Shown here: positions 1 to 64,000 of the stretch, piece after piece
Layout of the letters: each line of letters opens with the position of its first letter
How positions within the stretch are numbered: position 1 is the first letter of the stretch
DNA from: Methanomassiliicoccaceae archaeon UBA328
GTDB lineage: Archaea > Thermoplasmatota > Thermoplasmata > Methanomassiliicoccales > Methanomethylophilaceae
NCBI GenBank assembly: GCA_002506905.1
Contig: DAYM01000004.1
Span: 16,147-80,146, forward strand
DNA length: 64,000 nucleotides
Direction: 5' to 3'
Position numbers and translations under genes: made by a program
The notes under the pieces: generated by a model
What the model was told of the DNA's origin: nothing
The model's input: only the letters and a program-made list of their open reading frames with translations
Databases searched by the model: none

Positions 1-9
1 AGGGCAACG

Positions 10-2073
10 ATGAGAAAGTATCTGTCCTCGGAAACAAGGAGGACGGTATACGAGTCGATCGAGCAGGGAGTCACATTGGACAACTCCGTTGCGGAACATG
101 TCGCAACAGGTATGAAGCGCTGGGCGATGGACATGGGCGCTACCCATTACACCCATTGGTTCCAGCCTCTCACCGGAGGTACTGCGGAGAAGCACGACTC
201 GTTCGCGGAACCCCGCGGACAGGGAGAATCTCTGGAGAACTTCAGCGGAAAACTGCTTTGCCAGCAGGAACCGGACGCATCGTCCTTCCCCAGCGGAGGC
301 CTCAGGAACACATTCGAGGCAAGGGGATACACGGCATGGGATCCGTCATCGCCTGCATTCATCATGGGAGACTGTCTGTGCATTCCGACAGTATTCATAT
401 CATACACCGGAGAGGCCCTCGATTACAAGACGCCTCTTCTGAAATCGGTCAGGGCAGTGACCGCGGCAGCGGCAGATGTGCTGGAATACTTCGGCATCAA
501 GAACGCCGTCGTCCACTCCTATCTCGGATGGGAACAGGAGTACTTCCTCGTGGATTCGAGCCTGTACGCCCAGCGCCCGGACCTGATACTTACGGACCGT
601 ACCCTCCAGGGTCACAGCAGTTCCAAATCGCAGCAGCTCGACGACCACTACTTCGGGGCCATCCCGTCCAGGGCAATGGCATTCATGAGGGATCTGGAGT
701 ACGAAAGTTACAAGCTCGGAATACCGATCAAGACAAGGCACAACGAGGTCGCGCCCAACCAGTTCGAGCTCGCACCCGTGTACGAAGAGGTCAACCTGGC
801 CAACGATCACAACCTGCTCCTCATGTCTCTGATGAAGCAGGTGGCCGAACGTCACGGATTCAGGGTCCTTCTGCACGAGAAGCCCTTCGGACACGTGAAC
901 GGATCCGGAAAGCACTGCAACTGGTCCCTCGGTACCGAGGACGGCATCGGATTGATGTCGCCCGGAAAGACCGATGAGGAGAACCTCAGGTTCCTGGCAT
1001 TCATGGCCAACGTGCTGAAGGCTGTGTACGACAACAACGCACTGCTCAAGGCCTCCATCATGACAGCCACCAACGCCCACAGGCTCGGTGCCAACGAAGC
1101 GCCTCCGGCGATAATCTCGTCCTTCCTCGGAAGGCAGGTAAGCGAAGCTTTCGAAGATCTCCTGAAGTCGAAGGACATGGTCAAGATCCGCGGAAAGAAG
1201 GGTTACAGCCTCGGTATCCCCCAGGTGCCCGAACTTCTGGTGGACAACACCGACAGGAACAGGACATCGCCTTTCGCATTCACCGGAAACAGGTTCGAAT
1301 TCAGGGCCGTCGGTTCCTCGGCGAACTGCGCATCCCCGATGACCGTTCTGAACACCATCGTAGCGTACCAGCTCAAGCAGTTCAAGAAAGAGGTCGACAA
1401 GAAGATCGAGGCCGGAACACCTATCATGCAGGCCGTGCTGGACGAGACCCGTGCCACATACAAGGCATGCAAGAACGTCTGCTTCGACGGAAACGGCTAT
1501 TCCGATGAATGGAAGGCCGAGGCCAAGAAGCGCGGACTCGACTGCGAGTCATCCGTTCCCCTGTCATACGATGTCTGCACCTCGAAGAAGACCGTGGCCA
1601 TCTACAAGGACACATCCGTCCTCACCGAAGTGGAACTCAAGGCAAGGAACGAGGTCCGCTGGGAGATCTACGGTAAGAAGGTCGGTATCGAGGCCAGGAC
1701 GATCAGCGATATGACGCTGAACCATCTGATCCCGGTAGCGATAGAATACCAGACCGCATTGCTGGACAACGTCTTCAAGGTGAAGGAGCTGTTCCCCAAG
1801 TCCGAATGGGACGCACTCGCAGGCGACGAGATCAGGCAGATCAGGACGATCTCCGAGCACACATGCGCAGCAAGGGCGCTTGCCAAGCAGGCGGACGATC
1901 TATGCGATGAACTCAAGACCATCGAGGACGCACGCGAACAGGCGATCAGATACCACGATGATGTGGTCCCGTGCATTGACGGCATGAGGGAGCATCTGGA
2001 TGCTCTCGAGATGATCGTCGACGATCAGATGTGGCCCATGCCCAAGTACAGGGAGCTCCTGTTCATCAGCTGA
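10..2073 (+). CDS. glnN: Glutamine synthetase, type III
   Basis: 687-aa ORF, ATG at 10, TGA stop. Motifs GATHYTHWFQPLTG, HNEVAPNQFELAP and NGSGKHCNWS, plus the length, fit the long GSIII family rather than the ~450-aa GSI. Confidence 0.85.
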   Translation: MRKYLSSETRRTVYESIEQGVTLDNSVAEHVATGMKRWAMDMGATHYTHWFQPLTGGTAEKHDSFAEPRGQGESLENFSGKLLCQQEPDASSFPSGGLRNTFEARGYTAWDPSSPAFIMGDCLCIPTVFISYTGEALDYKTPLLKSVRAVTAAAADVLEYFGIKNAVVHSYLGWEQEYFLVDSSLYAQRPDLILTDRTLQGHSSSKSQQLDDHYFGAIPSRAMAFMRDLEYESYKLGIPIKTRHNEVAPNQFELAPVYEEVNLANDHNLLLMSLMKQVAERHGFRVLLHEKPFGHVNGSGKHCNWSLGTEDGIGLMSPGKTDEENLRFLAFMANVLKAVYDNNALLKASIMTATNAHRLGANEAPPAIISSFLGRQVSEAFEDLLKSKDMVKIRGKKGYSLGIPQVPELLVDNTDRNRTSPFAFTGNRFEFRAVGSSANCASPMTVLNTIVAYQLKQFKKEVDKKIEAGTPIMQAVLDETRATYKACKNVCFDGNGYSDEWKAEAKKRGLDCESSVPLSYDVCTSKKTVAIYKDTSVLTEVELKARNEVRWEIYGKKVGIEARTISDMTLNHLIPVAIEYQTALLDNVFKVKELFPKSEWDALAGDEIRQIRTISEHTCAARALAKQADDLCDELKTIEDAREQAIRYHDDVVPCIDGMREHLDALEMIVDDQMWPMPKYRELLFIS

Positions 2074-2082
2074 GGTCGTCGC

Positions 2083-5000
2083 ATGAACGGTGCCTTGGAC
2101 CTCTATGACCCGTCATACGAGCAGGACTCATGCGGAGTGGGCCTTGCGGTCAATATCAGCGGAGTCAGGGACCACAGGATAGTCGAGTACGGACTCAGGA
2201 TCCTGGAGAACATGGCACACCGCGGTGCGGAGAACGCCGACGGAAAGACCGGAGACGGTACCGGGATAACGGTCCAGATACCGCACGACTTCATCAAAAC
2301 ACTTGATATTCAGGTCCCCGAGGCCGGCAGGTACGGCACGGGGATTATTTTCTTACCCCGCGGAGACAGTGACAGAAAGGTCTGTCTTTCCATCCTCAGG
2401 GAGGAATGCGCACGTTACGGACTGTATGAGATAGCCCTAGGGATGTCTCCGTCGATCACGAGATCCCCGGGCCTCTGGCACTTGCCGCCGAACCTGTGAC
2501 AGAGCAGATATTCCTCACAAGCTACGACGGTCAGGATACCCTGGAGCACAAGCTTTACGCGGTCAGGAAGAGGGCCGCCAACAGGATCGCGGCCTCCGAT
2601 ATGGAAGGAAAGGACGATTTCTACATCTGCAGTCTTTCGACCCGCACGATCACATACAAGGGAATGCTGACCCCGCTTCAGATCGGGTCTACTACAAGGA
2701 CCTGACCGATCCGATGTTCAGGTCGTCCATAGCGATGGTCCATTCCAGATTCAGCACCAATACCATGCCCAAGTGGAAGCTGGCACAGCCTTTCCGCATG
2801 TTATGTCACAACGGCGAGATCAACACGATCAAGGGCAACAGGTAATGGATGAAGGCAAGGGAGAGCTTTCTGGAGACGCCCGAGCTTCCCGATCTGAAGG
2901 AACTGTTCCCGATAATGCAGGACGGCATGAGCGACAGTGCGACATTGGACAACGTCTTCGAATTCCTGACAATGGCGGGAATGAGCATGCCGAACGTCCT
3001 TTCGGTCCTGATCCCGGAATCTTGGAACAACAAGAACCCGATCCCGGACAGTCTGAAGGTGTATTACGAGTACAACAGCATCCTGATGGAGCCCTGGACG
3101 CTCCGGCCACCGTGCTTTTCACGGACGGAAGATACGCCGGCGGTATGCTGGACAGGAACGGCCTCCGTCCTGCCAGATATTCGATGACCAAGGACGGTAT
3201 TATGATACTGGCCTCGGAATCCGGCGTCATTCAGATCCCGGACGACGATCTGGAGGAATCCGGACGTCTGATGCCCGGAAAGATGATGCTGATCGATACG
3301 CAGGAAGGCAGGGTGATCTACGACCGCGAGATCAAGGACGGTTTCGCCAATGCCTATCCTTACAGGGATTGGCTCGACCGCAACCGTTTGGAATTGGACG
3401 AGGTGTCCTCCGGAAGGACGGTAGGACGTTCCGTTGAGAATATGGATGCCATGCTCAGGGAGTTCGGATACACTCAGGAGGATACTTCGAGGATAATCCT
3501 GCCGATGATGACGCAGGCCAAGGAACCTACCGGTTCGACCGGTTCGGACGTTCCTCTGGCTATATTGTCCGAGAATCCCCAGAGGCTGTTCGGTTTCTTC
3601 AGGCAGTCATTCGCCCAGGTCACCAATCCGCCCATCGATCCGATAAGGGAGGAGCTGGTGATGTCCCTGACGGGATACATCGGTTCGATCCATCAGAACA
3701 TCCTGAGTCCGAGTCCCGCCAACTGCAGGATAGTCAAGGTCAGGCACCCGATCATCACCAACAGGGAACTGGACCTTCTGAAGAATCTCAGGTACAGAGG
3801 ATTCAACACGGTGTCCATCTCCATGACGTTCAGCGTTGCGGACGGTCCGGAAGGGCTGGAGAAGGCGCTGACAAGGATATGCCACGAGGCGGAAGCGGCC
3901 GTCGACAACGGCGGTTCTTACATCATACTCTCGGACAGGTCGGTGGACAGGGACCATGCCGCGATACCTTCGGTGCTCGCGGTCTCCGCGGTCCATCAGT
4001 ATCTGGTCCACAACAAGAAGCGTGTCCAGACCGGCATCATCGTGGAATCCGGAGAGCCAAGGGAGGTAATGCACATCGCGCTGCTGTTCGGATACGGCGC
4101 CAATGTGGTCAATCCGTACATGTCCTATGCGCTCATCGAGAAGATGGTCGCGGAGCAGGACGATATCAAGACCGATGTCGATACCGCGGAACACAATTAC
4201 ATAAAGGCCCTGGAGAAGGGTCTTCTCAAGATCATGTCCAAGATGGGCATAGCGACCATCAGGTCATACCGCGGTTCGAGATTATTCGAGGCCGTAGGAT
4301 TGGATAATGAGGTATGTGCCAGATACTTTGCGCATACCGTTTCCAACATCGGAGGTCTGAAGCTCGGGGACATAGCTTCCGAGGCCCTTGCGACACACAG
4401 GGAGGCATTCGAGAGCGATGAGGATCCCCTTGCTTCGGACAGGGGGATATACGGTTACAGGAAGGGCGGGGAGAAGCATGCCTGGAATCCCGATACGGTG
4501 AAGGCGCTCCATCTCGCGGTCAGGGAGAACGACGGGGAGGCCTACAGGTACTTCGCCGAGACCGAGGATTCCGGACAGTTCTTCATACGCAGTCTGATGG
4601 ATGTCAAGAAGGGCAGGAGCATACCTCTGAAGGAGGTGGAATCCGCCGACAGCATCATCAGGAGGTTCGTCGCAGAGGGAATATCGTTCGGTGCGATCAG
4701 CATCGAGGCCCATACCACTTTGGCGGATGCCATGAACAGGATGGGGGCCATGAGCAACTGCGGTGAGGGCGGAGAGGCCTCCTGGAGGTTCAGGCCCAAG
4801 GACGGCAGGAACCTGAATTCCAAGGTCAAGCAGGTCGCTTCCGCAAGATTCGGCGTCACTGCAGAGTATCTGGTGAGCGCCGAGGAGATACAGATCAAGG
4901 TCGCCCAGGGCGCCAAGCCCGGTGAGGGCGGTCAGCTCATGGGATTCAAGGTGGACGATGTCATTGCTTCTACGAGACATTGCATTCCGGGGATCACGCT

Positions 5001-6495
5001 GATCTCGCCTCCCCCGCATCACAATCTCTACTCGATAGAGGACCTGAAGCAGCTGATCTTCGACCTCAAGTGCGTGAACCCCGCCGCAAGGATAAGCGTG
5101 AAGCTGGTATCCGAGGCAGGGGTCGGTACCGTGGCCGCGGGTGTGGCAAAGGCCGGTGCGGACGTGATCCTGATATCCGGTGCCGACGGAGGTACCGGCG
5201 CGAGTCCGCTGTCCTCTATCAGATATGCGGGAATGCCCTGGGAGCTCGGTGTCGCGGAAGCGCAGCAGACGCTGATGATCAACGGGCTGAGAGGCAGGGT
5301 CAGATTACAGGCGGACGGTCAGCTGAAGACCGGCAGGGACGTCATCATATCGGCTCTCCTGGGAGCAGAGGAATACGGTTTCGCCACGGCACCGATGGTG
5401 GCGATGGGCTGCATCATGTGCCGCAAGTGCCAGACCAATACATGTCCTGTGGGAATAGCCACTCAGGACCCTGCGAAGCGCTCCAAGTTCAGGGGAACCC
5501 CCGAGAATGTCATGAACTACTTCAGATTCGTCGCGGAGGATGTCAGGACGCAGCTGGCCCAGATGGGATTCAGGTCCCTGGACGAGATAATCGGCCGCGC
5601 GGACCTGATCGTCCGTAAGCCCGCTGCAGGAAGGAGATCGGACCTGGCCGACATCAGCGGTCTGATCGCAATGCCCGAAGGCGACAGGACATACAGGGAC
5701 GGACAGCCGGACATACTCGGAGAGGTCCTCGACAAGAAGATGATCAAGGATGCGAACATCGCGATGGATGCGGGAGATTCGGTGAAGCTCGAGTACGGCA
5801 TCTGCAACGTCGACCGTTCGGTCGGAGCAATGCTCTCGGGAGAGGTCACGAAGAGAGGTCTGGCACTCAAGGACAATGCCATACAAATATCGTTCAAGGG
5901 AACGGCCGGACAGAGCTTCGGGGCATTCCTTTCCAAGGGTATGACGTTCTATCTCAACGGTCAGGCCAACGACTTCGTCGGAAAGGGCCTTTCCGGAGGG
6001 AGATTGGCGGTATATCATTCCGGCCATGTTCCCAGATGCAACGTGATCGCGGGGAACACGGTATTATACGGGGCCACATCGGGAGAGGCGTACATTGCCG
6101 GTTCTGTCGGTGAGAGGTTCTGCGTACGTAACAGCGGTGCCGTTGCCGTGGCCGAAGGGGCCGGCGACCATTGCTGCGAGTACATGACAGGCGGCCGCGT
6201 GGTGATACTCGGCAAGGTCGGAAGGAACTTCGCTGCGGGAATGTCCGCCGGAATAGCGTACGTTATCAACGACGACGGGGATCTGGACCGTCACTGCAAC
6301 ATGGGAATGGTAGAATTGCTTCCGATGGATTCCGCCGCGGACAGGAACGAGCTCAGAGGTATCCTGGAAGATCATCTGAAGTATACCGGCAGCGAGAAGG
6401 CCAAGGCCATATTGGACGATTGGGAGAACAGCGTTACCCGCTTCCTGAAGATCATCCCGATAGAATACGAGAAGATCCTGCATTCGAAGGATTAA
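2083..6495 (+). pseudogene. gltB: Glutamate synthase large subunit (fused amidotransferase-FMN-GXGXG type), disrupted in the N-terminal domain
   Basis: Joining the + frames gives a ~1470-aa GltB: MNGALDLYDPSYEQDSCGVGL (Ntn amidotransferase start), [99 protein letters not shown], then an uninterrupted frame to TAA at 6495. The frame changes near 2440, 2685 and 3097, and there is an in-frame TAA at 2843..2845. Confidence 0.85.
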
Positions 6496-6986
6496 GCGTT
6501 CTTGATGACGATCTTCTCTGCGGTGTAGCCCTTCAGGTCGGCACCGCAGTTTTGACATACGTCTCCGCTGGAAGACGAACCGCACTTGGGGCACTGGACA
6601 GTGAATTTCAGGCCTTCCAGTGTGAACGATCCCGGAGATACGGGCGCAGTATCCGCGCTGCTTACGGGCATCTCTTCCGGAGTATCGATCTCCGTCTCGG
6701 CCATGATAGGTTCCTGTGCTGCTTCTTCAGCAGGTGTTTCCGACGGTACAGGTTCTGTTACGGGCATCTCAACGGCAGATGCTTCGGCAGGTGCCGTCTC
6801 TTCGATCTCGTAGGAGCCTTCCGTCGGCTCATTCGCACCCGATTTCTTATCCTTGAGTTTCTGGGCGGCATATGCTCCCGCGCCCACGATCTTCTTGCCG
6901 CCTTTGAGGGCGAGTTTGGCGAGTACCAAGTCGTTGTCGTTGGACGATGTCATTTCCTTGAGCACTTTCTTCCATGTTCCTGCCAT
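6492..6986 (-). CDS. Hypothetical protein with acidic/Pro-rich linker and C-terminal zinc ribbon
   Basis: 164-aa ORF. C-terminal CPKCGSSSSGDVCQNCG four-Cys motif. The 3' end overlaps gltB convergently by 4 nt. Confidence 0.5.
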   Translation of the reverse strand: MAGTWKKVLKEMTSSNDNDLVLAKLALKGGKKIVGAGAYAAQKLKDKKSGANEPTEGSYEIEETAPAEASAVEMPVTEPVPSETPAEEAAQEPIMAETEIDTPEEMPVSSADTAPVSPGSFTLEGLKFTVQCPKCGSSSSGDVCQNCGADLKGYTAEKIVIKNA

Positions 6987-7126
6987 ATCAATAAAAACGA
7001 GTTTCGTGATATATAAAACTAATCATATCATCTCATTTCCAGTGGAAACATAGGGGTAATAATACAATGATGAAGAGTATATTCTATCATAATTCACGAT
7101 ATTCATCGGAATATATGAACGAGGCC

Positions 7127-7480
7127 TTATTTTCTGTATTCCGTCGGTGTCATTTTGAGTCCTACGACTCCCGCAATGACGATGGCCAGGCAGATCGCCA
7201 TACCTATGGAGACGGTCTCCAATCCGAGAAGTGCCGAAGCTATGACAGTACATACGACGCCTATGCCGATCCAGACCGCATACGCCGTTGTGAACGATAC
7301 TCCCAAACGAATGGGGTACTCCAAACAGACCATGCTGAAGAAGAGGAATATTATCGTAATGATGTCCCAAACGATATTCGTGAAACTGTCGGTGTAATCA
7401 AGACCGACGGCCCATCCGACCTGCAGGAATCCGCCCAATACCAGAAGTATCCATGCAAATGCAAGCGATTTCTTGTTCAT
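7127..7480 (-). CDS. Small multidrug resistance (SMR) family protein, partner B (Gln at the TM1 Glu position)
   Basis: 117 aa with four hydrophobic segments. TM1 reads GGFLQVGWAVGL. Overlaps the upstream SMR gene by 4 nt. Confidence 0.7.
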   Translation of the reverse strand: MNKKSLAFAWILLVLGGFLQVGWAVGLDYTDSFTNIVWDIITIIFLFFSMVCLEYPIRLGVSFTTAYAVWIGIGVVCTVIASALLGLETVSIGMAICLAIVIAGVVGLKMTPTEYRK

Positions 7481-7809
7481 ATGATACCTCCGGATACGAG
7501 TCTGACCCCTATGATCCCTATGACTATCATCGAGATGAACAGGATCCTTTTGGGCGTTATCTTCTCTTTATAGATGAAGTGGCCTGCGATCACGATACCG
7601 ACCGCACCGATGCCCGCAAGGATGGCGTATGCCACACCGGGTCCTATTTCGGCCACGGCTAGTGATAAAAGGTAGAGACATAGCAAGACCAGAACTACCG
7701 CAGCGATCCCCCAACCTAGCTTTTTGAAGTTCTCTGATTTGTCCAGACATATGACCCAACAGGGCTCGATGATGCTGGCCAAGATCAGGTATATCCATGC
7801 CATGTCCAT
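7477..7809 (-). CDS. Small multidrug resistance (SMR) family protein, partner A
   Basis: 110 aa with four hydrophobic segments. TM1 reads LILASIIEPCWVICL, carrying the membrane-embedded Glu typical of EmrE/SugE-type proteins. Confidence 0.75.
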   Translation of the reverse strand: MDMAWIYLILASIIEPCWVICLDKSENFKKLGWGIAAVVLVLLCLYLLSLAVAEIGPGVAYAILAGIGAVGIVIAGHFIYKEKITPKRILFISMIVIGIIGVRLVSGGII

Positions 7810-7943
7810 GCAATGGATATATTATCATCACATTATTAATGTATTTGGAAAGGTTTATAAACATCGGATGCAACGATTAGTACATAGGGATAAGCTATTA
7901 ATAATAGAATAGTGAGGCTTTGCCCCAAAAAAGGAAATTGTAT

Positions 7944-8408
7944 TTAACCGAACATGGGGTCGGGAATGTTCGTGTTCACGGGGATGATCCTTTTCAGATC
8001 GCCGTCGTGCTCATCAACAGTCTGCACTACCATAGAGACCAGCGAGAGGACGAGCTCCTCCGAGGGTCTTGCATTGATGTAGATGTATCCGTATTTGAAA
8101 AGGAGCCAACCGGATTCGGGATCCAACATGAACGAGCCGAACCTCAGAGAGTTGTTCAGCATGTTAAGTTGGGTGAGGACATCGTTGTAGCTGCTCATGG
8201 GTGCTTCGAATGCGAGTTTGCATCTGAAATCCACCGATGATGACGCATCGTCTATGGTGATTATGAGCGATATCGGAAGGTCGTCGCCGTTGAATACAGA
8301 ATAAATCTGAAGCGCCGTTTCGTCTGCTTTGCATTTGATATCTTTGAAATCGAATGCTTTGCAAACGGTCCTGAAAACATCTTTGCCATTCTTAGCTTTG
8401 GCGAACAT
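7944..8408 (-). CDS. Hypothetical protein, possibly YbjN-like
   Basis: 154-aa ORF. The similarity to YbjN-type proteins is recalled from memory and is not motif-proven. Confidence 0.35.
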   Translation of the reverse strand: MFAKAKNGKDVFRTVCKAFDFKDIKCKADETALQIYSVFNGDDLPISLIITIDDASSSVDFRCKLAFEAPMSSYNDVLTQLNMLNNSLRFGSFMLDPESGWLLFKYGYIYINARPSEELVLSLVSMVVQTVDEHDGDLKRIIPVNTNIPDPMFG

Positions 8409-8605
8409 AATCAGTGATTGATTTAATCATAGTTAGGAGTAATGGGAGTCTCTGTCCAGCCGATCCGCGGGCAGAGGCAGGGCAATGTGTTTCAGACAGG
8501 GGTGAATCCGATCCTCTCGGACGATGCCGCGACCGCAGCCGTCATGTCACTTCATGTCCAGATGATCGGATGACGTTTTACACATAACAGGACAGTAGGA
8601 GTTAG

Positions 8606-8613
8606 GTATATAT
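8606..8613 (+). promoter_or_regulatory. Candidate archaeal TATA box for the thermosome gene
   Basis: TATATATA about 70 nt upstream of the ATG at 8680, in a non-coding AT-rich stretch, with GGAGG at 8669..8673 before the start codon. Confidence 0.3.
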
Positions 8614-8679
8614 AGAAGAACAAACTATAACCCACTCAGACTCCACTTAATAGTGTGGAAAATACTCGGAGGAATACAA

Positions 8680-10308
8680 ATGGGAATGGGCAACGCTCCT
8701 GTTATCATACTCAGGCAAGGAACAAAAAGAGAAAAGGGAAAAGATGCGCAGATGAACAACATCACTGCAGCAAGGACGATCGCTGACGCCGTAAGGAGCA
8801 GCCTCGGACCCAGAGGAATGGACAAAATGCTCGTGGACAGCATGGGTGACGTCGTCATCACAAACGACGGTGTGACCATCCTCAAAGAGATGGACGTACA
8901 GCACCCTGCAGCAAAGATGCTGGTCGAGGTCGCAAAGACCCAGGATGCAGAGGTCGGAGACGGAACAACAACATCCGTCATCCTCGCCGGTGAGCTTCTC
9001 AAGAAAGCGACCGACATGATCGACGCAAACGTCCACCCTACCATCATCACGGCAGGATACAGGCTTGCCAACGACAAGGCCCAGGAGGTCCTCAAGAAGG
9101 TCTCCAAGAAGGTCTCGATCAATGACGACAAACTTCTGAACCAGATCGCTCAGACAGCAATGATCAGCAAGCAGGTCAACTCATCCAAAGACTACTTCTC
9201 GAAGATGGTCGTTGAAGCAGTGAAGACCATTGTCGACAAGACAGACGACGGAAAATACTTCGCAAACCTGAAGAACATTCAGACCGTCAAAAAGGCCGGA
9301 GCCAACATGGAAGAGAGCGAGATGATCAAGGGATTGATCATCGACAAGGAACCTGTCTCCGATGCTATGCCCAAGAAGGTCAAGAACGCAAAGATCGCTC
9401 TGATCGACGCGGCATTCGAGGTCAAGAAGACCGAGATCGACGCAAAGATCCAGATCACAGACCCCGGACAGCTCAACGCATTCATCCAGGAAGAGGAGCG
9501 CATGCTGAAAGAGATGGTCGAGAATGTCAAGAAAGCAGGAGCGAACGTCGTCTTCTGTCAGAAAGGAATCGATGACCTCGCACAGCACTTCTTTGCAAAA
9601 GAGGGAATCTACGCATGCAGGCGTGTCAAGAAATCCGATATGGAGAGACTCGGCAGGTCCACAGGCGCAAGCATCCTGAACAAGATCACGGACATCACCG
9701 CTGCAGACCTCGGATTCGCGGAGAGCGTAGAGCTCAGGCGTGTCGAGGAAGAGGATATGACATTCGTTACCGGCTGCAAAGAGCCCAAGACAGTGTCCAT
9801 TCTCGTCAGGGGAGGAACAAAGCACGTGGCAGATGAGGTCGAGAGGTCGCTCGTCGACGCATGGTCTGTCGTCAAGGTCTCGATCGAGGACGGAATGCTC
9901 GTCACCGGCGGAGGATCCACGGCAATGGAGATCGCAATGCAGCTCAGGGACTATGCACAGTCCATCAGCGGCAGGGAGCAGATCGCTATCGAAGCGTTTG
10001 CATCCGCAATGGAGATCATCCCCTCTACACTTGCCGAGAACGCAGGTCTCGACCCGATCAACATCGTCATCGAGATGAGGAAGCAGCACAAGTCTGGAAA
10101 GATCTACGCCGGTCTGAACCCCTTCAGCGGAAAGGTCGAAGACATGATGAAACTCGATGTCATCGAGCCCTACAGGATCGGAAGACAGGCTATCAACTCC
10201 GCAACGGACGCAGCCGTCATGATTCTCAGGATCGACGATGTCATCGCTTCCAAGGCCAGCCCCACGCCCCAGTACGGCGATGGAATGCCCGGCGGAATGG
10301 ACGATTAA
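8680..10308 (+). CDS. ths: Thermosome subunit (group II chaperonin)
   Basis: N-terminus [76 protein letters not shown] chose the ATG at 8680 because it follows GGAGG; the ORF is open from a GTG at 8653. Confidence 0.95.
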
Positions 10309-10322
10309 ACCCAACAATAAAC

Positions 10323-10346
10323 GGGGGGTAAAACCCCCTTTACTTT
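10323..10346 (+). terminator. Hairpin plus T-rich tract after the thermosome gene
   Basis: GGGGG-TAAAA-CCCCC followed by TTTACTTT, 15 nt after the stop codon. Confidence 0.3.
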
Positions 10347-10375
10347 AAATACAGATCTGAACAGAGGCCACTCCT

Positions 10376-10945
10376 ATGACTGATAAGTCTAAAAAAAGGA
10401 CTGAAGAAAAACAGAAGGCGAAAGCGGATGCCAAGGGCGACGCGAAGGCAGAGACCGCCGTAAAGGACGATCTTGCCGAAGCTCAGGCCAAGGCCGAGGA
10501 ATATCTCAGCATGGCCAGAAGGCTGCAGGCAGACTTCGATAACTATCGCAAGAGAACTCAGAAGGAGAACGAGGAGTTCCGCAAGTACGCCAATGAAGGA
10601 ATGGTCAAGGAGCTGCTGTCGGTCATCGACGACATGGATCGCGCACTGGCAACGGCAAAAGAAGAGACCGACCTCGTGGTCGGTTTCAGGGGAGTGAGGA
10701 AGAACCTCATGAAGATGCTCGAGGAGAAAGGACTGAAGGAGATACCCGCTGAGGGCAAGTTCGATCCGGACCTCTACGAAGCAATGTGTACGGTAGAAGG
10801 CGACACCGACGGGCAGATCGCCCAGGTGTACCAGAAAGGGTACATGATAGACGGCCGCGTGATAAGATACGCGAAGGTCATCGTGACCAAAAAGAAAGAA
10901 GAACCTCAGGCAGCGCCTGAAAAAGAAAAAGAAGAAACAAATTAA
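10376..10945 (+). CDS. grpE: Nucleotide exchange factor GrpE
   Basis: 189 aa. Contains YLSMARRLQADFDNYRKRTQKE and GFRGV..KML..GL.EI, and sits immediately upstream of dnaK. Confidence 0.9.
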   Translation: MTDKSKKRTEEKQKAKADAKGDAKAETAVKDDLAEAQAKAEEYLSMARRLQADFDNYRKRTQKENEEFRKYANEGMVKELLSVIDDMDRALATAKEETDLVVGFRGVRKNLMKMLEEKGLKEIPAEGKFDPDLYEAMCTVEGDTDGQIAQVYQKGYMIDGRVIRYAKVIVTKKKEEPQAAPEKEKEETN

Positions 10946-10961
10946 GGAATGGTGAGCAAGT

Positions 10962-12854
10962 ATGTCAAGAATAATCGGAATCGATCTCGGAACAAGCAAC
11001 TCGGCCGCCTCCGTTATGGAAGGCGGAAGGCCGACCATGATCCCTTCGGCAGAGGGAACAAGCGTAGGAGGGAAATCATTCCCGTCCTATGTCGCATTCA
11101 CAAAGGACGGACAGCTTCTTGTCGGTGAGCCGGCAAGGAGGCAGGCGGTGACAAACCCCGACGGAACCATCAAGAACGTAAAAAGGAAGATGGGTTCCAA
11201 CGAGAAGGTCACGGCACTCGGAAAAGAGTACACGCCTCAGCAGATCTCTGCCTTCATCCTTCAGAAGATTAAGAAAGATGCAGAATCATACCTCGGTGAG
11301 ACCGTCGACAAAGCGGTCATCACGGTACCTGCATACTTCAACGACAACCAGAGGCAGGCTACGAAAGATGCAGGTGCGATCGCCGGATTGGATGTCGTAC
11401 GTATCATCAACGAGCCTACCGCAGCGGCACTCGCATACGGTCTGGACAAGACCGACAAAGAACAGAAGATCATGGTGTTCGACCTCGGAGGAGGAACCCT
11501 CGATGTCACTATCATGGACTTCAGTGACGGTGTGTTCGAGGTCATCTCGACATCCGGAGATACCCAGCTCGGAGGATCCGATATGGATGAGGCACTCACG
11601 CAGTACGTCCTCAAACAGTTCCAGAACGAGACGGGTATTGATCTATCGAAGGACAACATGGCCTTCTGGAGAGTCAGGGAAGCATGCGAGAAAGCAAAGA
11701 TCGAGCTGTCTACAACCATGCAGACCGAGATCAACCTGCCTTTCATCACCGCAGATGCATCCGGACCCAAACACCTGGTGCAGACCATCACCCGTTCGAA
11801 GCTCGAAGAGCTCGTCGAACCCATCGTCGCAAGATGCAAGAAATCCATCGAGCAGGCAATGAACGATGCGCACTACACCAACGACAACATCGACAAGATC
11901 ATCATGGTCGGAGGACCTACAAGGATGCCTATCGTCCAGAACTTCGTCGAGAGCATCGTCGGACCCAAGATCCAGCGCGGAATCGACCCTATGGAGTGTG
12001 TCTCCATGGGAGCGGCGATCCAGGGAGCGGTCCTGTCCGGAGAGGTCAAGGACGTGCTTCTGCTGGATGTCACGCCTCTGTCACTCGGTATCGAGACCCT
12101 CGGAGGAGTCGCAACCACTCTGATCGAGAGGAACACCACCATCCCGACCAAGAAGAGCCAGGTGTTCTCAACAGCGGCCGATAACCAGCCCTCTGTCGAG
12201 ATCAATGTGGTCCAGGGTGAGAGGAAGATGGCGGCCGACAACACATCGCTCGGCAAGTTCATCCTCGACGGTATCATGCCCGCAAGGCGCGGTGTACCTC
12301 AGATCGAGGTCACATTCGATATCGACGCCAACGGTATCATCAACGTATCCGCAAAGGACAAAGGCACCGGAAAGGAACAGAAGATCACCATCGCATCGTC
12401 CAACAAGCTCAGCAAAGACGAGATCGACGACCTTGTCAAGCAGGCAGAGCAGTACTCCGAAGCAGACAAGAAGAAGGTCGAGAACATCGAGGTCAGGAAC
12501 CAGGCCGATACCCTTGTGGCAACGACCCGTAAGACCATGGAAGAGCTCGGCGAGAAGGCGACCCAGGAAGAGAGGACCAACGTCGAGGACGCGGTCAAGG
12601 ACCTGGAAGCCGTCAAGGACAGCGACGATACCGCCGCTATCAAGACCAAGATCGACGCACTCATGAAGGTCATGGGCCCCATGAGCGAGAGGATCTACCA
12701 GCAGTCCGGTGCGCAGCAGCAGGCAGGTGCCGAACAGGCACAGCAGAGCGCGGGCGCCCAGCAGCAACAGTCCTCACAGGGCGAATCGAAGAAGACCGGC
12801 GGCAAGGACGACGGCTTCGTCGACGCAGACTATAAGATAGTCGATGACGAGTAA
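10962..12854 (+). CDS. dnaK: Hsp70 chaperone DnaK
   Basis: 630 aa. Contains [28 protein letters not shown] and a Q-rich C-terminal tail. Confidence 0.97.
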
Positions 12855-12865
12855 GGTTTGAGAAG

Positions 12866-14026
12866 ATGGCAGGAGAAGCGACAGACTACTACGAGATCCT
12901 CGGTGTTTCCAAGGATGCTACGCCGGACGAGATCAAATCCGCCTATCGTAAGATGGCGAAGAAGTATCATCCGGACGTATCCACAGAGCCCAAAGAGGTC
13001 GCGGAAGCCAAGTTCAAGGAGATATCCGAGGCATACGAGGTCCTTTCAGACGCCGAGAAGCGTAAGATGTACGACCAGTACGGAAAGGCCGGTGTCGAGG
13101 GTCAGTTCTCCAACGGCGGCTTCTCCTGGGACGATTTCACTCACGCGGACGATATCAGCGATATCTTCGGCGACCTCTTCGGAGGAATGTTCGGAGGAGG
13201 CGGCCGCAGCCGCGGCCAGAGGAGTTCCGCCCAGACTGGCGACTCCCTGCGCTACGACATAAGCGTGGAACTCATCGACGTGCTCAACGGAAAGGAGGTC
13301 GAGATCTCCGTCCCCCATGTTGTTTCATGCCAGGCATGCAACGGTACGGGAGGAAAGGGCGGAAAGACCGAGACCTGTCCAGACTGCGGAGGCCAGGGAC
13401 GTGTCCAGAGGATGCAGCGTACACCCTTCGGGAACATGGTCTCCGTATCCGACTGTCCCAAATGCCGCGGAACAGGAAGGACCTACTCCGAAAAGTGTCC
13501 CAAATGCCGCGGACAGGGCCGTTACAGCACGACCACCAAGATCGAGATCAAGATACCCAAGGGCATCGACGAGGGCTCCCGTATAAGGGTGCCCGGAGCG
13601 GGAGATGCAGGTTACAACGGCGGAAGTCCCGGTGACCTCTACGTGCTGGTGCACGTGAAGGACAACAAGCTCTTCCAGCGTGACGGTTCCAACCTTTGGA
13701 CCGAAGTGACCACAACATATCCCCGTCTGGTGCTCGGAGGCGTCGAGACGGTCAGGACCCTCGAGGGAGAGACCATCGAGCTCAAGATACCTGCGGGAAC
13801 GCAGGTGGGCGGAGTTCTGAGGATCCCCGAGAAGGGACTGCCCAAGATGAACTCGTCGCTGCGCGGATACCTCTACGTGAGAGTGCGCATGGACGTTCCC
13901 CAGAGGGTCACTGCGTACGAGAAGGAATTGCTCGAAAAGCTGGATGACAAGGCGGGAACCAAGAAGACGTCGTCTTCCGGCGGGGCCAAGAAATCCAAGC
14001 TCAGACAGAAGATCGAGAATATCTAA
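12866..14026 (+). CDS. dnaJ: Hsp40 co-chaperone DnaJ
   Basis: 386 aa. J domain with YHPD, a G/F-rich region and four CxxCxGxG zinc-finger repeats. Confidence 0.95.
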
Positions 14027-14059
14027 ACCCTTTAAATCAAACCTATTTTCTTTTTTGTA

Positions 14060-15307
14060 TCACATCGGGTTGATTATGCGATCCAATAGATACATCGCAC
14101 CTTTTGCTCCGAATATCGGTGATGGTCTGAAATCAACATTTGCGACCGACGGGAATCTGATATCGATGCCTTTCCTGCAGTGTTTGGAAGCCTGTTCCAG
14201 CATGGCGGTGTTCCCATCGCATAAGATCATGTTAACGAATTCCGGAAGCTCTGCGTTGATGGTATTCTCAAGATCATGTTCTTTCAGGAATTCTCTGAGT
14301 ATCTCTTCGGACCTTCCGTACTTGCTATCGTACAGTCTTATCGATACAGGGACCATCGAGAGTGATTCGAACATCCATCTGGCGAGAGGATATGCCACAG
14401 ACGCATCTGTGTCTATCGCAAATGTGTCTCCTTTGAGATCTGCCCTCATGGCATTCATGCAGAAGAATGCTCTCTTGCGATACTTATCCACATGTGTCAG
14501 GGCTTTGTTTCCATTCATTCCGGTAATCTTCTCTATGAGTCTGATGAGTGCATCTGTGGCATCGAAACCGATCGGTGAATAACCGAGACTGATCTCCTTG
14601 ATACCGTATTCTTCGGTGTAGAGTTTCGAGGTCTCGTCGGCATATTCGGGGCATAGGACAAGATCATATTCGGCGTTGACCGATCTTTTCACCTCGTCGA
14701 TCGTGCACCCCGCTCCTAAAGTGCAGATGACCTTTAATCCCATCAGGGACAGGATCTCTGTGAACTCTTCGATAACGGTCGGCCAATCTTTTTGGAGTAC
14801 GCTCAGTCCAAGGATGTTGACTGTATTCTTCTCCATGATGTGATCGGAAGGTGCCAGCAGTCTGACCATATCGGCGAGCATATGGTCTATCCCGTAGCTG
14901 AGAGGTTCGGACATCATGGAGGCATCAAGGGATATTGCCCTGGAATCCAGTTTGTTCACGGATATCGCCTTGTTGCAATCATCGCCTATCAATGATGCTC
15001 CGGGAGAGCATACCACGGCGATGAATTCCGAATCGCCTCTTCCGACAAATTCCAATGCGGACTCGATCTTATCGTATGATCCGTAAATGTAATCGGTGGA
15101 TATGATCCCCGTACAGGGGATCCTGGAGGATCCGCGATAGAAAGGAACGCCGATGTTCATGTTCTCTTTCGGGCGGGGATAGCTTTTGCTTGAGAGTATG
15201 TTCAGGTTCTTACGGCAGCCGTCCGGTCCGTGAAGTATGACCTCTGCATCCTTTATTCCTTCTATGGCCATTATTGCGCCTACGAATCCGTCAGGTCTTG
15301 CATCCAT
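14060..15307 (-). CDS. Nitrogenase component-1-fold protein (NifD/K/E/N, BchN, NflD/CfbD-like)
   Basis: 415 aa. Contains ARPDGFVGAIMAIEGIKDAEVILHGPDGC, IPCTG and AVVCSPGASLIGDD, a three-Cys pattern as in BchN/NflD-type subunits. No NifH-like gene is in the window. Confidence 0.65.
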   Translation of the reverse strand: MDARPDGFVGAIMAIEGIKDAEVILHGPDGCRKNLNILSSKSYPRPKENMNIGVPFYRGSSRIPCTGIISTDYIYGSYDKIESALEFVGRGDSEFIAVVCSPGASLIGDDCNKAISVNKLDSRAISLDASMMSEPLSYGIDHMLADMVRLLAPSDHIMEKNTVNILGLSVLQKDWPTVIEEFTEILSLMGLKVICTLGAGCTIDEVKRSVNAEYDLVLCPEYADETSKLYTEEYGIKEISLGYSPIGFDATDALIRLIEKITGMNGNKALTHVDKYRKRAFFCMNAMRADLKGDTFAIDTDASVAYPLARWMFESLSMVPVSIRLYDSKYGRSEEILREFLKEHDLENTINAELPEFVNMILCDGNTAMLEQASKHCRKGIDIRFPSVANVDFRPSPIFGAKGAMYLLDRIINPM

Positions 15308-15853
15308 TCAATCACCCCAAGAGAGCCAGCCTTCCTTTTCATTCGCGATAAGGATGTTGCTCATATATTCCAGATAATAGATCGATGCCTTGTGGGATAT
15401 GCATTCCTGAGGTATGATGCACGTCTTGAAAGGCAATCCTCTTGTCAGCATACTGTGCCCAATCACAAGGTCAGGTACTTCGGATATTATCCTTCCTGAT
15501 ATCTCCCTGATGTCGTTCCCGATGCGGATATTCAATTGTTTGGAGAAACGGGAATAGAACGGACAGCAGTTCCTGCCCATGGTCATGATGTCAACGCTTA
15601 TGACCTCTGCACCCGCATCCAAGAGGGTCTCCAAGGCCCAGTCTATTTCCATCATATCCGTTGACAGTACAGCGATACGTTTTTCGGACAGTGCCTTTCT
15701 GTAGTATTCCAATGCGGTATTGTATTTCTCATTCACGGACCCTATGGCCGGAGCAGCAAGTTCTTCTTTACCAATCTTATTGCATACGGATTCGATCCAT
15801 TCGACCGTCTGGCTATGTCCTTTGGGCAAAGGTTCTTTGAAGATATCCTGCAT
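15308..15853 (-). CDS. Nitrogenase component-1-like protein, C-terminal-domain-sized only
   Basis: 181 aa. PLPKGHSQTVEWIESV..KRIAVLST..ALETLLDAGAEVISV..PDLVIGHS resembles domain III of NifK/N-like subunits. Its TGA is followed directly, and in frame, by the ATG of the 415-aa gene. Confidence 0.45.
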   Translation of the reverse strand: MQDIFKEPLPKGHSQTVEWIESVCNKIGKEELAAPAIGSVNEKYNTALEYYRKALSEKRIAVLSTDMMEIDWALETLLDAGAEVISVDIMTMGRNCCPFYSRFSKQLNIRIGNDIREISGRIISEVPDLVIGHSMLTRGLPFKTCIIPQECISHKASIYYLEYMSNILIANEKEGWLSWGD

Positions 15854-15932
15854 CAGCGGAGAATGGAAGCTGAATAAGGTTGATGAAGATCAGAGGGAGA
15901 TCTTCGATGGATTGAAAATAAGGCTTCCGTGA

Positions 15933-16538
15933 TCATGGCATCCATATCATTGCTTCCAGGTGACGTTCTGTCTTTTTTAGGTTCGGATTCGAACTGAGAA
16001 ATTCTGCGATGATCTGTCCTTCTTTTGAATCTATGGTCACGTTTGCGAGCCTGCAGCATGATTTTATAGCATGATCTTCAGAAAAGACGAAAGGCTCGTT
16101 TATATCAACAGATGTCCAAATCGATCTTCCGTGATCTAACAGATAATCTTTTGCATTGAAGATCTTGAAATTGGGTTCGATATCCAGTTTTTTCAGAACG
16201 GAATATCCGAAATCACTGTCTTTGCGGCTCGGACCAATGTACGCGCATATGCCGGAAGACAATTCTTCTAATTTTTTCATCCCCGGTTCCCCATACATGG
16301 GAGGGCACAGACATGACAAGGCAATGTCGAATTTCTTGCCGGCGTATGATATACAGTCCCTATTTACACATTCTATGTTGTCGATTTTCGATGACGAACA
16401 TGCAGCTCTTAGTTTGTCCAGCATTTCTTCGCAGGAATCTACAGCGGTTACGCTGTGGGCGATCTCCGATAATTTGATGGCATGTGTGCCGGGACCGCAT
16501 CCCAGATCCACCGCGGAGTCTACTGGCAGATCTATCAT
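15933..16538 (-). CDS. Class I SAM-dependent methyltransferase (5' end disrupted by an in-frame TGA)
   Basis: Motif I VDLGCGPG lies only 10 residues after the first Met. The frame stays open upstream (KDIAGRYPLNPNANRVTKTIGAIGR) to a TGA at 16614..16616, which is preceded in frame by ATG-AAC-GAA-AAC-ATA starting at 16631. Confidence 0.7.
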   Translation of the reverse strand: MIDLPVDSAVDLGCGPGTHAIKLSEIAHSVTAVDSCEEMLDKLRAACSSSKIDNIECVNRDCISYAGKKFDIALSCLCPPMYGEPGMKKLEELSSGICAYIGPSRKDSDFGYSVLKKLDIEPNFKIFNAKDYLLDHGRSIWTSVDINEPFVFSEDHAIKSCCRLANVTIDSKEGQIIAEFLSSNPNLKKTERHLEAMIWMP

Positions 16539-16627
16539 TCTGCCTATGGCCCCGATTGTTTTCGTGACGCGGTTCGCATTGGGATTTAAAGGATATCTGC
16601 CGGCTATATCCTTTCATATGTTTTCGT

Positions 16628-16862
16628 TCATTTCTTCTCGAATATGAGGATCTCTGACGTATCGTCATAGTCAAAGCGGTCCATCAGATACAATTTGTTC
16701 TCCATCATGCTACGGATATATTCTTTTCCGTCTTCATAACCATGATGGTGTTTCGCGTTTTTTCCGGAATATGCATTTTCATGCAGATCTACTTCCACAC
16801 AGTGATCGTAGTTCTTTCCGAATTTGTTTGCAATGAATGTTTTCCAACCTTCTCTGTCCTTT
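16628..16862 (-). pseudogene. Startless ORF remnant of unknown family
   Basis: 77 open codons (SKDREGWKTFIANKFGKNYDHCVEVDLHENAYSGKNAKHHHGYEDGKEYIRSMMENKLYLMDRFDYDDTSEILIFEKK) with no start near the 5' end. An out-of-frame ATG (MKDRKDHKC) lies just upstream. The stop overlaps the methyltransferase ATG at 16631 as ATGA. Confidence 0.3.
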
Positions 16863-16967
16863 GATCAATTAACATTTGTGATCTTTGCGGTCTTTCATTC
16901 GAACAGTTTGTCGTAGGTCCTTCTCTGGAGCATGAATGCAGGCAATTGTATTCAAATAAATTATTTT

Positions 16968-17004
16968 ATAATTTTTAAGCTGTTTTCCTGCAGAAAATTA
17001 CAAT
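16968..17004. repeat. 37-nt direct repeat, copy 1
   Basis: ATAATTTTTAAGCTGTTTTCCTGCAGAAAATTACAAT. It matches 18453..18489 at 36 of 37 positions. A shared CAAATAAA lies 8-15 nt upstream of both copies. Confidence 0.9.
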
Positions 17005-17016
17005 TTCTATGTTATT

Positions 17017-17220
17017 TTATCGGCTCTTCGGTGTGGTCTGCGCGCGAGGCATTATCATTTCTTCACATGCCACTTTCTGCGTGTTCAGCCGATTGTATTG
17101 CTGAAAGCAGAATAGGTTTCCCGGAAACTTTTCGGGAATGTTTTTTTTGCATACCTTTGCTTCAAAATTCATTCCTTCCGGAGCGAGGCATCTTCCTTCG
17201 GCGATCTCGATATCTTTCAT
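17017..17220 (-). CDS. Hypothetical small protein
   Basis: 67 codons from MKDIEIAEGRCLAPEGMNFEAKVCKK. No recognisable family. Confidence 0.2.
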   Translation of the reverse strand: MKDIEIAEGRCLAPEGMNFEAKVCKKNIPEKFPGNLFCFQQYNRLNTQKVACEEMIMPRAQTTPKSR

Positions 17221-17445
17221 TGTTCCAATAATTGTGTTGGTGAATACAAAAACCCGATTTTGAATATAATGATTGTATTTCTGAATATAATCGCGAGATG
17301 ATAGGAACAAACAGTTTTCGATCTCCGAAAATCTTCACAGGATCTCATCACGCGGATCCAAACACGGGCCCGTCGATGAATGAAAAGAAAGTCGGTCCGG
17401 GGAGCAGGCAGAATGTATTAATATCATCAAAGGGTACCACACCCG

Positions 17446-18363
17446 ATGATATCCAGTACGCTGATGTGGGTCATATTCGGCATAATAGTCGTTGTGCTCT
17501 TGGCCCTCGATCTCGGAGTTTTCAATCGCGGTTCAAAACACATTCCCGTGAAGAAAGCTCTGGAGATGACGGCGGTCTGGATAACGATCGCTCTTCTTTT
17601 TGCGGTTTTCATCTATTATGAGATGGGTGCGGAGAAGACCACGGAATATCTTGCGGCGTATGTCGTCGAGAAGGCGATGAGTGTCGATAACATCTTCGTT
17701 TTCATCGTGATCTTCTCATATTTCTCGATCCCGGACGAATATCAGCACGAAGCACTGTTCTACGGTGTGGTCGGAGCGATAGTATTCCGTGCGATATTCA
17801 TCTTCGTCGGAGCGGAATTGCTGAATACCTTCGATTTCGTGATGTACATCTTCGGAATAATATTACTGATAATGGCAATCAAGACGACCTTCGGCAAGAA
17901 GGATGACAGCAAGGAAAGTTTTGCCGTCAGATTAAGCCATCACATACGGTCGTCGCCGGAATTGGACGGTACCAAATTATTCACCGTGAGGAACGGCGTC
18001 AGAATGGCAACGCCTCTGTTCATATGCATCATCGTCATCGAACTTTCCGATATCATATTCGCATTCGATTCCATTCCGGCCTGTCTTTCGATATCGACGG
18101 ATATGTTCATCGTGTACACGTCCAACATCTTTGCTATCATGGGACTGAGGTCGCTGTATTTCGCGCTGAGAGGAATGATGGAGTCCCTGAAGTACATGAA
18201 ATACGGTCTCGGAGTGATCCTTGCATTCGTGGGAATAAAGATGCTGGTATCCGACTTCTACCACGTGTCCGTAGGAATGTCCCTGGCGTTCATCTTGGCA
18301 GTGCTGGCCATTACGATCCTTGCATCGTATCTGGTCAGGCCGAAGGCTACGGAGACATCCTGA
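17446..18363 (+). CDS. TerC/Alx family integral membrane protein
   Basis: 305 aa, polytopic. VVLLALDLGVFN and YVVEKAMSVDNIFVFIVIFSYFSIP are typical TerC-family motifs. Confidence 0.85.
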   Translation: MISSTLMWVIFGIIVVVLLALDLGVFNRGSKHIPVKKALEMTAVWITIALLFAVFIYYEMGAEKTTEYLAAYVVEKAMSVDNIFVFIVIFSYFSIPDEYQHEALFYGVVGAIVFRAIFIFVGAELLNTFDFVMYIFGIILLIMAIKTTFGKKDDSKESFAVRLSHHIRSSPELDGTKLFTVRNGVRMATPLFICIIVIELSDIIFAFDSIPACLSISTDMFIVYTSNIFAIMGLRSLYFALRGMMESLKYMKYGLGVILAFVGIKMLVSDFYHVSVGMSLAFILAVLAITILASYLVRPKATETS

Positions 18364-18452
18364 CCGGATGAATAGTATGCGCCGGCCGGTGACGCATTTC
18401 ATGCGGACCTTCGGAGCATGAATACAGCGCCCGTACCCAGACAAATAAAATT

Positions 18453-18489
18453 ACAATTTTTAAGCTGTTTTCCTGCAGAAAATTACAAT
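18453..18489. repeat. 37-nt direct repeat, copy 2
   Basis: ACAATTTTTAAGCTGTTTTCCTGCAGAAAATTACAAT. In this copy an 11-nt AAAATTACAAT flanks both sides of the core. Confidence 0.9.
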
Positions 18490-18534
18490 AATAAAGTTAA
18501 TTTCCGACGGCCTTCCGACCGCCGGTGTATTGTT

Positions 18535-19857
18535 TCAAAGGTCCGATGAGGGAAGAGTGCCGTTCAGATACTGTTCGTATCCGTACAGGTCGAGCAGTCC
18601 GTGTCCGGAGAGGTTGAACACGATGTTCTTCGCCTCGCCGGTCTTCTTGCACTCGAGTGCCTTGTCGATCGCGGCCTTCAGTGCGTGGCAGGATTCCGGT
18701 GCGGGTATGATGCCCTCGGTGCGTGCCATGAGTACTCCTGCTGCGAACGTCTCTGTCTGATCGTACGAGACGGCCTTCACGAATCCCTGGTCATATGCCG
18801 CGGAGACCAAAGGTGCCATTCCGTGGTACCTGAGTCCTCCAGCGTGGATGGACGGCGGGATGTAGCTCGAACCGAGGGTGTACATCATCAGGAGAGGCGT
18901 CATTCCCGCGGTGTCTCCGTAGTCGTACCTGAAGTCGCCTTCGGTGAGCGAAGGTGCCGCTTTGGGTTCTACGGCGATGATCTCGCAGTCTGATTTCTTT
19001 CCTCTGAGCCTGTCTCCGATGAACGGGAAGGTGAATCCTCCGAAGTTGGAGCCTCCTCCCACGCAGGCGATGAGACAATCGGGTTCGATCTCTCCGGCCT
19101 CCAGCTGTTTCTGGAGTTCGAGACCGATGACGGTCTGGTGGAGCATGACGTGGTTCATGACGCTTCCGAGCGCGTAGCATGTTCCGTCATCCTTCGTTGC
19201 CATCTCGCATGCTTCGCTGATCGCTATTCCGAGGGATCCGGATGTGTCCGGGTGCTCTTTGAGTACCTTCTTTCCGAATTCGGTGTACTCGCTGGGCGAA
19301 GCGTATACCGTTCCGCCGTAGGTGTTGATGATTGTCGTCCTCAGGGGCTTTGCTTCGAAACTGCCCTTGACCATGAATATGGTGGATTTGATATCATAGA
19401 GGTTGGAGACCATTGCGAGGGCGGTTCCCCACTGTCCCGCACCGGTCTCGGTGGTGAGTGTGTGGATACCTGCCTCTGCGTTGTAATACGCCTGTGCCAG
19501 CGCGGTGTTTCCCTTGTGGCTTCCGAGCGGCGAGAGGTCCTCTCTTTTGAAGTAGATCCTGGCGGGCGTCTTGAGATATTTCTCGAGGCGGAATGCCCTT
19601 TGGAGAGGCGACGGGCGGTTGAGTGCTATGAGTCCGTCCCTGACCTCTTCGGGAATGTCTATGTATCTTTCTGTGGACGCTTCCTGCTGGATGATCGTCT
19701 TGCAGAAGATCGGTGCGAAGTCTTCTGGCTTCGCGGGTTCTTTTGTCACCGGGTTTAGCGGGGGCTGGAGTTTGGGGATATCTGCGGCCAGGTTGTACCA
19801 GCGTTTGGGGATATCTTCGATGTCCAGACTGATTCTTGCGTTCTCTGGGAATGCCAT
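18535..19857 (-). CDS. trpB: TrpB2-type tryptophan synthase beta-like PLP enzyme
   Basis: 440 aa. Long N-terminal extension ([13 protein letters not shown]), [16 protein letters not shown] containing the PLP lysine, and VGGGSNFGG. Confidence 0.85.
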
Positions 19858-19897
19858 GATAATAGAGATTTATGGTCCATATATAATATTTGTTACA

Positions 19898-19921
19898 TTG
19901 ATGTATATTTTTATACATCAA
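19898..19921. promoter_or_regulatory. Perfect 10-4-10 palindrome in the trpB2/flavodoxin divergent intergenic region
   Basis: TTGATGTATA-TTTT-TATACATCAA. It lies 41 nt from the trpB2 start and 83 nt from the flavodoxin start. Confidence 0.35.
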
Positions 19922-20003
19922 ATCCTTTTGACAAAAGATAATAATTTAGGCATCCCGAAAAGTATATATTGTGATTTAGGTATTCTTAAAATAAGGTATT
20001 GGA

Positions 20004-20426
20004 ATGGCAAAGATAGCTGTTGTTTATTGGTCAGAGACAGGGAACACCGAGCAGATGGCCGAGGGCGTTGCGGAAGGGATAAGGTCCGCCGGCTCCGAGG
20101 TCGCTCTCGTACCCGCGGCGGATTTCGATCCTGCCACCTGCGGGAATTATGATGCAATCGCTTTCGGCTGCCCCGCTATGGGCACCGAGGTGCTCGAGGA
20201 GGATGTCTTCGAACCCATGTACGAGAGGGCCGAGCCCTATCTGTCTGGGAAGAAGATAGCATTGTTCGGCTCCTATGATTGGGGAGACGGAGGATGGATG
20301 AGGGAGTGGGTCGACCGCGCCGAAGGCGTCGGAGCGAACGTCGTGAGCAATCTGATAGTGAATCTCACTCCCGGGGAGGCCGAGTTGAACGAGTGCAGGG
20401 AGGTAGGTAAAAAGCTGGCAGGATGA
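20004..20426 (+). CDS. Short-chain flavodoxin
   Basis: 140 aa. Contains MAKIAVVYWSETGNTEQMA and ALFGSYDWGDGGWM. Confidence 0.85.
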   Translation: MAKIAVVYWSETGNTEQMAEGVAEGIRSAGSEVALVPAADFDPATCGNYDAIAFGCPAMGTEVLEEDVFEPMYERAEPYLSGKKIALFGSYDWGDGGWMREWVDRAEGVGANVVSNLIVNLTPGEAELNECREVGKKLAG

Positions 20427-20667
20427 ACACGCGTATGATCGCCATGGGCGGCAGAGTGTATTCTGCCGTCCGGCGGGGTACCGGCCGTCTCAGCAAGGCC
20501 GGACCCCGTATTTTCCGCATAGATTGCTCTATAGTTCGCTTAAGATCTGATAACAGGGCCTCTAAGGTTCGAGGTCGTTGCCTCATTTGCTAATATATCT
20601 TGAAAAGCATCCTTTCGTTCCTTACAATGTGTGAAAAAGTTGCAATCGAATGTAATTATTTTCAACA

Positions 20668-21024
20668 TTGCATTACAAGAAATTCAAATATCTATGTTCG
20701 GGAATCCCGAGAGGACCTGATTTTCGATCAGTTGATGTGGGTGCAGTTTCCATACGTACAACGAATGGAAAAGCCCCGGAATTCACTCAATTGGAGATAG
20801 ATTTCGTTGTGAACAAAGGGAACGAGTGCATCTACATCCAATCCGCTTATTCCGTTCCCGACGCAGAGAAGCACGATCAGGAGATAAGGCCCTTCCTGAA
20901 GGTCGGAGATTCTTTCCGGAAGATCATCGTAGTGAACGGAGATGAAAAGCCCTGGGTCGACGACAACGGCATAGTGGCTGTCGGTGTCAGAAGATCTCTT
21001 CTGGATGAATCGCTGATCGGGTGA
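20668..21024 (+). pseudogene. C-terminal fragment of an AAA_14/DUF4143-type ATPase
   Basis: Only the tail is present (LEIDFVVNKGNECIYIQSAYSVPDAEKHDQEIRPFLKVGDSFRKIIVV). There is no Walker A region upstream. Confidence 0.6.
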
Positions 21025-21058
21025 ATTCGGACGGTCGTATGCGGTAGAACATGAGATG

Positions 21059-21100
21059 GTAATCCAAATTTATTGCAATAATGCAGTAAATTTGGATTAC
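21059..21100. repeat. 14-bp perfect inverted repeat (strong hairpin) between convergent genes
   Basis: GTAATCCAAATTTA-ttgcaataatgcag-TAAATTTGGATTAC. The loop can pair further (TGCA/TGCA). Confidence 0.8.
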
Positions 21101-21188
21101 ACACAGGTCACACATCCCATCAACATTGTCCGAGGAAAGGACCGAGCCGTTCCCCTGAGTCGGAGGTCCGCCGCTTTTGCGGATGTGT

Positions 21189-21758
21189 TCAGAAGATCCT
21201 GTAATACAATCTCCCGTAGCATTTGCATGGGGCTCCGCACATGGGGCAGTCGTGTCCCTTGGGGGATGTGACGAATTGGTTCCAATAACCTATGAGAGCG
21301 AAGGAACGGGTTATTCCGAGTGTGTTCCTCAGGATATGGTCGATGTTCGCGTGGCCGTGGACGTCTTCCCAGGCCATTGCGGTCATGATCTCAGCTCCAT
21401 CTCTTTCAAACTGTGCCAGACACGCTTCCGACATGATCCTTCCTACCCCGAGCCCTCTTGCGTTCTCGGATACGGATACCGAATCCAGAAGCCCTATCTT
21501 CTTTTTCGAAAGGAGCATCTCGCGCTCGGGGGAATGCGGGAGTCTAAGTCTGTCGTCGACCTCTTCCGGACCGAATTCCTTGCAGATGGAGAATCCCAGA
21601 ACATGGCCGTTCTCACGTGCCACCATGCAGAATCCGTCCTTCGGTTCTATCATTTCCTCGAAGTCCTCTGCGGACAGATAATCGGAGCCCAGTTCCCTGA
21701 GGGAGATCTTCAGGGCTTCCGGGATATCTTCGGATGTGATGAGACCGACCGTTATCAT
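21189..21758 (-). CDS. GNAT family N-acetyltransferase with Cys-rich C-terminal tail
   Basis: ARGLGVGRIM acetyl-CoA motif and a C-terminal HDCPMCGAPCKC. I chose the start at MITVGL; the ORF is open to 21821. Confidence 0.7.
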   Translation of the reverse strand: MITVGLITSEDIPEALKISLRELGSDYLSAEDFEEMIEPKDGFCMVARENGHVLGFSICKEFGPEEVDDRLRLPHSPEREMLLSKKKIGLLDSVSVSENARGLGVGRIMSEACLAQFERDGAEIMTAMAWEDVHGHANIDHILRNTLGITRSFALIGYWNQFVTSPKGHDCPMCGAPCKCYGRLYYRIF

Positions 21759-22007
21759 GCGGGATGGGAGGCACGGGCATAATATGATGGTTTCGGCCGA
21801 CTGCAGAAAAGGTCGTATCAATTGATATGAAATCTGTGTGACTTCGGTTGGGCTGTAGGTTTATCGGAAAGTCTGTCGAGAGGTTTCCGGAGGTGTTGAT
21901 CGGCGTGGCGGATATTTTTGAGGGATCTGCGAAGGAAAAGAATTGGGTCGTTTTTATAAAGGAATAAAAGGTGAACGGAAGGTCCGAAGACCCTCCGTTC
22001 GTTTCGA

Positions 22008-23753
22008 TCATGCCTTCTTGGCACCCTTCCTGACAACGAAGAAGTACGCCAGAACTCCGATGAGTGCCACGGCGATCACCGCAACGACGATGATGACTGT
22101 CGTGTTTCCGCCGTCGGAAGGCGTCGGTGTCGGCGTGGGTGTCGAGGTGATCACGTATCCGGAGATGCCTTCCTCGACCTCCTTCAGGGTGTAGCCGTGT
22201 CCGGCGATGTCCGATGCGGATGTGAGAAGGACGCCGTCCGTGTCATAGAACGGATACTCGAAAGCATCCGTTCCGATGGACGTTACCGTGGCCGGAATGA
22301 TGACATTCTCGAGCTTGGAACAATCGACGAACATGTTGTCTCCGATCCTGGTCAGGCTGCTGCCGAGATTTGCGGTCTCGAGGGAGTAGCAGCGTTCGAA
22401 GACGCCCGCTCCCGCAGTGTTCAGGCTGTCGGGGAAATTGACGCTCTCCAGACGGTAACAGTTGGAGAAGGCCTGTTCTCCCAGGTTGTTCATTCCTTCC
22501 GAAAGGCTCAGATCGGCAAGGGTGAAGCAGTTGACGAATGCGGCAACGCCGACGGTACTGACATTCTTGGGTATGTCCACGGAAGTGAGCGATACGCACC
22601 CGGAGAAAGCTGCCTGTCCGATCGATGTGACGCTTTCGGGTATCGTAATGCTCTTGAGCAGAACGCAGTCGACGAAGGCTCCGTCGCCGATCGATGTAAT
22701 GGTATCCGGCAGGGTGACCGACTGCACTCTGGTGTTCTGGAATGCACCCATGCTGATGCCGGTGACACCCTTTCCGACCGAAACGGATGTTATGGAGTAT
22801 CCGTAATTATACTTCTCGGATATCCACTTGGCATCGCCCATATCGCCGTTCCCGGTGATGGTGAGTATGTTGTTCTCAAGGGTCCAGGTGGCTTCTCCCG
22901 TTGTGCCGCTGCCGTTGTAGTAGTCTATTCCGCTTGTGTTGTACTCGTCTTCCGAAAGGCCGAAACCGTCTGATCCCAGAAGTGTCGCCTCTTTCGTGAC
23001 GGCGTCGGCGAATTCGAAATAGATGCTGTTCCCGTATTCGGTGTAACCGTTGGCGAAGCAGCCGATATCGGATCCGATGTTGCTGCCGTTCGCAATTGCG
23101 GTTATCCAGGCATCGTTGCCCGTGACCGTTATCTTCGCAAGGCTTACGCAGTGTCCGAAAGCGGTATCGCCTATGGCGGTGACCGTATCGGGGATGGTGA
23201 AGGATGTCAGAGAGCGGCACCCGTCGAATGTGCTGATCCCGATGGATGTGATATTTCCTTCGAACGTTACGCCGATGAGTGAAAGGCAATTTTTGAACAG
23301 GGAGTCCGGGAGTTCGGTCACTTCTTTTCCGAGTGTCATCGTCTGAAGGGATCCGCAGTCCTGGAAGGCGCCGGACCCGAGTTCTGTCACGGACTCGGAG
23401 ACGATCACGGAAGTAAGTGCCAATCATCCTCTGAACGCCTGGCTGCCGATGGAGGTGACATTGTTCCCGATGATCACGGATGTGAGCGTCAGGCAGTCTG
23501 CGAAGGCCGCGTTCCTGACGGCGGTGACGTTGTACAATGTGCCGTCGATGGTGACGTTATCTTTCACGGCAGCGCCCCCATCGGAATCGAGCTCGTCCAT
23601 GTCGTATCCTACGGCAGTTACGCTGCTTCCGTCGATCGCGTACAATACGCCGTCCTCTTCGAGATCGTATTTCACCATTGCATCGGACCCGTCGACGGCG
23701 AAGACGGCGGCGGCAATGGTCCCTGTGGCTTCGGTCGCATTGGGACAGAAAGA
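22008..23753 (-). pseudogene. BspA-like leucine-rich-repeat surface protein, 5'-truncated, with an in-frame TGA
   Basis: At least 12 repeats of the type AF..C..L..v.ip.sVt.IG, then a TPTPTPTPS linker and a C-terminal TM anchor. The TGA at 23424..23426 lies in frame between AFRG and LALTSVIV. No signal peptide or start codon at the 5' end. Confidence 0.8.
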
Positions 23754-24201
23754 TTACGGAAAAGCTCTCGTCGGGTTTTCGTATACCGTCCGTATATGCG
23801 TAATCATTTCCGTTGTGCTATCCATCCTGGTGATACTGTTTGCCGATCCCCTGTCATATGTGTTCACATATTCTGAGGGAATGGAGTATCTTCAGTCGGA
23901 ATTTGTCAAGGTCATTCGCATCTACGGATTCGTGATCCTGTTTCTGGTAGTGATCGATGTATGCTCCAGTATTCTACAGACCCTTCAATTCTCACAATTG
24001 GCTGTTGTTACGATGTTCTTCAGAGAGAGTCTTTTCATCCTGTTCTATTGGATCTCCACATTTTTCTCCATGGACGCTGTATATTGGTCATTGCTGATCG
24101 CTGAAGGAATAGGTGCGGTGATCATGGCGGTGTTCGCAATATATGCGGTAAGAAAGAGATCGTACGATTACCCGAGAACTCCCAAGCCTATTGCGACCTG
24201 A
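23707..24201 (+). pseudogene. C-terminal fragment (about 160 aa) of a MATE efflux transporter
   Basis: AAAMVPVASVALGQKDYGKAL... aligns with SQAMVPVCAASYGARRVDRI (about residue 300) of the intact MATE gene at 49674..51062. The first ~300 codons are missing. Confidence 0.7.
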
Positions 24202-24283
24202 TGTGGATGTCGGAGTCATCGGATGACATGATCGGCCTTTCGACGGGATTAGGTTTTTCTAATCTCTCTTCCTTTGTCTCAAT

Positions 24284-24898
24284 ATGGTCAACGGTCAATA
24301 CAGATGCCCTTCCGGCGACGAAGGGAAACAGGTCATATCCTCTATGAACGAACATCATGCTCCGCTCACGGATTGGGCCCTTTCCAATCTTCCCGATATC
24401 GATCCGAAATGGATATTGGATATCGGCTGCGGAGGCGGTATGCTCATCGGAAAGCTCGCCGAGAGGTATCCGGAGGCGTTGATCGACGGCGTCGACATCT
24501 CTGCGGAATCCGTGAAGGCCACCGCGGACAACAATCCCCGCATTGCGGCCGAAGGCAGGCTCCACGTGCTCAAAGCATCGGTGTCCGACCTTCCATACGA
24601 CAAAGGGACGTTCGACCTTGTGACGGCAGTAGAGACGTATTTCTTCTGGCCGAACCCCGAATTGGATATATTCTCTGCCGCGGAGAGACTGGTTCCCGGA
24701 GGCGTGATGATGATCGCTTCCGAAGCGTATCCCGACCCGGAATTCGACGAGGTCAATAATAGGCATTCCGAAGAGTATGGAATGAAACTGCTTCCGAACG
24801 AGAGGTTGCAGGATATAATGTCCGGAGCGGGACTGAGGACGGAGTTCTTCACCGTGAAGGAGAAGAATTGGGTCGTGTTCATCGGAAAGAAGGAGTGA
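24284..24898 (+). CDS. Class I SAM-dependent methyltransferase
   Basis: 204 aa. Motif I ILDIGCGGGML and post-I GVDIS. Confidence 0.8.
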   Translation: MVNGQYRCPSGDEGKQVISSMNEHHAPLTDWALSNLPDIDPKWILDIGCGGGMLIGKLAERYPEALIDGVDISAESVKATADNNPRIAAEGRLHVLKASVSDLPYDKGTFDLVTAVETYFFWPNPELDIFSAAERLVPGGVMMIASEAYPDPEFDEVNNRHSEEYGMKLLPNERLQDIMSGAGLRTEFFTVKEKNWVVFIGKKE

Positions 24899-24901
24899 TC
24901 C

Positions 24902-25435
24902 ATGGTTGCGGATCCGTCGTACGTGCCGAAGGACGGACGTTCTGTCATTTACTTTGCGGGAGGGTGCTTCTGGGGAGTGGAGAAGGCGTTCTCGGTCATG
25001 CGCGGTGTGACGGATACCGAATGCGGTTACGCGAACGGGTTTGACAGACTCATCCCGGATTACATGCTGGTTTGTTCCGGGAAGTACGGTTATTTGGAAG
25101 CCGTGAGGGTGGAGTACGATCCGAAGATCATCGGATCGGACCTTCTGCTGGCGGCGTTCTTCATGATCATCGATCCCACGGACCGGGACAGACAGGGGAA
25201 CGATATCGGGCACCAGTACAACACGGGGATCTACTGGACGGACGAGAGTACCGGCAGGTCCGTGAAAGCGTTCACGGAACAGGAGAGGAAGAAGTACAAG
25301 GTGTTCTACACCGAGATCGGTCCGCTGGAGAGGTTCACCGTCGCGGAACCGGAGCACCAGGATTATCTCGACAGGAATCCCGGAGGGTACTGTCATGTTC
25401 CGGAGAGGACGATCAGGGTGCTGAGGATGTTCTGA
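24902..25435 (+). CDS. msrA: Peptide methionine (S)-S-oxide reductase MsrA
   Basis: 177 aa. Contains YFAGGCFWGVEKAF and GHQY.TGIYW. Confidence 0.9.
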   Translation: MVADPSYVPKDGRSVIYFAGGCFWGVEKAFSVMRGVTDTECGYANGFDRLIPDYMLVCSGKYGYLEAVRVEYDPKIIGSDLLLAAFFMIIDPTDRDRQGNDIGHQYNTGIYWTDESTGRSVKAFTEQERKKYKVFYTEIGPLERFTVAEPEHQDYLDRNPGGYCHVPERTIRVLRMF

Positions 25436-25555
25436 GATCAGATCGTTTTATTCTTCTGCAAATTTGTCAACGGCCGGAGTTCCTGCGCTGTACTCCGATC
25501 ACCAAAAGATCGGTGATCTGCGGATTTTGATAATCTTTGAAACGATCGTAGTATC

Positions 25556-25792
25556 ATGGATTTGGAGTATAATCTGAAGAAATTGGATGACTGGTATGAG
25601 AATGTTCAGGATGATGTTTTCTCAATATCGATCGGACCTGGAAATCTGATGGAGATCATCTTGTATAATTCCCGTAATCTGAGAGTGCAGGATAAACTGG
25701 AATTGTTTGGTTCCCTGGATGATTTTCTGTGTTTGGTTGCAGAGTTTGCGGAGATAAGAATAGAGAAATTCTTCCGGGAAGAGGATCAGTGA
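25556..25792 (+). CDS. Hypothetical acidic protein
   Basis: 78-aa ORF at the left edge of the AT-rich island. No recognisable family. Confidence 0.3.
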   Translation: MDLEYNLKKLDDWYENVQDDVFSISIGPGNLMEIILYNSRNLRVQDKLELFGSLDDFLCLVAEFAEIRIEKFFREEDQ

Positions 25793-25820
25793 ATAATAGA
25801 TCCTGAGACGATCGGATCTC

Positions 25821-25976
25821 ATGGATCAGTATGTTCACGTAGAATGTCCAAAGTGCGGAGGGTATGTTCTTGCTGCAGATATGAAATATTGCGAGTCTTC
25901 GGAGGAGGAGAGATTCGAGTATTATGTTTGCGGGTGCGGGTGTAGGTTCGGAGTAAGATATTTTGTTGACGGGTGA
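25821..25976 (+). CDS. Small zinc-ribbon protein (51 aa; below the ORF-track size cutoff)
   Basis: MDQYVHVECPKCGGYVLAADMKYCESSEEERFEYYVCGCGCRFGVRYFVDG. CPKC plus CGCGC gives a four-Cys ribbon. Confidence 0.35.
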   Translation: MDQYVHVECPKCGGYVLAADMKYCESSEEERFEYYVCGCGCRFGVRYFVDG

Positions 25977-26190
25977 GGAATAATGCTCACTTGGTACGAA
26001 AAAACTTGCATAGTTTTATGATCTGATAGTGTGTATTTAGGTATGCCGTAAAACAGGTCGTGCGATCATCGTAGTTGATAGTTATTCCTGGACAGTTGAA
26101 GACAACAACAATGCAGTAAAGAGGACAGATCTGTCTGTTTTCAAAAATCACGGTACGGCCATTCCGGTAGATGTTAGGTTTTTCTTCGGA

Positions 26191-26874
26191 GTGGACGATT
26201 TCAAAAAGGGCCAACACAGATCAGTAGTTTTGGTTTTTGATGGAAATAGATATCAGGCTAAATTGGAAAAGACCAATTCAACCGCAAATCAGGCCAGATT
26301 GATGTGGAATTTGGACCTTTCTCGTGCATTCAATAACAAGTATCCGAATGTTCTGAAAACCGGGTTATATCCTGAATTAAAGATTATGAAGATCAACGAT
26401 TCGGAATATCATCTGGAGTTCAATAACAAACTTACGCTTCATGAAGTAATAGAACGTGATCTTCAGACGGAAGATAACAATACGGTGATTTCCGGAGGAG
26501 TGGAAGGGGAGAAAAAGCTCGTTATCGGAACCAGATATGAGCGTAACAGCAAAAACCGTGAGGATGCCATCGAGATTCATGGATTAAAGTGTGCCGTATG
26601 CGGTTTTGATTTCGGTGAAGCATATGGTGATGCAGGAAAGGATTACATCGAAGTTCACCATCTCGTTCCTCTTTCAGAAAAAGGAGCTCCTCAGAAGGTC
26701 AATCCGGAAACCGATCTGGTGTGTGTCTGTTCCAATTGTCATAGAATGATACACAGAAGGAAAGGCCAGGTTTATTCAGTCGAAGAGCTGAGAGAGAAGA
26801 TGATCGAGTGCGGCAGCATTCAGGAGATTGATGGTCAACTAATTTTATCGAGGAAGGCCGTCTTAAGAAAGTGA
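26191..26874 (+). CDS. HNH endonuclease with uncharacterised N-terminal domain (probable 5' frameshift)
   Basis: HNH core HGLKCAVCGF..IEVHHLVPLSEKG..VCSNCHRMIH. The frame is open for 50 more codons upstream (KTGRAIIVVDSYSWTVEDNNNAVKRTDLSVFKNHGTAIPVDVRFFFG) with no start codon. An ATG at 26043 is out of frame by one base. Confidence 0.75.
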   Translation: MDDFKKGQHRSVVLVFDGNRYQAKLEKTNSTANQARLMWNLDLSRAFNNKYPNVLKTGLYPELKIMKINDSEYHLEFNNKLTLHEVIERDLQTEDNNTVISGGVEGEKKLVIGTRYERNSKNREDAIEIHGLKCAVCGFDFGEAYGDAGKDYIEVHHLVPLSEKGAPQKVNPETDLVCVCSNCHRMIHRRKGQVYSVEELREKMIECGSIQEIDGQLILSRKAVLRK

Positions 26875-26920
26875 GCCAGTCGATAGTTAAAGCACACTGA
26901 GCACGACATCTGATACAGCA

Positions 26921-28568
26921 TCATATCTGCATAATTGGCCATTTTTCTTTTACACGATTCAACAATTCATCTTGACGATTTTCTATGTCTTTTATAGTCC
27001 ATTCATCTAGGTTCGCAAGAGCTTTTGTATCCGGGATATCTGATTTCAAATACTCTTTTTTCTTAACATTAAATGTTGAATTTTTAATGCGTTCGTTCAG
27101 GGTATGGTGGAGTAACGTCATATTCCCGATTCTGCGACAATATTCTTCGTGTTCGTCTTCTTCAATATTCCATTCACCTATTGATAAAGGCATGATGTGT
27201 TCTAGATGAACTGTTTGACCATTGGGAGATACAATGGTCTCCGAGTGTTCATGTTCATACAGGGATCTTAGAATGATTTTAGCTTCCTTATCTTTGGGAT
27301 CATATGTGGCGAATTTGCTTTCTATCTCTGGATCTTTCGCAGTGAGTTTTATTATCCGTTCAACTACTGATTTGGTGTTCAGTTCATCATTGGTGTCTCT
27401 AATGCAATCTTTGAGAATTCAGTTTCATTTTTATTTGCTACATAGCCCATAATTGCTTGATTTCTTACGATAAGACACTCAATCGCATTCAATATCTTGG
27501 ATATGTCCTCTTTTGATGCATTTTTTGCGCAGGCTGCCAATATTATGGGGTAAAAAGATGTGGCACCTAGGCCCCCTGTAGTTTTTAGGCATTCTACTGA
27601 TTTCTGATCAATGAAATCATTTGTTCTTGGATATACAAGGTATAGGTAATTTTGATATGAATTGAACATGTGCTTTAGAAACTCATCCGCGTCGTCACCT
27701 AATTCATAGGATATCGCTCTAAACAGTGTTTTGCTTCTGACGAATTCGTGGGATGCATTCCAATAGTACCTAAAAAACTTGGAAATATCGGCGCTCTTAA
27801 TCGAGGAAAATTCACTCGTCATTGTCATCCACTTTTCCTTTACAGAGTCAATATTGCGGGCATTTCTAAAAAAGTAATTTTTCAGCAGGTCCTTCACTTC
27901 TAATTCTTTGCCACGAGAATTGAGTGTTTCAAATAGTATGCAAGCTTGTCTGAAATTGTCTGTTTCCACGACTGAAACCTTGAATCTTTTTACAAACGCG
28001 CTCCTATATTTTCCAACAATTTGACTTTGTCATCAAAAGAAAGTCCTTCTAGCAATTCTGATATGTACTTGAATATGTAAGCATAGGCTGCTGCAATTCT
28101 TTTGTTGGATTTATTACTGGCTTTAATGCTGTGATCTCCATCAATTATGTAATCTTTGAAGAAGACTTTGTTGGATCCGCCCATTGTTAAATTGGCACGC
28201 AAATCGCCGTTTTCTTGTTTTTCACCAACACATTCACGAAGAGCGTACGTCATTTCCCAGAGGTTTTCTGCTTTGGAATTTTCTTCCTTTAGTTTTTCTG
28301 CGATATCCCATATTACTTTTAGATAAATCACTGAAGTGCACAACCTTTGTTGTCCATCTATTATGTAGCGCGTATTGTTTCCAAAGTGAGTTTTGATTTG
28401 TCCATACAGATATTCTTCATCATTGCTGTTGATAAAGGAGTGCAAATCGCTAAGAAAGTCAGCAACCTCTTCATTTGTCCATGAATAGTCTCTTTGATAA
28501 TCAGGGACAACAATTTTTTTCTCCAAAAGATCTTTCATTGGTTCTGTTGCCCATTTCATCTCGCTCAT
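26921..28568 (-). pseudogene. GmrSD-like DUF262/DUF1524 nuclease, split by two frameshifts
   Basis: N-terminal DUF262 (VPDYQRDYSW, IIDGQQRLCT) in 27990..28568; middle part (ILFETLNSRGKELEVKDLLKNYFF) in 27379..27969; C-terminal His-Me finger (VHLEHIMPLS..IGNMTLL..N..N) in a third frame down to 26921. Frame changes near 27975 and 27390. Confidence 0.8.
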
Positions 28569-28657
28569 GGTACCAAAGTGGCATGGTTCAAAAAGTAAAT
28601 AGATCTCTTGGAAAATAGTGTACACATTGTGCACTGTTCGGTAGTGTACCATTGCAG

Positions 28658-31627
28658 TTATTGAGCAATATACGTGAATAAGGAGTCATCAATTGTACAT
28701 CTAAGTTTCATTGGAATATTCACAACACTCTCTCCGCCGGTCTCCGATTCTTTCATCTTATCGACAATCGGATCAACCAATCCCATGTAGTAAAAGTCCG
28801 TTCCTTCTCCGTCTGCCTTCTTGACAAACAAAGGAATAACCATGCCGGTTTTCCTGTAATTTCTGATCGCTACAACTTCCGGGCTGTCCATCTTCACTCT
28901 CGAACGTGTGATCCAGCTGAAAGTGTTCCTGTCGATGAAACGGTCATCGTACTTCGTGGTCTCGCTGATATCTTCGTCTTTATTGTATGTAACGAAAATC
29001 GGACATGTGTTGTGCTTAATCCTGTAACCGTAGATCGTAGAATACTCGTTCTTATCCCAATTCAGGATTCTGCAGACGTCCGATCTGGAATATTTGGAAA
29101 ACAGAACAAATCCAGCTTCATCGCAATCGGAATATTCTTTCCTGTTGATCTCCAATCCGCATTTGATCACGTCTTCGAAATACGATTTGAACGGGAGATC
29201 CCGGAGGTACTCCGACAGAACCGGACTGAGCACAAGTTTGTTTTCTCTTTTTACAATCAGGTTTCTGTAAGGATATTTTTTCGCAGTCGCTTCCACAACG
29301 AATCCGCCGGTAAGAATGGAAACCGCAGACTCGATCGATTTCTTACTGTATCCTCTGGACAGCAGATCTTCGATTCTGATCTTCCCATTCCTGACCACCT
29401 CGTTCAGTATCACCAATTCTTCCGGTCTTTTTCCGTTCAGGAATTGTGTAGAGACAAATCTGAGAACTTTGATTTCGTCTTCGGACATCTTATCCGTTGC
29501 GATTTTCAGTTTGTTTCTGAAATCATACAGGCTTTCGGAGTAATCCACGACAACTCTGGGATCCAGCGATCCGTTCTCGTACAATTCGACCAAAGTCGGA
29601 TCCCTTCCCAATCTCACTTTCATGTTGCTGTACTCGTATTTCAGAGTAGCCAGCTTGGAAAGATTCGTTCTGTTGATGCAATCGTAGATCCTGTCTTTCG
29701 TGATCGTATCGAAGTTGACGCTGGAGCATCCGGGAACGATGCTGTTGCCGCTTATCAGATATCTGCGGGCGTTGTCTTTGTTGCAGGACCTGTCTCCGGA
29801 GAACGCAATTGGAATCAGGAAATTGTTGGTGTAATTTCCGATGAAGTCTATGATGACCACGTAGTCTTTGTTATTCGCCTTACGGAGGCCTCTTCCGAGC
29901 TGCTGAACGAACACGATGGCCGATTCCGTAGGTCTGAGCATGAGGATCTGATTGATGGCGGGAATGTCCACTCCTTCGTTGAAGATATTGACCGTTAGAA
30001 TATAGTCCAAACAATCGTCGCCGGTGTCCTTTTCAAGTCTTTCGACCGCAGCCTCTCTTTCGTCGGGAGTGTTGTTTGCGGAAAGTGCCAGAGTTCTCAA
30101 TCCTCTATCATTCATCTTATCGGAAAGAACTCTCGCTTCGTCTGTTCTGCTGCAGAAGATCAATCCCTTCACTCTGCCGCCGGTATGCGAGTAATAGTCG
30201 GCTTTGTCAAGGATGTGTTTGACACGTTCGTCGGATGTCAGCGTGTTGAATGATGTGTTGTCGTCCAGAGCCTTTCCGTTCACGGTGATATCGGAAATTC
30301 CGAAATAATGGAAGGGACAGAGCATATCCTGTTCCATAGCCTTCTGAAGTCTGATTTCGTATGCTATGGTGTGATCGAATAAAGCAAAAACATCTCCTCC
30401 GTCCATTCTCTCCGGAGTTGCGGTCATTCCGAGCATGAATTTCGGACGGAAATAGTCGATGATGCGTTTGTAGGAATCCGAGAATGCGTGATGGGCTTCA
30501 TCGCACACGATGTAATCGAAGTGATCTCTTTGGAAATGTTCCATCACTTCTTTTTTCGACATTGTCTGGATGGTTGAAAACAGCATATCCGCGTTGTAAT
30601 CCTTGCTGTTGCCGGACAGAATTCCGTATGTGAATTTTGACCCCAGGACTTTGCCGTAGCTGTTCTTTGCATCTTTCAGAATCTGTTCTCTGTGAACCAG
30701 AAACAGGACTTTTTTGGCACCGAATTCTCTGACGTCGAAAGCCGAAAGATAGGTTTTTCCCGTACCTGTAGCGGATATCAGAAGAGCTCTGTCTTTGCCG
30801 TCACGGTGTATTTTATCCAGATTGATCAGAGCCTCTTTCTGCATATCGTTGGGCTGGAGAAGATCGTATCCTTTTTCGGTGAAGATTTCCTTTGAACGTT
30901 CCATCCTGGCTCTTTTGTATCTCGGGATGTAATCATCGATCCATTCGTCGGTGAGAACGGTAGAATCCGACCACATTGTTTCGAATTCGGATATCGTATC
31001 TCTGAGGAGTTCTCCGTCGTCTAAAGAAGACAATTTCAGATTCCATTCTTTGTTGACTGCGAGAGCATCCGCGGTAAGATTGGAGCTTCCGATGATCATC
31101 GTGTCAACATCTTTTCCGTGGAAGATGTAGCCTTTTGTGTGGAAGCTGTCCTTCTCGTACATTCTGATTTCGAAATCGGTGTTTTTCAGCAGCCATTTCA
31201 GAGCGTTCGGATCGCTGAAATTCAGATAATCGGTTGTGATTATGCGTCCTTTGACCTGACGTTCTTTCAATTCTTCGAATTTCTGGAACAGTCCTGTGAT
31301 TCCGCCCATTGTTATGAATGCAACGGAGAAGTCGAAAGATTCGCATTTGTCCAGTTCGGAAACGATGGATGTGCTGACTTTGATCTTCTTTTCAAAATCG
31401 TTGTAGATCAGCTTTGGCCTGTATGATTCGTTTGATTCTTTGTCTTTATCGACTATTGCAGTAATGGCCGATTCAGACAGAATGTCCGCCAGAGAATCAT
31501 CAGGATTCATTGATTGGAAAGCTGCGGCATGGCTAATTAAGGTATCGGTGTTAGAACTAATTTGAATGATTATAGAGCCCATCTCGACTATTATGTTCAC
31601 TATTTGAATTTCTGAGTCTGTTTTCAA
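28658..31627 (-). CDS. SauUSI-like PLD nuclease / SF2 helicase / DUF3427 fusion (type IV restriction-like)
   Basis: PLD motif FHTKGYIFHGKDVDTMIIGSSNLT; helicase motifs SATGTGKTY, CDEAHH and QQLGRGLR; C-terminal DUF3427-like region (FSKYSRSDVCRILNWDKNEYSTIYGYRI). Start uncertain: ATG codons at 31582 and 31510 are more plausible than the TTG at 31627. Confidence 0.8.
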   Translation of the reverse strand: MKTDSEIQIVNIIVEMGSIIIQISSNTDTLISHAAAFQSMNPDDSLADILSESAITAIVDKDKESNESYRPKLIYNDFEKKIKVSTSIVSELDKCESFDFSVAFITMGGITGLFQKFEELKERQVKGRIITTDYLNFSDPNALKWLLKNTDFEIRMYEKDSFHTKGYIFHGKDVDTMIIGSSNLTADALAVNKEWNLKLSSLDDGELLRDTISEFETMWSDSTVLTDEWIDDYIPRYKRARMERSKEIFTEKGYDLLQPNDMQKEALINLDKIHRDGKDRALLISATGTGKTYLSAFDVREFGAKKVLFLVHREQILKDAKNSYGKVLGSKFTYGILSGNSKDYNADMLFSTIQTMSKKEVMEHFQRDHFDYIVCDEAHHAFSDSYKRIIDYFRPKFMLGMTATPERMDGGDVFALFDHTIAYEIRLQKAMEQDMLCPFHYFGISDITVNGKALDDNTSFNTLTSDERVKHILDKADYYSHTGGRVKGLIFCSRTDEARVLSDKMNDRGLRTLALSANNTPDEREAAVERLEKDTGDDCLDYILTVNIFNEGVDIPAINQILMLRPTESAIVFVQQLGRGLRKANNKDYVVIIDFIGNYTNNFLIPIAFSGDRSCNKDNARRYLISGNSIVPGCSSVNFDTITKDRIYDCINRTNLSKLATLKYEYSNMKVRLGRDPTLVELYENGSLDPRVVVDYSESLYDFRNKLKIATDKMSEDEIKVLRFVSTQFLNGKRPEELVILNEVVRNGKIRIEDLLSRGYSKKSIESAVSILTGGFVVEATAKKYPYRNLIVKRENKLVLSPVLSEYLRDLPFKSYFEDVIKCGLEINRKEYSDCDEAGFVLFSKYSRSDVCRILNWDKNEYSTIYGYRIKHNTCPIFVTYNKDEDISETTKYDDRFIDRNTFSWITRSRVKMDSPEVVAIRNYRKTGMVIPLFVKKADGEGTDFYYMGLVDPIVDKMKESETGGESVVNIPMKLRCTIDDSLFTYIAQ

Positions 31628-31689
31628 TTAGTTTATGTTTTTTAAGATAAATGCGCCCTAGTTATCATTAAATATACAGCTATTAATTA

Positions 31690-31714
31690 CATATTGGATG
31701 TTTAATCCAATATG
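31690..31714. promoter_or_regulatory. 10-5-10 perfect inverted repeat in the divergent intergenic region
   Basis: CATATTGGAT-gttta-ATCCAATATG, between the SauUSI-like gene and the ABC binding-protein gene. Confidence 0.3.
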
Positions 31715-31777
31715 CTTATTAACGAGTAGTCGAAACAAGAAAATTTTCGATGAAACTAATAAATACTGAGAGAAAAA

Positions 31778-33121
31778 ATGGATAAAAAAGTATCAGCCAT
31801 AATAGTAGTGGTGATTCTTCTCGCTGCAGGACTCACAGGCGCTATTTATGTTTTGAATAATAATAACAAAGAAACGTCAGTGAGTTATGCAGGAGACGTC
31901 AAGATCTACGGAAATGCAAATAATGACGATACTATCAGCAGTGCAGATATCGATGTATTGAATGATCTGATAGTTAATCAAAATTATACTGAAACCGACT
32001 ATCCCTACGCGGATGCTGACCAGGATGGAGAAATAACTGCTTCCGATGTCGAAGTCGTTCAGAATATAATCGATGGAAAGGAGACGATCATTTACTACGT
32101 CAATTATTTTGATTCAGTAAGGACGATTCACTATCCCATTACAGGAACGATCGGTACGAGCTTCTGACAGCAGGCAGAGCTTACAGTCATACTGGGAATT
32201 TGGGATAAGGTAGCTGCCGTCGATACAAGTACGCAGTCAAATGCATCTAATGCAGAGAAATATCCAGGTATCGAAAATCTTTTTGATCTCGGAAGCAGGG
32301 ATGCAATGACCGCAGAAGCAATTCTGGCTAGCGGAATATCTGCATTGATCTGTCATGGAAATGCTTCCTCATCTACTGAGGATTTGATTACAGACTTTGA
32401 AGAAGCAGGTAAGACAATAGATATTATTTGTCTTGGATGGGAAGGAATGAATTGCCTTTCAACTGCTTTGATGATGGGAATATTCTTCCAGGTGGAAGAT
32501 GCGGCACATGAATATGTTGATTGGTGTAATGGTATTCTTAACAAACTGAAAACAGCCATTGACACTCTCGATGAAGACGATGTAGCTACGGTCATACTTC
32601 CGTTGATGTACACAAAGCAGTCTTCGAATATCAGGATCGAGTGTGAAGGTACTGGTTCATATTCATTGGTCAGTCAGATTGCAAATGTTGTTGATCTTGA
32701 AGATGCTACATATGAGACTAAGAACAGAGCTTACAGAACGGCAGAATGGTTCCTCTCTGAAAATGAAAATGGTCTTTTTGATTATATTCTGATTATGGAG
32801 GAAGGAAGCGGTCTGGGTTCTACGAATGAATCATATAATGCGCGTTTCGAGGCGTCCATTGAATATTTTGTTCAGTGTCCCGCATATGAGCAGGGGAGAA
32901 TTGGAGGAACAACATACGGATTCGGCGGTTTCTCTGGATTCTCACTATTGACATATGTGGCATTTGTGCTGTACCCGCAACTCTTTACCGAGGATCAGGG
33001 TCTGGAAGACAGGCAGTATTGGTTCGATAATTTCACCAACCAGACGGTTGATGTGAACAACATGGCCTGGCGTTACACCGGAACAGCATATGAAGAGTAT
33101 GTTGATAGGATGGACAGTTGA
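31778..33121 (+). pseudogene. FecB/BtuF-type ABC substrate-binding protein with N-terminal anchor and dockerin-like module; in-frame TGA
   Basis: ORFs 31778..32167 and 32306..33121 share one frame, and the only stop between them is the TGA at 32165..32167 (GTSF-TGA-QQAELTVILGIWDKVAAVD). N-terminal TM helix followed by two dockerin-like repeats. Confidence 0.75.
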
Positions 33122-33127
33122 ATAATC

Positions 33128-33157
33128 AGCGTCCCTTCAGGGACGCTTCTTTCTTTT
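33128..33157 (+). terminator. Hairpin plus T-tract
   Basis: AGCGTCCC-ttca-GGGACGCT followed by TCTTTCTTTT, 7 nt after the stop codon. Confidence 0.4.
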
Positions 33158-33164
33158 AATTAAT

Positions 33165-34297
33165 ATGACAGAAAATAAGAGCGAATCTTATAGCGAGTGT
33201 GTCGTTGATTCCATAGCGTTGTGGAAGGACGATTCCGAGAAAGCCAAGGAAGAGCGCGTCAGTGCTAATCGTGAATATAAAAGAAGTACTGCTGTAAAGC
33301 TGTCATTCATTGTTATCTGCGGTTTGATTGCCATAGTTGTTATGGGAGTATCTCTGACCGCTGGGCAGTATGATATTGGTTTTTTTGAGTCGTTTGAGAT
33401 TGTTTATCAGCATATCACTGGCAATATTCAGGATGTGACCAAGGACTATGTGATCTGGGATCTGCGTATGCCCAGGATAATGACTGGAGTTCTTACCGGA
33501 GCTGCCCTGGCGGTTGCAGGTGCGACCATGCAGAGCGTTTTAAAGAATCCGCTGGCAGATCCATATACTACAGGTATATCGTCCGGAGCGGGTTTCGGTG
33601 CAACACTTGCGATATGATAGGAGTATCATTTGCAAACGGCGGATACATGGTCGTGGCCAATGCGTTTATTTTCTCATTAGTGCCAACGGGTGTAATCATA
33701 CTTGTATCGAAGATGAAGGGTGCATCGCCGACGACTATGATCATGGCGGGAATCGCAGTCATGTACATTTTTAATGCATGTACATCGTTGATCAAAATGT
33801 ACGCAAATCCCGATGCCTTATCCAGTCTTTTCCAGTGGACAGTAGGTTCTCTGGACGGTACCAGATGGGAAGATGTAATGGTCATGATGCCATTTGTTAT
33901 CGTCGGAATAATTGCGATACAGCTGTTATCCAGACAACTTAATGTTTTGATGCCGGGGGATGAAAGTGCAAAGATGCTTGGTGTCGATGCAGACAAATTG
34001 CGTATGATTACCATCATTCTGATCGCTCTGATCTCTGCAACTGTAGTAAGTTTCACAGGTCTGATCGGATTTATCTGACTTGTGTGTCCGCATATCGTAA
34101 GGTTGTTCATTGGATCTGATAACCGTTATTTGATCCCGGCATCTTTGGCATTCGGTGTGGCATTGTTACTTTTCGCCGATCTGGTCGGCCGTACAATCAT
34201 TGTGCCCAGTGTATTGCCTGTAGGTATCGTAACTGCATTCATTGGAGGTCCATTGTTCTTGTACCTGATCGTGAAGCAGAAAAAGAGTGCGTGGTGA
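33165..34297 (+). pseudogene. FecCD/BtuC-family ABC permease, with a frameshift and an in-frame TGA
   Basis: Three pieces: ..NPLADPYTTGISSGAGFGATLAI / MIGVSF.. (1-nt shift at about 33615), then ..GLIGFI-TGA-LVCPHIVRLFIG (TGA at 34076..34078, same frame). Confidence 0.85.
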
Positions 34298-34301
34298 TAT
34301 C

Positions 34302-35126
34302 ATGGAGCTAGTAATGAAAGATCTGTGTTATCGTTACGGTGATGGGCCGATGATATTGAACAACATCAATCTGACATTCGAAGGCAGTAAGCTGTATTGT
34401 ATCATTGGGCCGAATGGAGTGGGAAAGTCAACCCTGGTCAAATGCATGAACAAGCTTTTGAAACCTGTGTCTGGAGATGTGTTGATCGATGAAAAGAGCA
34501 TATCCGATTATTCCTTTAAGGATCTGGCACAGTTTATGAGTTTCATCCCTGTTTCTCAAGGATATAGTTTCAGGATGACTGTTATGGATGTTGTTCTGCT
34601 CGGAAGATATGATCCTAAGAAATGGAGGACTGACGAGGAAGATCTGGACATAGTTCATAGATCTCTTAAATTGATGGACATGGAAGATTATTCTATGAGG
34701 GACATCAATGGGTTGTCAGCGGGTCAATGTCAAAAAGTGAATCTTTGTAAAGGGTTGGTCCAAGAACCGAAGATTATGATTCTGGATGAACCCACATCAA
34801 ATCTGGATGTCAAACACCAGATGTATGTGACCGAGCTACTCAAAGCAATATCTCGGGAATCAGATATGATGGTTATTATGATCAGTCATGATTTGAACAT
34901 AGCTGCCCAGTTTGCAGATGAGATCATTATGATGTCTGAGCCAGGCGTTGTGTACAAGGATGGAAGGCCCGAGGAAGTAATCTCAGCAGAATCAATCTCT
35001 AAGGTCTACGGAGTAGATTGTGAAGTGATAACCCATTTGGGGAAGCCTCATGTTCTTCTAAACAGTGCATTGTCTAAGAGACAGATGAATGAAATGGCCA
35101 AGCGCGATGTTGAAACTGTTAACTAA
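34302..35126 (+). CDS. FecE/BtuD-type ABC ATPase
   Basis: Walker A GPNGVGKST, signature LSAGQCQK, Walker B MILDEPTS. Confidence 0.85.
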   Translation: MELVMKDLCYRYGDGPMILNNINLTFEGSKLYCIIGPNGVGKSTLVKCMNKLLKPVSGDVLIDEKSISDYSFKDLAQFMSFIPVSQGYSFRMTVMDVVLLGRYDPKKWRTDEEDLDIVHRSLKLMDMEDYSMRDINGLSAGQCQKVNLCKGLVQEPKIMILDEPTSNLDVKHQMYVTELLKAISRESDMMVIMISHDLNIAAQFADEIIMMSEPGVVYKDGRPEEVISAESISKVYGVDCEVITHLGKPHVLLNSALSKRQMNEMAKRDVETVN

Positions 35127-35135
35127 ACTTTTTAT

Positions 35136-35157
35136 CGAGGAGAAATCCTCGTTTTTT
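35136..35157 (+). terminator. Hairpin plus T6
   Basis: CGAGGA-gaaa-TCCTCG-TTTTTT, 10 nt after the stop codon. Confidence 0.4.
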
Positions 35158-35161
35158 CTTT

Positions 35162-35203
35162 AACTCGGTAGCGTCAAAAACGTATACTCAACGCTACCGA
35201 GTT
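35162..35203. repeat. 13-bp perfect inverted repeat between convergent genes
   Basis: AACTCGGTAGCGT-(16 nt)-ACGCTACCGAGTT. Confidence 0.8.
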
Positions 35204-35246
35204 GGAGGAATTGAAATGGTTTGTGGCCTCCCGCGTCTGTCTATGT

Positions 35247-35744
35247 TCAGAAGAACTCGAATCCTCCCGACAGATCTCCTTTCTCTGCGCACTCTTCCAG
35301 ATGATCCGCGAACTCGTTCGCGAAACCCGGCGCAAAGCATTCAAGAAGTCCGTCCTGCGGGGTCCTGAGGCCTTCGATGACCGTTCCGAGATATTCCTTT
35401 GCGTCATCCGTCTTTCCGAATGTTTCCAGCAGGAAGATGTCGGACTGTATCAATACCAAGTTGTTGTAAAGATGCATCCTGGCGCATCTCTCGGTATCTT
35501 TCATGTGGACATATCCGCGTCCGTTCAGATCGAGGAAGTCGTCGATATCAAGGTTCCTGGCATCGAAGACATCTGCGAGGATATCGTCCCTGTTCATGCT
35601 TATGGTATCGCTCAGGGCCTTTCTCACAGATCTCATGATCTTTTCTTCGCCGATCTCTTCGGCGATCGTTATCATGGCCGCGATCATCTGTTCGTTCTCA
35701 AGGCAATTCAATTTCATTTCCAATTCCGACACGTTTGTTGTCAT
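35247..35744 (-). CDS. Acidic helical protein, paralogue 1 of 2
   Basis: 165 aa. Shares pattern with the 35847 gene: CLENEQMIAAMITIAEEIGEEKI versus FLDDHNLIDIIIGLAEKIGEDKV, and GLRTPQDG versus GLRTKEGN. Confidence 0.5.
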   Translation of the reverse strand: MTTNVSELEMKLNCLENEQMIAAMITIAEEIGEEKIMRSVRKALSDTISMNRDDILADVFDARNLDIDDFLDLNGRGYVHMKDTERCARMHLYNNLVLIQSDIFLLETFGKTDDAKEYLGTVIEGLRTPQDGLLECFAPGFANEFADHLEECAEKGDLSGGFEFF

Positions 35745-35846
35745 AATTGCAACAGGGCCGGAAATCCACTTAAAAAGCGGATACTACAATTAGTACTGTA
35801 CGTCATAGGCTCGAAAAAAAGGGGATGATGGTATCGAACGATCCGG

Positions 35847-36299
35847 TCATTCGGCGCGTTTGCTTATGGTAAGATTCTCGACACCTTTCTCTTTTACGAG
35901 AGCTTCGATGCTGTCGGCGCAATAGTCTGCGGTCCTCTGGACATCTTCCGGAATGTTACCTTCCTTCGTCCTCAGTCCGACGACTATCTCGCACAGGAAT
36001 TGTCTGATGTCGTCGTAGCGCTTAGCGGCATAGAGCATGGAGATCTCCTTTCTGAATCTGTTACTCAGTTCCGAGCGCATTTCGTCAACGGATGCATAGG
36101 CGAGATTCTCTTTGATGGAGATGACATCGTCGAATATCTCGTCGGGATCGACCTCTATTGCCTCTGTGACCTTCTCGGCGACGACCTCGAATACCTTGTC
36201 CTCTCCGATCTTCTCGGCCAAGCCTATTATGATATCAATTAAGTTGTGATCATCGAGAAATTGCAAAGTGGATTCGAGTTCTGTACAATTAGGAGACAC
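35847..36299 (-). CDS. Acidic helical protein, paralogue 2 of 2
   Basis: 150 aa. See the evidence for 35247..35744. Confidence 0.5.
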   Translation of the reverse strand: MSPNCTELESTLQFLDDHNLIDIIIGLAEKIGEDKVFEVVAEKVTEAIEVDPDEIFDDVISIKENLAYASVDEMRSELSNRFRKEISMLYAAKRYDDIRQFLCEIVVGLRTKEGNIPEDVQRTADYCADSIEALVKEKGVENLTISKRAE

Positions 36300-36443
36300 A
36301 CATAATAAAGTACAGTATTGATATTAAAGCAATATGATGTTACTTTTTACAATTGTACGTAACACTCATACGAATTATCCCTTTATTCATTGAAAACTGT
36401 TCCCTGGCCGTCGTACGAAGGCCAGGGAACATCATCAATATCG

Positions 36444-37016
36444 TCACTCTTCGGCGATGCCTTCGATGCGTCTGCACATGTACGCGTATATCAGGGAGAT
36501 GGCGAACATGACGATACCGAATATCGCGGATAACCAGGATCCGAGATGCTCCGGAAGGGCGTCGGCAACAGGTTCGCAGTACGCAAGTACCATTCCCAAC
36601 GAGAACAGGACATAAGAGACGGAAAGCATGGCGAACGTGCGGTCCTCATCCTGCCAGGAGCGGACAGCTATTGCAACGAACACTATCGCACCGATAAGGT
36701 CGAGTATCCAGAGGCAGCAGCAGGAGAAGTTCAGAAATACCGCAATGGCGAATATTATGTTGATGTCTCCGACGGCCATCATCGCGATCGGCTGCAGTTT
36801 GACGCCTCTGCTGAATGCGAAAAGTCCCACGGCGATAACGGCGATATCCAATACGGCACACACGATGAAATACAGCGTACCATCGATGCCTTAGGGTCCG
36901 ATAACGGTGCCCAGGACGTAAAGGGAGATCACCAGGGTGATCAGTCCCATCAATATTGTACCGAAACTCAGGACGGAGGCGGCCCCGTCGAGGCCGGTGT
37001 TCTTCTGATCGGTCAT
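36444..37016 (-). pseudogene. Six-TM membrane protein paralogue interrupted by an in-frame TAA
   Basis: ATG at 37016, 41 codons (MTDQKNTGLDGAASVLSFGTILMGLITLVISLYVLGTVIGP), TAA at 36891..36893, then the same frame continues GIDGTLYFIVCAVLDIAVIAVGLFAFSRG. It aligns without gaps to the 37108 paralogue. Confidence 0.7.
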
Positions 37017-37107
37017 GCATCTCATAATAAACTAAATGTGTATAAAACTATCATAAGGAAAGGTTCGTTCCGACGGCTGGCGCCGTCGGAACTGTTGTTT
37101 TGAAGTT

Positions 37108-37668
37108 TCAGAGATCGTCCTCGTCGTAGTCCTCATTCGGTTCACTTACGGTGTACCAGCAGGATACGGCGTAGATCAAGGAGATCGCGAACGCGACGAA
37201 TCCGAAGAATATGACCATCCACGTTCCGAAGTCTCCGGGAAGCCAGTCTGCGACAGTAGAATAACCGGTCAGAATGAATCCGAGGCAGTACATCAGAAGT
37301 GCGATCGCGAACACGGCGAACGTCTTGTCCTTCTCGTGCCATGACATCGTTGCCACGACGGCGAGGATGATGGCTTCCAGAACATCTATGAACCACAGTG
37401 TGGTCGCATCCGCGCCGGCATATTCGGCGTATGCGAATCCGATATTGGCGCATCCCAGGACCAGCATGGCGATGGCCTGCGGAGCAAGTCCGTTCCTGAA
37501 TGCGAATATTCCCGCGATCACCACTCCGATCCCGAAGAATATGGATATGATATCGTATCCCTTGAGATCCATGGAAAAACTGCTTGTAACATCGCCGAGC
37601 ATGAATGCGGAGACGAGCGCAACGTTGATTCCCAACAGGATGGTACCTGCGGTGAAGACAGAGATCAT
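37108..37668 (-). CDS. Six-TM membrane protein, family uncertain (possibly HdeD/DUF308-like or GPR1/FUN34/YaaH-like)
   Basis: 186 aa with about six hydrophobic helices and an acidic tail (EPNEDYDEDDL). No diagnostic motif such as NPAPLGL. Confidence 0.5.
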   Translation of the reverse strand: MISVFTAGTILLGINVALVSAFMLGDVTSSFSMDLKGYDIISIFFGIGVVIAGIFAFRNGLAPQAIAMLVLGCANIGFAYAEYAGADATTLWFIDVLEAIILAVVATMSWHEKDKTFAVFAIALLMYCLGFILTGYSTVADWLPGDFGTWMVIFFGFVAFAISLIYAVSCWYTVSEPNEDYDEDDL

Positions 37669-37775
37669 CTCACCCAGACGGGTGGTCTCATTGTCAGTTA
37701 TAAGATATGAACCGATGTTTTTGCATATTAATACTATTGCAATATTTCAGTACAAAAAATACCAGATGATGCCGA

Positions 37776-39599
37776 TCACATCATATCCGCATCAGCGAAT
37801 TGACTGTCGAACAGCGTTCTGTAGAATCCGTTGTGTTCGAGAAGTTCCTCATGCGTTCCGGACTCGATGATCCTTCCGTCGTTGATCACAAGGATGTGGC
37901 TCGCGTTCCTTATGGTAGATAGACGGTGCGCAATGACGAACGAGGTCTTTCCCCTGGTGAGCTTGTTCATCGCTTCCTGTATACGCTTCTCCGTCCTCGT
38001 ATCGACCGAGCTCGTCGCTTCGTCCAGTATGACTATGGGGGCATCCTTCAGTATCGCCCTGGCGATCACCAGCTGCTGTTTCTGTCCAACAGACATGGCG
38101 GTATCGCTTTCCAGGACCGTATCGTAACCTTCAGGCAGGGTCTCGATGAAATCGTCTATTCCGACCGCCTTGCAGCAATCCACGACATCTTCCGTACTCG
38201 CATCCTTCATCGTGAATCTCACGTTATCCGCAACAGTCCCTTCGAACACCCACGGATCCTGGAGGACCATCGAGAACTGTTCGCGGACCTGTGCTCTGGA
38301 CATCTTCCTGGAAGATATCCCGTCTATGAGGATATCTCCGGAATCCACGTCGTAGAACCTTATCAGCAGGTTGATCAGGGTGGTCTTTCCCGCACCGGTC
38401 GGTCCCACGATCGCGATGGTGTCTCCCGGTCTGACCTTCAGGTTCAGACCGTGGATGATCTCGTTTTCCGGATCGTATCCGAAACGGACGTCCCTGAACT
38501 CGATCTCTCCCTTGGCCTTCATGAATCCCTTCAGTTCGGGGACCTCTTCCATATCATCTTCCGCAAGCAGGGCGAAGATACGTTCGGACGCGGAAGCCAC
38601 CGACTGCATCCTGGCAATGATATCGGCTATTTCCGCGATAGGCCTGGTGAACTGTTTTATGTACACGATGAACGCAACGATGGTACCGAATCCGATCATC
38701 CCGTCCAAGATCATCATCGAACCGACGATACAGACTATGACATATCCCAGATTGCTGATGAAATGCATGATCTCCGGGACCGTTCCCGTTATGACCCTCG
38801 CCTTGAATGCGGAGTCGAACAGCCTCTGGTTGACCACATCGAACAGTTCGTCGTTCTTTTTCCTGTTGTTGTATGTTTTGACGATATCGTGTCCGTAATA
38901 CACTTCTTCGACTATCCCGTTGACCACTCCGAGGTCATTTTGCTGTGCGATGAAGAATTTCTGGGTGTGGTGGGTGACGAACCAAATGATCGCGAATCCC
39001 GCTACCGACGGCAGGGCGGCGAACAGTGCCAGACGCCATTCCGTATACAGCATCATGACGAACGAGCCGATAAGCATCGTCAGCGATACGATCAACATGC
39101 TGAAGCACTCGGCGGAACCGGTACGCAGGGCGTCGGTGTCGTTCGACATGCGGCTCATCAGGTCTCCGGTGTTGTGGGATTCGATGTATCCCAACGGAAC
39201 ATCGTTGAATTTCTTTGTGAGGTCGCGGCGTGCTTTGTCTCCGACCCTTTCCGATGCGGCGCCTATAACATAAGGCTCCAATATCGAGAAGATCAGACTT
39301 ACGCTGTAGATCAGGATCAGAAGAAGACCTATGGAGGCGACCCATTTCACATCGACGGGAGAGTATGTCTGTATGCTCTCCGATATGCCGTCCGCGATCA
39401 TGCTCAGATACTGCGGACCGATAAGTGCCAGTACAGAAGATATCACTGCAAATGTGATACCGAGGTACAATGCCCTGCGTTCCTTTCCCATATAGATCAG
39501 GAGGCTCTTCATGGCATTTCCGAGATCTTTCGGTTTATCTCCTCCGCGGGCCCACTGCGGTCCTTTTCTCAGGGGAGGTCCTTCCGGCGGACGGCTCAC
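37776..39599 (-). CDS. ABC exporter, fused permease-ATPase, subunit B
   Basis: 607 aa. Six-TM domain, Walker A GPTGAGKTT, signature MSVGQKQQ, Walker B VILDEATS. The GTG start overlaps the stop of the upstream gene. Confidence 0.85.
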   Translation of the reverse strand: MSRPPEGPPLRKGPQWARGGDKPKDLGNAMKSLLIYMGKERRALYLGITFAVISSVLALIGPQYLSMIADGISESIQTYSPVDVKWVASIGLLLILIYSVSLIFSILEPYVIGAASERVGDKARRDLTKKFNDVPLGYIESHNTGDLMSRMSNDTDALRTGSAECFSMLIVSLTMLIGSFVMMLYTEWRLALFAALPSVAGFAIIWFVTHHTQKFFIAQQNDLGVVNGIVEEVYYGHDIVKTYNNRKKNDELFDVVNQRLFDSAFKARVITGTVPEIMHFISNLGYVIVCIVGSMMILDGMIGFGTIVAFIVYIKQFTRPIAEIADIIARMQSVASASERIFALLAEDDMEEVPELKGFMKAKGEIEFRDVRFGYDPENEIIHGLNLKVRPGDTIAIVGPTGAGKTTLINLLIRFYDVDSGDILIDGISSRKMSRAQVREQFSMVLQDPWVFEGTVADNVRFTMKDASTEDVVDCCKAVGIDDFIETLPEGYDTVLESDTAMSVGQKQQLVIARAILKDAPIVILDEATSSVDTRTEKRIQEAMNKLTRGKTSFVIAHRLSTIRNASHILVINDGRIIESGTHEELLEHNGFYRTLFDSQFADADMM

Positions 39600-41338
39600 A
39601 ATGCCACCTCCCTTTCCAATTGCGAATCGGCTATCTCCCTGTAGACATCGCAGGTCCTAAGGAGCTCGTCGTGGGTACCGGATCCGATTATCTTTCCCTT
39701 GTCCATCACAAGGATGCGGTCCGCATCCATTATGGAACCGACCCTCTGTGCGACGATGATCTTCGTAGAACCTGCAGTTTCTTTGGTAAGGGCGGCCCTG
39801 AGGTCGCTGTCCGTCTTGTAATCCAGAGCGGAGAACGAATCGTCGAAAAGATATATTTCCGGTCTTTTGCAGAGTGCGCGGGCGATCGAGATCCTCTGTT
39901 TCTGTCCTCCGGAAAGGTTTCTGCCGTGCTGCGAGATCAATTGGTCCAGACCCTTCGGAAGTTTCTTCACGAAATTCTCGGCCTGCGCAATCTCCAACGC
40001 TTTCTCCGTATCCTCCGGGGATCTGAGGTCCGAACTCGCGCCGTAGTTGACGTTGTTCCCGACGGTATCCGAGAAGATGATGCTGTCCTGGGGAACGTAT
40101 CCGATCTTGGCATACAGTTCGTCCAGGGTGTACTGTCTGATGTCGACGCCATCGATGAGGACCTCCCCTTCGGTGGCATCGTATAATCTCGAGATCAGTT
40201 TGACGAGTGTGGATTTTCCGCTTCCCGTGGAACCCACGATGGCCAGTGCCTCTCCCTTGCCGATCTTGAATGATATGTCCGATAGGATCTCTTTATCCGT
40301 GCCGGGATAGCAGAATCCGACGTTTTTGAATTCAACATCTCCGGGAGATCTCGGTTCTGCCCCGGGCCCGTCACGTACGCTCGGGGTGTAATCGATGACC
40401 TCCTCGATACGGCGCGCGGACACCATTGCGGTGGCGGCACCGCGCAATATCCCGGTGGCCATCATTATCGATGAGATGACCTGGGTGGCGTATGATGTGA
40501 ACACGATCATGTCCGAGAAAAGGATCATCTGTTCGGTCTGTTCCATGACCCCGTTGATGATCAGTGCGCCTGCCCAATAGATCGCCAATGTGAGGAAGTT
40601 CAGCATGGATGACGGTATCGCATGCATGGGCGACATTAGCCTGACAGCCGATACGCAGTTGTCCAGCAGTCTTTCGCTGGTAACGTCGAATTGGTCTCCG
40701 CGGCATTCTTCCGCGTTGTAGGAACGGATGGTCCTCATTCCGTCCAGGTTCTCCCTGGTCTCGCGGTTGACATCGTCCATCAGCCACTGTATCTTCCTCA
40801 GATACGGGATGCCGTAATGCATGATGGCGGTGATGCTGATCAGCATGACCAGCATGGCGATGACGGTCATCGTCGTCCATTCGAACGCGCTGCCGGAGAT
40901 CTTCAATATGGCCCAAACGGCCATTATCGGGGCCTTGATGACCACTTGGATAGCTCTCGCGACGAAACGCTGCAGATGATAGATGTCGTTGGTGGACCTT
41001 GTGATAAGGGATGCGGCGGAGAATCTGTCGATATCCTGTTTCGAGAAGCTTTCGACATTCTCGAACTGCAATTTCCTGAGTGTACGGCACAGGGCGGTGG
41101 CGACTCTGGTCGCCAAGATCGTTGTGATAATTGCAAGTGCCAGGCTGGCAAATGCACAGCCGAGCATCTTCATCCCGTCATCTACGATGATGCCGGTATC
41201 AACGCCCATCTGCAGATGGTCGGTGATCTCGCTCATGTATTCGGGGATCCTCAGATCGAAGTATACCTGACCGGCTATCAGCAGCAGGCATGCTGCCATC
41301 ATTAACCAATCTACTTTTCTGAGGTACTTGAATATCAT
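39596..41338 (-). CDS. ABC exporter, fused permease-ATPase, subunit A
   Basis: 580 aa. Walker A GSTGSGKST, signature LSGGQKQR, Walker B YLFDDSFS. Confidence 0.85.
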   Translation of the reverse strand: MIFKYLRKVDWLMMAACLLLIAGQVYFDLRIPEYMSEITDHLQMGVDTGIIVDDGMKMLGCAFASLALAIITTILATRVATALCRTLRKLQFENVESFSKQDIDRFSAASLITRSTNDIYHLQRFVARAIQVVIKAPIMAVWAILKISGSAFEWTTMTVIAMLVMLISITAIMHYGIPYLRKIQWLMDDVNRETRENLDGMRTIRSYNAEECRGDQFDVTSERLLDNCVSAVRLMSPMHAIPSSMLNFLTLAIYWAGALIINGVMEQTEQMILFSDMIVFTSYATQVISSIMMATGILRGAATAMVSARRIEEVIDYTPSVRDGPGAEPRSPGDVEFKNVGFCYPGTDKEILSDISFKIGKGEALAIVGSTGSGKSTLVKLISRLYDATEGEVLIDGVDIRQYTLDELYAKIGYVPQDSIIFSDTVGNNVNYGASSDLRSPEDTEKALEIAQAENFVKKLPKGLDQLISQHGRNLSGGQKQRISIARALCKRPEIYLFDDSFSALDYKTDSDLRAALTKETAGSTKIIVAQRVGSIMDADRILVMDKGKIIGSGTHDELLRTCDVYREIADSQLEREVAL

Positions 41339-41469
41339 ATTATCACGCGATCAGCATCTGTATCCGCTTATCCGCAAGGTCGTTGGACGTATCTTCCAAT
41401 AAGAATGTCCCGGTCTGTATTTATCTTTATAGTGACGTCTGTCGGCAGGCCGGGGTCATATCCGTATCT

Positions 41470-41817
41470 TCAATGGGAGATCGGTTCGTAATCCAATTCG
41501 GAACACGCATCAGTAGCTTCCAACTTGAATATCACGGGCCTGAGTCCGTCGTTGCAGCTGCATATCGCCACACCCGGTTTCCTGATCTAATCTCCGAAGT
41601 AGAACGTCTCCTTTCCGGCGCCGTGCGCAAGGGCGAACACGTATTGGTAGATCGCTTTCCAGGCCTCGTCGCAGAATCCTTCCGGTTTGGCGTAATCCGC
41701 GTAGAACACATCTCCTTCCCTTAGCATGGGGCATTTCCCGAGGCCTTCGGCACCGTATTCCTCGGCGAGGTCCTCGTTGAACATCGTCCGGATGACCGTT
41801 ATCTTGACCTTTCTCAT
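41470..41817 (-). CDS. TIGR04076-family protein with an in-frame TAG at codon 77
   Basis: MRKVKITVIRTMFNEDLAEEYGAEGLGKCPMLREGDVFYADYAKPEGFCDEAWKAIYQYVFALAHGAGKETFYFGD-TAG-IRKPGVAICSCNDGLRPVIFKLEATDACSELDYEPISH-TGA. TAG at 41587..41589. Confidence 0.65.
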
Positions 41818-41863
41818 GAATAAAGAATGGAGGTCGTTGTTAATCAATATATAGAAATGTATC

Positions 41864-41879
41864 GGGGGCCGAAGCCCCC
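41864..41879 (-). terminator. GC hairpin 3' of surface-protein paralogue 1
   Basis: GGGGGC-cgaa-GCCCCC, 15 nt after the stop codon. Confidence 0.35.
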
Positions 41880-41893
41880 TGTGAAAGCGGTTT

Positions 41894-42847
41894 TCATTCA
41901 TCCAGATGGAATATGACGCCCATGTCTGAGTACTCGCCGTCAAGATATTCGGCGTAACAGAATCCGATAAGGACCTTGTCATGGAACATAGCGGCCGCAT
42001 TCATGATCAGGGATCTTTCTCCGTAATACAGGCCCATGCCGAAGCGTTCCATCATCGTGACGGTGACGGTCTCTTCCTTGTACGTTATCTCTTTCGTGCC
42101 CGTATCTTCCATATCTATGATGGCACCGGATTCGATAAAGAAGTAGAACACGGAGTAAGCATCGTCGGATGTTCCGATCAGGAGCGTTCCGTCGTGTTCG
42201 CCGAGGACCTCGATCTCTATGGAGTCCTCCCCGTTGGAGAAAGTACCGAGTGACAGGCCGACAAGTCCGGACGGGACGTATTCCTCATGTGCACGCAGAT
42301 CATAGGATACAAGGGTGTATACAGTGACCTTATTCTCTCCGAAATAGATCATCCTGTACAGCGCATTGTTGCACTGGCCGGAATCGTCCTGTCCCACAAC
42401 ATATTCGAAATTTTCGTTCGTATAGATGTCCACCGTGACCTTTCCGTCGCAGGTCTTTATCTTCTCTGTTGCCGTCAGTTCGCCGGAATAGGAAAATGCG
42501 TTGCCTTTGAGGATCGTTTCTTTCATGGTCATTCCCGAGGAAAGATTGAATTGGTTGTTCTCCAGGCTCCAATATGTGTCGCTGTTCTCCGATAGGACCT
42601 CTATGTGATATTCGTCGGTCTCGTAGAGGACGGGCACATCATCTTGGTACACGTAGTTCTCGACCATGTAATCCGCAGTGGTGCCTATTCCGGGGTTTTC
42701 GAAAGTGGCTCCGTCTTCGGAGGGGTTGTCATTCGATTGTTTGATGAGCGCTCCGACGGTTGCGGAGCCCACTGCCAAAAGAATGACCAGAATGATCGCG
42801 GCAAGGGCATTCAGTGATGCTTTATTATCGCCGGACAATGTCTTCAT
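41894..42847 (-). CDS. Membrane-anchored extracytoplasmic protein, tandem paralogue 1 of 3
   Basis: 317 aa. N-terminal TM anchor, EDGATFENPGIGT and TCDGKVTVDIY motifs shared with the next two genes. Confidence 0.6.
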   Translation of the reverse strand: MKTLSGDNKASLNALAAIILVILLAVGSATVGALIKQSNDNPSEDGATFENPGIGTTADYMVENYVYQDDVPVLYETDEYHIEVLSENSDTYWSLENNQFNLSSGMTMKETILKGNAFSYSGELTATEKIKTCDGKVTVDIYTNENFEYVVGQDDSGQCNNALYRMIYFGENKVTVYTLVSYDLRAHEEYVPSGLVGLSLGTFSNGEDSIEIEVLGEHDGTLLIGTSDDAYSVFYFFIESGAIIDMEDTGTKEITYKEETVTVTMMERFGMGLYYGERSLIMNAAAMFHDKVLIGFCYAEYLDGEYSDMGVIFHLDE

Positions 42848-42900
42848 GGATTGAAATGGCGGTTATTCCAGGTAAAGGAGATGGTAGAAAAAATAAGAGT

Positions 42901-42914
42901 GGGGCCGGAGCCCC
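42901..42914 (-). terminator. GC hairpin 3' of surface-protein paralogue 2
   Basis: GGGGC-cgga-GCCCC, 11 nt after the stop codon. Near-identical to the hairpin at 41864. Confidence 0.35.
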
Positions 42915-42924
42915 GGTTTAAAGA

Positions 42925-43863
42925 TCAGAGATCTGTGTTCGTATAATATTTACTGACCTCAGCGTCGTCGAAGCTATCTCCATACGAAACATCTTCCATC
43001 ATGATTATGGTCGCTGCTCCGTCTATTGTACTGACAAATACATTGACGGCTCCGTTAGATGGTTTACCTTCGACGGTCACGGAACCAACATCGATAGAGT
43101 AGCCGTGAGCTTCATAGGTAACATCGCCTATCGTCTTTGTCGTCGTTCCAAGGTCTCTGTCGTATATGGGAACTAAGTTGCTGCTGTTGACTGCAAAGCA
43201 TCCATCCATTATTTCATACGTGAATTCGAGGAAATAGGTTCCCTTGTATTCGCCCACGACTTCCAGACCAGTTGTTTTGCTTGAATCTGTAGAAGACTTG
43301 AATGTGCCGATCACGAGTCCGATATCCTCGGGAGTGTAGTCTTCGGAAGATTTCAGGACATACTTTGTGAGGCTTAGTGTGCTGTTATCATTATCGTTCA
43401 CTATTTTGTAAACTGCGAGATTTTTCTTTCCGGAATCTGCCTGACCGACGTAGGCAACATTGTCATTTTCATCTTCGTACACATCGACAGTAACCGTTCC
43501 GTCTATTGTGTCCATTGTTTCTGTTCTGACTTTGGTGGAACTGGCTGTATCGAAGACTGAATCATAAGAGATCATGACCATTTCGAAATCAGTCATTGAA
43601 GCGATAACGGTACTCTCCATTACGGGTGCGTTTTTGTCGTATCCGACACACTTCATAGTCATTTTAAGGGATACTTCCGTTTCTGAAAGAAATCCGGTTC
43701 CTTCATATGTTATCGAAGTTCCAACTCCGAAGTCCTCAAAAGTCGCGCCGTCGTCTGAAGTGTTTTTGTTTTTCTCGTAATAAGTATAACCAACAACTCC
43801 TGCGATCAAAAGGATGGCCACGACAACTATTGCGGCAAGCGCTCCGCCTGCCTGTTTATTCAT
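42925..43863 (-). CDS. Membrane-anchored extracytoplasmic protein, tandem paralogue 2 of 3
   Basis: 312 aa. TM anchor, DDGATFEDFGVGT, TIDGTVTVDVY. Confidence 0.6.
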   Translation of the reverse strand: MNKQAGGALAAIVVVAILLIAGVVGYTYYEKNKNTSDDGATFEDFGVGTSITYEGTGFLSETEVSLKMTMKCVGYDKNAPVMESTVIASMTDFEMVMISYDSVFDTASSTKVRTETMDTIDGTVTVDVYEDENDNVAYVGQADSGKKNLAVYKIVNDNDNSTLSLTKYVLKSSEDYTPEDIGLVIGTFKSSTDSSKTTGLEVVGEYKGTYFLEFTYEIMDGCFAVNSSNLVPIYDRDLGTTTKTIGDVTYEAHGYSIDVGSVTVEGKPSNGAVNVFVSTIDGAATIIMMEDVSYGDSFDDAEVSKYYTNTDL

Positions 43864-44106
43864 TCTTTTAGCGTGAATATTCTCACCATGAAAGTACTCG
43901 GTTATAGACTATATTATAATTATCCGCATTTTCGAAAGAACATGGGCCGATCGGTTCCGAAAATACGTAACCGCGGAACAACAGTATCGTACTGTCCGTT
44001 CCAAATAAACATGTTATATACGGGTGCGTGCGCCCGTTCTTTGGCGCCGTTACTCACAGCCAGAAAGAAACGATACGGTTCTCACAGCATCGATCCGAAG
44101 CAGAAA

Positions 44107-45069
44107 TCATGATGAGATGTATCTCGCCTTATCATACGAATCGTTGCTGCCGGTCAGCGTTTCGATGCACACGCAGATGTCGTTCTGATCGGTGTAGACA
44201 TGTATCAGGCTCTTGTTGTCCGCTCCGGCCACCGTTTCGGTGTAATGGACCTTGGACCATTTGGTGACATCCACATCCGTACCGTTCAGGGTCAGGACGG
44301 TCTTCTCTTCTTCGGCGCAATCGGCCGGAAGGCCGGTCTCCTTGTCGACGATCAGGAATTCGTTTGTGCCGTCGAATGTCATGATGTACGTTCTTTCGGA
44401 CTCTCCGATGTACCATGCCTTAAGCACGGTGAGTGCTTTCGCATTCTCGAGTTCGAATGTACCGTAGATCGTACCGATCTTTTCCGACAGGACGATATCT
44501 TCGTGGCAAAGTATGCAGTATCCCGCGAGCACGGATGTCCTGCCATCGGTCTGTACGGTCTTGTAGACCTTGTATATGCAGTCCGGATCGGTGTAGTAGG
44601 TCAGTTTCTCGATGGAATCGTAGTAGACATCGACCGTTTTGTTACCGTCGCACGTTCCTATTGTTTCTGTTCCCAGATAATCGGAATCGTCTGGGACGGC
44701 GAACACATCGTAGTAATGATACAGTTTCTCGGAGAACACACTGTGGGTGTATCCGTCATATTCCGCGGAGTAGTTCGTTTCCCCGACGGCCAGCATTCCG
44801 ATGGCCCCTTCGCCGACGCATTCGAAAGAGGCTGTCCCTTTGGCCACGGCCTCTCCGTCGTTGAAAGTGAAATCGTAGTGAATGAAAGAACCCAGTCCCG
44901 GATCGGAGAATGTTGCGCCTTCTTCCGTATAGCGTTCCTTCCAATCCGCGGTGTCTTCGCCGTCAAGGAGATACACAACGCCGATGCCTGCGGCGATCAG
45001 GGCTGCCGCTGCGATGACGGCTATCATTGCAACAGATGCGCTGCCCGGACAACGGCGTTCTCCGTACAT
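44107..45069 (-). CDS. Membrane-anchored extracytoplasmic protein, tandem paralogue 3 of 3
   Basis: 320 aa. TM anchor, EEGATFSDPGLGS, TCDGNKTVDVY. Confidence 0.6.
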   Translation of the reverse strand: MYGERRCPGSASVAMIAVIAAAALIAAGIGVVYLLDGEDTADWKERYTEEGATFSDPGLGSFIHYDFTFNDGEAVAKGTASFECVGEGAIGMLAVGETNYSAEYDGYTHSVFSEKLYHYYDVFAVPDDSDYLGTETIGTCDGNKTVDVYYDSIEKLTYYTDPDCIYKVYKTVQTDGRTSVLAGYCILCHEDIVLSEKIGTIYGTFELENAKALTVLKAWYIGESERTYIMTFDGTNEFLIVDKETGLPADCAEEEKTVLTLNGTDVDVTKWSKVHYTETVAGADNKSLIHVYTDQNDICVCIETLTGSNDSYDKARYISS

Positions 45070-45192
45070 GTACCAGCAACGGACGAAGTTCTGCAGTATT
45101 TTTTAGGTTACGAAGATAATTTTTAACCGATTTCAATTTCTTGACGGATATCAAGAAGTCGGCGATCGGATGTCGTCAAAGAAGAGTGGTAA

Positions 45193-45278
45193 TGGCGCCG
45201 AGGGAGAGATTCGAACTCCCGAGGTCAGGGACCAGCGGTTTTCGAGACCGCCGCCATACCGGGCTTGGCTACCTCGGC
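45193..45278 (-). tRNA. tRNA-Ser (anticodon CGA), CCA encoded
   Basis: GCCGAGG acceptor stem pairs with CCTCGGC; anticodon arm GCGGT-CTCGAAA-ACCGC; long variable arm; T arm GGGAG-TTCGAAT-CTCTC; ends in G-CCA. Confidence 0.9.
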
Positions 45279-45304
45279 TATGCGCAAACAATCCACTCTT
45301 TGTA

Positions 45305-46177
45305 TTAAAGACTGTTGCTTTCAGGGCGGGAAAAGACCTTTTTCTCTCTGACGTCCCAATAGATAGTCAGGGATCTTTCCGAGGCCTTCTCGCGTATCAT
45401 TCCGTCAACGGATATCGATTGGAGATGATCACGGACCATTTGTTCGGTCCTTTCGTTAAGCACTCTGGACCTGAAGTGTCCCATGGAATGTTTCCTGAAC
45501 GCCTCTTCCGGGGTTATCAGACGGTCCAGTATCCTGTCCTCGTAGTACAGCTGCGGTTCGTATCCGGCGCACCAGAGGTACTCCGTTATCAGGGCGGACC
45601 TCTCCATGCGGTCCAAAGGTCTCTCTCCGAACAGTTCTCCGATACTTTCGTCGATATTGTTGCGGTTCCCGAAATGCATGGTAATGTAGCACATCCCCCT
45701 GCTGACCGAGAGCATCTTCTCCAGGGATTTCGGGGAATCGACGGCCGGGGTGTAACGGGCGAAGACCAGGTCGTACTTCTCTTTCAGGATGTCGTCGTCG
45801 CGGTCCTTCGTCCAATCGTCGACATAGAACGATACGTTCTTTATTCCCGCAGAATCGCGTTTGGAAACGGCCTTGGATATCATCTCGCCGGAGAAGTCGA
45901 GACCGGCCACATCGCCGGTCTTCTCTGCAAGTGCCAGCGAGTACCTTCCGGTGCCGCATCCGATATCGAGGACACGTGTATCTCTGTTGAGTTCGCAGGT
46001 CCTGCCGATAAGATCGAGAAAGTCATCCTTTCCGAATTCGGCCGGAGGCATATCTCCGAAAAGGACCGATTTCCTGTCCCATATCTCCGGTCCCGCCGAC
46101 GGCGGCGGATCGGAGTTCTTCCATCTTCTTACGACATCATCGATATCCATGCTATTACCTGAAACGTCTTCCTTCAT
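45305..46177 (-). CDS. Class I SAM-dependent methyltransferase
   Basis: 290 aa. Motif I VLDIGCGTGRYS and post-I GLDFS. Confidence 0.8.
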   Translation of the reverse strand: MKEDVSGNSMDIDDVVRRWKNSDPPPSAGPEIWDRKSVLFGDMPPAEFGKDDFLDLIGRTCELNRDTRVLDIGCGTGRYSLALAEKTGDVAGLDFSGEMISKAVSKRDSAGIKNVSFYVDDWTKDRDDDILKEKYDLVFARYTPAVDSPKSLEKMLSVSRGMCYITMHFGNRNNIDESIGELFGERPLDRMERSALITEYLWCAGYEPQLYYEDRILDRLITPEEAFRKHSMGHFRSRVLNERTEQMVRDHLQSISVDGMIREKASERSLTIYWDVREKKVFSRPESNSL

Positions 46178-46211
46178 ATATCATGGCGTTCATGCCATTT
46201 CGGGGACTTAC

Positions 46212-46622
46212 ATGGAAGAGCAGGAACAGTATTTGGTCACGGATATCGAACTAACGGTCCGCAGATATTTTGGAGATCTGAAGGACAGTATCTCCGTCCA
46301 GATGCTGGATAACGATTGGAATGCGGTGTTCCTTCCCCAGACCGATTCCCGCGGTGAATTCTTCGTCGTATACATCCGCGAGATGGGCGGAGAGACATTC
46401 ATGATCACCGACAACGGACGCGCCATGGACGCCGTCGGAGAGTCCGGAAGCCTGTTCCCGGATCAGGATATAGAATCGATGCTGACGGCCGTCGCCGCGG
46501 CCAACTGGGTGGAATACGATTCGCGTCAGCTTTGGGTGGATGCGGACAGGACCGATCTCGGAGAGGCCGTCGGCCGTATGCTCCGCGTGATGATGTTCGC
46601 AGACGGACTCTGTGCCATCTGA
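46212..46622 (+). CDS. Hypothetical protein
   Basis: 136 codons from MEEQEQYLVTDIELTV. The part of ORF 45861..46622 upstream of this ATG is antisense to the methyltransferase gene. Confidence 0.4.
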   Translation: MEEQEQYLVTDIELTVRRYFGDLKDSISVQMLDNDWNAVFLPQTDSRGEFFVVYIREMGGETFMITDNGRAMDAVGESGSLFPDQDIESMLTAVAAANWVEYDSRQLWVDADRTDLGEAVGRMLRVMMFADGLCAI

Positions 46623-46704
46623 ATCTGGCATATTTGTCATATTTCCTGATTATTGGCACACAGTTTATATACTTCGATGCCAAGCACCTGAATCGATCAG
46701 TCAC

Positions 46705-46830
46705 ATGGCTATGTCCAAAAAAGACCTGACCAAGCACAACAAGACCAAGAAGGCAGAACTCGAGAAGAAAGCATCTTCCGGTGACGCCAACGCTCAGAGG
46801 AAACTTGACAAGCTTGGAAAAAAGAAATGA
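46705..46830 (+). CDS. Small Lys-rich protein (41 aa)
   Basis: MAMSKKDLTKHNKTKKAELEKKASSGDANAQRKLDKLGKKK. No recognisable family. Confidence 0.25.
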   Translation: MAMSKKDLTKHNKTKKAELEKKASSGDANAQRKLDKLGKKK

Positions 46831-46870
46831 TCCTCATATCAGAATCGTTCCGAACAAACACCTTTCTGCG

Positions 46871-46902
46871 GAGACCGTGCCGGGGATTCCGGCACGGGTC
46901 TC
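46871..46902 (+). other. 13-bp GC-rich hairpin upstream of proA
   Basis: GAGACCGTGCCGG-ggatt-CCGGCACG(G)GTCTC, with one bulged G. Confidence 0.6.
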
Positions 46903-46947
46903 ACGCGTAACTTATAAGCATAGATAATTATCAAGGGTCTGACGAAT

Positions 46948-48270
46948 ATGACCGATATCATCGAGCAGATTAAGGCCGCCAAACGTGCGGCGATCGTTCT
47001 TTCCGCCGAGGACACATCATCCAAGGACGATGCGCTTCTCGCAATGGCGAATGCGCTGGACAAGAACCGCGCAAGGATCCTGGAGGCGAACGCAAAGGAC
47101 ATGCAGGCCGCGGAAGAGCTCAAGGTTCAGGGGAAGATGAGCGATGCGCTTGTCAAGAGACTCAAGGTCACCGATGAGAAGATCTCCGGAATGATAGACG
47201 GTATCGAGGACGTCGTAGAACTGGCCGACCCGGTCGGAGAAACGATGGCCACATTGGAACTAGACAGCGATCTGGTACTCTATCAGATGAGATGTCCGAT
47301 CGGTCTCATCGGCGTGATATTCGAATCGCGTCCGGACGTGGTCCCCCAGATAATGTCGCTCTGTCTGAAGAGCGGAAACGCGGTAGCCTTCAAAGGAGGT
47401 TCCGAAGCACTCAACACGATCAAAGCATTGTTCGACATACTGACCGATGCGATCGAAGAGGCGGGAATCTCGAAGGAGGCGTTCGTGCTCATGGAGACAA
47501 GGGACGATATCTCAAGCATCCTGTCCCTGGACAAATACATAGACCTTCTCATCCCGAGGGGTTCCAACGAATTCGTTAGATACATTCAGAACAATACCAA
47601 GATCCCGGTCCTCGGACATGCAGCCGGAATATGCCACATCTATGTAGATTCCGATGCGGATATCGATCTGGCACTCGACGTGACCCTGGATTCCAAAATA
47701 CAATATCCCGCCGTATGCAACGCGGTGGAGACGCTTCTCGTCAACAGGTCAGTGGCCGAGGATTTCCTCCCGGAGATGGCGGAGGATTTCGCAGAGGCCG
47801 GTGTGGAGATGAGAGCAGATCCCGATGTAAAAGAGATCCTTTCGGATTTCAGCACGGTGCCCGCAAAGGAATCCGATTGGGATTCGGAATACAACGATCT
47901 CATAATCTCCATCAAGATGGTGGATTCCGTAGACGAAGCGATAGATTTCATCAACACGCACGGTTCGCATCACACTGATGCGATCATCACCGAAGACAAG
48001 GTAAAACAGCTTCAGTTCACCAAATTGGTGGATTCGGCAGATGTGTTCATCAACGCATCCACAAGGTTTGCGGACGGGTACAGATTTGGAAAGGGTGCGG
48101 AAGTAGGTATCAGCACCAACAAGATCCACGCCCGCGGTCCCGTGGGAATGGAGGGGCTGGTGATCTACAAGTACGTCCTGGTCGGAAAAGGCCAGATGGT
48201 AAAGGATTACGTGGGGAACGACGCAAAGAAGTTCACCCACACTCCCATGAACAGGAAATTCGAACTGTGA
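46948..48270 (+). CDS. proA: Gamma-glutamyl phosphate reductase
   Basis: 440 aa, aldehyde-dehydrogenase-like. Contains IGVIFESRPDV and AVCNAVETLLV. Overlaps proB by 4 nt. Confidence 0.9.
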   Translation: MTDIIEQIKAAKRAAIVLSAEDTSSKDDALLAMANALDKNRARILEANAKDMQAAEELKVQGKMSDALVKRLKVTDEKISGMIDGIEDVVELADPVGETMATLELDSDLVLYQMRCPIGLIGVIFESRPDVVPQIMSLCLKSGNAVAFKGGSEALNTIKALFDILTDAIEEAGISKEAFVLMETRDDISSILSLDKYIDLLIPRGSNEFVRYIQNNTKIPVLGHAAGICHIYVDSDADIDLALDVTLDSKIQYPAVCNAVETLLVNRSVAEDFLPEMAEDFAEAGVEMRADPDVKEILSDFSTVPAKESDWDSEYNDLIISIKMVDSVDEAIDFINTHGSHHTDAIITEDKVKQLQFTKLVDSADVFINASTRFADGYRFGKGAEVGISTNKIHARGPVGMEGLVIYKYVLVGKGQMVKDYVGNDAKKFTHTPMNRKFEL

Positions 48271-49394
48271 TGAACATGGACAGGAAAGAGATACTCGGAG
48301 AGGTCGGCAGGGTTGTCGTCAAGGTCGGTACGTCATCGATCACAATGGGCGGAGATACGGTATCCTCCGAGTTCATGGATTCCGTCGCCGAACAGGTGAG
48401 GAAGCTCAGGGACGGGGGCAAAGAGGTACTTATCGTCACATCCGGGGCCATAGGCATCGGGCTGAAGGCCATGAACGCCAAACCCAAGCCCAAGGAGATC
48501 CCGGTAAGGCAGGCGGCGGCATCCGTCGGACAGAGCATCCTCATGCAGAAATGGAACGACAGTTTCCAGAAGCAGGGCATAGTCGTCGCGCAGATCCTGA
48601 TCACCCTCAACGATTATTCCGACAGGGAGACCATACTCAACCTGAACAATACGATAGACAGTCTTCTGAGCTACAATGTGGTCCCGATCTTCAACGAGAA
48701 CGATGCTATATGCGTCAAGGAGATCGGTCCCATGTTCGGAGACAACGATACGCTTTCGGCCGTCATAGCCAGCAGAGCGGATGCAGATCTGTTGGTGATC
48801 CTTTCCGATGTCGACGGCCTGTATACGAAGAACCCTTCCCTTCACGAGGATGCGGCGTTCATTCCCACGGTCACCGAGCTGACTCCGGAGATACTCGAAA
48901 TGGCCGGAGATACCATGTCGAGCACGGGTACCGGCGGAATGAGGACAAAGCTCAAGGCTGCGGCCATCTGCAAGGATGCGGGCTGCAGGATGATCATCGC
49001 CCTCAGCACGGAGAAGGACGTCCTTCTCAGGGCAGCGACAGGCGAGGATATCGGAACGGTATTCGTCTCGGACACGCACATCAGCAAGAAGAAACGCTGG
49101 ATGAAGGCGGCCCATTCCATGGGGACCGTGGTCATAGACGACGGCGCAATGAAGGCCCTGACAGAACACAGATCGTTGCTCCCGGTAGGTGTGAAGGAGG
49201 TCACCGGCCAGTTCTCCAAAGGCGACGTCATCGATATCGTCTGCAAAGGAGAGATCGTAGCCAAAGCAACTCCGAATTACAGTTCCGAAGAGATATCCAG
49301 GATAAGGGGCATGCACAGCGACAGGATCAGGGATGTTCTCGGAAAATGTCCCTACAACGATGTGGCTCTCAGCGAGAACATCGCTTTGATGTGA
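48267..49394 (+). CDS. proB: Glutamate 5-kinase with C-terminal PUA domain
   Basis: 375 aa. Contains VVVKVGTSSIT, VTSGAIG, FGDNDTLSA and GTGGMRTK. Confidence 0.9.
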   Translation: MMNMDRKEILGEVGRVVVKVGTSSITMGGDTVSSEFMDSVAEQVRKLRDGGKEVLIVTSGAIGIGLKAMNAKPKPKEIPVRQAAASVGQSILMQKWNDSFQKQGIVVAQILITLNDYSDRETILNLNNTIDSLLSYNVVPIFNENDAICVKEIGPMFGDNDTLSAVIASRADADLLVILSDVDGLYTKNPSLHEDAAFIPTVTELTPEILEMAGDTMSSTGTGGMRTKLKAAAICKDAGCRMIIALSTEKDVLLRAATGEDIGTVFVSDTHISKKKRWMKAAHSMGTVVIDDGAMKALTEHRSLLPVGVKEVTGQFSKGDVIDIVCKGEIVAKATPNYSSEEISRIRGMHSDRIRDVLGKCPYNDVALSENIALM

Positions 49395-49414
49395 AACGTA
49401 AATGAAGAAGATAC

Positions 49415-49490
49415 TGGTGGGCCCGGCCGGATTTGAACCGGCGACCTCCACCATGTCAAGGTGGCGTCATAACCCCTAGACCACGAGCCC
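49415..49490 (-). tRNA. tRNA-Val (anticodon GAC), CCA encoded
   Basis: Acceptor GGGCTCG/CGGGCCC; anticodon arm CCACC-TTGACAT-GGTGG; T arm GCCGG-TTCAAAT-CCGGC; ends in A-CCA. Confidence 0.9.
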
Positions 49491-49673
49491 AGTATCCACT
49501 CGTATCCGCTCTTCATTATTAAACCTTATGACGGTCTGATTATCAAATTCAACGGAAAGACGACCGTTTTTGACAAAAACAGGATGTCCGAACTCATTTG
49601 AAAAGGCCGATCCTGCAGTACTGTCTTTCCTTAGTATAGCACCTTATTTGTATGAGTTCTTCATTGGAGAATC

Positions 49674-51062
49674 ATGGCAGAGTTCTCGAGAAGGACCAAA
49701 GATGTCAACATACTGACGGGAGACCCGAAGAAGGCGATCGTTGCAATGATCGTCCCTATAACAATAGCTTTGGTCATCCAGACTCTGAACAATATGATCG
49801 ACTCGGTCTGGGTTGCCGGATTGGGTTCTACCGCCCTCGCCGCGGTCGGTGTCGTGTTCCCTATATTCTTCATACTTGTCGCAATAGGAAACGGTATCGG
49901 TATCGGTGCTTCCCAGGCAATAGCCAGAAGGATCGGTGCGAAAGATACCGAAGGCGCGGACAAGGCAGCCGTCCAGGGTGTCATGCTGACAATAGCCGCC
50001 GGCGTGATAATGACCGTCGTCCTGTTCATAGCCGCACCGTACATCCTGGTAGCGATAGGCGGAGCGGATTATCTCGACGAATGTCTGGCATACGCATACC
50101 CGGTCATCCTGGGATGCATAGTGTTCTTCATGTCCGGATATCTGACGAACCTTCTCAGGTCCGAAGGCGCGGCCAAGAGGTCGATGAACATCCAGATCCT
50201 GGCGGCGGCGATCAACATAGTTCTCGATCCCATATTCATCTACATCTTCGGATGGGGACTGATGGGGGCCGCGGTGGCAACACTTCTGGCTATGTTCATA
50301 TCCCTTCTCATTTGTGTCTATTGGTATAAGATCAAGAAGGACACCTATCTCAAACTCTCGTTCAGCGGATTCAGATTCGACCGTGTCATCTGTAAGGACA
50401 TCTTCTCGGTGGGACTTCCCGCCGCGATGGAAATGCTCCTGATCTCGGTCACATCGATGATAATGAACATCATCGTCGTTGGTGTGGGAGGTACGGACGG
50501 AGTGGCGATCTTCACATCCGCCTGGAGGATCATCAACATGCTGATGATCCCGATGATGGCTGTGTCGCAGGCCATGGTCCCGGTGTGCGCCGCAAGTTAC
50601 GGAGCAAGACGCGTGGACAGGATCGATACCACATACAAGTACGCGGTGAAACTGATACTGTTGGTGATGATCGCGATAACCGCTGTAACGCTGATCTTCG
50701 CGCCGCAGATATGCGTAATGTTCACATATTCCGATAACACGGCCGGACTCAGGGACGGAATGGTGGAGATGCTCAGGATAATGGTGCTGGCACTTCCGCT
50801 GATGGGTCTGGGATTCGTAAGTTCCGGATTCTTCCAGGCTCTCGGAATGGGAATGAAATCACTCATTTCCACCCTGTTCAGGAACTTGCTTCAGATCCCC
50901 ATCTGTATCTATCTGGCCACATTCGGCATCCTGTCCTACATCTGGGTAGGGGCGGCCACGGCAGAGATCTTCGGTTCGGTGGTCATGGGATTCTGGGGAT
51001 TCCTCCTTCTGAAGTACATGCTCAGAGAATGGAAGTCGCACGGCGGTTCGCCTGCCGAATGA
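49674..51062 (+). CDS. MATE family efflux transporter
   Basis: 462 aa, 12 hydrophobic segments, typical MATE N-terminus (GDPKKAIVAMIVPITIALVIQTLNNMIDSVWV). Confidence 0.85.
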   Translation: MAEFSRRTKDVNILTGDPKKAIVAMIVPITIALVIQTLNNMIDSVWVAGLGSTALAAVGVVFPIFFILVAIGNGIGIGASQAIARRIGAKDTEGADKAAVQGVMLTIAAGVIMTVVLFIAAPYILVAIGGADYLDECLAYAYPVILGCIVFFMSGYLTNLLRSEGAAKRSMNIQILAAAINIVLDPIFIYIFGWGLMGAAVATLLAMFISLLICVYWYKIKKDTYLKLSFSGFRFDRVICKDIFSVGLPAAMEMLLISVTSMIMNIIVVGVGGTDGVAIFTSAWRIINMLMIPMMAVSQAMVPVCAASYGARRVDRIDTTYKYAVKLILLVMIAITAVTLIFAPQICVMFTYSDNTAGLRDGMVEMLRIMVLALPLMGLGFVSSGFFQALGMGMKSLISTLFRNLLQIPICIYLATFGILSYIWVGAATAEIFGSVVMGFWGFLLLKYMLREWKSHGGSPAE

Positions 51063-51100
51063 CCACATTTTTATGATACCACTATCATGGGGCATCCATC

Positions 51101-52081
51101 ATGATAACCCTGGGCATTGAAGGCACGGCGCACACTCTCGGAGTGGGTGTCGTGGATTCCGAGAAGAAGGTCCTGTCCAACGTTCTGGACATGTACAGAC
51201 CGCCGGAAGGCGGGCTCCATCCCAGAGAGGCGGCGAACCATCATGCAGATGTCGTCGCGGATATCATAACCAGGTCCGTCAAGGAAGCCGGTATCACGCT
51301 CAATGATGTGGATCTTATCTCATTCTCTATGGGTCCAGGACTCGGACCCTGTCTCAGGGTCGCGGCAACTGCCGCACGTTCGTTATCGTGCCGTCTCGGA
51401 ATACCGATCATCGGCGTGAATCACTGCATAGCGCACATCGAGATAGGCAACGCGACTACCGGTTGCACCGATCCGGTCCTCCTCTATGCTTCGGGCGGAA
51501 ATACCCAGATCATCGCATATTCCGATAAGAGATACCGTATCTTCGGAGAGACGCAGGATGTGGGTATCGGCAACATGCTTGACAAGCTCGGAAGGGAGCT
51601 CGGTCTCGGTTTCTATGCCGGTCCGACCATTGAGAAATTGGCCAAGGGAGGAGACAGGCTTCTCGATCTCCCTTATTCCGTAAAAGGGATGGACATCTCT
51701 TTCTCGGGCATCATGACCGCTGCGCTGGCACTCAAGGATCGCGGAGAACGTTTGGAAGACATCGCCATGTCCGTCCAGGAAACGGCGTTCGGAATGCTCA
51801 CGGAGGTCACAGAACGCGCGATGGCCCATGTGGGAAAAGATGAGGTCCTTCTCGGAGGCGGTGTCGCCCAGAACATGCGCCTGAGGGAGATGGTCGATAC
51901 CATGGCCAAGGAACGCGGTGCGAAGATGTACTGTCCGGACAGAAGGTTCTGCATGGACAACGGGGCCATGATAGCGTGGCTCGGGAATATAATGTACAAC
52001 TCCGGGGTCAGGATGTCCATAGAGGACACCGAGGTCAGGCAGAGATTCAGGACCGACGAGGTCAGTGTCACGTGGCGCTGA
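51101..52081 (+). CDS. kae1: tRNA N6-adenosine threonylcarbamoyltransferase Kae1 (KEOPS)
   Basis: 326 aa. Contains LGIEGTAHT, GVNHCIAHIE and GGGVAQN. Not fused to Bud32. Confidence 0.9.
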   Translation: MITLGIEGTAHTLGVGVVDSEKKVLSNVLDMYRPPEGGLHPREAANHHADVVADIITRSVKEAGITLNDVDLISFSMGPGLGPCLRVAATAARSLSCRLGIPIIGVNHCIAHIEIGNATTGCTDPVLLYASGGNTQIIAYSDKRYRIFGETQDVGIGNMLDKLGRELGLGFYAGPTIEKLAKGGDRLLDLPYSVKGMDISFSGIMTAALALKDRGERLEDIAMSVQETAFGMLTEVTERAMAHVGKDEVLLGGGVAQNMRLREMVDTMAKERGAKMYCPDRRFCMDNGAMIAWLGNIMYNSGVRMSIEDTEVRQRFRTDEVSVTWR

Positions 52082-53423
52082 TCTGAGCACCCAGTATCTT
52101 GTCCAGACAATCCAAGAACTCTTCCAGTCTGGAGGATTCGAACGAACCGCCGCTGGCTATTTTGTGTCCGCCGCCGTTCCCGCCTACGGATTCGCAGGAA
52201 AGCCTCATTGCGACGGAAAGGTCCACACCTCTGTCGAGCTGGTCCCAAGTTCCTCTTGACGATATTTTGGCAAGGCTTTCGGACGTGTTGATACCGATGG
52301 TGGGTTTCGACGGAACTCCGATGAAGTTCATTGCTATGCCGCATACGATGCCGGTGAATCCGGATTGGGAGCTGTCGAACCATTGGAAGTTCTCCCTCTG
52401 TTTCAATCCGTTCTTCTCCAACATGAGGACGCCGTCCATGATCTGCCTCTTGGATACGGTCTCGAGTTCCATGGCCTTGCTGCAGCAATCCCTGTCTCCC
52501 ATTCCGAGGCCGACGCCGACGCCGTTGAGTCCGAGACGTCCGCAGCCGTTCATGAGGGATGCCAGTGCTTCGGCGTCCATGTTCCAATCCCTGAGGAAAT
52601 ACCTCTGGCGGGATACCTCGTTAAGGGTCTGCTGGCTCACTCCCTGCTGAACAAGTTTCACGGCTATGAGGGAGGTGAGTTTCCTTTTCTCCTCGTCCGT
52701 GAGGTCTTTGTAATGTTTGTTGTGTGCGATGCCCGCATCGTCCAGGAGCTTTGTGACGCCTTCTTCGCAGCCGCTCACTCCGCGGATGTAGGGGTCTGTG
52801 GACATGAACAATGCCGAACTCAGGTCCCCGTAAGGTATGAGCGAACCGTCCATGACCTCCACAAGGCCTCTTTTCACGCCTTCTTCGAGAAGGTAGACGT
52901 TGAGCCCGAGGATGCCGTTGATATGCTGTCTGTCTCCCGCGATGCCTCCGAACGCGACCTGCACCAGGTCCCAGTTCTTCTCGCTCAGTGTGATGGCGAA
53001 TAAGAAAGCCATCGTTGCTCCGCACCCCGAGGTCATGCCGTCGATCCCGTAAAGATGCGGGTTCGCGTAGCAGATCCTCTCTGCCTTGTCCACGATGGTG
53101 TGGTGGTCCAGGACCACGATGTCGCGGTCCATCGCATCGAGTTCCCTGATGTAGGAAGCTCCGAGATCGCTGATGACGATGCATTCTGCGGGAGTATTCC
53201 TGATGATCTCCATGTTGGGATCGTTCAGGGTAGTGAAAAGCGTGACCCTGAATTCCTTTCCCTCACGGAGAAGCGCCTTTGCGATGATCGAGGCGGCAGT
53301 TATGCCGTCGGCATCGTAATGTGAGTATACCTGAATGTAATCGTGGCTGCGGACGATGTCCGCAGCTTTAGATAAATGATTAAGAAGTTTGGAAGGTAGG
53401 ACGGAATCGTCCATGGTCCTCAC
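52068..53423 (-). CDS. RecJ-like DHH/DHHA1 phosphoesterase
   Basis: 451 aa. Contains HYDADGITAASI, VVLDHH and a C-terminal GGGHKIASG. Confidence 0.8.
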   Translation of the reverse strand: MRTMDDSVLPSKLLNHLSKAADIVRSHDYIQVYSHYDADGITAASIIAKALLREGKEFRVTLFTTLNDPNMEIIRNTPAECIVISDLGASYIRELDAMDRDIVVLDHHTIVDKAERICYANPHLYGIDGMTSGCGATMAFLFAITLSEKNWDLVQVAFGGIAGDRQHINGILGLNVYLLEEGVKRGLVEVMDGSLIPYGDLSSALFMSTDPYIRGVSGCEEGVTKLLDDAGIAHNKHYKDLTDEEKRKLTSLIAVKLVQQGVSQQTLNEVSRQRYFLRDWNMDAEALASLMNGCGRLGLNGVGVGLGMGDRDCCSKAMELETVSKRQIMDGVLMLEKNGLKQRENFQWFDSSQSGFTGIVCGIAMNFIGVPSKPTIGINTSESLAKISSRGTWDQLDRGVDLSVAMRLSCESVGGNGGGHKIASGGSFESSRLEEFLDCLDKILGAQISAT

Positions 53424-53875
53424 TTAAGCATGAGCTCTGCGTTGCTGAGCGAATACTTCCAGGTCATGGGGAGAACGCCGTTACGTTTGTAGTAGCGCTC
53501 CAGTCTCCTGATCCTGGCTTCGATGAGGTCGAGTCCCCTCTTGTTGGCGACATCTCCCTTGTTGTCCCTCATGTGGACACTAAGGTTGATCGCACGCCTC
53601 ATGAGGTTCGAGAGGTCTTCAGGAAGTGTTGCGGCAACACCTTTCTCTTTCATGATCTCTGTGACCGTTTTGCCGGTTGCGAGTTTCACGTTAGGTACAC
53701 CGTACTGATCTCTGAGGATAAGTCCGATCTTTGCGGAAACCATTCCTTCTTTAGCGAAGCTGACGATGAGGTCCTCGATTTCGGTGGCACTGAGAGGAAC
53801 CCACGACGGGTTTTCGCTGATCATAGGGCGCTTCGAACAGGATTTGCCCTTCTTTCTTGTTTGCATTCTTGCCAT
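53420..53875 (-). CDS. rps15: 30S ribosomal protein S15 (S15P/S13e)
   Basis: 151 aa. Contains MARMQTRKKGKS.., GLILRDQYGVPNVK and IRRLERYYK. Confidence 0.9.
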   Translation of the reverse strand: MARMQTRKKGKSCSKRPMISENPSWVPLSATEIEDLIVSFAKEGMVSAKIGLILRDQYGVPNVKLATGKTVTEIMKEKGVAATLPEDLSNLMRRAINLSVHMRDNKGDVANKRGLDLIEARIRRLERYYKRNGVLPMTWKYSLSNAELMLK

Positions 53876-54151
53876 ATTTTGATTCTCCGATCAATTATAT
53901 AGGCGGCGAGGCTTAATAGGATGGAAGGTCAACGAGTATTAAAAGGTTGCACCTGTCCGTTGAATGGATCAACTGTCAACATGTCGGATAGCAATCTCGA
54001 AATAGGTATTCTTTTTTTGTAAAAAAAGGGCGTCTGTTATTCCCTCATGAAAGATGCAATCGGAAGACCGTATGGATCTCAGAGTGATATCGGAGCGCCC
54101 AACCATCTAGACGATCTCGAGAAAAGATTCGACAGGGTCTCCCGCTGACCG

Positions 54152-54400
54152 TCACCAAGGCGGATTGCCGGTCCTGTCGAGGGTATCGTTGTATTCTTTG
54201 ACGTACTGATGCGTCAGGATCAGACCTGCGATCCACACGACCAGACATCCCAGGAACGGTAACAGGAAAAAGAAACCGAGAGCGAAACAGACGATGTTCA
54301 GGATCATCAGGATCATTCCCTCCAAAGATTTTCCGACCACAAATACTCCCAATCCCGGGAAAATTATGCTGAGGATCATCATGATCCCCTCATCCCTCAT
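54152..54400 (-). CDS. Small two- to three-TM protein; downstream half of a split zinc-ribbon/TM gene
   Basis: MRDEGIMMILSIIFPGLGVFVVGKSLEGMILMILNIVCFALGFFFLLPFLGCLVVWIAGLILTHQY. Its ATG is created by the 7-bp duplication at 54390..54403. Confidence 0.5.
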   Translation of the reverse strand: MRDEGIMMILSIIFPGLGVFVVGKSLEGMILMILNIVCFALGFFFLLPFLGCLVVWIAGLILTHQYVKEYNDTLDRTGNPPW

Positions 54401-54575
54401 CCCTGTGTTCCGAATACTTGGGCTGACTTCCTCTGGCACCGGCGCTGGGATCGTTCCTCGTAGTATCGTTGGGATCGAATCCGGGGCCTTCGGTCTTGGG
54501 AAGCTCTTTTCCGCAGATGACGCAGAACATCGACGTATCGTCGTTCTTCGCACCGCAGTACGGACAATAGGACAT
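54390..54575 (-). CDS. Zinc-ribbon protein; upstream half of a split gene
   Basis: MSYCPYCGAKNDDTSMFCVICGKEL. It ends HRDEG-TGA inside the duplicated heptamer. Confidence 0.5.
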   Translation of the reverse strand: MSYCPYCGAKNDDTSMFCVICGKELPKTEGPGFDPNDTTRNDPSAGARGSQPKYSEHRDEG

Positions 54576-54614
54576 GATGAATCAATCGGGTCGGCCGTAT
54601 TTACAATTTGTCGG

Positions 54615-54971
54615 TCAACGTGCCTCGTTGACGGCATTCCGGGCCCAGGGAACGGTATCTTCGTACTCTTCCCTGTCAAACGAGAGATCCTTCGGCAGTT
54701 CGGAGAACAGTTCCGTCTTCATCTCGCATTCGTCAGATACCTTATCCAAAAGAACAGCGGCGCACACGTCGCAGTATCCGATATCCCTGGTCTTGACGAT
54801 CCTGATATCATGGCCGGATTCTTCGATGAATTCCCTTCTGGCGGCCTGTTCGGAGGTTTCCCCATCCTCTACATGGCCTCCCGGCATCTCCCATCCTTTT
54901 CTCTTCGGATGGTACACCATCAGGAACACCCCGTCCCTGAAAGCAATGGCATAGGCGGTCCTGTGGGTCAT
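54615..54971 (-). CDS. Nudix hydrolase
   Basis: 118 aa. Nudix box GGHVEDGETSEQAARREFIEESG. Confidence 0.85.
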   Translation of the reverse strand: MTHRTAYAIAFRDGVFLMVYHPKRKGWEMPGGHVEDGETSEQAARREFIEESGHDIRIVKTRDIGYCDVCAAVLLDKVSDECEMKTELFSELPKDLSFDREEYEDTVPWARNAVNEAR

Positions 54972-54972
54972 T

Positions 54973-55677
54973 TCAATCCTTCCTGAAAACGATCATCTGA
55001 TGTGAATCCTCGAAAGGTTCCAGACTCCTGGAATCGAGGATCCTGTAGCCTCTCTTTTTCAAGGTCTCCTCGGACATTCTGAATACGGCCGCGGGTGCGG
55101 ATGTGACGTCTTCGGACCTCGCCTTGATGGCGACCATTCCCGTTCTTGCTCCGAACATCTCCATGTTATCGGCGATTATTCCGGCTTGGTTCTTTTGGGC
55201 CACGTCCGCATAGACGATATCGATGCCGTCGACCGCGAATTGGTATTCGGACGGATTGGTGGCATCTGCGAGTATGGGCATCATGTTCGGTCTGCGGTCG
55301 CATGTCTTCACCAGTTCCCTGAACATGCGGGGGGCGAATTCGACGCAGAACACCTTCCCTTCCGAAACGATATCGGAAACATGGGACGGGGTCGTACCGC
55401 TGGAAGCTCCGAGATACAATACCCTGCTGTCCTTTCTGAACGGGAATTCCCTGCCGTTATTGGTCAGATACGCAGACAGTTTGCTTCTGCGCGGGGACCA
55501 TTCGCGGTATTCCTTCCCGTCTTTGGATACCAGACGTTCCCCGTACACTCTGTTTCCGGGGTCCGCGGACAATGTGAAAAGTCTTCCGCGGTCGGAGAAT
55601 ACTGTATCTGAGGTTCCGTCCAAAGGTTCCATGGCAGGCCGATGGGTGTGCCGATATATTGAATCTTTGAGGTTCAC
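54973..55677 (-). CDS. flpA: Fibrillarin-like rRNA/tRNA 2'-O-methyltransferase
   Basis: 234 aa. Contains VYGERLV..YREWSPRRSKLSA, VLYLGASSGTTPSHVSDI and ILADA..P..Y. Confidence 0.9.
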   Translation of the reverse strand: MNLKDSIYRHTHRPAMEPLDGTSDTVFSDRGRLFTLSADPGNRVYGERLVSKDGKEYREWSPRRSKLSAYLTNNGREFPFRKDSRVLYLGASSGTTPSHVSDIVSEGKVFCVEFAPRMFRELVKTCDRRPNMMPILADATNPSEYQFAVDGIDIVYADVAQKNQAGIIADNMEMFGARTGMVAIKARSEDVTSAPAAVFRMSEETLKKRGYRILDSRSLEPFEDSHQMIVFRKD

Positions 55678-55686
55678 AGGAGCCTT

Positions 55687-56201
55687 TCAATTTCTCAGGC
55701 ATCCTATGGGCAGTACGAAGACCCCGTCCTCGCGGACATACGCATATTCCGTACTGGTTATTACCGCCATGAAGGATGGGTTTCCCACATTGTCCGTGTT
55801 GACAGTTGTTGAACCCGTGAGGATATACAGTCCCGTTTCATTTCTCAGATCGACGCTGAGCCTCACCGAGTCCCAAAGCTGCGGCGCTACCTGCCATTCG
55901 CCTATCAGCCGCGGATTGTCTCCCTTGAGAAGTTCAGAAGGTTTCAATTTTGCAAGGGCCGGATTCCTGTCCTTTGATCTCAGTCCTGCATTCTCAGAAC
56001 ACTTTTTGACAGTTGCGAGGCCGTTGTTGTTTTCCCACACCATTTAGGGCCCATGATCAATACGGCGCCAAATGCTTCCAGATCATCTTTCAATTCTTCA
56101 TCTGCAAGTCTTGGGATGTATCCGGTCATGTGTTGATCATAGTGTTCCGAGTATGATATGTATCGGTTTTGCGGCATTGTTATTCGATACATCCGGCCCA
56201 T
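55687..56201 (-). pseudogene. AAA_14/DUF4143-type ATPase remnant (frameshift plus large internal deletion)
   Basis: N-terminal piece with Walker A (IMGPKWCGKTTTASQLSKSVLRMQD, stop). A second frame continues RSKDRNPALAKLKPSELLKGDNPRLIGEWQVAPQLWDSVRLSVDL..GLYILTGS and then jumps to a C-terminal tail (AYVREDGVFVLPIGCL). Total is about 170 codons, where I recall about 400 for this family. Confidence 0.7.
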
Positions 56202-56267
56202 TTATTTCACAAAAAACCGTTGTTGCCGACAAAACTATAACCGCACGCGTGCAATGCAGTAACCATC

Positions 56268-57875
56268 ATGACACTCATGGAGACCCTGAGAGCGATCGCA
56301 GATGCGGTAGAGGATGCCATTTCGAAGATCCCCGACGGAGAGAGGGGATCCCCTCTCGGTATGGGGGCGGACGGCACGACAACATCGCAGATCGACAAGA
56401 TCGCAGAGAATACGGTCCTCGATTACATCGTAAGGAACAATGTGCCTCTGAACATTCTCAGTGAGGAGATAGGGTTCGTCGATAACGGAGCATCGGAGAC
56501 GCTGGTCCTCGACCCCATAGACGGAACGTCCAACGCTATCGCAGGCGTACCTATGTTCACGATCTCCATGGCGGTCGGAAAGGACAGGCTCAGCAACATC
56601 CACACGGCGCTCCTCAGGAATCTGGTCACAGAGGACGAGATGGTCGCCGAGAAAGGAAAAGGGGCCTTCAAGAACGGAGTTCCCATGCATGTGGCATCGA
56701 ACGTCGATGTAAGGGAGCTGTGCCTTCTCATATATCTCGGCAAGAGCGCCCATCCCGATTCGTTCGCTTTGGCGAAAAGGGTCAGTTCTTCGCGTTCCTA
56801 CGGCTGCGCATCCTTGGAGATGGAATTGGTCGCCGAAGGCAAGGCCGAGGCGTACTACATGAATTCCGAGAAGTACAGCAGGGAGATCAGGGTCGTGGAC
56901 ATCGCCGCGAGCTATCTTCTGCTGAAGGAGGCCGGCGGAGAGATCCTGGACCTCGAAGGGAAGCCTTTCGACATGCCTTTCGATCTCGAGATACGTTCCA
57001 ACTTCATCGCATTCTGCGAGAGGAAGGTCTATGATTTCATCATGAAGAAGGAGAGCCGCACGGAGAAGCACGTATACGGCATCTGCGCGAACATGAACAT
57101 CTCCAACGTCGTGGATTACGCCAACCGCGTGATCAAGGCGCTCAGCGGGCAGGAGATAGTCCTCGAAGAGGACATCGCCAAGGCGCTGAACAGGCCCGGT
57201 ACCCCGTTGGGGGACATGGAGGTCGACATTATGATCACCATCGGCGGAGACGGTACGATCCTCAGGACCCTAATGAAGAACGATGCCCCCCTCGTAGGCA
57301 TCAATGCGGGAGGCGTGGGTTTCCTGGCAGATGTCGACGTGGAAGATATCGAAGAAGGCATCAAAAGACTGGTCAGCGGAGATTACACGATCGAGGAAAG
57401 GACCAGGGTGGTCGCCCGTTGCAACAGCGAGGACCTCGCAGATGCGGTCAACGAGGTCGTTGTACACACGGATACCATCGCGAAGATCAGGCATTTCAAG
57501 GTCTACGTGGACGATCATCTCATGACCGAGGTCCGTGCGGACGGTATCATCGTTTCCACGCCCACCGGTTCTACATGCTACGCAATGAGCCTCGGTGCCC
57601 CGATCATCGATCCGAAGGTCAACGGCATGGTCATCGTCCCGATGGCGGCCTACAAGTTCGCATCAAGGCCTTTCGTGGTCCCCATCGGAGCGAAGGTCAC
57701 CATAGAATCCATCACCGACAGGGGATGCCTTATAGTCGCGGACGGACAGGAGGAGTTCCCCATGGAAGGGAAGAGCTCCGTCACGATCATGGCATCCGGC
57801 CGCAAGTCCAGATTCATAATGTTCAATACGGATTTCTACAGGCGCGTGCGTGAGAAGTTGGTGAACGCTATATGA
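56268..57875 (+). CDS. Bifunctional inositol-monophosphatase-family NADP phosphatase / NAD kinase
   Basis: 535 aa. N-terminal half has LVLDPIDGTSNA; C-terminal half has the NAD kinase motif ITIGGDGTILR and VSTPTGSTCYA. I recall the same fusion in Methanocaldococcus MJ0917. Confidence 0.85.
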   Translation: MTLMETLRAIADAVEDAISKIPDGERGSPLGMGADGTTTSQIDKIAENTVLDYIVRNNVPLNILSEEIGFVDNGASETLVLDPIDGTSNAIAGVPMFTISMAVGKDRLSNIHTALLRNLVTEDEMVAEKGKGAFKNGVPMHVASNVDVRELCLLIYLGKSAHPDSFALAKRVSSSRSYGCASLEMELVAEGKAEAYYMNSEKYSREIRVVDIAASYLLLKEAGGEILDLEGKPFDMPFDLEIRSNFIAFCERKVYDFIMKKESRTEKHVYGICANMNISNVVDYANRVIKALSGQEIVLEEDIAKALNRPGTPLGDMEVDIMITIGGDGTILRTLMKNDAPLVGINAGGVGFLADVDVEDIEEGIKRLVSGDYTIEERTRVVARCNSEDLADAVNEVVVHTDTIAKIRHFKVYVDDHLMTEVRADGIIVSTPTGSTCYAMSLGAPIIDPKVNGMVIVPMAAYKFASRPFVVPIGAKVTIESITDRGCLIVADGQEEFPMEGKSSVTIMASGRKSRFIMFNTDFYRRVREKLVNAI

Positions 57876-58246
57876 AGAAGATATACGGTGTAAGTGTGGA
57901 TTTCATCGACGGGTTCAACGCATCTGCCAAATCCACCTATCCCGACGAGTTCATCTGTTTTCACAGGGCGGAGGAAGGGGTCGTCACGGAGATGGTCCTT
58001 GTTCCCGGTTCGGTATTCGGAGAGAGCCACAGTTTCATAAACGAATGGATGGCGCCGGTGGATTTCGAGATGTCCGGTTCGGCCCATTCCCATCCGGGTT
58101 ATTCCAACGAGGCCTCGGATGCGGATCTGACGTTCTTCAGCCACATGGGCGGGGTGCATTTCATAACGTGCCAGCCTTACGACAGAACCAGCTGGAAAGC
58201 GTACAATTCGAGCGGCGAGGTCATAGAACTGGAACTCGTCTTCTGA
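57872..58246 (+). CDS. JAMM/MPN-domain metalloprotease
   Basis: 124 aa. HSHPGYSNEASDAD matches HxHx7Sx2D. Overlaps the upstream gene as ATGA. Confidence 0.8.
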   Translation: MKKIYGVSVDFIDGFNASAKSTYPDEFICFHRAEEGVVTEMVLVPGSVFGESHSFINEWMAPVDFEMSGSAHSHPGYSNEASDADLTFFSHMGGVHFITCQPYDRTSWKAYNSSGEVIELELVF

Positions 58247-59644
58247 TCAGAGACATTTGATGACCATTTCTTTGGCCTGTTCCATCATACATACGGCGTA
58301 GGCCTTGTCTTTGGCCTCCGAGACGATGTCGACGTAACCGTCGCTGTCCGTGCTGAAGGAAATGGAGAACCAGCCGAATTCCAATTCGACCCTCCATCCT
58401 TTCACGGTATAGACTCCAGAGCAGTCTAGCTTCGAGATCTCATTGTCGATCTTCTTGCTGAACATCTCGCGGTTGGCAGTAGGGGAATGTACGACATGCT
58501 GGTCTTTGACGGTGCCCAATCCTATCGGGGCGTAGCGGACGACATCGTTCAATACCACATACTTGGGGAACGATGTTGTCGTGTTGCGTATGCTGTTGCT
58601 TCCGGAGAGTTCGGAAAGGATGGTACCTGTGAGAATACCGTCGGGGCAGAGCGAATGATCGGCGTAGATGAATTCCCAATCATCGGTGACGCCGAGGCCT
58701 CCGTTGTCTTTCAGAGCGGATGTGGTGGCCTCCATGCTTCCGTCGGTCTTGATGATCTTCCTGGAACCTGTTTCTTGGACGTCGGTCTTGATCTTGCCGA
58801 TATTTCCCCAGAATGCATCGGTGATGAGCGAGGTGGAATCCACGGGTATTACCAGTACGGACGGTTTGAGATACAGAAGGAGAAGTGCCAGGGTCTCTTC
58901 GGGGGAGATATATCTTCCTCCCTCGTCGATAAGGGCCATACGGGTGCCGTTCCCGTTGAGGGCGATACCGACGGTACCGAGGTTGGCAGCGACCAATTCG
59001 TTCATATCGGAGATATCGGTCTTGCTGATACCGGGCTGTCTGGGCCTGTATTCGGGATCGACCTGACCGTTCAGACAGACAAGGTCGCATCCGATCCCTG
59101 CGAGGACCTGGGGTGCGCATTTCGCGGTGCAGTTGCATCCGCAGTCCAGAATGAGGGGGGAGCCATGCGCATCGCGTCCTTTCGTCAGCCTGCCGATGTA
59201 TCTTTTGGCGACATTTGTGAGCGGGCGGACCTTTCCTACGTTCTTGTAATCCTGAAGGGTTAAGGTATGCTCGTTGTATCTGGTTATGATGTTCCTGTAC
59301 ATCTCGTTGTTGAATTCGGCGCCGTCGGAATCATACATTACGACATCGGCGATCTTGCCGGTGCTGTCGGGAGAACCGATCATGACGGTGCAGTCCATGT
59401 TCTTTGCGGACAGAAGTACCGCGGGAGCCGGCATGACACCTGCATCCCAGACGTTCGTTCCTACTGCAAGCAGACCCGATACCAGGGCATTCCTCATCAT
59501 CATGCTGCTCGGATCCATATCGATCCCGATGGCAACGTCTTTACCTTTTCCGCCAAGGATATTTCCGAGTATGATCATGTCTTCGGGCGTCGGACGCCTG
59601 CTCTTTGCGGCGGCTAGACTGACGGCCGATATTGCTTCTCCCAT
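58247..59644 (-). CDS. Phosphohexomutase-fold protein with degenerate catalytic motifs
   Basis: 465 aa with GlmM/PMM-like architecture, but the phosphoserine loop reads MIGSPDSTGK (expected TASHNP), the metal loop reads GIALNGNGTRMALID (expected DGDGDR), the sugar loop reads DDWEFIYADH (expected GEeSGH) and the phosphate loop reads SFSTDSDGY (expected RpSGTEP). Confidence 0.65.
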   Translation of the reverse strand: MGEAISAVSLAAAKSRRPTPEDMIILGNILGGKGKDVAIGIDMDPSSMMMRNALVSGLLAVGTNVWDAGVMPAPAVLLSAKNMDCTVMIGSPDSTGKIADVVMYDSDGAEFNNEMYRNIITRYNEHTLTLQDYKNVGKVRPLTNVAKRYIGRLTKGRDAHGSPLILDCGCNCTAKCAPQVLAGIGCDLVCLNGQVDPEYRPRQPGISKTDISDMNELVAANLGTVGIALNGNGTRMALIDEGGRYISPEETLALLLLYLKPSVLVIPVDSTSLITDAFWGNIGKIKTDVQETGSRKIIKTDGSMEATTSALKDNGGLGVTDDWEFIYADHSLCPDGILTGTILSELSGSNSIRNTTTSFPKYVVLNDVVRYAPIGLGTVKDQHVVHSPTANREMFSKKIDNEISKLDCSGVYTVKGWRVELEFGWFSISFSTDSDGYVDIVSEAKDKAYAVCMMEQAKEMVIKCL

Positions 59645-59830
59645 GACAATTGGTAGAGAGTAACGTCTTGATATTATTTGTCATGGTGACTTTTTGTGTC
59701 TGGCTCATTTTTTGTTACTCGGAAACCTTCAAAAATACCCAAAATCGTCATTTTTTCGCATAACCTTTATATACCTCACACCTGAATATTTTTTCCGGCA
59801 TGCCATCTGGCATGAGGGAGGGAAAATCCA

Positions 59831-60049
59831 ATGGTAATGGAAAAAATCGATCTCGCAAAAGCAAAGACAATTGCGAACAACAAAGGACTGAAACCTGGAA
59901 AGGTCAAAGGTACTCAGGGTGTGCAGTTCACGAAAGGAAAGAACAACAGACTTGATGTCATCGACTGGGCAGAGTTCGAGCAGATCCTTAAAAAGAGGGG
60001 ACTTGCCATCTACGAGTCCGGTGGATGGATGAAGATCATGAAAGTGTAA
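59831..60049 (+). CDS. Hypothetical small basic protein
   Basis: 72 aa. GAGGGAGGG precedes the ATG, TTTATATA lies about 60 nt upstream, and a hairpin follows the stop codon. Confidence 0.45.
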   Translation: MVMEKIDLAKAKTIANNKGLKPGKVKGTQGVQFTKGKNNRLDVIDWAEFEQILKKRGLAIYESGGWMKIMKV

Positions 60050-60180
60050 GCTTTCTGACAACACCGTAAACTTTCCTGCATGCCTGTGAGGGGCATGCAA
60101 ACAACCTTTTCAACGATTCTGAATTGTCTGCGACGGCAATCGCAAGCATTAATTATAAGGAAGCAATTGGCATTCTTACT

Positions 60181-60264
60181 GCAAGGGTAGTCAAGCCTGG
60201 CCAACGACGTTAGGTTCAGGGCCTAATCCTTAGTGGTCCGTGGGTTCAAATCCCATCCCTTGCA
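60181..60264 (+). tRNA. tRNA-Leu (anticodon CAG), CCA not encoded
   Basis: Acceptor GCAAGGG/CCCTTGC; anticodon arm TTAGG-TTCAGGG-CCTAA; long variable arm; T arm GTGGG-TTCAAAT-CCCAT; discriminator A. Confidence 0.9.
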
Positions 60265-60394
60265 CTCATATATTATTCAGCATCTCATCATCCGGGCAGG
60301 GCCTTTAATTCTGTTCTGATGATCATCTGCGCATGTCTGGCACATGTAAATAAAAGTGATCCTCTCCCTGACGGGAGAGGAGGTATTGATCGGT

Positions 60395-61249
60395 TTATGC
60401 GTGGTTGACAGCGATATCGGGAACAGATATCGGTTCTTCTTTCCGTACGTTGTCCACAGGTTCGTCGTCATAGGCTTTGGAGAGGAATGTAGGATAGTAT
60501 GCGATGTTCAGCAATCCGGTCTTGGGATGGCGGCTTACTGCTGCCTTGACATTGTAGATCTCTTGGATCATATCTTCCGTGATGACCTTTTCGGGCGTAC
60601 CTTCCATGATAATGCGGCCGTCCTTGATAACGTAAAGCCTGTCGCAGTACTGTGCAGCAAGATTCAGATCGTGCATGGCGCAAAGGGCCGTACAATGAAG
60701 ACTTTTGACGATATCCAAGACCTCTAACTGATATTCGATATCAAGGTGGTTAGTCGGTTCGTCCAATACCAGACAGGGCGTTTGCTGTGCAAGTGCCCGT
60801 GCAAGGATGATGCGCTGCTGCTCTCCTCCCGAAAGCGATGAGAATGCCCTGTCTGCAAATTCCAGCATATTGACCTTTTTAAGGGCATTTCTGACGATCT
60901 CGCGATCTTCTTCGTTATCGGTCTCCATTGCCTTTTTATGAGGGGTTCTGCCCATCATAACGACGTCTTCGACCCTGAATTCGAAGTTGTAGTAGTTATG
61001 TTGGGTGACAACTGCCATTTTCAAAGCACTCTCGCGGAGATGCATAACATCCAACGGTATGTCGTCTATCAGAATCTCCCCGGAGTCCCTTTTCATCACG
61101 CGGTAAATGGATTTCAGCAACGTGGATTTGCCGCTTCCGTTCGGTCCCAAAAGACCTACGAACTCGCCGTCATTCACATGTATGGTGGCTTCATTCACTA
61201 TGCGTTTGGTGGGAACCGAAACGTCTACTTCTTTTGTTACTATGTCCAT
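60395..61249 (-). CDS. FecE/BtuD-type ABC ATPase
   Basis: 284 aa. Walker A GPNGSGKST, signature LSGGEQQR, Walker B LVLDEPTN. Confidence 0.85.
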   Translation of the reverse strand: MDIVTKEVDVSVPTKRIVNEATIHVNDGEFVGLLGPNGSGKSTLLKSIYRVMKRDSGEILIDDIPLDVMHLRESALKMAVVTQHNYYNFEFRVEDVVMMGRTPHKKAMETDNEEDREIVRNALKKVNMLEFADRAFSSLSGGEQQRIILARALAQQTPCLVLDEPTNHLDIEYQLEVLDIVKSLHCTALCAMHDLNLAAQYCDRLYVIKDGRIIMEGTPEKVITEDMIQEIYNVKAAVSRHPKTGLLNIAYYPTFLSKAYDDEPVDNVRKEEPISVPDIAVNHA

Positions 61250-62309
61250 CAGCTACCAGCTCCGAAACTGTAAGATTTCTTGATCATAATGTATGCGAAC
61301 ACGGGTGCACCGCAGATGGCGGTAATGATACCGATCGGTATCTCCGAGACGGTTAACGAGCGCGCAAAGATGTCGGCGACCATCATGAATATCGCTCCCA
61401 GGAGGATCGATATCGGATAGAGTTTCCAATGGTTGGTCCCAACCAGTGCACGGCCTATATGCGGTATGATCAGACCGACGAATCCGATCAGTCCGCAGTT
61501 GCATACCAAAATGGCTACCATGAACGCGGTGATCAGAATGTAGGCCTTTCTGAGGGTCGAAAGATTGATCCCCAGCGTGGTTGCGGTATCGTCTCCCAAC
61601 ATCATTGCGTTAAGGTTACGCAGCTGTGTCAGGAAGAACACGATACAGATGACAAGGGGGACCGCGCACATGACAACGGTATCGAAACCAGTCGTGCTCA
61701 GGGAACCCATAAGCCAGAATGTAAGGTCCCTCATCTGGGTGGCGTTAGGTGCCAGATATACGATGAGATTTGAGAAAGCACCGCATAATGATGCGATAAT
61801 TACTCCGGAAAGGACCAATTTCGTCGATGTGATCTTTCCTCCCACCGCAGATAACGTGAATACGGCTATCGATGCTAGATCGCACCGATGAATGCAAATG
61901 CTTCCACACCGAAAGACGCAAAGATCGTTCCCGCAAGCACGGATGAACCGAGAAGGATCGCGAACGTTGCACCCAACGATGCTCCTGACGATATACCCAA
62001 TATGTACGGATTGGCAAGAGGATTCTGGACCATTGCCTGTATGACAACTCCCACAAGTGCCAATCCGGCGCCGACCACAAGTCCGAGCATTCCGCGGGGA
62101 GCATAGAGCTGCCAAACGATCGCTACGGTAGCAGGACGTATATCAGAAATATCGCCGTATCCGAATATCTTGTTCAATAGTATACGCACAACTTCATCGA
62201 ACGGAACAGACACTGCACCGGTAAACGTCGAATAGGCTAGAACGACGATCATGACCAATACGAGGAGAATGATCAGTCCTACTGTTGATATGTTCCCTAG
62301 TTTTTTCAT
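61249..62309 (-). pseudogene. FecCD/BtuC-family ABC permease with one frameshift
   Basis: N-terminal piece ..NPLANPYILGISSGASLGATFAILLG..AFAFIGAI stops at TAG. The frame shifted by one base continues LASIAVFTLSAVGGK..GLIGFVGLIIPHIGRAL.. to the end. The shift is near 61880. Confidence 0.85.
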
Positions 62310-62365
62310 AGACTGTACCTTATTAAATTAAGTAAAGGGTTTGGAAATGGTTTTTTTTGATCTGA

Positions 62366-63313
62366 TCAGGTCAAGATATCCACAAGAATGTCGAGGGTAT
62401 CGATCACCGTGGGATCGGCACCATACGAAATACTGAGGTTCATCGAGTAATATTCTCCATTGGTGATAGCAGGAGATGCAGCCAGAACAGAATCGGCTTT
62501 CCAAGCGTTCACGGTCTCATCCAGAGTGTTGTCACCGTAACAGATGACGAACAGTACGTCGATGGTCTCTGCTCTGTCGTATAATACAGCGAGAGATGTT
62601 CCGCTTCCCGTATCGCTGAAGACATTGGTAACGCCGCACTCGTCAAGAATGCTGTTGATGAATGCCTTGTTGTAGAACCATACTCCGTCGGCTTCGGGAA
62701 CGCCGTCTTCCATGGCATATGACAGAGTGCTGTTCTTCAGAAGTTCTTTGACCTCATCAATCTTGTCTTCCAGTGAATCCATGTATTTGTCGGTCTGATC
62801 CTTTACATTGAAGATGTTTCCGATGTTTTTGTAGTCAAGTTCCATTCCTTCGATGGAATCCATGTCGACCATGGTACGGAGGGACCAGACGTTGCATCCC
62901 AGAGCGTTCCAGTAGCTGGGGGATCCGAGTTTGGCATCTGACCATGCTACCCATGCTATAACGCAGTCGGGTTCCCAATCGGTCAGGACAGCCTGGCTGA
63001 TGTTGCCGGTAAGAATGTGATCGCTTCCGATCCTTTCTGCGACCTCTTTATATTCATCCTGGAGATCTTCTGGCACTTCTTCTTCCATATAGTAGATTCC
63101 GATGATCCTGTCGCCGAGACCGAAGTAAAGAAGGATGTCGAGTGCAGTGTTGCATCCAACGACCACCCTTTCAGGTACTTCTTCATATGTCTGTTCAGCA
63201 GTGTTTCCGCTATAGTCTGTAGGTGTGACAATGGTTATCGCACCGTCGCTGTATGTGCCTTTGTTGTTACCGTTCATGCTTATAACAACATATACCGCAC
63301 CTGCAGCGATCAC
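62366..63313 (-). CDS. FecB/BtuF-type ABC substrate-binding protein (5' end probably frameshifted)
   Basis: 315 aa from a GTG inside the signal anchor. The frame is open upstream (ESLENADRTIAVVVIV) with no start. The ATG at 63360 is out of frame, and the shift coincides with an A4 run. Confidence 0.7.
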   Translation of the reverse strand: MIAAGAVYVVISMNGNNKGTYSDGAITIVTPTDYSGNTAEQTYEEVPERVVVGCNTALDILLYFGLGDRIIGIYYMEEEVPEDLQDEYKEVAERIGSDHILTGNISQAVLTDWEPDCVIAWVAWSDAKLGSPSYWNALGCNVWSLRTMVDMDSIEGMELDYKNIGNIFNVKDQTDKYMDSLEDKIDEVKELLKNSTLSYAMEDGVPEADGVWFYNKAFINSILDECGVTNVFSDTGSGTSLAVLYDRAETIDVLFVICYGDNTLDETVNAWKADSVLAASPAITNGEYYSMNLSISYGADPTVIDTLDILVDILT

Positions 63314-63583
63314 TATTACAACGACCGCAATGGTGCGATCTGCATTTTCGAGAGACTCATAATATCTCTGTTAAATGTAAACCATGTGGAAATATATAAG
63401 TTGGATGTATATTCCAAGTTATATGTTGTAAATAATATCAAAAATATTATTTCAATATAGAATTGAATATCTGGGGCGAGTTCTGATTGAGAATAATGTA
63501 AAAGAATGGATAATGTACAAATTATACAGTCTGTGGTCGAATGTCAACATAGTTGAAAAATCAGATCATTTATTGAAATCGTA

Positions 63584-63862
63584 TCATCGGATCCTGCCGA
63601 TCTTTTCAAGGACATGCTTAGCATAGGAGCAGTTGGGCGCGATCTTCCATCCGTTCGCGTCCGCCATTCCGATGACGGAATCCACAAGGATCCTTCCGTA
63701 TCCGTTGCCCTCGTATTCCCTGCGGACGACCGTATGATCGATATCGATCGTATCGTCGGAGACCATGACGAACGAGACGTATCCCGCCTCTTTTCCGTCG
63801 ATCTGCAGGGAGAATCTCCCTCCGTCATCCGTCTTCTCGAAAACTGTCTTCGGTCCCGTCAT
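63584..63862 (-). CDS. YjdJ-type small GNAT-like acetyltransferase
   Basis: 92 aa. Contains HTVVRREYEGNGYGRILV and a C-terminal IAPNCSYAKHVL. Confidence 0.65.
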   Translation of the reverse strand: MTGPKTVFEKTDDGGRFSLQIDGKEAGYVSFVMVSDDTIDIDHTVVRREYEGNGYGRILVDSVIGMADANGWKIAPNCSYAKHVLEKIGRIR

Positions 63863-63871
63863 AATTCAGCC

Positions 63872-64000
63872 TCACTGTATGATTGAGATGGTGATCCCTA
63901 TCGCCATGACAACGATCAGTACAGCGGCCACTTTGACCCAATACCAATCCTTCTCGCTGATGAGGGATACGAATGTAGTAAGTATTCCCAGGAACGGGGC
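63872..64000 (-). CDS. C-terminal end of a membrane protein (partial, runs off the window)
   Basis: Open frame PFLGILTTFVSLISEKDWYWVKVAAVLIVVMAIGITISIIQ, TGA stop at 63872..63874. Confidence 0.3.
   Translation of the reverse strand, partial: APFLGILTTFVSLISEKDWYWVKVAAVLIVVMAIGITISIIQ

Follow-up and report, generated by a model that had tools for sequence, protein, structure and literature searches.

Interrupted loci of the window

The stretch of DNA analyzed here (the window) is 64,000 nucleotides from Methanomassiliicoccaceae archaeon UBA328 (GCA_002506905.1, DAYM01000004.1:16147-80146). It has about 62 protein-coding loci, of which 15 carry lesions, a density of between 20% and about a quarter. 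The first-pass annotation had claimed at least 15 broken loci. Three-frame translations and mapping of stop codons reproduced 14 of the 15 lesions as described, the exception being a possibly broken minus-strand ORF with no ATG (16628..16862, 56 aa from a GTG), which has no credible family match and no Pfam hit, and is called as a 56-aa gene in other assemblies. One truncated gene was added to the list, namely a nitrogenase-like ORF of 181 aa (15308..15853, minus strand) directly upstream of a full 415-aa paralogue (a TGA and then an ATG). It has only the C-terminal part of the domain, matching positions 223-352 of the 399 in the Oxidored_nitro profile, compared with 3-398 in the neighboring paralogue. 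The information-processing genes had been described as intact, and within the window this is correct.

The lesions are mostly 1-base deletions; the others are nonsense substitutions, a single 7-bp duplication and deletions of larger size. Among the indels, deletions outnumber other types. Homology to a single family spans the interruption in gltB, the GmrSD-like gene, the LRR gene, both FecCD permeases, the TIGR04076 gene, the six-TM paralogue and the ATPase remnants. An intact allele or orthologue is known for gltB, permease 2, the zinc-ribbon gene and the TIGR04076 gene. None was found for the HNH gene, the GmrSD-like gene, binding protein 1 or permease 1 in the strains compared (contigs of metagenome runs, and other assemblies). 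Rare variants are dropped from Logan contigs, so that minor intact alleles could escape notice.

The gene gltB, encoding the large subunit of glutamate synthase (2083..6495, plus strand), is of bacterial type and is an acquisition. It is interrupted by a TAA and three 1-base deletions. A tblastn comparison with the intact relative L005 places the frame changes near 2437/2438, 2684-2690 and 3095/3096, and the TAA at 2843-2845, where L005 has Ser. The gene is also intact in the relatives L098 and L099. From 3097 to 6495 the reading frame is open, for 1,133 codons.

The SAM methyltransferase gene (15933..16631, minus strand) starts with an ATG at 16631 and has an in-frame TGA at 16614-16616, following codon 5. 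Counted from an internal ATG, about 8 residues precede the GxGxG motif. There is no frame-changing indel in X2, X4, or X5, and the same gene, of 201 aa, is called in other assemblies. There are two remnants of AAA_14 ATPases. The first (20668..21024, plus strand) is a 3′ end, comprising the last 100 or so of about 430 residues, and matches the C-termini of proteins of 415-445 aa carrying AAA_14 and DUF4143. The second (55687..56160, minus strand) retains an N-terminal part, in which there are a frame change and an internal deletion; when the frames are joined, the composite matches AAA_14 positions 4-102 of 129 with an E value of 1.3e-5, just under Pfam's cut-off.

A segment of 2,286 bp (21998..24283) holds the remnants of two genes. 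The gene for an LRR_5 surface protein (22008..23753, minus strand) is missing its 5′ end and has no start. It also has an in-frame TGA at 23424-23426, apparently at the Cys position of the repeat; in L003 there are three further deletions. Its truncated 5′ end adjoins the 5′ end of a MATE efflux fragment (23716..24201, plus strand), of which only the C-terminal 161 codons are left, with MatE recognized on the 161-aa product. The whole segment is missing from part of the X2, X5, X9, and X13 populations, with a joint from 21997 to 24284, and in X5 the version lacking the segment has a depth of 213, compared with 49 for the version that has it.

A low-GC island of 9.8 kb (25436..35220) extends from the stop of msrA to a point just beyond the ABC ATPase, and carries an HNH gene, a GmrSD gene, ABC importer 1 and a PLD-helicase-DUF3427 gene that is intact. 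Its GC content is 0.39-0.45 compared to about 0.52. Each strain has 0-3 differences per 9.8 kb, the diversity is 0.61 compared with 5.6 SNP per kb (P about 6e-17), and the island is absent from part of X9 (joint from 25435 to 35220, depth 22 vs. 51.6). It thus has the deviant composition, presence and absence among strains, and low diversity expected of a mobile island. Like other defence or variable genomic islands it has low GC, a sharp boundary at a gene end and type IV restriction-like genes, is missing in some of the population and varies very little. It is unlike them in that no integrase family is among the Pfam hits on record and no tRNA is found at its ends (the tRNAs are at 45193, 49415, and 60181 only), and in that two genes out of three are already broken in all copies, both for the nucleases and for the ABC importer.

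The HNH endonuclease gene (26101..26874, plus strand) encodes an extra N-terminal domain, with the HNH domain at residues 164-220. It has no in-frame ATG, and there is a 2-codon ORF starting with ATG in another frame, from which we infer a frameshift at the 5′ end. The GmrSD-like (DUF262/DUF1524) gene (26921..28652, minus strand) is split over three frames, the fragments matching GmrSD_N, GmrSD_N, and GmrSD_C. Upstream of permease 1 is a gene (31778..33121, plus strand) named binding protein 1 in the first-pass annotation and described as broken by a TGA. The TGA is there (32165-32167), but the name is not borne out: profile searches gave no match to a binding-protein family and only weak matches to dockerin, and the product is described here as a membrane-anchored protein with a dockerin-like module. 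FecCD permease 1 (33165..34297, plus strand) has a frame change near 33610 and a TGA at 34076-34078, presumably at the Gly of the motif GFIGLV. In some strains a T7 run at 33380 is shortened to T6.

In the later part of the window, the six-TM paralogue (36444..37019, minus strand) has an in-frame TAA at 36891-36893 and is 39% identical to an intact neighbor; in this region X2 and X19 have additional 1-base deletions at both 36946 and 37044. The zinc-ribbon/TM gene (54152..54575, minus strand) is disrupted by a duplication of the 7 bp CCCTCAT at about 54381-54394. It is broken only in the window and in X1; the duplication is absent from X2, X4, X5, X9, X13, X15, X19, L089, and L090, in which the gene is intact and encodes 138 aa. 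FecCD permease 2 (61249..62309, minus strand) has a 1-base deletion at 61877, and is in frame (with an extra C after 61877) in X2, X5, X9, X13, X15, and X19, though not in X1 and X4. In the gene for binding protein 2 (Peripla_BP_2; 62366..63358, minus strand), the ATG and four codons are separated by an A4 run from the body of the gene, which is in a different frame. Other strains have an additional T or TT at 62746, and in L092, L093, and L097 the gene is split into 123 + 168 aa. The 5′ frameshifts proposed for this gene and for the HNH gene are plausible from the arrangement of the frames.

Recurrence of the lesions in independent data

Contigs from eight public metagenomes besides the source run, and six other assemblies, were available for comparison. 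The X2, X4, and X5 contigs cover all 64 kb, and their indels relative to the window occur only at 2212, 7844, 36946, 37044, 37604, 54387, 61877, 62351, and 62746, with none at the shared lesion sites. For the in-frame stops, the independent support comes partly from matching gene calls rather than base by base. Several of the frameshifts lie in runs of three or four identical bases, and the window is identical to one run from 2014 (X1), as would be expected if the lesions were sequencing or assembly errors in a single metagenome-derived assembly, chiefly in short homopolymers. However, runs dating from 2019-2025 have the same lesions, and assemblies from JGI, ENA, and NCBI have both these lesions and the corresponding split gene calls, while the differences between strains are common to several runs and track strain relatedness. 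Because the lesions recur in independent metagenomes and assemblies, they are not sequencing or assembly errors. The homopolymer explanation is refuted, and we give it practically no weight.

It could also be proposed that the interruptions are real but decoded, by recoding of stop codons, by programmed frameshifting or as working split genes. A case in point is the TIGR04076 gene (41470..41817, minus strand), which has an in-frame TAG at 41587-41589. Read through the TAG, its frame matches positions 1-90 of 91, essentially the full profile. The codon is polymorphic, being TGG in X4, L085, L087, and L089. TAG ends only one of the 83 genes in the window and flanks together (0 of 44 in the window, 1 of 39 in the flanks). 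Since TAG is almost never a gene end, the amber codon may be read as pyrrolysine, and in that case the TIGR04076 gene may be partly functional. Reading of amber as pyrrolysine has been proposed for this order, and in ‘Ca. Methanomethylophilus alvus’, one of the gut Methanomassiliicoccales, TAG ends 1.6% of genes (Borrel et al. 2014, PMC4153887). The present case resembles that one in the near absence of TAG as a stop, and in having an in-frame amber codon in an ordinary gene whose homologues have none; it differs in that the amber codon here is a TGG/TAG polymorphism within a species. Pseudogene load, which is our concern here, is not the subject of that study.

For gltB, too, there are features that might suggest decoding: in X9 and X13 the TAA is followed by an ATG 3 bases downstream, and in the window the fragments overlap as GTGA and ATGA (the latter at 3184). 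As a general explanation, though, decoding is very improbable. TGA (65 genes) and TAA (17) are the normal stops here. The in-frame TGAs seem to replace differing residues, presumably Cys, Gly and probably Trp, as placed by family motifs; judged in this way, there appears to be no uniform recoding. The frameshift sites have no common motif, truncations and internal deletions are beyond the reach of decoding, and interrupted genes gain further lesions in other strains.

Extent and progress of the decay

We consider it likely that the broken genes are real pseudogenes, in a natural and widespread population of a single uncultured species of archaeon (a Methanomethylophilaceae methanogen, most likely), and that their density is local to a variable accessory region. 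The permease 2 frameshift, the 7-bp duplication in the zinc-ribbon gene and the TAG in the TIGR04076 gene are polymorphic among strains. There are extra strain-specific lesions in the LRR gene, permease 1, the six-TM pseudogene and binding protein 2; altogether five pseudogenes have further lesions in other strains, where new stops are also found in orf317 and in a TrpB-like gene. The strains thus carry differing stages of damage, implying that decay has been caught in progress. Pooled pN/pS is 0.37 for pseudogene fragments and 0.32 for intact genes, which is no difference, on too few SNPs to tell.

The first-pass annotation had suggested ongoing reductive evolution in a host-associated lineage. 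The differing ages of the lesions, the strain-specific lesions and the polymorphic deletion of remnants agree with the first part of this, that the process is ongoing. The second part, a genome-wide reduction linked to a host, is not borne out: in about 45 kb of flanking sequence there is one split gene among about 47, by a cruder criterion than was used for the window (adjacent fragments of one family). As the flanks hold this single split gene, the high density is local to a variable, accessory region of about 45 kb, and is shown for this region only. Two dispensable segments, the 2.3-kb LRR/MATE remnant and the 9.8-kb island, account for six of the 15 lesions, and the decay is mostly in dispensable, horizontally acquired genes.

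Pseudogenes accumulate in bacteria that have recently become restricted to a niche, such as Mycobacterium leprae, Sodalis glossinidius, Shigella, and Salmonella Typhi. If the window were a fair sample of a host-restricted lineage of this kind, at least a fifth of the genes in the genome would be decaying. The window resembles these bacteria in having frameshifts and nonsense mutations in transport, defence, and metabolic genes while housekeeping and information-processing genes are intact, in the prevalence of deletions, and in decay followed by loss of the remnant. The pN/pS of the intact genes is fairly high, there is one more split MATE gene just outside the window, and the family has been reported to be associated with the gut and to have streamlined genomes (PMC4153887). 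On the other hand, this is an archaeon from engineered anaerobic habitats, its strains coming from metagenomes of digesters and fermentation, manure, wastewater, sludge, and landfill. The Pfam hits on record for genes called in the window and flanks include no IS, transposase, or integrase family, and many of the lesions are on the island and on horizontally acquired genes. Together with the local density, this makes genome-wide reduction improbable, and favors decay within the variable region.

We infer relaxed selection as the cause of this decay, and likewise the direction of each change. Ordinary point mutations broke genes that would no longer be needed: those for the glutamate synthase of bacterial type, two ABC importers of the FecCD type, proteins of efflux and of the surface, type IV restriction and AAA_14 ATPases. 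One lesion would reach fixation, more would accumulate in the dead part, operon partners would decay next, and finally the remnant would be deleted, with several of these stages coexisting among today's strains. The 9.8-kb island would have spread recently, with its pseudogenes already broken.

Fate of the glutamate synthase gene

The TAA in gltB is common to all strains, but the frameshifts are not. In the landfill strains X9 and X13, an additional C, A, and G at the three sites means that the frameshifts are absent and the TAA is kept, while X19 is without the middle frameshift only. No strain compared has an indel 3′ of 3300 or a lesion 3′ of 3097. The four later indels, which are independent, are all in the amidotransferase part and within the initial 23% of gltB (p about 0.003). 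The 3′ part has 12 synonymous and 10 non-synonymous changes, with a pN/pS of 0.25, like intact genes, whereas in the 5′ part the respective counts are 2 and 9.

This pattern suggests, tentatively and with somewhat less than even probability, that after an ancient split by the TAA only the glutamine-amidotransferase quarter decayed, and that the 1,133-codon synthase part has been kept by selection as a putative amidotransferase-less glutamate synthase. The remainder could be expressed via the stop-start overlaps, such as the ATGA at 3184, and the synthase portion may be partly functional. In some archaea the domains of glutamate synthase are encoded as separate, shorter genes. The synthase part of gltB is similar, having the central, FMN, and GXGXG domains but no amidotransferase domain fused to them. 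It is different in that this state would have been reached here when the 5′ quarter of a fused gene of bacterial type decayed. If this is true, then gltB would represent the loss of a domain by pseudogenization, caught in a wild population.

Broken loci in the window

Each lesion was checked in three-frame translations, with the stop codons mapped. The first-pass annotation had counted at least 15 broken loci, and 14 of the 15 are as it described them; the other, a startless ORF at 16628–16862, has no family match, so the class 'broken' cannot be assigned to it. With about 62 protein-coding loci in the window, the density of broken genes is approximately 24%. The gene content also includes the thermosome, GrpE-DnaK-DnaJ, fibrillarin, Kae1, S15, ProAB and similar genes. 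A further broken candidate is a nitrogenase-like ORF at 15308–15853 (181 aa), which covers only profile positions 223–352 of 399. What it retains of the domain is the C-terminal third alone, and the ORF stops at a TGA followed directly by the ATG of its full-length paralogue (14060–15307). There is no NifH-like gene next to this pair.

ATPase remnant 1 (20668–21024, + strand) gave no match in Pfam and NCBIfam searches, and its identity was settled by an all-protein search. Binding protein 1, of the first ABC importer, is an interrupted frame of 447 codons. Pfam and PDB sequences gave no binding-protein family for it and at most a weak dockerin match, and it has no similarity to binding protein 2. 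The match is to dockerin type I, in the N-terminal part (31778–32167), which is unusual for an archaeal protein linked to an ABC importer.

The glnA-gltB pair is syntenic with that of 'Candidatus Methanomethylophilaceae archaeon MAG098' (L005), with GlnA 77% and GltB 71% identical. The next best matches of GltB are from Bacteroidales (55–58%), which marks gltB as a bacterial-type acquisition. From the gene content, this synteny, and the stop-codon usage given below, the organism is probably a Methanomethylophilaceae-like methanogen. A metagenome scan with gltB returned two further archaeal relatives and Bacteroidales only, and no same-species copies. The intact genes in the relatives L005, L098, and L099 have about 1,460–1,500 codons.

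Origin of the interruptions

The first-pass annotation had cautioned that the lesions might be sequencing or assembly errors. The gltB stretch was found in 19 public metagenome runs. One of them, X1 (fermentation, 2014), is identical to the window and represents the source sample, its run being named by L088. Contigs of X2 (wastewater, 2025), X4 (manure, 2021), and X5 (activated sludge, 2025) were compared across all 64 kb. Their divergence from the window is about 2–5 substitutions per kb, and the sole indels are at 2212, 7844, 36946, 37044, 37604, 54387, 61877, 62351, and 62746. These three runs 'repair' no shared frameshift, and the same split gene calls are found in JGI, ENA, NCBI, and Logan assemblies. 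Error is therefore rejected as the explanation, and real lesions are the reading retained. Recoding was also considered. No shared motif occurs among the frameshift sites. The stop codons in the window and its flanks are TGA (65), TAA (17), and TAG (1), so that TGA is the stop of 65 of 83 genes. Family motifs suggest that differing residues stood at the four in-frame TGAs (Cys, Gly, and probably Trp). TGA recoding is thus rejected as well.

The in-frame TAG of the TIGR04076 gene is a different matter. When the gene is read past this codon the entire profile is covered, and the codon is one change from TGG, which is found at the site in X4 and in three loci from other assemblies (L085, L087, L089). 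TAG is also very rare as a gene end in the window and flanks, and it is plausible from the sequence that the codon is read through as pyrrolysine. Amber read-through of this kind is proposed for 'Ca. M. alvus', which is described as having similar stop usage, with TAG at 1.6% (Borrel et al., PMC4153887).

In one strain, represented by L003 and L090 from a single ENA assembly, the thermosome gene has lost one base, proA has gained a CG, and the TrpB-like gene has a GGA to TGA stop. Coverage is low (4–5), so assembly error may account for these changes instead of core-gene decay.

Lesions and deletions among strains

Strain-level SNPs were obtained from the run contigs compared with the window, together with loci fetched by identity; single-base stop sites were read from the substitutions listed, with partial coverage across strains. 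Common to every strain sampled are the TAA of gltB and the lesions of HNH, GmrSD, binding protein 1, permease 1, the six-TM pseudogene, and the 5′ end of binding protein 2. The LRR and MATE truncations occur in all strains wherever their segment is present. The methyltransferase TGA and both ATPase remnants (the second at 55687–56160, − strand) were found in the subset of runs and assemblies that could be checked.

Other lesions vary. The three gltB frameshifts are missing in the landfill strains X9 and X13, and in X19 the middle one alone is missing. The permease-2 deletion is unrestored in X4, and an additional C restores the frame in X2, X5, X9, X13, X15, and X19. The 7-bp duplication in the zinc-ribbon gene is found only in the window and X1. 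Some strains have lesions of their own. The LRR gene, the six-TM pseudogene, and even that pseudogene's intact paralogue have lost single bases, permease 1 has T7 shortened to T6, binding protein 2 has gained T or TT, and orf317 and the TrpB-like gene have acquired stops. Deletions outnumber insertions roughly 15 to 5. Pooled pN/pS was uninformative as a comparison of pseudogenes with intact genes.

The orf317 gene (41894–42847) and its two paralogues (42925–43863 and 44107–45069) encode secreted or anchored proteins. Two distinct nonsense alleles of orf317 occur, at codon 9 in L085, L087, and L089, with a different one in L090. In the small Cys-rich orf51, an in-frame 6-bp indel (TGCGGG, at 25929) distinguishes L085, L086, and L087 from the window.

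For gltB, the decay would have begun with the TAA seen in all strains, followed by two frameshifts, then a third, then the deletion at 2212 (X5). All four indels are within the first 23% of the gene, for which (0.23)^4 is about 0.003, and none occurs 3′ of 3300 in any strain. Pooled SNPs in the 5′ (glutamine-amidotransferase) part are 2 synonymous and 9 non-synonymous, and in the 3′ (synthase) part, with 1,133 open codons from 3097, they are 12 and 10 (pN/pS 0.25), a synonymous share above the neutral 0.295 (p 0.012). The synthase portion might still be under selection, a tentative and somewhat doubtful suggestion from small numbers. A relative-rate test against L005, which cannot separate the two parts, found no acceleration in either, so the decay is recent. 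Successive fragments have stop/start overlaps (GTGA at 2496–2499, a TAA with an ATG three bases on at 2843–2851, and ATGA at 3184–3187), which could allow re-initiation.

Remnants are also being deleted. Some members of the X2, X5, X9, and X13 populations have a joint from 21997 to 24284, which removes the LRR and MATE remnants; the X5 depths are 213 for the form lacking this segment and 49 for the form that has it. A low-GC island (25436–35220, GC 0.39–0.45) begins at the msrA stop, and contains four broken loci; its PLD-helicase-DUF3427 and ABC ATPase genes are intact. It is nearly invariant in all strains (0.61 vs. 5.6 SNP per kb, P about 6e-17), such that strains 0.5–1% apart elsewhere are nearly identical here. 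This low diversity leaves little time, so the six lesions in the island are probably older than its spread. Part of the X9 population lacks the island (joint from 25435 to 35220). Several runs continue at 25435 into differing other sequence, and the site may therefore hold alternative cargo.

Comparison of six other assemblies with the window gives 210 substitutions (7918–62088), with C↔T more frequent than A↔G on the + strand (106 vs. 45, p 7e-7). The ratio is equal for genes of either strand and across all thirds of the window, which points to an asymmetry linked to the replication strand rather than to transcription.

Extent and meaning of the decay

The flanks were surveyed using contigs fetched by protein identity (18 kb left and 27 kb right, about 47 called genes). 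They contain one obvious split gene, a second MATE gene just right of the window (L091, 4041–5373), in 3–4 pieces, the number varying between strains. The comparison of 15/62 in the window with 1/47 in the flanks gives a Fisher p of 0.0009. When the window is scored by the crude split criterion used for the flanks, the comparison becomes 7/62 vs. 1/47 (p 0.13). As far as seen, the high density is local to a variable accessory region. The suggestion of ongoing reductive evolution in a host-associated lineage is thus borne out for ongoing decay, by lesions of differing age and the deletion of remnants, but not for its genome-wide scale, and the evidence falls short of establishing genome-wide reduction or host restriction.

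It is concluded that this is a real, natural, and ongoing decay of accessory and acquired genes, whose remnants are being deleted. The process is of a known kind, and is new for this group as far as the literature was searched, which gave nothing specific on pseudogene loads of this family. To our knowledge, such loads are rarely documented in archaea. Gene splits in metagenome-assembled genomes are commonly dismissed as assembly noise. Where pathways of this methanogen group are reconstructed, the loci described here should not be annotated as functional. Public metagenomes provide a natural time series for decay in one methanogen species, in which the same loci are intact, hit once, hit several times, or deleted across strains from digesters, manure, wastewater, and landfills. 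They make it possible to measure the mutation spectra and deletion bias of an uncultured archaeon, to see which acquired functions are discarded (bacterial glutamate synthase, FecCD-type importers, type IV restriction), and to test amber read-through and domain loss directly.

Follow-up and report, generated by a model that had tools for sequence, protein, structure and literature searches.

A nitrogenase-like gene block between dnaJ and terC of a Methanomethylophilaceae archaeon, probably the decayed 3′ end of a fused NflHD-NflK operon

The stretch of DNA analyzed here (64,000 nt, the window) carries, between dnaJ and terC, a block in which genes for nitrogenase-fold proteins stand beside a gene for a SAM-dependent methyltransferase. 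This arrangement raises the question of whether the block encodes a new reductive and methylating pathway, an enzyme of coenzyme F430 synthesis, or neither. A preliminary description made from the sequence alone had considered the first two and had called the block partly decayed. The decay is supported. The block is neither a working new pathway nor a coenzyme F430 enzyme; it is probably a gene-decay relic, the 3′ end of an operon of the fused nitrogenase-like type.

In two congeners (G002 and G003), the terC orthologue follows dnaJ after ∼40–55 nt without any insert, so the 3.4 kb that separate the two genes here are an insertion (Table 1). Its GC content is 0.449, compared with a mean of 0.516 (sd 0.027) across genome windows of equal size, which places it in the lowest 2.3% of genome windows; the neighboring dnaJ has a GC content of 0.58, in agreement with the AT-richness noticed earlier by eye. 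The ORF positions on the minus strand were confirmed as first given, while the tight packing held in part. The TGA of the 181-aa ORF directly abuts the ATG of the 415-aa ORF (…TGG GGT GAT TGA ATG GAT), as had been read, and the upstream ATG of the methyltransferase at 16631 does overlap the stop of the preceding open frame as ATGA, but a gap of 79 nt separates the methyltransferase from the 181-aa ORF.

Table 1. Features of the insertion between dnaJ and terC, in window positions.
Feature	Position	Strand	Evidence
Low-GC insertion, 3.4 kb	14027..17445		Congener comparison, GC, identical layout in 22 contigs
NflK, predicted intact 415-aa NifK/BchB-like subunit	14060..15307	-	PF00148 152 bits, K clade
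181-aa ORF, predicted domain III remnant of NflHD	15308..15853	-	tblastn to fusion C-terminus, D-like tree
Spacer with candidate deletion or recombination junction	15854..15932		Homology to fusion begins at first codon of 181-aa ORF
Class I SAM methyltransferase pseudogene	15933..16631	-	PF13649 43 bits; TGA at codon 6; 201-aa ORF from internal Met at 16538
Putative AAA_14-type ATPase pseudogene, N-terminal fragment	16628..16935	-	32% identity to own-genome paralogue
AT-rich non-coding stretch (GC 0.40) from island genes to terC	16936..17445		Contains direct repeat copy

The 415-aa protein matched PF00148 at 152.5 bits over positions 3–398 of 399 (Pfam gathering score 28.6). Its best curated match was BchB, at 65.8 bits vs. 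a cut-off of 490, with lower scores for the NifD subfamily (49.6 bits), NifE (45.3 bits) and NifK (40.9 bits), and it fell under every cut-off (324–1229 bits) of the NCBIfam equivalogs for NifD/K/E/N, VnfD/K, AnfK and BchN/B/Y/Z. The best PDB sequence match was also BchB (3aet_B, E 1e-13), and the 'Nitrogenase' chains 9d9u and 9fmg matched more weakly (E 4e-7). In a tree with Nif, Bch and CfbD reference sequences, the protein nested in the K clade of a fused NflHD-NflK family (SH-aLRT 100) beside L017, L050 and L016, and this clade was separate from BchB, BchZ, NifK and NifN and far from CfbD. The phylogeny proposed in the preliminary description, run with these references, set the protein apart from all three groups. 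The closest family members were 56–58% identical and came from Methanomethylophilaceae-type archaea. Of 97 columns conserved in the family, the protein retains 96, and the conserved cysteines C31, C65 and C100 are all present. Judged by these comparisons, it is the beta-type (NifK/N/BchB-like) subunit of the fused family, and is called NflK below.

The 181-aa ORF matched PF00148 with 33.4 bits at positions 223–352 of 399 only, and aligned by tblastn with residues 497–671 of a 674-aa fusion protein (40% identity, E 3e-38). The first ∼500 residues of the fusion were undetectable by tblastn upstream of the ORF; homology begins at its first codon, and the open frame extends just 12 codons farther upstream. 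It grouped with D-like domains (SH-aLRT 99) from the very loci beside which NflK falls, and the two proteins occupy matching subclades in the D and K trees. Eleven of 12 conserved columns are kept, and the best curated match was BchN. The ORF is predicted from these data to be the last ∼178 residues of NflHD, i.e., domain III of an alpha-type (NifD/E/BchN-like) subunit. The earlier reading of this ORF as domain III alone therefore stands, while its assignment to NifK/N, and that of the 415-aa protein to the BchN/NflD/CfbD type, are reversed by the curated scores, the tblastn alignments and the tree. Stand-alone short homologues of the stub formed no family in the searched collection, where only the cluster of its own species was found. 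The NifH domain, D-like domains I–II and all cluster-binding motifs are absent from the locus, and a reductase with this predicted make-up cannot work as encoded here.

Fused systems of this type have been described from Archaea, Firmicutes and Deltaproteobacteria in a 2012 paper (PMC3464626), and a 'fused nifH/nifE' was noted in Ca. Methanomassiliicoccus intestinalis (Borrel et al., 2014; PMC4153887); a literature search for a characterized function of the family returned passing mentions only. All 70 relatives with readable upstream sequence had a full D/E-like plus NifH domain directly upstream of NflK, as one ORF of ∼700 aa at 65 loci and as adjacent genes at 5. The family pattern is an NflHD gene of that length directly followed by NflK of ∼415 aa, with their ends abutting or overlapping. 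The window shares with the family the K-clade placement and the conserved cysteines, and its 415-aa and 181-aa proteins lie inside the K-like and D-like clades, respectively; unlike intact systems, it lacks the ∼700-aa upstream ORF, with ∼500 N-terminal residues of the fusion gone. The surroundings differ as well. Within 10 kb of the relatives, ABC_tran was found at 53 of 79 loci and FecCD at ∼41 of 79, whereas window positions 11000–21000 contained no ABC_tran or FecCD importer genes, and island pseudogenes adjoin in place of the importer and chelatase genes of intact loci. A census of 113 neighboring ORFs from 16 loci gave ABC_tran (10), FecCD (9), ABC2_membrane (7), Peripla_BP_2 (5), CobN (4) and CbiZ (2), together with ChlI/D-type AAA and VWA domains (3–5).

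The methyltransferase frame (15933–16538, or to 16631 from the upstream ATG) matched PF13649 at 43.1 bits (gathering score 27) and contains the motif VDLGCGPG. Its full length is interrupted at codon 6 by an in-frame TGA (16614–16616), which aligns with a conserved Trp of the closest homologue, P0122 (37% identity), and is fixed in all sampled strains. Recoding of this TGA as Trp or Sec was rejected, because TGA is a normal stop in the block, where the stub, NflK and the methyltransferase all terminate with it, and also in the dnaJ of one strain, whose stop shows a TAA>TGA polymorphism. Two homologues examined lie at the 3′ ends of Peripla_BP_2-FecCD-ABC_tran operons; these importer-associated class I SAM methyltransferases have the PF13649 SAM-binding fold in common with the window copy, which differs from them in its codon-6 nonsense and in having no adjacent importer. 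The top NCBIfam match of the window copy was CpaM (NF043040), but with 32.8 bits vs. a cut-off of 180 it is not a member of that family; the two homologues scored 45.2 and 25.9 bits against the same model.

Upstream of the methyltransferase, the open frame at 16628–16862 on the minus strand has no start, as the preliminary description had remarked. Extended to 16935, it is 32% identical over 77 residues (E 1e-10) to a paralogue in its own genome that matches PF13173 (AAA_14) at 57 bits, although the fragment itself had no match above any Pfam cut-off. It contains two in-frame stops, its Walker A GKT reads GWKT, and it breaks off at the site of Walker B. This remnant appears to be a dead fragment of an AAA_14-like ATPase. 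Two other origins were considered and discarded: a C-terminus of an ABC ATPase, as the context of P0122 might suggest, showed no similarity by BLASTP, with AAA_14-type paralogues matching instead; and an inversion that split a DUF4143/AAA_14 gene into 16628–16935 and 20668–21024 does not agree with the orientation of terC relative to dnaJ, which is the same as in the congeners.

A history consistent with these observations would start from a foreign low-GC island, inserted between dnaJ and terC of a gut-type methanogen, that carried an NflHD-NflK pair of the family type. Deletion or illegitimate recombination may then have removed ∼1.5 kb, comprising the NifH domain and D-like domains I–II with every cluster-ligand motif, and left behind the stub of domain III and NflK, itself intact. 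The same junction would have set these two beside an unrelated methyltransferase pseudogene and the ATPase fragment. NflK would have stayed open because, measured against the divergence of the family, little time has passed since the loss.

The identical truncated layout was found in 22 contigs of other assemblies (JGI, ENA, NCBI and Logan), of which 11 were aligned; these were 99.4–100% identical, without indels. No sampled strain had a stop or an indel in NflK or the stub. In these 11 contigs, a small sample of linked haplotypes, NflK had 13 nonsynonymous and 5 synonymous changes (pN/pS 0.74), as opposed to 8 and 24 in dnaK, dnaJ and terC together (Fisher p = 0.002). NflK is already evolving under relaxed selection. 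Ratios for the stub (pN/pS 0.26; 3:3 changes) and the methyltransferase (0.28; 2:2 changes) rest on low counts, and the obvious ATPase pseudogene had 1 SNP only, which indicates that SNP counts are noisy. The same sample bears on whether the truncation could be an artifact of assembly or binning. The draft genome consists of 14 contigs and contains many N-runs, but none of these falls within the insertion, and the recurrence of the same junctions in all 22 contigs makes such an artifact scarcely credible.

That the 415-aa protein is the CfbD of this genome, acting in coenzyme F430 synthesis, was one suggestion of the preliminary description, and the two proteins do have features in common: the nitrogenase-like superfamily (PF00148), a methanogen host, a motif of the HGPxGC type and no FeMo-co ligands. 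CfbD is, however, a single catalytic subunit served by a separate CfbC, as opposed to the D/K pair with fused NifH of the NflHD-NflK type. The CfbD model TIGR03282 gave the 415-aa protein 23 bits in a protein scan and 15.7 bits in a genome search, against a cut-off of 268.4, whereas a true CfbD at C6:158185–159231 scored 385 bits, ∼2 kb from a CfbC-like NifH-type gene (C6:161305–162051). With the distance between CfbD and the K clade added, almost no weight can be given to this suggestion, and the other one made at the same time, that the protein is an additional paralogue, is borne out. A search for NifH/CfbC-like genes, also proposed then, found PF00142 matches over the cut-off on contigs C6 and C5 only and no NifH-type gene on the contig of the window (C12), in line with the observation that the window has no NifH-like reductase. 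Contig C5 carries a second NflHD/NflK set, the fusion gene of which spans a run of 129 Ns.

A real operon, in which nitrogenase-fold proteins and a SAM methyltransferase reductively modify and methylate a tetrapyrrole or small molecule, is very improbable. It would draw on the position of the methyltransferase and NflHD-NflK families, each beside FecCD-type chelate importers, which makes an ancestral neighborhood of importer, methyltransferase and Nfl genes conceivable, and on the corrinoid-protein-associated CpaM as top match, far under its cut-off as that is. Among the relatives, however, no methyltransferase homologue (E ≤ 1e-6) occurred within 10 kb at any of 79 loci; at E ≤ 0.05, matches of 29–47% identity were found at 2 of 96 loci, ∼7.5 kb away and on the opposite strand. 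Nor was the methyltransferase among the 25 commonest neighbor families of the census, and the two homologues examined had no Nfl gene nearby. The conservation of the neighborhood, which had been put forward as a check, thus did not extend to a methyltransferase beside NflK. With the fixed nonsense codon, and an upstream fusion cut to 178 residues without NifH or catalytic domains, the functional link that had been proposed is not sustained. The link of the methyltransferase to the Nfl genes is accidental, and a junction left by deletion or recombination within the island accounts for their adjacency better than operon design does.

It is also unlikely, though less so, that NflK, although an orphan, is functional with the stub or without it, either pairing in trans with the NflHD of contig C5 or acting alone by binding a cluster or tetrapyrrole. 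No sampled strain has the ORF broken; its conserved columns and cysteines are kept; stop and start abut between stub and NflK; and the second fusion gene could in principle serve in trans. However, an intact ORF of 1.2 kb is also expected under neutrality at a population divergence of 0.2–0.6%, and the ratio of changes in NflK differs from that in the neighboring genes. Each of the 70 relatives has its own partner in cis, and at 34% identity between NflK and its C5 counterpart, cross-pairing would need a widely diverged interface. A broader version is distinctly improbable: that the adjacency is more than chance and the island is what remains of a module of chelate importer, methyltransferase and NflHD-NflK, from which NflK was kept for work in trans with the C5 NflHD or for stand-alone binding. 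If true, it would be the first subunit sharing between paralogous nitrogenase-like systems.

The BchN/BchB of DPOR form NFL Group V, and Group VI comprises the tetrapyrrole-linked NflHDK of Elusimicrobia (Chem Rev 2026; PMC13474568). BchB and BchN are the best curated matches of NflK and the stub, and the CobN, ChlI/D-type AAA, VWA and CbiZ neighbors of the relatives recall the tetrapyrrole link of these groups, but NflK differs from BchB in its score far under the cut-off and in its separate clade. In intact relatives, the tethered NifH module would presumably act as an ATP-driven electron donor to an Fe-S cluster lying between the D-like and the K-like subunit, each of which has three conserved cysteines. 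The genes around intact loci suggest that the substrate may be a metal-tetrapyrrole or chelate taken up from outside, perhaps a corrinoid.

A pathway that combined a methyltransferase with nitrogenase-fold proteins would have been notable; found instead was a broken copy of a known, uncharacterized gene pair. Three different NflHD-NflK clades occur across this genome, its congeners and relatives, with gain, loss and decay, and the locus documents how dynamic these systems are in Methanomethylophilaceae. It is also a warning for annotation: a "nitrogenase component 1" ORF may be intact and yet be an orphan relic. For the parent family, the census adds a context of FecCD-type importers, ABC-2 exporters, CobN-type chelatases and CbiZ. 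A search for cobalamin riboswitches at two bacterial loci of the family gave one match, downstream of NflK in L126, and none in L127. Within the window, the non-coding stretch before terC had the highest SNP density of the population sample and holds one copy of a direct repeat of 35–37 nt, at 16968–17004.

Four minus-strand ORFs were found in the island, as listed in the preliminary description. The ATG of the 415-aa ORF (NflK) directly followed the TGA of the 181-aa ORF (the stub), and the upstream ATG of the methyltransferase overlapped the stop of the preceding frame as ATGA, in a frame that itself carries a TGA. The block was AT-richer than dnaJ, as noted earlier (GC content of 0.449 vs. 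0.58), and with a genome mean of 0.516 (sd 0.027, equal-sized windows), it falls within the lowest 2.3% of windows.

Features of the island, its surroundings and related loci (C2, C5 and C6, other contigs of this genome; L016 and L126, related loci; L047, a locus of the methyltransferase family; remaining positions refer to the window)
Feature	Position	Strand	Description
NflK, 415 aa	14060-15307	minus	full nitrogenase component-1 domain (PF00148, 152 bits, positions 3-398 of 399)
Stub, 181 aa	15308-15853	minus	PF00148 positions 223-352 only
Methyltransferase ORF, 201 aa as listed	start 16538	minus	longer frame readable to ATG at 16631; TGA at 16614-16616
ATPase fragment	16628-16935	minus	frame reaches ATG near 16935
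Insertion (island)	14027-17445
AT-rich non-coding stretch	16936-17445		upstream of terC
Direct repeat	16968-17004; 18453-18489		AATTTTTAAGCTGTTTTCCTGCAGAAAATTACAAT, 35-37 nt, brackets terC
Second insertion vs. congeners	18364-21188		trpB2, flavodoxin, small ORF
Small ORF	20668-21024		no Pfam match
Second NflHD/NflK set	C5:133233-136800		NifH-D-like fusion, then K-like gene
Orthodox CfbD	C6:158185-159231
Methyltransferase paralogue	C2:123627-124424
Importer operons with terminal methyltransferase	C2:121099-124424; L047:2880-6714
NifH-D-like fusion with in-frame TAG	L016:5881-8001		called as one 706-aa product
Cobalamin riboswitch	L126:11837-12028	same as NflK	79 bits

The suggestion that the 415-aa protein is the CfbD of this genome (1.42 Mb, 14 contigs, 99% complete) was rejected. 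It scored 15.7–23 bits against TIGR03282 (cut-off 268), while the orthodox CfbD on contig C6 scored 385 bits, with a NifH-type gene ∼2 kb away. No NifH-type gene was found on the window's contig, extending the earlier observation that the window lacks one. A second NflHD/NflK set was located on contig C5, its fusion gene interrupted by a 129-N run inside the D-like domain, with frames on the two sides differing by one base; by eye, from ORF translations, this set adjoins SufC/SufB-like genes.

Many homologues of NflK, 413–430 aa in length, were detected, with 44–58% identity in Methanomethylophilaceae and other Methanomassiliicoccales, and 31–37% in Methanospirillum, Methanosarcina, Methanolobus, Desulfosarcina and Clostridia. 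In ISO4-G1, a Thermoplasmatales MAG and a Methanoplasma MAG, a 674–706-aa gene with Fer4_NifH and Oxidored_nitro domains lies directly upstream of the NflK homologue, their ends overlapping or abutting. Among 79 related loci from GTDB species representatives, 70 had readable upstream sequence; all 70 carried a full D-like domain directly upstream of NflK and 69 a detectable NifH domain, the two being in one ORF at 65 loci and adjacent at five. When the fusions were searched against the window (tblastn), the stub aligned to residues 497–671 of 674 (40% identity, E 3e-38), in agreement with its description as domain III only, while the first ∼500 residues had no match in the window. The missing stretch includes the NifH domain and, in the D-like domain, the conserved motifs C...HGPxSC...TTCxxGxIGDD. 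In a maximum-likelihood tree with NifD/K/E/N, BchN/B/Y/Z and the genome's own CfbD as references, the K-like proteins came out as a single clade distinct from NifK/N and BchB/Z/Y (SH-aLRT 100). NflK clustered with the K-like genes of L017, L050 and L016, three loci whose D-like domains in turn grouped with the stub (SH-aLRT 99). Because both ORFs have the same partners and the stub aligns with the fusion tail, they are what is left of a single ancestral pair of NflHD and NflK genes. Within the limits of the search, a 5.8-billion-protein collection yielded no family of short, free-standing proteins resembling the stub.

The family was noted in Archaea, Firmicutes and Deltaproteobacteria by Dos Santos et al. 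(2012; PMC3464626). A “fused nifH/nifE” gene was mentioned for Ca. Methanomassiliicoccus intestinalis by Borrel et al. (2014; PMC4153887), and fusions are not mentioned in a review of nitrogenase-like systems (Chem Rev 2026; PMC13474568). The family is therefore already known to exist, yet uncharacterised, and the window contributes a degenerate member.

Two further observations concern the family. Seven loci (L069, L070, L073, L075, L085, L086 and L103) come from assemblies labelled Ruminococcus, Bacteroides ovatus, Lachnospiraceae, Bacteroidaceae, Firmicutes and Prevotella hominis (“cleanbin” isolates); L069, the only one of the seven placed in the tree, pairs tightly with the Methanomassiliicoccales locus L071 (SH-aLRT 100), suggesting mis-binned archaeal contigs or recent transfer. 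The ISO4-G1 fusion (L016, CP013703.1) has an in-frame TAG at DGTLP[TAG]GFTQT, aligned with Lys in the stub (LPKGHSQT) and Gln in L017. Since pyrrolysine is decoded in the order to which ISO4-G1 belongs, and gene calling gave a single product, this TAG is a candidate pyrrolysine site or read-through.

The parent system would act as a reductase, using ATP to send electrons from a tethered Fe-protein module to a cluster that bridges its two subunits; three Cys are conserved in the D-like subunit and three in the K-like one. Among 113 ORFs neighbouring 16 diverse loci, the prevailing families were importer components (ABC_tran, 10; FecCD, 9; Peripla_BP_2, 5), ABC-2 exporter components (7), CobN (4), ChlI/D-type AAA or VWA proteins (3–5), DUF1638 (3) and CbiZ (2), and a cobalamin riboswitch occurred shortly downstream of NflK at one of two bacterial loci. 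This context hints that the system metabolises an imported metal-tetrapyrrole, which may be a corrinoid. The riboswitch at L126 (Desulfomonilaceae), ∼570 nt downstream of NflK, precedes a 346-aa ORF. The set encoded in the window has neither a NifH module nor any of the D-like ligands and therefore cannot perform the parent chemistry, a conclusion that comes straight from the sequence.

The proposed link between the nitrogenase-fold proteins and the methyltransferase found no support. At E ≤ 1e-6, the 10 kb flanking each of the 79 NflK loci contained no methyltransferase homologue; at E ≤ 0.05, 2 of 96 loci had matches (29–47% identical), which lay at a distance of ∼7.5 kb and on the opposite strand. 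The only close homologue, P0122 (37% identity), follows a Peripla_BP_2-FecCD-ABC_tran operon, and a paralogue in the same genome (24% identity) follows a FecCD permease gene, so the methyltransferase family is importer-associated. In Methanomassiliicoccales, this small family of class I SAM methyltransferases supplies the last gene of such operons; the nearest curated model, CpaM, scores far below cut-off. The TGA of the window copy aligns with a conserved Trp of P0122, is fixed across all sampled strains and, as TGA acts as an ordinary stop here, is a nonsense mutation. The startless remnant and the partial decay of the block were both substantiated. Without any change of frame, and with one 3-residue gap towards its end, the remnant matches the first ∼77 residues of an AAA_14 ATPase of the same genome (32% identity, E 1e-10). 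Two stops interrupt its frame, its Walker A motif is spoiled, and it ends at the Walker B position.

The same layout was present in 22 contigs from other assemblies, 11 of which were aligned and were 99.4–100% identical to the window, without indels. Non-synonymous to synonymous changes were 3:8 in dnaK (pN/pS 0.11), 2:10 in dnaJ (0.06) and 3:6 in terC (0.15), vs. 13:5 in NflK (0.74), a difference from the three pooled genes with Fisher p = 0.002 in this small sample; ratios of 3:3 in the stub and 2:2 in the methyltransferase are too small to interpret. Counting against decay, of the columns conserved in the family NflK kept 96 of 97 and the stub 11 of 12. The truncation is therefore young on the time scale of the family, and NflK and the stub may have a residual function.

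In two congeners, terC comes after dnaJ at a distance of about 40–55 nt, which identifies the island as an insertion. The congeners have no orthologue of the window NflK; their copies, 35–38% identical to it and 29–31% to the C5 copy, represent a third clade. As the closest known relative is only 58% identical, the donor lineage is unsampled. On the other side of terC lies a second insertion: in the congeners the orthologue of 21189-21821 comes immediately after terC, with nothing of this insertion in between. The direct repeat, which includes a small palindrome and has two copies and no others in the genome, may mark the recombination history of both insertions. The AT-rich stretch upstream of terC was the most SNP-dense part of the region, with 16 sites in 510 nt. 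The same 3–4 strains share most of these sites, suggesting that they form a divergent haplotype block; the adjoining ATPase pseudogene fragment had one SNP in 306 nt.

What the first reader, a model, noticed from the sequence alone, without database searches (positions are those of the whole stretch)
25556..31627. AT-rich island made only of modification-dependent-type nucleases, with one of three intact
Three adjacent genes all resemble type IV (modified-DNA-dependent) restriction enzymes, and I see no methyltransferase among them. They are an HNH endonuclease with an extra N-terminal domain, a DUF262/DUF1524 GmrSD-like gene, and a 989-codon PLD nuclease / SF2 helicase / DUF3427 fusion. The last has the domain order I recall for Staphylococcus SauUSI. 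The first two are frameshifted; the SauUSI-like gene is a single open frame. By eye the block is clearly AT-richer than the flanks (MsrA side, and beyond 35.2 kb), which suggests horizontal acquisition. Two tiny ORFs (78 aa, and a 51-aa zinc ribbon) sit at its left edge.
Basis: partly seen in the sequence, partly recalled or inferred. Interest (0 to 1): 0.6.

Follow-up and report, generated by a model that had tools for sequence, protein, structure and literature searches.

The report
Decaying restriction island in methanogen hotspot
A low-GC stretch of a gut or fermenter methanogen genome holds one intact SauUSI-type enzyme that should cut methylated foreign DNA, next to two nuclease genes that are truly broken; the stretch sits in a variable slot beside a serine tRNA gene, and it is an ordinary though neatly documented archaeal defence island.

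Summary
At 28658-31627(-) there is an intact 989-codon PLD / SF2-helicase / DUF3427 gene. It aligns end to end with S. aureus SauUSI (PDB 7CLG, E 6.6e-228), and every catalytic motif I checked is present.

Next to it lie two broken genes. A GmrSD (DUF262/DUF1524) gene has two frameshifts. An HNH gene has a one-base frameshift right after its ATG. The same lesions occur in six other metagenome contigs that differ from the window by SNPs, so they are real mutations rather than assembly errors.

The block is among the most AT-rich DNA in the genome. Its 5-kb GC is 0.413 against a genome mean of 0.515.

The interpretation needs three corrections:
- The HNH enzyme carries a B3-like DNA-binding barrel, not a known methyl-base reader, so its type IV status is unproven.
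- The low-GC block runs on to 35.2 kb and also holds a decayed iron-type ABC importer.
- The SauUSI-type gene is a frequent occupant of a variable slot between msrA/dnaJ and tRNA-Ser(CGA) across the family. In other genomes that slot is empty, or holds a Sau3AI-like methylase system or other defence-like genes.

Across strains the island is 5-8 times less diverse than its flanks, which points to recent spread. Verdict: a new member of a known kind, of modest interest.

The parts
24902..25435 (+). msrA, the native left anchor of the variable slot
   Evidence: Pfam PMSR 1.3e-49. GC 0.567 and GC3 0.78. Syntenic with msrA in G003, G004, G001 and G005.
25556..25792 (+). 78-aa orphan ORF at the left edge of the island
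   Evidence: No Pfam, PADLOC, NCBIfam or PHROG hit. No homologue in 40 related genomes. GC 0.397.
25821..25976 (+). 51-aa CxxC...CxCxC zinc-ribbon ORF
   Evidence: Zn_ribbon_3, E 0.0045, below Pfam's cut-off. Only weak motif-level matches elsewhere. Strain L020 carries an in-frame 6-bp deletion at 25929-25934.
26043..26874 (+). HNH nuclease pseudogene: B3-like DNA-binding pseudobarrel plus a McrA-type HNH domain. A one-base frameshift follows directly after ATG-CCG (26043-26051).
   Evidence: HNH PF01844 1.6e-07. The HNH region matches EcoKMcrA 6GHC, E 1.8e-06. AlphaFold model: mean pLDDT 85.8, N-domain above 90. Foldseek finds B3-like domains. The first in-frame start is the GTG at 26191, which would cut off 50 residues of the barrel.
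26921..28568 (-). GmrSD (DUF262/DUF1524, PADLOC HEC-06-like) pseudogene with two frameshifts, at about 27993-28029 and about 27394-27403. The DGQQR and HLEHIMP...GNMTLL motifs are still present.
   Evidence: GmrSD_N 2e-21 and GmrSD_C 2.6e-19. HEC-06 PDLC04157 matches all three pieces. tblastn of an intact 544-aa homologue hits three different frames.
28658..31627 (-). Intact SauUSI-family type IV restriction enzyme (PLD nuclease, SF2 motor, coupler, DUF3427/SRA recognition domain). The likely true start is the ATG at 31510, giving 950 aa.
   Evidence: Motifs H163xK165, GSSN180, GTGKT288, DEAH376, TATP402 and QQLGRGLR575. Homologues align only from about residue 24-57 onward. The single strain SNP (29987) is synonymous.
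31778..35126 (+). Low-GC FecCD/BtuF-type ABC importer in the same island. The binding protein has an in-frame TGA at 32165-32167, the permease is split into three ORFs, and the ATPase is intact.
   Evidence: ORF map. The TGA was read directly. FecCD and ABC_tran calls come from the twin contigs. GC 0.426.
45193..45278 (-). tRNA-Ser(CGA), the right anchor of the variable slot, which spans 25436-45192
   Evidence: ARAGORN. The same tRNA lies next to proA and next to the SauUSI homologue or other cargo in relatives.

Best explanation
This is a defence island in a chromosomal hotspot of a Methanomethylophilaceae-type methanogen.

The hotspot is the gap between the dnaK-dnaJ-...-msrA backbone and tRNA-Ser(CGA)-proA. 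In this genome it has grown to about 19.7 kb (25436-45192).

Its AT-rich left part (about 25.5-35.2 kb) carries three solitary nucleases:
1. An intact SauUSI-family enzyme.
2. A GmrSD-family gene inactivated by two frameshifts.
3. A B3-like/HNH nuclease gene inactivated by a frameshift at codon 3.

Inferred mechanism for the surviving gene, by homology to SauUSI. The C-terminal DUF3427/SRA domain flips out and recognises 5-methyl- or 5-hydroxymethyl-cytosine on incoming DNA. This switches on the SF2 ATPase, which translocates along the DNA. The dimeric N-terminal PLD (HxK) nuclease then cuts. The host is safe because its genome encodes no C5-cytosine methyltransferase.

The GmrSD and HNH genes came from low-GC donors and are now dead. 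They were already dead when the block last spread through the population, because every sampled strain shares the same lesions inside a block of very low diversity.

Shown: gene content, lesions, composition, synteny, strain diversity, absence of a C5 methylase.
Inferred: substrate specificity, activity, and that the SauUSI-like gene is what selection keeps.
For: Domains and full-length match to SauUSI. The catalytic His equivalent to SauUSI H119 and the helicase motifs are present (PMC7913695 for H119 and the SRA fold of the recognition domain).

No PF00145 match in the own genome.

Frameshifts were mapped and are shared by six non-identical metagenome contigs.

Composition.

Synteny and hotspot:
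- The backbone order is conserved.
- The slot holds a lone SauUSI homologue in G004, G001 and G021, and one in G019.
- It holds a C5-methylase, Vsr and MutH/Sau3AI-like nuclease in G003 and G012.
- It holds a helicase-nuclease in G075 and AAA_14/DUF4143 ATPases in G050, G020 and G024.
- It is empty in G005, G007 and five genomes of one genus.

Strain diversity: about 10 differences in 24.8-38.0 kb, against 40 in 16.2-24.8 kb and 62 in 38.0-47.7 kb (Poisson P 1.6e-20). For L086, 3 against 28 (P 2e-7).

The only SNP in the 2.9-kb SauUSI ORF is synonymous.
Against: - No activity, expression or methylation data exist.
- The intactness of a 2.9-kb ORF is only mild evidence for selection. About 6 lesions in about 6.7 kb of neighbouring genes predict about 2.7 lesions in it, so P(0) is about 0.07.
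- No integrase, att repeats or inverted repeats mark how the DNA arrived.
- The SauUSI gene is inverted relative to the copies in relatives and lies 13.5 kb from the tRNA, so its history in the slot is not simple.
- Presence of SauUSI-like genes shows no anticorrelation with C5 methylases across 25 family genomes (both 5, SauUSI only 7, methylase only 6, neither 7).
Confidence: 0.8

Rival explanations
1. The two 'frameshifted' genes are intact in reality, and the lesions are assembly or sequencing errors in AT-rich DNA.
For: The lesions are single-base shifts. Two of them lie near short A-runs: A4 at 26049-26052, and A4/A5 at about 27993-28029.
Against: Contigs from other samples and assemblers (JGI, ENA, Logan) differ from the window by 2-69 SNPs or indels, yet have no indel at any of the three sites that each contig covers. 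The third site, about 27394-27403, has no homopolymer.
Confidence: 0.03
2. The frameshifts are functional: phase-variable contingency switches or programmed ribosomal frameshifts, so that HNH and GmrSD are still made in some cells.
For: Restriction genes are classic phase-variable loci in bacteria (established knowledge). The HNH lesion sits at codon 3, next to an in-frame stop.
Against: The repeat tracts are only 4-5 nt, too short for slipped-strand switching. All seven assemblies are in the same OFF state. GmrSD would need two independent shifts. No slippery heptamer or structure was looked for or seen.
Confidence: 0.04
3. The SauUSI-like gene is an old, vertically inherited resident of the slot, and only HNH plus GmrSD are foreign. 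The AT-richness of the whole block is then a composite, not one island.
For: - Homologues sit in the same slot in two other species of the genus and in two other genera.
- All five genus copies fall in one clade.
- GC3 is 0.55 for SauUSI against 0.33-0.43 for GmrSD and HNH.
Against: - The window's allele is closest to that of G005 (71%), where the gene lies outside the slot next to tRNA-Ser(TGA). It is only 58% identical to the G004 allele, although core proteins place the window nearer G003/G004.
- It is inverted relative to the slot copies.
- G004's allele has GC3 0.20 in a genome whose genes have GC3 near 0.7, so alleles at this slot are replaced horizontally.
- SauUSI lies inside the same low-diversity block as HNH and GmrSD.
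Confidence: 0.2
4. The HNH enzyme was a sequence-specific nuclease of unmodified DNA (type II-like, B3 reader as in BfiI and EcoRII) that arrived without its methylase. It was inactivated because it was toxic, so it was never a type IV enzyme.
For: - B3-like fold of the N-domain.
- BfiI, with the same kind of reader, cuts unmodified DNA and sits next to a methylase (bioRxiv 10.1101/2025.03.31.646159; PMC3973309).
- The lesion at codon 3 is the sort of knockout expected for a toxic gene.
Against: - Homologues are usually solitary, in prophage-like or mobile contexts, with no methylase of their own.
- In other proteins the same B3-like plus HNH core is fused to modified-base readers: ScoMcrA-like head PF26345, EVE, DUF3427.
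- The closest relative sits beside an intact GmrSD.
Confidence: 0.25

Closest known systems
SauUSI of Staphylococcus aureus (type IV, ATP-dependent, S5mCNGS; PDB 7CLG)
   Same: Same four-part architecture and length (about 950 against 953 aa). Colinear alignment of residues 51-987 to chain residues 9-951, 762 bits. Conserved PLD His/Lys, helicase motifs I, II, III and VI, and a full-length DUF3427 recognition region. Solitary, with no methylase.
   Different: The host is an archaeon. Specificity and activity are untested. There is no upstream NUDIX gene here, whereas one precedes a homologue in L025. The gene sits in a tRNA-Ser hotspot and is inverted relative to its relatives.
GmrSD / BrxU / SspE-type DUF262-DUF1524 enzymes (PADLOC HEC-06 and 'Orf5' models)
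   Same: N-terminal DUF262 with DGQQR and C-terminal DUF1524 His-Me motif. The pieces cover most of the HEC-06 profile, positions 11-556 of 558 apart from two short gaps at the frameshifts.
   Different: Broken by two frameshifts in every strain seen. Only 34-45% identical to the nearest intact homologue inspected. The subfamily's substrate is unknown.
EcoKMcrA (PDB 6GHC) and the SRA-HNH / EVE-HNH type IV enzymes (ScoA3IV, TagI, VcaM4I)
   Same: HNH beta-beta-alpha-metal domain with the CxxC...HH...CxxCH pattern. The best sequence match in the PDB is the HNH domain of EcoKMcrA. It is a two-domain reader plus HNH design.
   Different: The reader domain is a B3-like pseudobarrel, not an McrA N-domain, SRA or EVE domain. 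The gene is frameshifted at codon 3.
B3-like (DNA-binding pseudobarrel) readers of restriction enzymes: LlaJI.R1 N-domain, BfiI-C, EcoRII-N
   Same: Fold of residues about 10-130. Foldseek: 6c5d E 2.2e-4, TM about 0.54; plant B3 domains TM 0.5-0.58; BfiI-C TM 0.40.
   Different: Those readers are coupled to GTPase motors, PLD or PD-(D/E)XK nucleases, not to HNH. They read unmodified sites.
Defence islands and integration hotspots next to tRNA genes in bacteria
   Same: A variable-content slot flanked by conserved core genes and a tRNA. Cargo is mostly restriction or defence genes, it turns over between close relatives, and its composition is atypical.
   Different: No integrase, att repeats or mobile-element genes were found in the window's slot. 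The lineage is archaeal (Methanomassiliicoccales).

Membership tests
SauUSI family (type IV ATP-dependent restriction) | N-terminal PLD/HKD nuclease domain with the catalytic His (H119 in SauUSI) | tested here: met
   PLDc_2 1.2e-11. H163-T-K165 aligns with SauUSI H119-A-K121. H119A is the published nuclease-dead mutant (PMC7913695).
SauUSI family (type IV ATP-dependent restriction) | SF2 helicase-like ATPase with motifs I, II, III and VI | tested here: met
   ResIII 1.9e-40 and Helicase_C 9.7e-13. GTGKT288, DEAH376, TATP402 and QQLGRGLR575.
SauUSI family (type IV ATP-dependent restriction) | C-terminal coupler plus DUF3427/SRA target-recognition domain, colinear with SauUSI | tested here: met
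   DUF3427 4e-82 over profile positions 1-279 of 280. 7CLG alignment to chain residue 951 of 953.
SauUSI family (type IV ATP-dependent restriction) | No cognate methyltransferase, and host DNA lacks the target modification | tested here: inconclusive
   No DNA methylase is adjacent, and PF00145 has no match in the genome. The actual methylome was not measurable.
SauUSI family (type IV ATP-dependent restriction) | ATP-dependent cleavage of 5mC/5hmC DNA | not testable with these tools
   Needs biochemistry or an in vivo restriction assay.
GmrSD family | DUF262 (GmrS-like) N-domain and DUF1524 (GmrD-like) His-Me nuclease C-domain | tested here: met
   GmrSD_N 2e-21 and GmrSD_C 2.6e-19. All three pieces match HEC-06 PDLC04157.
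GmrSD family | A single open reading frame encoding both domains (a functional member) | tested here: not met
   Three frames and two frameshifts, the same in the other assemblies.
McrA-like / PUA-HNH type IV enzymes | HNH catalytic domain | tested here: met
   PF01844 1.6e-07. EcoKMcrA HNH match, E 1.8e-06. Invariant C184, C187, H206, H207, C230, N232, C233, H234 and H238 across 57 homologues.
McrA-like / PUA-HNH type IV enzymes | A recognised modified-base reader (McrA N-domain, SRA, EVE, YTH or ASCH) | tested here: not met
   No Pfam hit in residues 1-130. The model's N-domain matches B3-like pseudobarrels, not PUA-superfamily folds.
McrA-like / PUA-HNH type IV enzymes | Intact ORF | tested here: not met
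   The ATG at 26043 is out of frame by one base, and the first in-frame start (26191) removes 50 residues of the folded N-domain.
tRNA-anchored genomic island (integrative element) | Insertion adjacent to a tRNA gene, with variable content among relatives | tested here: met
   The slot is bounded by tRNA-Ser(CGA) at 45193-45278. Its size ranges from 22 bp to more than 11.8 kb across 26 genomes.
tRNA-anchored genomic island (integrative element) | Integrase and flanking direct (att) repeats | tested here: not met
   No integrase among the Pfam hits for ORFs of 35-46 kb. No repeat of the tRNA end and no meaningful direct or inverted repeats.

The most novel reading that the evidence does not exclude
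The msrA/dnaJ to tRNA-Ser(CGA) slot may be a family-wide archaeal defence hotspot in which m5C-writing systems (Sau3AI-like methylase + Vsr + nuclease, seen in G003 and G012) and m5C-reading SauUSI-like enzymes (own genome, G004, G001, G021, G019) replace one another. On this reading, the 10-13-kb low-diversity block in this species records a recent population sweep driven by the one intact gene, the SauUSI-like enzyme. The two dead nucleases hitch-hiked along with it. This would be an epigenetic arms race among co-resident methanogens and their viruses that is visible in metagenomes.
Probability: 0.2. Interest if true: 0.55.

Novelty: new member of a known kind. Interest (0 to 1): 0.3.

Why it matters
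The finding gives a clean, population-verified example of turnover among defence genes in a host-associated or fermenter methanogen lineage (Methanomassiliicoccales-type), whose viruses and restriction barriers are poorly known.

It has a practical side. An active m5C-dependent SauUSI-type barrier would block transformation with DNA prepared in Dcm+ E. coli, as it does in staphylococci. That is useful to know for anyone trying to build genetics in these archaea.

It also maps a hotspot next to tRNA-Ser(CGA), which can be mined for archaeal defence genes. And it flags a widespread B3-like/HNH nuclease family whose dependence on DNA modification has not been tested.

Tried and rejected
I substituted independent metagenome contigs found by exact-protein look-up.
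2. Anticorrelation between SauUSI-like genes and C5 methylases across 25 family genomes. None was found (both 5, SauUSI only 7, methylase only 6, neither 7).
3. att repeats, inverted repeats or an integrase that would explain the insertion and the inversion of the SauUSI gene. Nothing meaningful was found.
4. Homologues of the 78-aa and 51-aa ORFs in 40 relatives. The 78-aa ORF is an orphan, and the 51-aa ORF has only zinc-ribbon motif hits. No family hits either.
5. NCBIfam and PHROGs added nothing beyond generic helicase and HNH labels.
6. Naming the unidentified 21-sequence clade nested with the genus's SauUSI copies. The cluster look-up returned almost no names. One member (L025) sits behind a NUDIX gene on a 55%-GC contig.
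7. Fetching the rest of the L020 metagenome contig through the genome search.
8. I first recalled PDB 6GHC as TagI. The Foldseek table labels it EcoKMcrA, so I corrected this.
9. A first tree used wrong antisense ORFs for two high-GC genomes. It was rebuilt with homology-selected ORFs.


Full report
WHAT IS THERE

The window is contig C12:16147-80146 of a 1.42-Mb, 14-contig archaeal genome. One close homologue of the main gene is named 'Candidatus Methanomethylophilaceae archaeon'.

Between msrA (24902-25435, Pfam PMSR 1.3e-49) and about 35.2 kb, GC falls from 0.52-0.57 to 0.37-0.46. Genome-wide, 1-kb windows have mean GC 0.515 and sd 0.036. The 5-kb window at 26.9-31.9 kb (0.413) is the third lowest in the whole genome. 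GC by gene:
- msrA 0.567
- 78-aa ORF 0.397
- 51-aa ORF 0.455
- HNH 0.421
- GmrSD 0.367
- SauUSI-like 0.449
- iron-type ABC importer 0.426

Third-position GC is 0.65-0.78 for native neighbours, 0.33-0.38 for GmrSD, 0.43 for HNH and 0.55 for the SauUSI-like gene.

THE THREE NUCLEASES

(a) The SauUSI-like gene, 28658-31627(-). It is a single 989-codon frame from a TTG.
- Pfam finds PLDc_2, ResIII/DEAD, Helicase_C and a full-length DUF3427.
- PADLOC's mREase_IV model PDLC03658 matches end to end (7.5e-236).
- Against the PDB, the best hit is SauUSI itself: 7CLG, E 6.6e-228, query residues 51-987 against chain residues 9-951.
- The residue equivalent to the published catalytic H119 is H163 in an HxK...GSSN motif. 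Helicase motifs GTGKT, DEAH, TATP and QQLGRGLR are all present (PMC7913695).
- Homologues align only from residue 24-57 onward, so the real start is probably the ATG at 31510 (950 aa; SauUSI has 953).

(b) The GmrSD gene, 26921-28568(-). It is read in three frames. An intact 544-aa homologue aligns as residues 1-156, 177-375 and 379-531 in three different frames. This places one frameshift at about 27993-28029 and the other at about 27394-27403. The DGQQR and HLEHIMP...GNMTLL motifs are still intact, so the decay is recent.

(c) The HNH gene, 26043-26874(+). It has an ATG followed by CCG TAA. The long open frame (VCRKTGRAII...) is one base out of register with that ATG, and its first in-frame start is the GTG at 26191. 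An AlphaFold model built from 57 homologues (mean pLDDT 85.8, N-domain above 90) shows that residues 12-50 form strands and helices of the N-terminal barrel. Starting at the GTG would therefore decapitate that domain.

WHAT KIND OF ENZYME IS THE HNH PROTEIN

Foldseek against the PDB finds the following:
- For the N-domain: the B3-like N-domain of H. pylori LlaJI.R1 (E 2.2e-4), plant B3 domains (LEC2, FUS3, VAL1; TM 0.5-0.58) and the BfiI C-terminal recognition domain.
- For the C-terminal half: EcoKMcrA, the same chain that the sequence search matched over the HNH domain.

So the protein is a B3-like pseudobarrel plus a McrA-type HNH domain. It is not an SRA-, EVE- or McrA-N-type reader.

B3-like readers of BfiI and EcoRII recognise unmodified sites (PMC3973309; bioRxiv 10.1101/2025.03.31.646159). 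On the other side:
- The 714 homologues are mostly solitary 245-255-aa proteins in gut bacteria.
- Some carry an extra ScoMcrA-like head, EVE or DUF3427 domain.
- They sit in prophage-like or mobile contexts, or next to other defence genes, without a methylase of their own.
- The closest relative (63% identity, on a 36%-GC contig) lies beside an intact GmrSD.

Modification dependence of this family is therefore plausible but untested.

ARE THE LESIONS REAL

Instead I looked up contigs that encode exactly the same proteins.

Three of these contigs, from JGI sample 3300038313 (two overlapping stretches of one record) and from ENA ERZ27283045, are identical to the window over their overlap. The first is probably the source of the assembly, so these do not count as independent.

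Six others differ from the window and come from other samples:

| Contig | Identity to window |
|---|---|
| L020 | 99.73% |
| L022 | 99.78% |
| L023 | 99.89% |
| L024 | 99.77% |
| L084 | 99.66% |
| L086 | 99.83% |

None has an indel at any of the three lesion sites that it covers. The frameshifts are therefore real and fixed. They do not look phase-variable: the A-tracts are only 4-5 nt long, and all assemblies are in the same state.

THE SURROUNDINGS: A HOTSPOT

tblastn of the window's genes against relatives shows a conserved backbone:

dnaK - dnaJ - TerC-like gene - GNAT gene - msrA - [slot] - tRNA-Ser(CGA) - proA - proB - tRNA-Val - MATE - kae1

In the window the slot is 25436-45192 (19.7 kb). 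I then located proA in 60 of 61 family genomes and fetched its upstream side in 40 of them. Slot contents, pooled, including the loci fetched earlier:

| Slot content | Genomes |
|---|---|
| Lone SauUSI homologue next to tRNA-Ser (co-directional with msrA in G004 and G001; G021 has no msrA there) | G004, G001 (same genus), G021 (another genus) |
| SauUSI homologue about 2.6 kb from the tRNA | G019 |
| C5-methylase + Vsr + MutH/Sau3AI-like nuclease cassette | G003, G012 |
| 1535-aa SF1 helicase with an MTES_1575 nuclease domain | G075 |
| AAA_14/DUF4143 ATPases | G050, G020, G024 |
| P-type ATPase | G002 |
| Empty, or under 150 bp | G005, G007, G008, G041, G054, G063, G072 |

No integrase or att-like repeat was found in the window's slot.

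HISTORY OF THE SauUSI-LIKE GENE

More than 8000 database proteins match at E below 1e-50. In a maximum-likelihood tree:
- The five copies from this genus fall in one well-supported clade, together with an unidentified 21-sequence group.
- The copies of G021, G019, G020 and G011 form a separate clade among bacterial sequences.
- G008 is separate again.

Within the genus, the window's allele is closest to G005's (71% identity). G005's copy lies outside the slot, next to tRNA-Ser(TGA). The window's allele is only 58% identical to G004's, yet all ten backbone proteins compared place the window closer to G003/G004 than to G005 or G001.

Allele composition ranges from GC3 0.20 (G004, whose flanking genes have GC3 near 0.7) to 0.92 (G001, native). 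The window's copy is also inverted relative to the slot copies. Taken together, the gene family is a long-term resident of the slot, but individual alleles are exchanged horizontally.

GmrSD_N, by contrast, occurs in only 5 of 41 relatives and in no other member of the genus.

POPULATION SIGNAL

Differences between the window and the L020/L084 strain type:

| Region | Differences |
|---|---|
| 16.2-24.8 kb | 40 |
| 24.8-38.0 kb | about 10 |
| 38.0-47.7 kb | 62 |

The Poisson probability of so few in the middle region is 1.6e-20. Against L086 there are 3 differences in 27.1-35.3 kb and 28 in 35.3-45.2 kb (P 2e-7).

The low-diversity block coincides with the low-GC island, so it gives independent borders: left at about 24.8 kb, right at about 35.3-38 kb. 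Because pseudogenes evolve neutrally, low diversity here means recent common ancestry of the block. It therefore spread among strains after HNH and GmrSD had already been broken. The single difference inside the SauUSI-like ORF is synonymous (N547).

MECHANISM

The mechanism is inferred by homology to SauUSI (PMC3141236, PMC7913695):
1. The SRA-fold recognition domain senses 5mC or 5hmC.
2. This activates the SF2 ATPase, which translocates along the DNA.
3. The dimeric PLD nuclease cuts.

The own genome has no C5-methylase gene, so self-DNA should be spared. Across the family there is no anticorrelation between SauUSI-like genes and C5 methylases. That is expected if the specificities differ.

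VERDICT

This is a typical defence island with gene turnover. Its features of note are an archaeal host, population-verified pseudogenes, a mapped hotspot, and a B3-like/HNH nuclease family of untested specificity. It is a new member of a known kind, of modest interest.

Noticed in passing
window 24800-38000: Strain-to-strain divergence drops 5-8 fold exactly over the low-GC island: about 10 differences against 40 and 62 in the flanks for L020/L084, and 3 against 28 for L086. This suggests a recent recombinational spread or sweep of the block.
   Followed up: partly
window 31778-35126: The FecCD/BtuF-type ABC importer inside the same island is decayed. The binding protein has an in-frame TGA at 32165-32167 and the permease is split into three ORFs, while the ATPase is intact. 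One strain (L020/L084) has a further 1-bp deletion at 33380.
   Followed up: partly
L018 8605-11759 (G003) and L044 480-3674 (G012): The same three-gene cassette (C5 cytosine methylase, Vsr, MutH/Sau3AI-like nuclease) lies directly beside tRNA-Ser(CGA) in two different genera. It occupies the slot that holds SauUSI-like genes elsewhere.
   Followed up: partly
L013 9540-12398 (G004): The SauUSI homologue of this complete genome has GC3 0.20 and GC 0.29-0.31, in a region whose other genes have GC3 near 0.7. It is a far starker compositional island than the one in the window.
   Followed up: no
L012-L015 (G005, G004, G002, G001): Species placed in the same genus span regional GC from about 0.44 to about 0.66. 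SauUSI alleles track the host composition in G001 and G005 (GC3 about 0.9).
   Followed up: no
L025 7581-10808: A SauUSI homologue from the unidentified clade is immediately preceded by a NUDIX gene with no gap between the two genes. No NUDIX gene accompanies the window's copy.
   Followed up: no
L035 4922-8497 and L036: A 49%-identical intact B3-like/HNH gene sits next to an intact FecCD/Peripla_BP_2/ABC_tran importer, with an integrase nearby. This echoes the HNH plus iron-importer neighbourhood of the window.
   Followed up: no
L067 2898-7505 (G075): A 1535-aa HRDC / DUF4011 / SF1 helicase / REase_MTES_1575 protein occupies the tRNA-Ser slot in another genus. It is likely another defence gene.
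   Followed up: no
genome contig C5, about 26000-37000 (outside the window): This is the lowest-GC stretch of the genome (5-kb GC 0.373-0.378), lower than the island studied here. Its content was not examined.
   Followed up: no
window 25929-25934: Strain L020 has an in-frame 6-bp deletion in the 51-aa zinc-ribbon ORF. This is compatible with, but not proof of, the ORF being coding.
   Followed up: no
window 24263-24898 and 45305-46180: Two generic class-I SAM methyltransferases (Methyltransf_25/11/31) flank the slot. They have native composition and no DNA-methylase family hit, so they are not partners of the nucleases.
   Followed up: partly

Follow-up and report, generated by a model that had tools for sequence, protein, structure and literature searches.

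In the methylamine methyltransferases MtmB, MtbB and MttB an in-frame TAG is decoded by tRNA(Pyl), is conserved in all organisms that use pyrrolysine (Pyl) and specifies a catalytic residue. In-frame TAGs outside the methyltransferases have already been documented, and in Methanomethylophilus-type archaea they were validated by proteomics. Thg1, the tRNA-His guanylyltransferase of Methanosarcina acetivorans, carries Pyl at a poorly conserved position where the TAG is fixed, reportedly as a result of neutral evolution; the available account of it gives this Pyl no catalytic role and an origin by drift. For 'Ca. Methanomethylophilus alvus' 16 genes with an in-frame amber codon were predicted, and it was pointed out that an amber newly arisen in frame persists as a stable mutation where tRNA(Pyl) suppresses constitutively (Borrel 2014, PMC4153887). 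Of the predicted Pyl proteins that M. alvi expressed, 12 of 15 proved to contain Pyl, no amino acid other than Pyl was found at TAG, and most non-methyltransferase Pyl sites are singletons that are probably neutral (Kivenson 2024, bioRxiv 10.1101/2024.09.30.615893). A PYLIS is not required in these archaea. In M. acetivorans pyl genes are substrate-regulated, UAG keeps its stop reading and an internal UAG gives a long Pyl form plus a short terminated form (Shalvarjian 2025, PMC12626013). The Methanomethylophilaceae, finally, also include genomes that lack Pyl (PMC12626013).

Here we describe an in-frame TAG in a TIGR04076 gene from a 64-kb stretch of archaeal DNA, hereafter the window, by which we mean the whole stretch that was analysed. 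It resembles MtmB, MtbB and MttB in the in-frame TAG as such; theirs is universal among Pyl organisms, whereas the one described here is absent from the 80 other species examined and from half of the conspecific strains. As in the M. alvus Pyl proteins, the product is not a methyltransferase, both TAG-split halves match the same homologue and relatives have homologues without TAG; that study concerned a different species and other genes, and with one genome per species it gave no view of within-species polymorphism (PMC4153887). A close likeness is with the Category 1 genes and singleton Pyl proteins that Kivenson described from archaea with Genetic Code 34. Category 1 is defined by an internal TAG flanked on either side by more than 30% identity to known proteins, with an extension longer than 15 aa, in a genome that uses TAG very little and in which reading through a TAG creates no large out-of-frame overlaps. 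The TIGR04076 gene shows about 80% identity across the TAG and an extension of 38 aa, and none of the approximately 64 genes in the roughly 70 kb sampled ends in TAG. A nearly TAG-free genome, lack of a PYLIS and restriction of the site to one lineage are likewise shared. The Category 1 cases come from the same archaeal family (Methanomethylophilus and relatives) and were validated by proteomics; unlike in those cases, the TAG is unfixed in the window species and takes the place of a residue that the entire protein family conserves. The likeness to Thg1 lies in a TAG, here a probable Pyl codon, in a non-methylamine protein, and the difference in that the TIGR04076 gene has its TAG where homologues conserve Trp, as an allele that has not yet become fixed. 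The RdmS sensor kinase of M. acetivorans also has an internal UAG in a non-essential gene and is made in long Pyl and short forms (PMC12626013); experiments showed this for a genome in which about 5% of stops are TAG, whereas the window species seems nearer 0-2% as judged from its DNA. By analogy with RdmS, a dual long and short outcome is likely for the TIGR04076 TAG as well.

Gene layout and predicted protein

On the minus strand of the window an ORF of 76 codons ends in TAG and continues in frame for 38 sense codons up to a TGA (Table 1). This arrangement had been described in the initial annotation and was confirmed from the minus-strand sequence. The same annotation took the segment after the TAG for the conserved C-terminal part of the family, with which both the profile match and the codon-usage score agree. 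When the TAG is rendered as X, the read-through protein reaches 97.1 bits with the NCBIfam profile TIGR04076 (curated cutoff 33 bits) and covers profile positions 1-90 of 91, compared with 61.4 bits and positions 1-60 for the 76-aa truncated product alone. The 38 codons after the TAG add 36 bits and complete positions 61-90, and it takes read-through of the TAG to cover the full profile with its C-terminal CxC segment. A Pfam search with the protein gave no match. In frame, the codon-usage score is +0.285 per codon for the N-terminal and +0.105 for the C-terminal segment, as opposed to -0.55 to -0.82 for the other two frames. The read-through length of 115 aa agrees with that of homologues (114-118 aa in most), relative to which the TAG at codon 77 is a premature stop under code 11. 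The 38 residues downstream of the TAG are 100% identical to those of the TGG alleles P0001 and P0454. Upstream of the gene, the TATA-like stretch is possibly a promoter of its own, and the hairpin may mark a transcript boundary.

Table 1. Coordinates of the TIGR04076 gene and of further features in the window.
Feature	Position	Strand	Remarks
N-terminal 76 codons of the TIGR04076 gene	41590..41817	-	ATG at 41817..41815; profile positions 1-60 of 91
In-frame TAG, codon 77	41587..41589	-	middle base 41588 A/G polymorphic (coding strand) among natural strains
38 codons after the TAG, IRKPGVAICSCNDGLRPVIFKLEATDACSELDYEPISH	41473..41586	-	conserved C-terminal third of the TIGR04076 family
TGA terminator of the full 115-codon reading	41470..41472	-	read from sequence
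A/T-rich TATA-box-like stretch TTTCTATATATT	41846..41857	-	about 30-40 nt upstream of the ATG; found by eye
GC hairpin GGGGGC-TTCG-GCCCCC	41864..41879	-	between the stop of the upstream paralogue and the TATA-like stretch
317-aa gene directly upstream	41894..42847	-	segregating disruptions
Three tandem paralogues of 317, 312 and 320 aa	41894..45069	-	no Pfam match
Glutamate synthase large subunit (GOGAT)	2083..6495	+	N-terminal class-II amidotransferase domain over at least three frames (2083-2499, 2496-2705, ~2705-3090); in-frame TAA at 2843..2845
FecCD-type ABC permease gene, split	61249..62309	-	TAG ends the frameshifted ORF 61875..62309
FecCD-type ABC permease gene, split	33165..34077	+	150+154 aa in the window, 154+60+90 aa in other strains
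Two adjacent nitrogenase-component-1-like (Oxidored_nitro) ORFs	14060..15853	-	415 and 181 aa
BspA-type leucine-rich-repeat protein	22008..23423	-	471 aa
Low-GC stretch	~24000..32000		43% GC, 50.5% overall
HNH endonuclease	26191..26874		in the low-GC stretch
PLD-helicase-DUF3427 protein	28658..31627		in the low-GC stretch

An AF2 model of the protein (pLDDT 86, pTM 0.79) assigns residue 77 to the loop of lowest confidence, which is flanked by helix 50-64 and strand 83-87. Two beta strands, 83-87 and 94-105, are predicted after the TAG, and so are located Cys86 and Cys88, which are invariant across the family alignment. The family has four invariant cysteines in all, which suggest a metal site. 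Stopping at codon 77 would cost the protein both strands and two of these cysteines, whereas reading through would place a bulky Pyl at the highly conserved Trp77, which may cripple the protein. No sequence or fold relative was found in the PDB and no functional literature was found on the family.

Stop codon usage and lineage

A gene call self-trained on codon usage gave 54 ORFs in the window, of which 41 end in TGA, 12 in TAA and one in TAG. The single TAG end is that of the frameshifted FecCD permease, precisely the exception that the initial annotation had made when it stated that TAG never ends a gene here. Matches were found for 28 of the 30 gene calls that were checked against Pfam, and the Pfam-supported genes include thermosome, fibrillarin, S15/S13N, Kae1, DnaK/DnaJ/GrpE, GS-III and GOGAT. 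Eleven further genes of the same species, located outside the window or in strain-specific insertions, all end in TGA or TAA. Taken over the window and other DNA of the species (about 70 kb sampled), TAG terminates none of approximately 64 credible genes. Out of frame, the window contains 692 TAG, 900 TAA and 2397 TGA trinucleotides; TAG is thus not rare there, which shows that its depletion is specific to terminators.

A naive longest-ORF call yielded six ORFs ending in TAG which, the frameshifted permease excepted, were low-complexity antisense shadows of better-scoring, Pfam-supported genes and were rejected. When ORFs were called again with TAG as a sense codon, two candidates with an internal TAG appeared; both were spurious N-terminal extensions with negative coding scores, and no other credible internal TAG was found in the window.

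TAG accounts for 1.6% of stops in M. alvus (PMC4153887), for a median of 4.1% in Pyl-using Methanomethylophilaceae and for 13.5-22% in genomes that lack Pyl (PMC12626013). The probability of finding no TAG among 64 genes is 0.36 at a share of 1.6%, 0.07 at 4.1%, 9e-5 at 13.5% and 1e-7 at 22%, hence the observation is more than 700 times likelier at 4.1% than at 13.5-22%. Absence of TAG gene ends is a hallmark of constitutive tRNA(Pyl) charging, so that Pyl is most likely inserted at the UAG of codon 77. TAG is probably read as Pyl in the window lineage, and the species would then carry an active pylTSBCD set.

As to the lineage, the proposed origin in Methanomassiliicoccales is supported by neighbouring proteins, and by exact and near-exact copies of window proteins, annotated as Candidatus Methanomethylophilaceae archaeon and by the presence of thermosome, fibrillarin and Kae1 in the window; the organism is a methanogen of guts and fermenters. 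By thermosome, the closest other lineage shares 89-90% identity; Methanoplasma sp., Mx-03 and DOK are at about 85%.

Codon 77 in homologues and origin of the gene

The best 120 protein matches are all full-length, with 75-98% identity, and identity of about 80% to hundreds of homologues extends across the TAG. Every homologue inspected has Trp in the motif GD-W-IRKPGV, and Trp occupies the column of codon 77 in 95 of 105 representatives of 50%-identity clusters, down to 35% identity. When a single genome was scanned for each GTDB species, codon 77 was TGG at all 80 loci from other species; the window's own genome is absent from this alignment scan, the TAG probably splitting its tblastn match. 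Conservation of TAG at the same position was therefore seen in none of the 80 other species, and the approximately 20 conspecific contigs described below have TGG too. A Trp at about this position had been stated for homologues in the initial annotation, correctly as the alignments and the TGG codons show.

Homologues with 75-84% identity occur in Bacteroides, Synergistaceae, Ruminococcus, Oscillospiraceae, Victivallis, Spirochaetaceae and Methanocorpusculum. The relatives in this range that were fetched as loci (L031-L110) represent Bacteroidota, Clostridia, Synergistota, Victivallales, Spirochaetota, Gastranaerophilales and Methanocorpusculum, and come from animal guts. Such unusually high identity across phyla points to frequent horizontal transfer. 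Judging from these comparisons TIGR04076 is a promiscuously transferred gut gene, of which the archaeal copy almost certainly came in by horizontal transfer. A conserved gene neighbourhood was not found across the 80 loci, ABC exporters with 34-43% identity adjoining the gene in about ten of them.

TAG/TGG polymorphism among strains

The TAG occurs on at least 22 contigs and TGG on about 20 contigs of one and the same species (>99.5% identity). The 76-aa product recurs without change on at least 22 contigs (29 index blocks) that stem from independent projects, and eight fetched loci (L002-L009) are identical to the window over all 348 nt, TAG included. An additional protein variant of the TAG allele, P0456, has D16N. 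On the TGG side, P0454 equals the window protein with W77 and is found on 19 contigs; it is annotated in two NCBI MAGs (MFA6804396.1 and MFA6951486.1, one of which is GCA_041669645.1), where it adjoins the same ABC transporter genes as the window copy. P0001, with W77 plus F72Y, is encoded on one further contig. Over 12-20 kb the TAG and TGG contigs are 99.59-99.99% identical to the window and therefore belong to one species.

At bases 165/215/230 of the gene, the TAG haplotype reads G/T/A (10 sequences; window, L002-L009). Three TGG haplotypes were distinguished, TGG-A with A/T/G (9 sequences), TGG-B with G/T/G (one sequence, L121) and TGG-C with A/A/G (one sequence, L001); the TAG haplotype is one step from that of L121. 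Polarisation of the synonymous site 165 with outgroups was uninformative. Neighbour-joining of 3.7 and 7.7 kb flanks places the TGG carriers (L001, L120-L129) in one clade and the TAG carriers (window, L002-L009) in the remaining, deeper lineages. On average, TAG carriers differ from one another by 0.31% and TGG carriers by 0.15%, with 0.46-0.50% divergence between the groups. Recombination is shown by allele sharing at other sites, and in 7.6 kb the TAG/TGG site is the sole fixed difference between the two strain groups. The TAG allele arose once and persisted while its lineage diversified; it is no accident of one strain.

Apart from the TAG, no damage to the ORF is seen in the 10 TAG haplotypes, which have no substitution in the gene where 2.45 are expected from the flanks (P ~0.09); the lineage is young and the comparison has little power, so that the absence of substitutions is suggestive, not significant. 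The initial annotation had named two signs of a plain pseudogene, TGG in close relatives and relaxed constraint over the downstream 38 codons. The former was found, both in conspecific strains and in 80 of 80 other species; the latter was not observed, within the little power of zero against 2.45 changes.

Pyrrolysine machinery

pylT, pylS and pylBCD, to which the initial annotation had pointed, were not found for the window species in the window, among the PylS lineages or in a metagenome scan. In the 64-kb window neither ARAGORN nor Rfam detects pylT, and no pyl or methylamine methyltransferase genes are present. The homology search for PylRS was made with the M. alvus sequence, which matches P0147 at 100%. 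No PylS was found near the MFA680 and MFA695 accessions by NCBI proximity, and a scan of JGI metagenomes yielded no contig from samples 3300061281, 3300062814 and 3300064082. Of five PylS lineages (P0423, P0205, P0183, P0481, P0266) none shares a sample with the window species. The nearest lead is the fermenter PylS group (P0266, L181, L202), which derives from the same three study series as the window species (ERZ7240xx, PRJNA260163 and ERZ272830xx), from different samples. Tetranucleotide and GC comparison of PylS loci with the window species did not discriminate, a BLASTN comparison between every PylS locus and the whole DNA known from the species found one match only, of 58 nt at 88%, and the adjacent transposases show 33% identity.

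In all five Methanomethylophilaceae PylS lineages sampled the gene order is mtmB(TAG-split)-pylS-pylB-pylC-pylD (L013-L030, L111-L119, L130-L139, L222-L231). A RamA-like (RACo) gene usually follows pylD at the fetched loci, and mtmB is split by code-11 gene callers every time, into ORFs of about 201 and 220-240 aa.

A PYLIS-like stem-loop was not detected in the 120 nt from the TAG, where the MFE of -30.8 kcal/mol hardly differs from the mean of shuffled sequences, -30.86 (z = 0.02).

Neighbouring genes and other features of the window

The 317-aa gene directly upstream carries several segregating disruptions (window, L001-L009, L120-L129). Codon 9 is changed from AAA to TAA in many strains of both clades, L009 has TAA at codon 44, and most strains of the TGG clade (L122-L128) have lost 1 nt at nt 736. 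Because of these, gene callers report 317, 292, 257 or 228+72 aa. The three tandem paralogues to which it belongs have an N-terminal hydrophobic segment followed by a common DDGATFE-x-(F/P)G-x-G motif; near the 80 bacterial TIGR04076 loci no homologue of them was found.

Other genes are broken as well. The in-frame TAA of GOGAT lies inside the conserved GEINT..GN-N-WM motif and the remaining ~3.4 kb are intact; the broken amidotransferase domain reflects either domain decay or assembly errors. Both FecCD-type permease genes are split, and the 181-aa Oxidored_nitro ORF, which matches profile positions 223-352 only, may be a fragment. The region is accessory and decaying, and loss of function is evidently tolerated in it.

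Two TAG strains have an IS insertion with a 488-aa DDE_Tnp_1 transposase (L002/L003 ~16600..18615), and the TGG strain L122 has an island with Vsr, a DNA cytosine methylase and a MutH-like protein (12085..14871); the two share an insertion spot, beyond window position ~35220. The low-GC stretch, which is scored poorly by the host codon model, is probably a foreign island of the defence type. BspA-type leucine-rich-repeat proteins, of which the window encodes one, are a class often tied to host association.

Discussion

The reading we favour, with a probability of roughly 60%, is a neutral or mildly harmful G-to-A change in a dispensable acquired gene, which results in a Trp77-to-Pyl missense, possibly with some truncated product. 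A single G-to-A transition turned the Trp77 codon TGG into TAG, and at the resulting UAG the ribosome would insert Pyl at least part of the time. The outcome would be a full-length 115-aa protein with Pyl in place of Trp77; release-factor competition may give some 76-aa truncated product, and a special mRNA signal would play no part. We infer both the insertion of Pyl at codon 77 and the rough neutrality of the change, which most likely reflects neutral or mildly harmful drift and not a functionally selected Pyl site. Since disruptions are tolerated nearby, a mildly or fully disabling change in the TIGR04076 gene could drift to high frequency. Moreover, G-to-A in TGG gives TAG or TGA with equal prior probability, hence the TAG alone is no evidence of selection.

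The initial annotation had left the choice between a Pyl or read-through site and a recent mutation. A recent TGG-to-TAG mutation is borne out by the TGG that about 20 contigs of conspecific strains, more than 99.5% identical, have at codon 77, and by TGG in 80 of 80 other species. A Pyl site that is conserved and functionally dedicated finds no support. In a TAG-free Pyl decoder the two alternatives are not exclusive; the published singleton Pyl sites are believed to stem from recent mutations to TAG (PMC4153887; bioRxiv 10.1101/2024.09.30.615893).

The same mutation could have made a plain pseudogene, in which the TAG terminates, the Pyl machinery having been lost or silenced or the release factor winning at codon 77. 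TAG strains would then make only a non-functional 76-aa fragment that lacks two of the four invariant cysteines, and the downstream codons would look intact only as the lesion is young. We take this possibility, the main rival, seriously and think it rather unlikely. TGG in conspecific strains and in all other species, the strong conservation of Trp77 and the accessory nature of a horizontally acquired gene that is 75-84% identical to genes of gut bacteria from several phyla are all in keeping with it, as are the adjacent paralogue with its segregating TAA nonsense and frameshift alleles and the degradation of other genes in the window. The searches run did not find pyl genes for the species, Pyl-free Methanomethylophilaceae exist and UAG retains its stop reading in M. 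acetivorans (PMC12626013). Zero TAG ends in approximately 64 credible genes are, however, hard to square with TAG as an ordinary stop; in addition, the 10 TAG haplotypes have no secondary lesions though they span 0.31% divergence, and every detectable predicted Pyl peptide in M. alvi contained Pyl. An error in the data could be suspected, the source being a MAG and the difference a single base, yet an artefact of sequencing or assembly at 41588 is practically ruled out: different projects and assemblers independently arrived at the identical TAG on at least 22 contigs, and it correlates perfectly with the clade structure of flanking SNPs.

Selection for the TAG, either since Pyl77 usefully alters activity or since expression becomes conditional on the supply of Pyl-tRNA or methylamine, appears improbable. 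The allele has a frequency of roughly 50% and is carried by the more diverse lineage, no other difference between the groups is fixed across 7.6 kb in spite of recombination, and pyl genes are substrate-regulated in M. acetivorans, all of which would suit a selected site or switch. Clade structure plus drift explain the pattern equally well, however; the TAG has a single origin without parallel events and is conserved in none of 80 other species, and neither a consistent gene neighbourhood nor a Pfam family, PDB fold relative or functional literature was found for the protein. Maintenance of the approximately 50:50 polymorphism itself by selection, with full-length protein made only where Pyl-tRNA is abundant (methylamine-rich conditions) or with Pyl77 as a new property, is very improbable; if true, the amber codon would be a natural Pyl-dependent translational switch.

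With the Trp77-to-Pyl change as preferred reading, the locus is an ordinary example of a known phenomenon and involves no new recoding signal. TIGR04076 would be one more family among well over a thousand predicted cases, and for annotation the lesson is that code-11 pipelines report its gene as a 76-aa fragment. Its distinctive feature is a TAG caught while still polymorphic, at a conserved Trp. Near-isogenic wild strains with TGG or TAG at this position, both alleles being common, amount to a natural experiment on a point where opinions differ, "all TAG = Pyl" (Code 34) being one view and "ambiguous amber" the other. Comparing the two strain types could help to gauge how completely UAG is read as Pyl, and could show how far the proteome tolerates Pyl at a conserved position.
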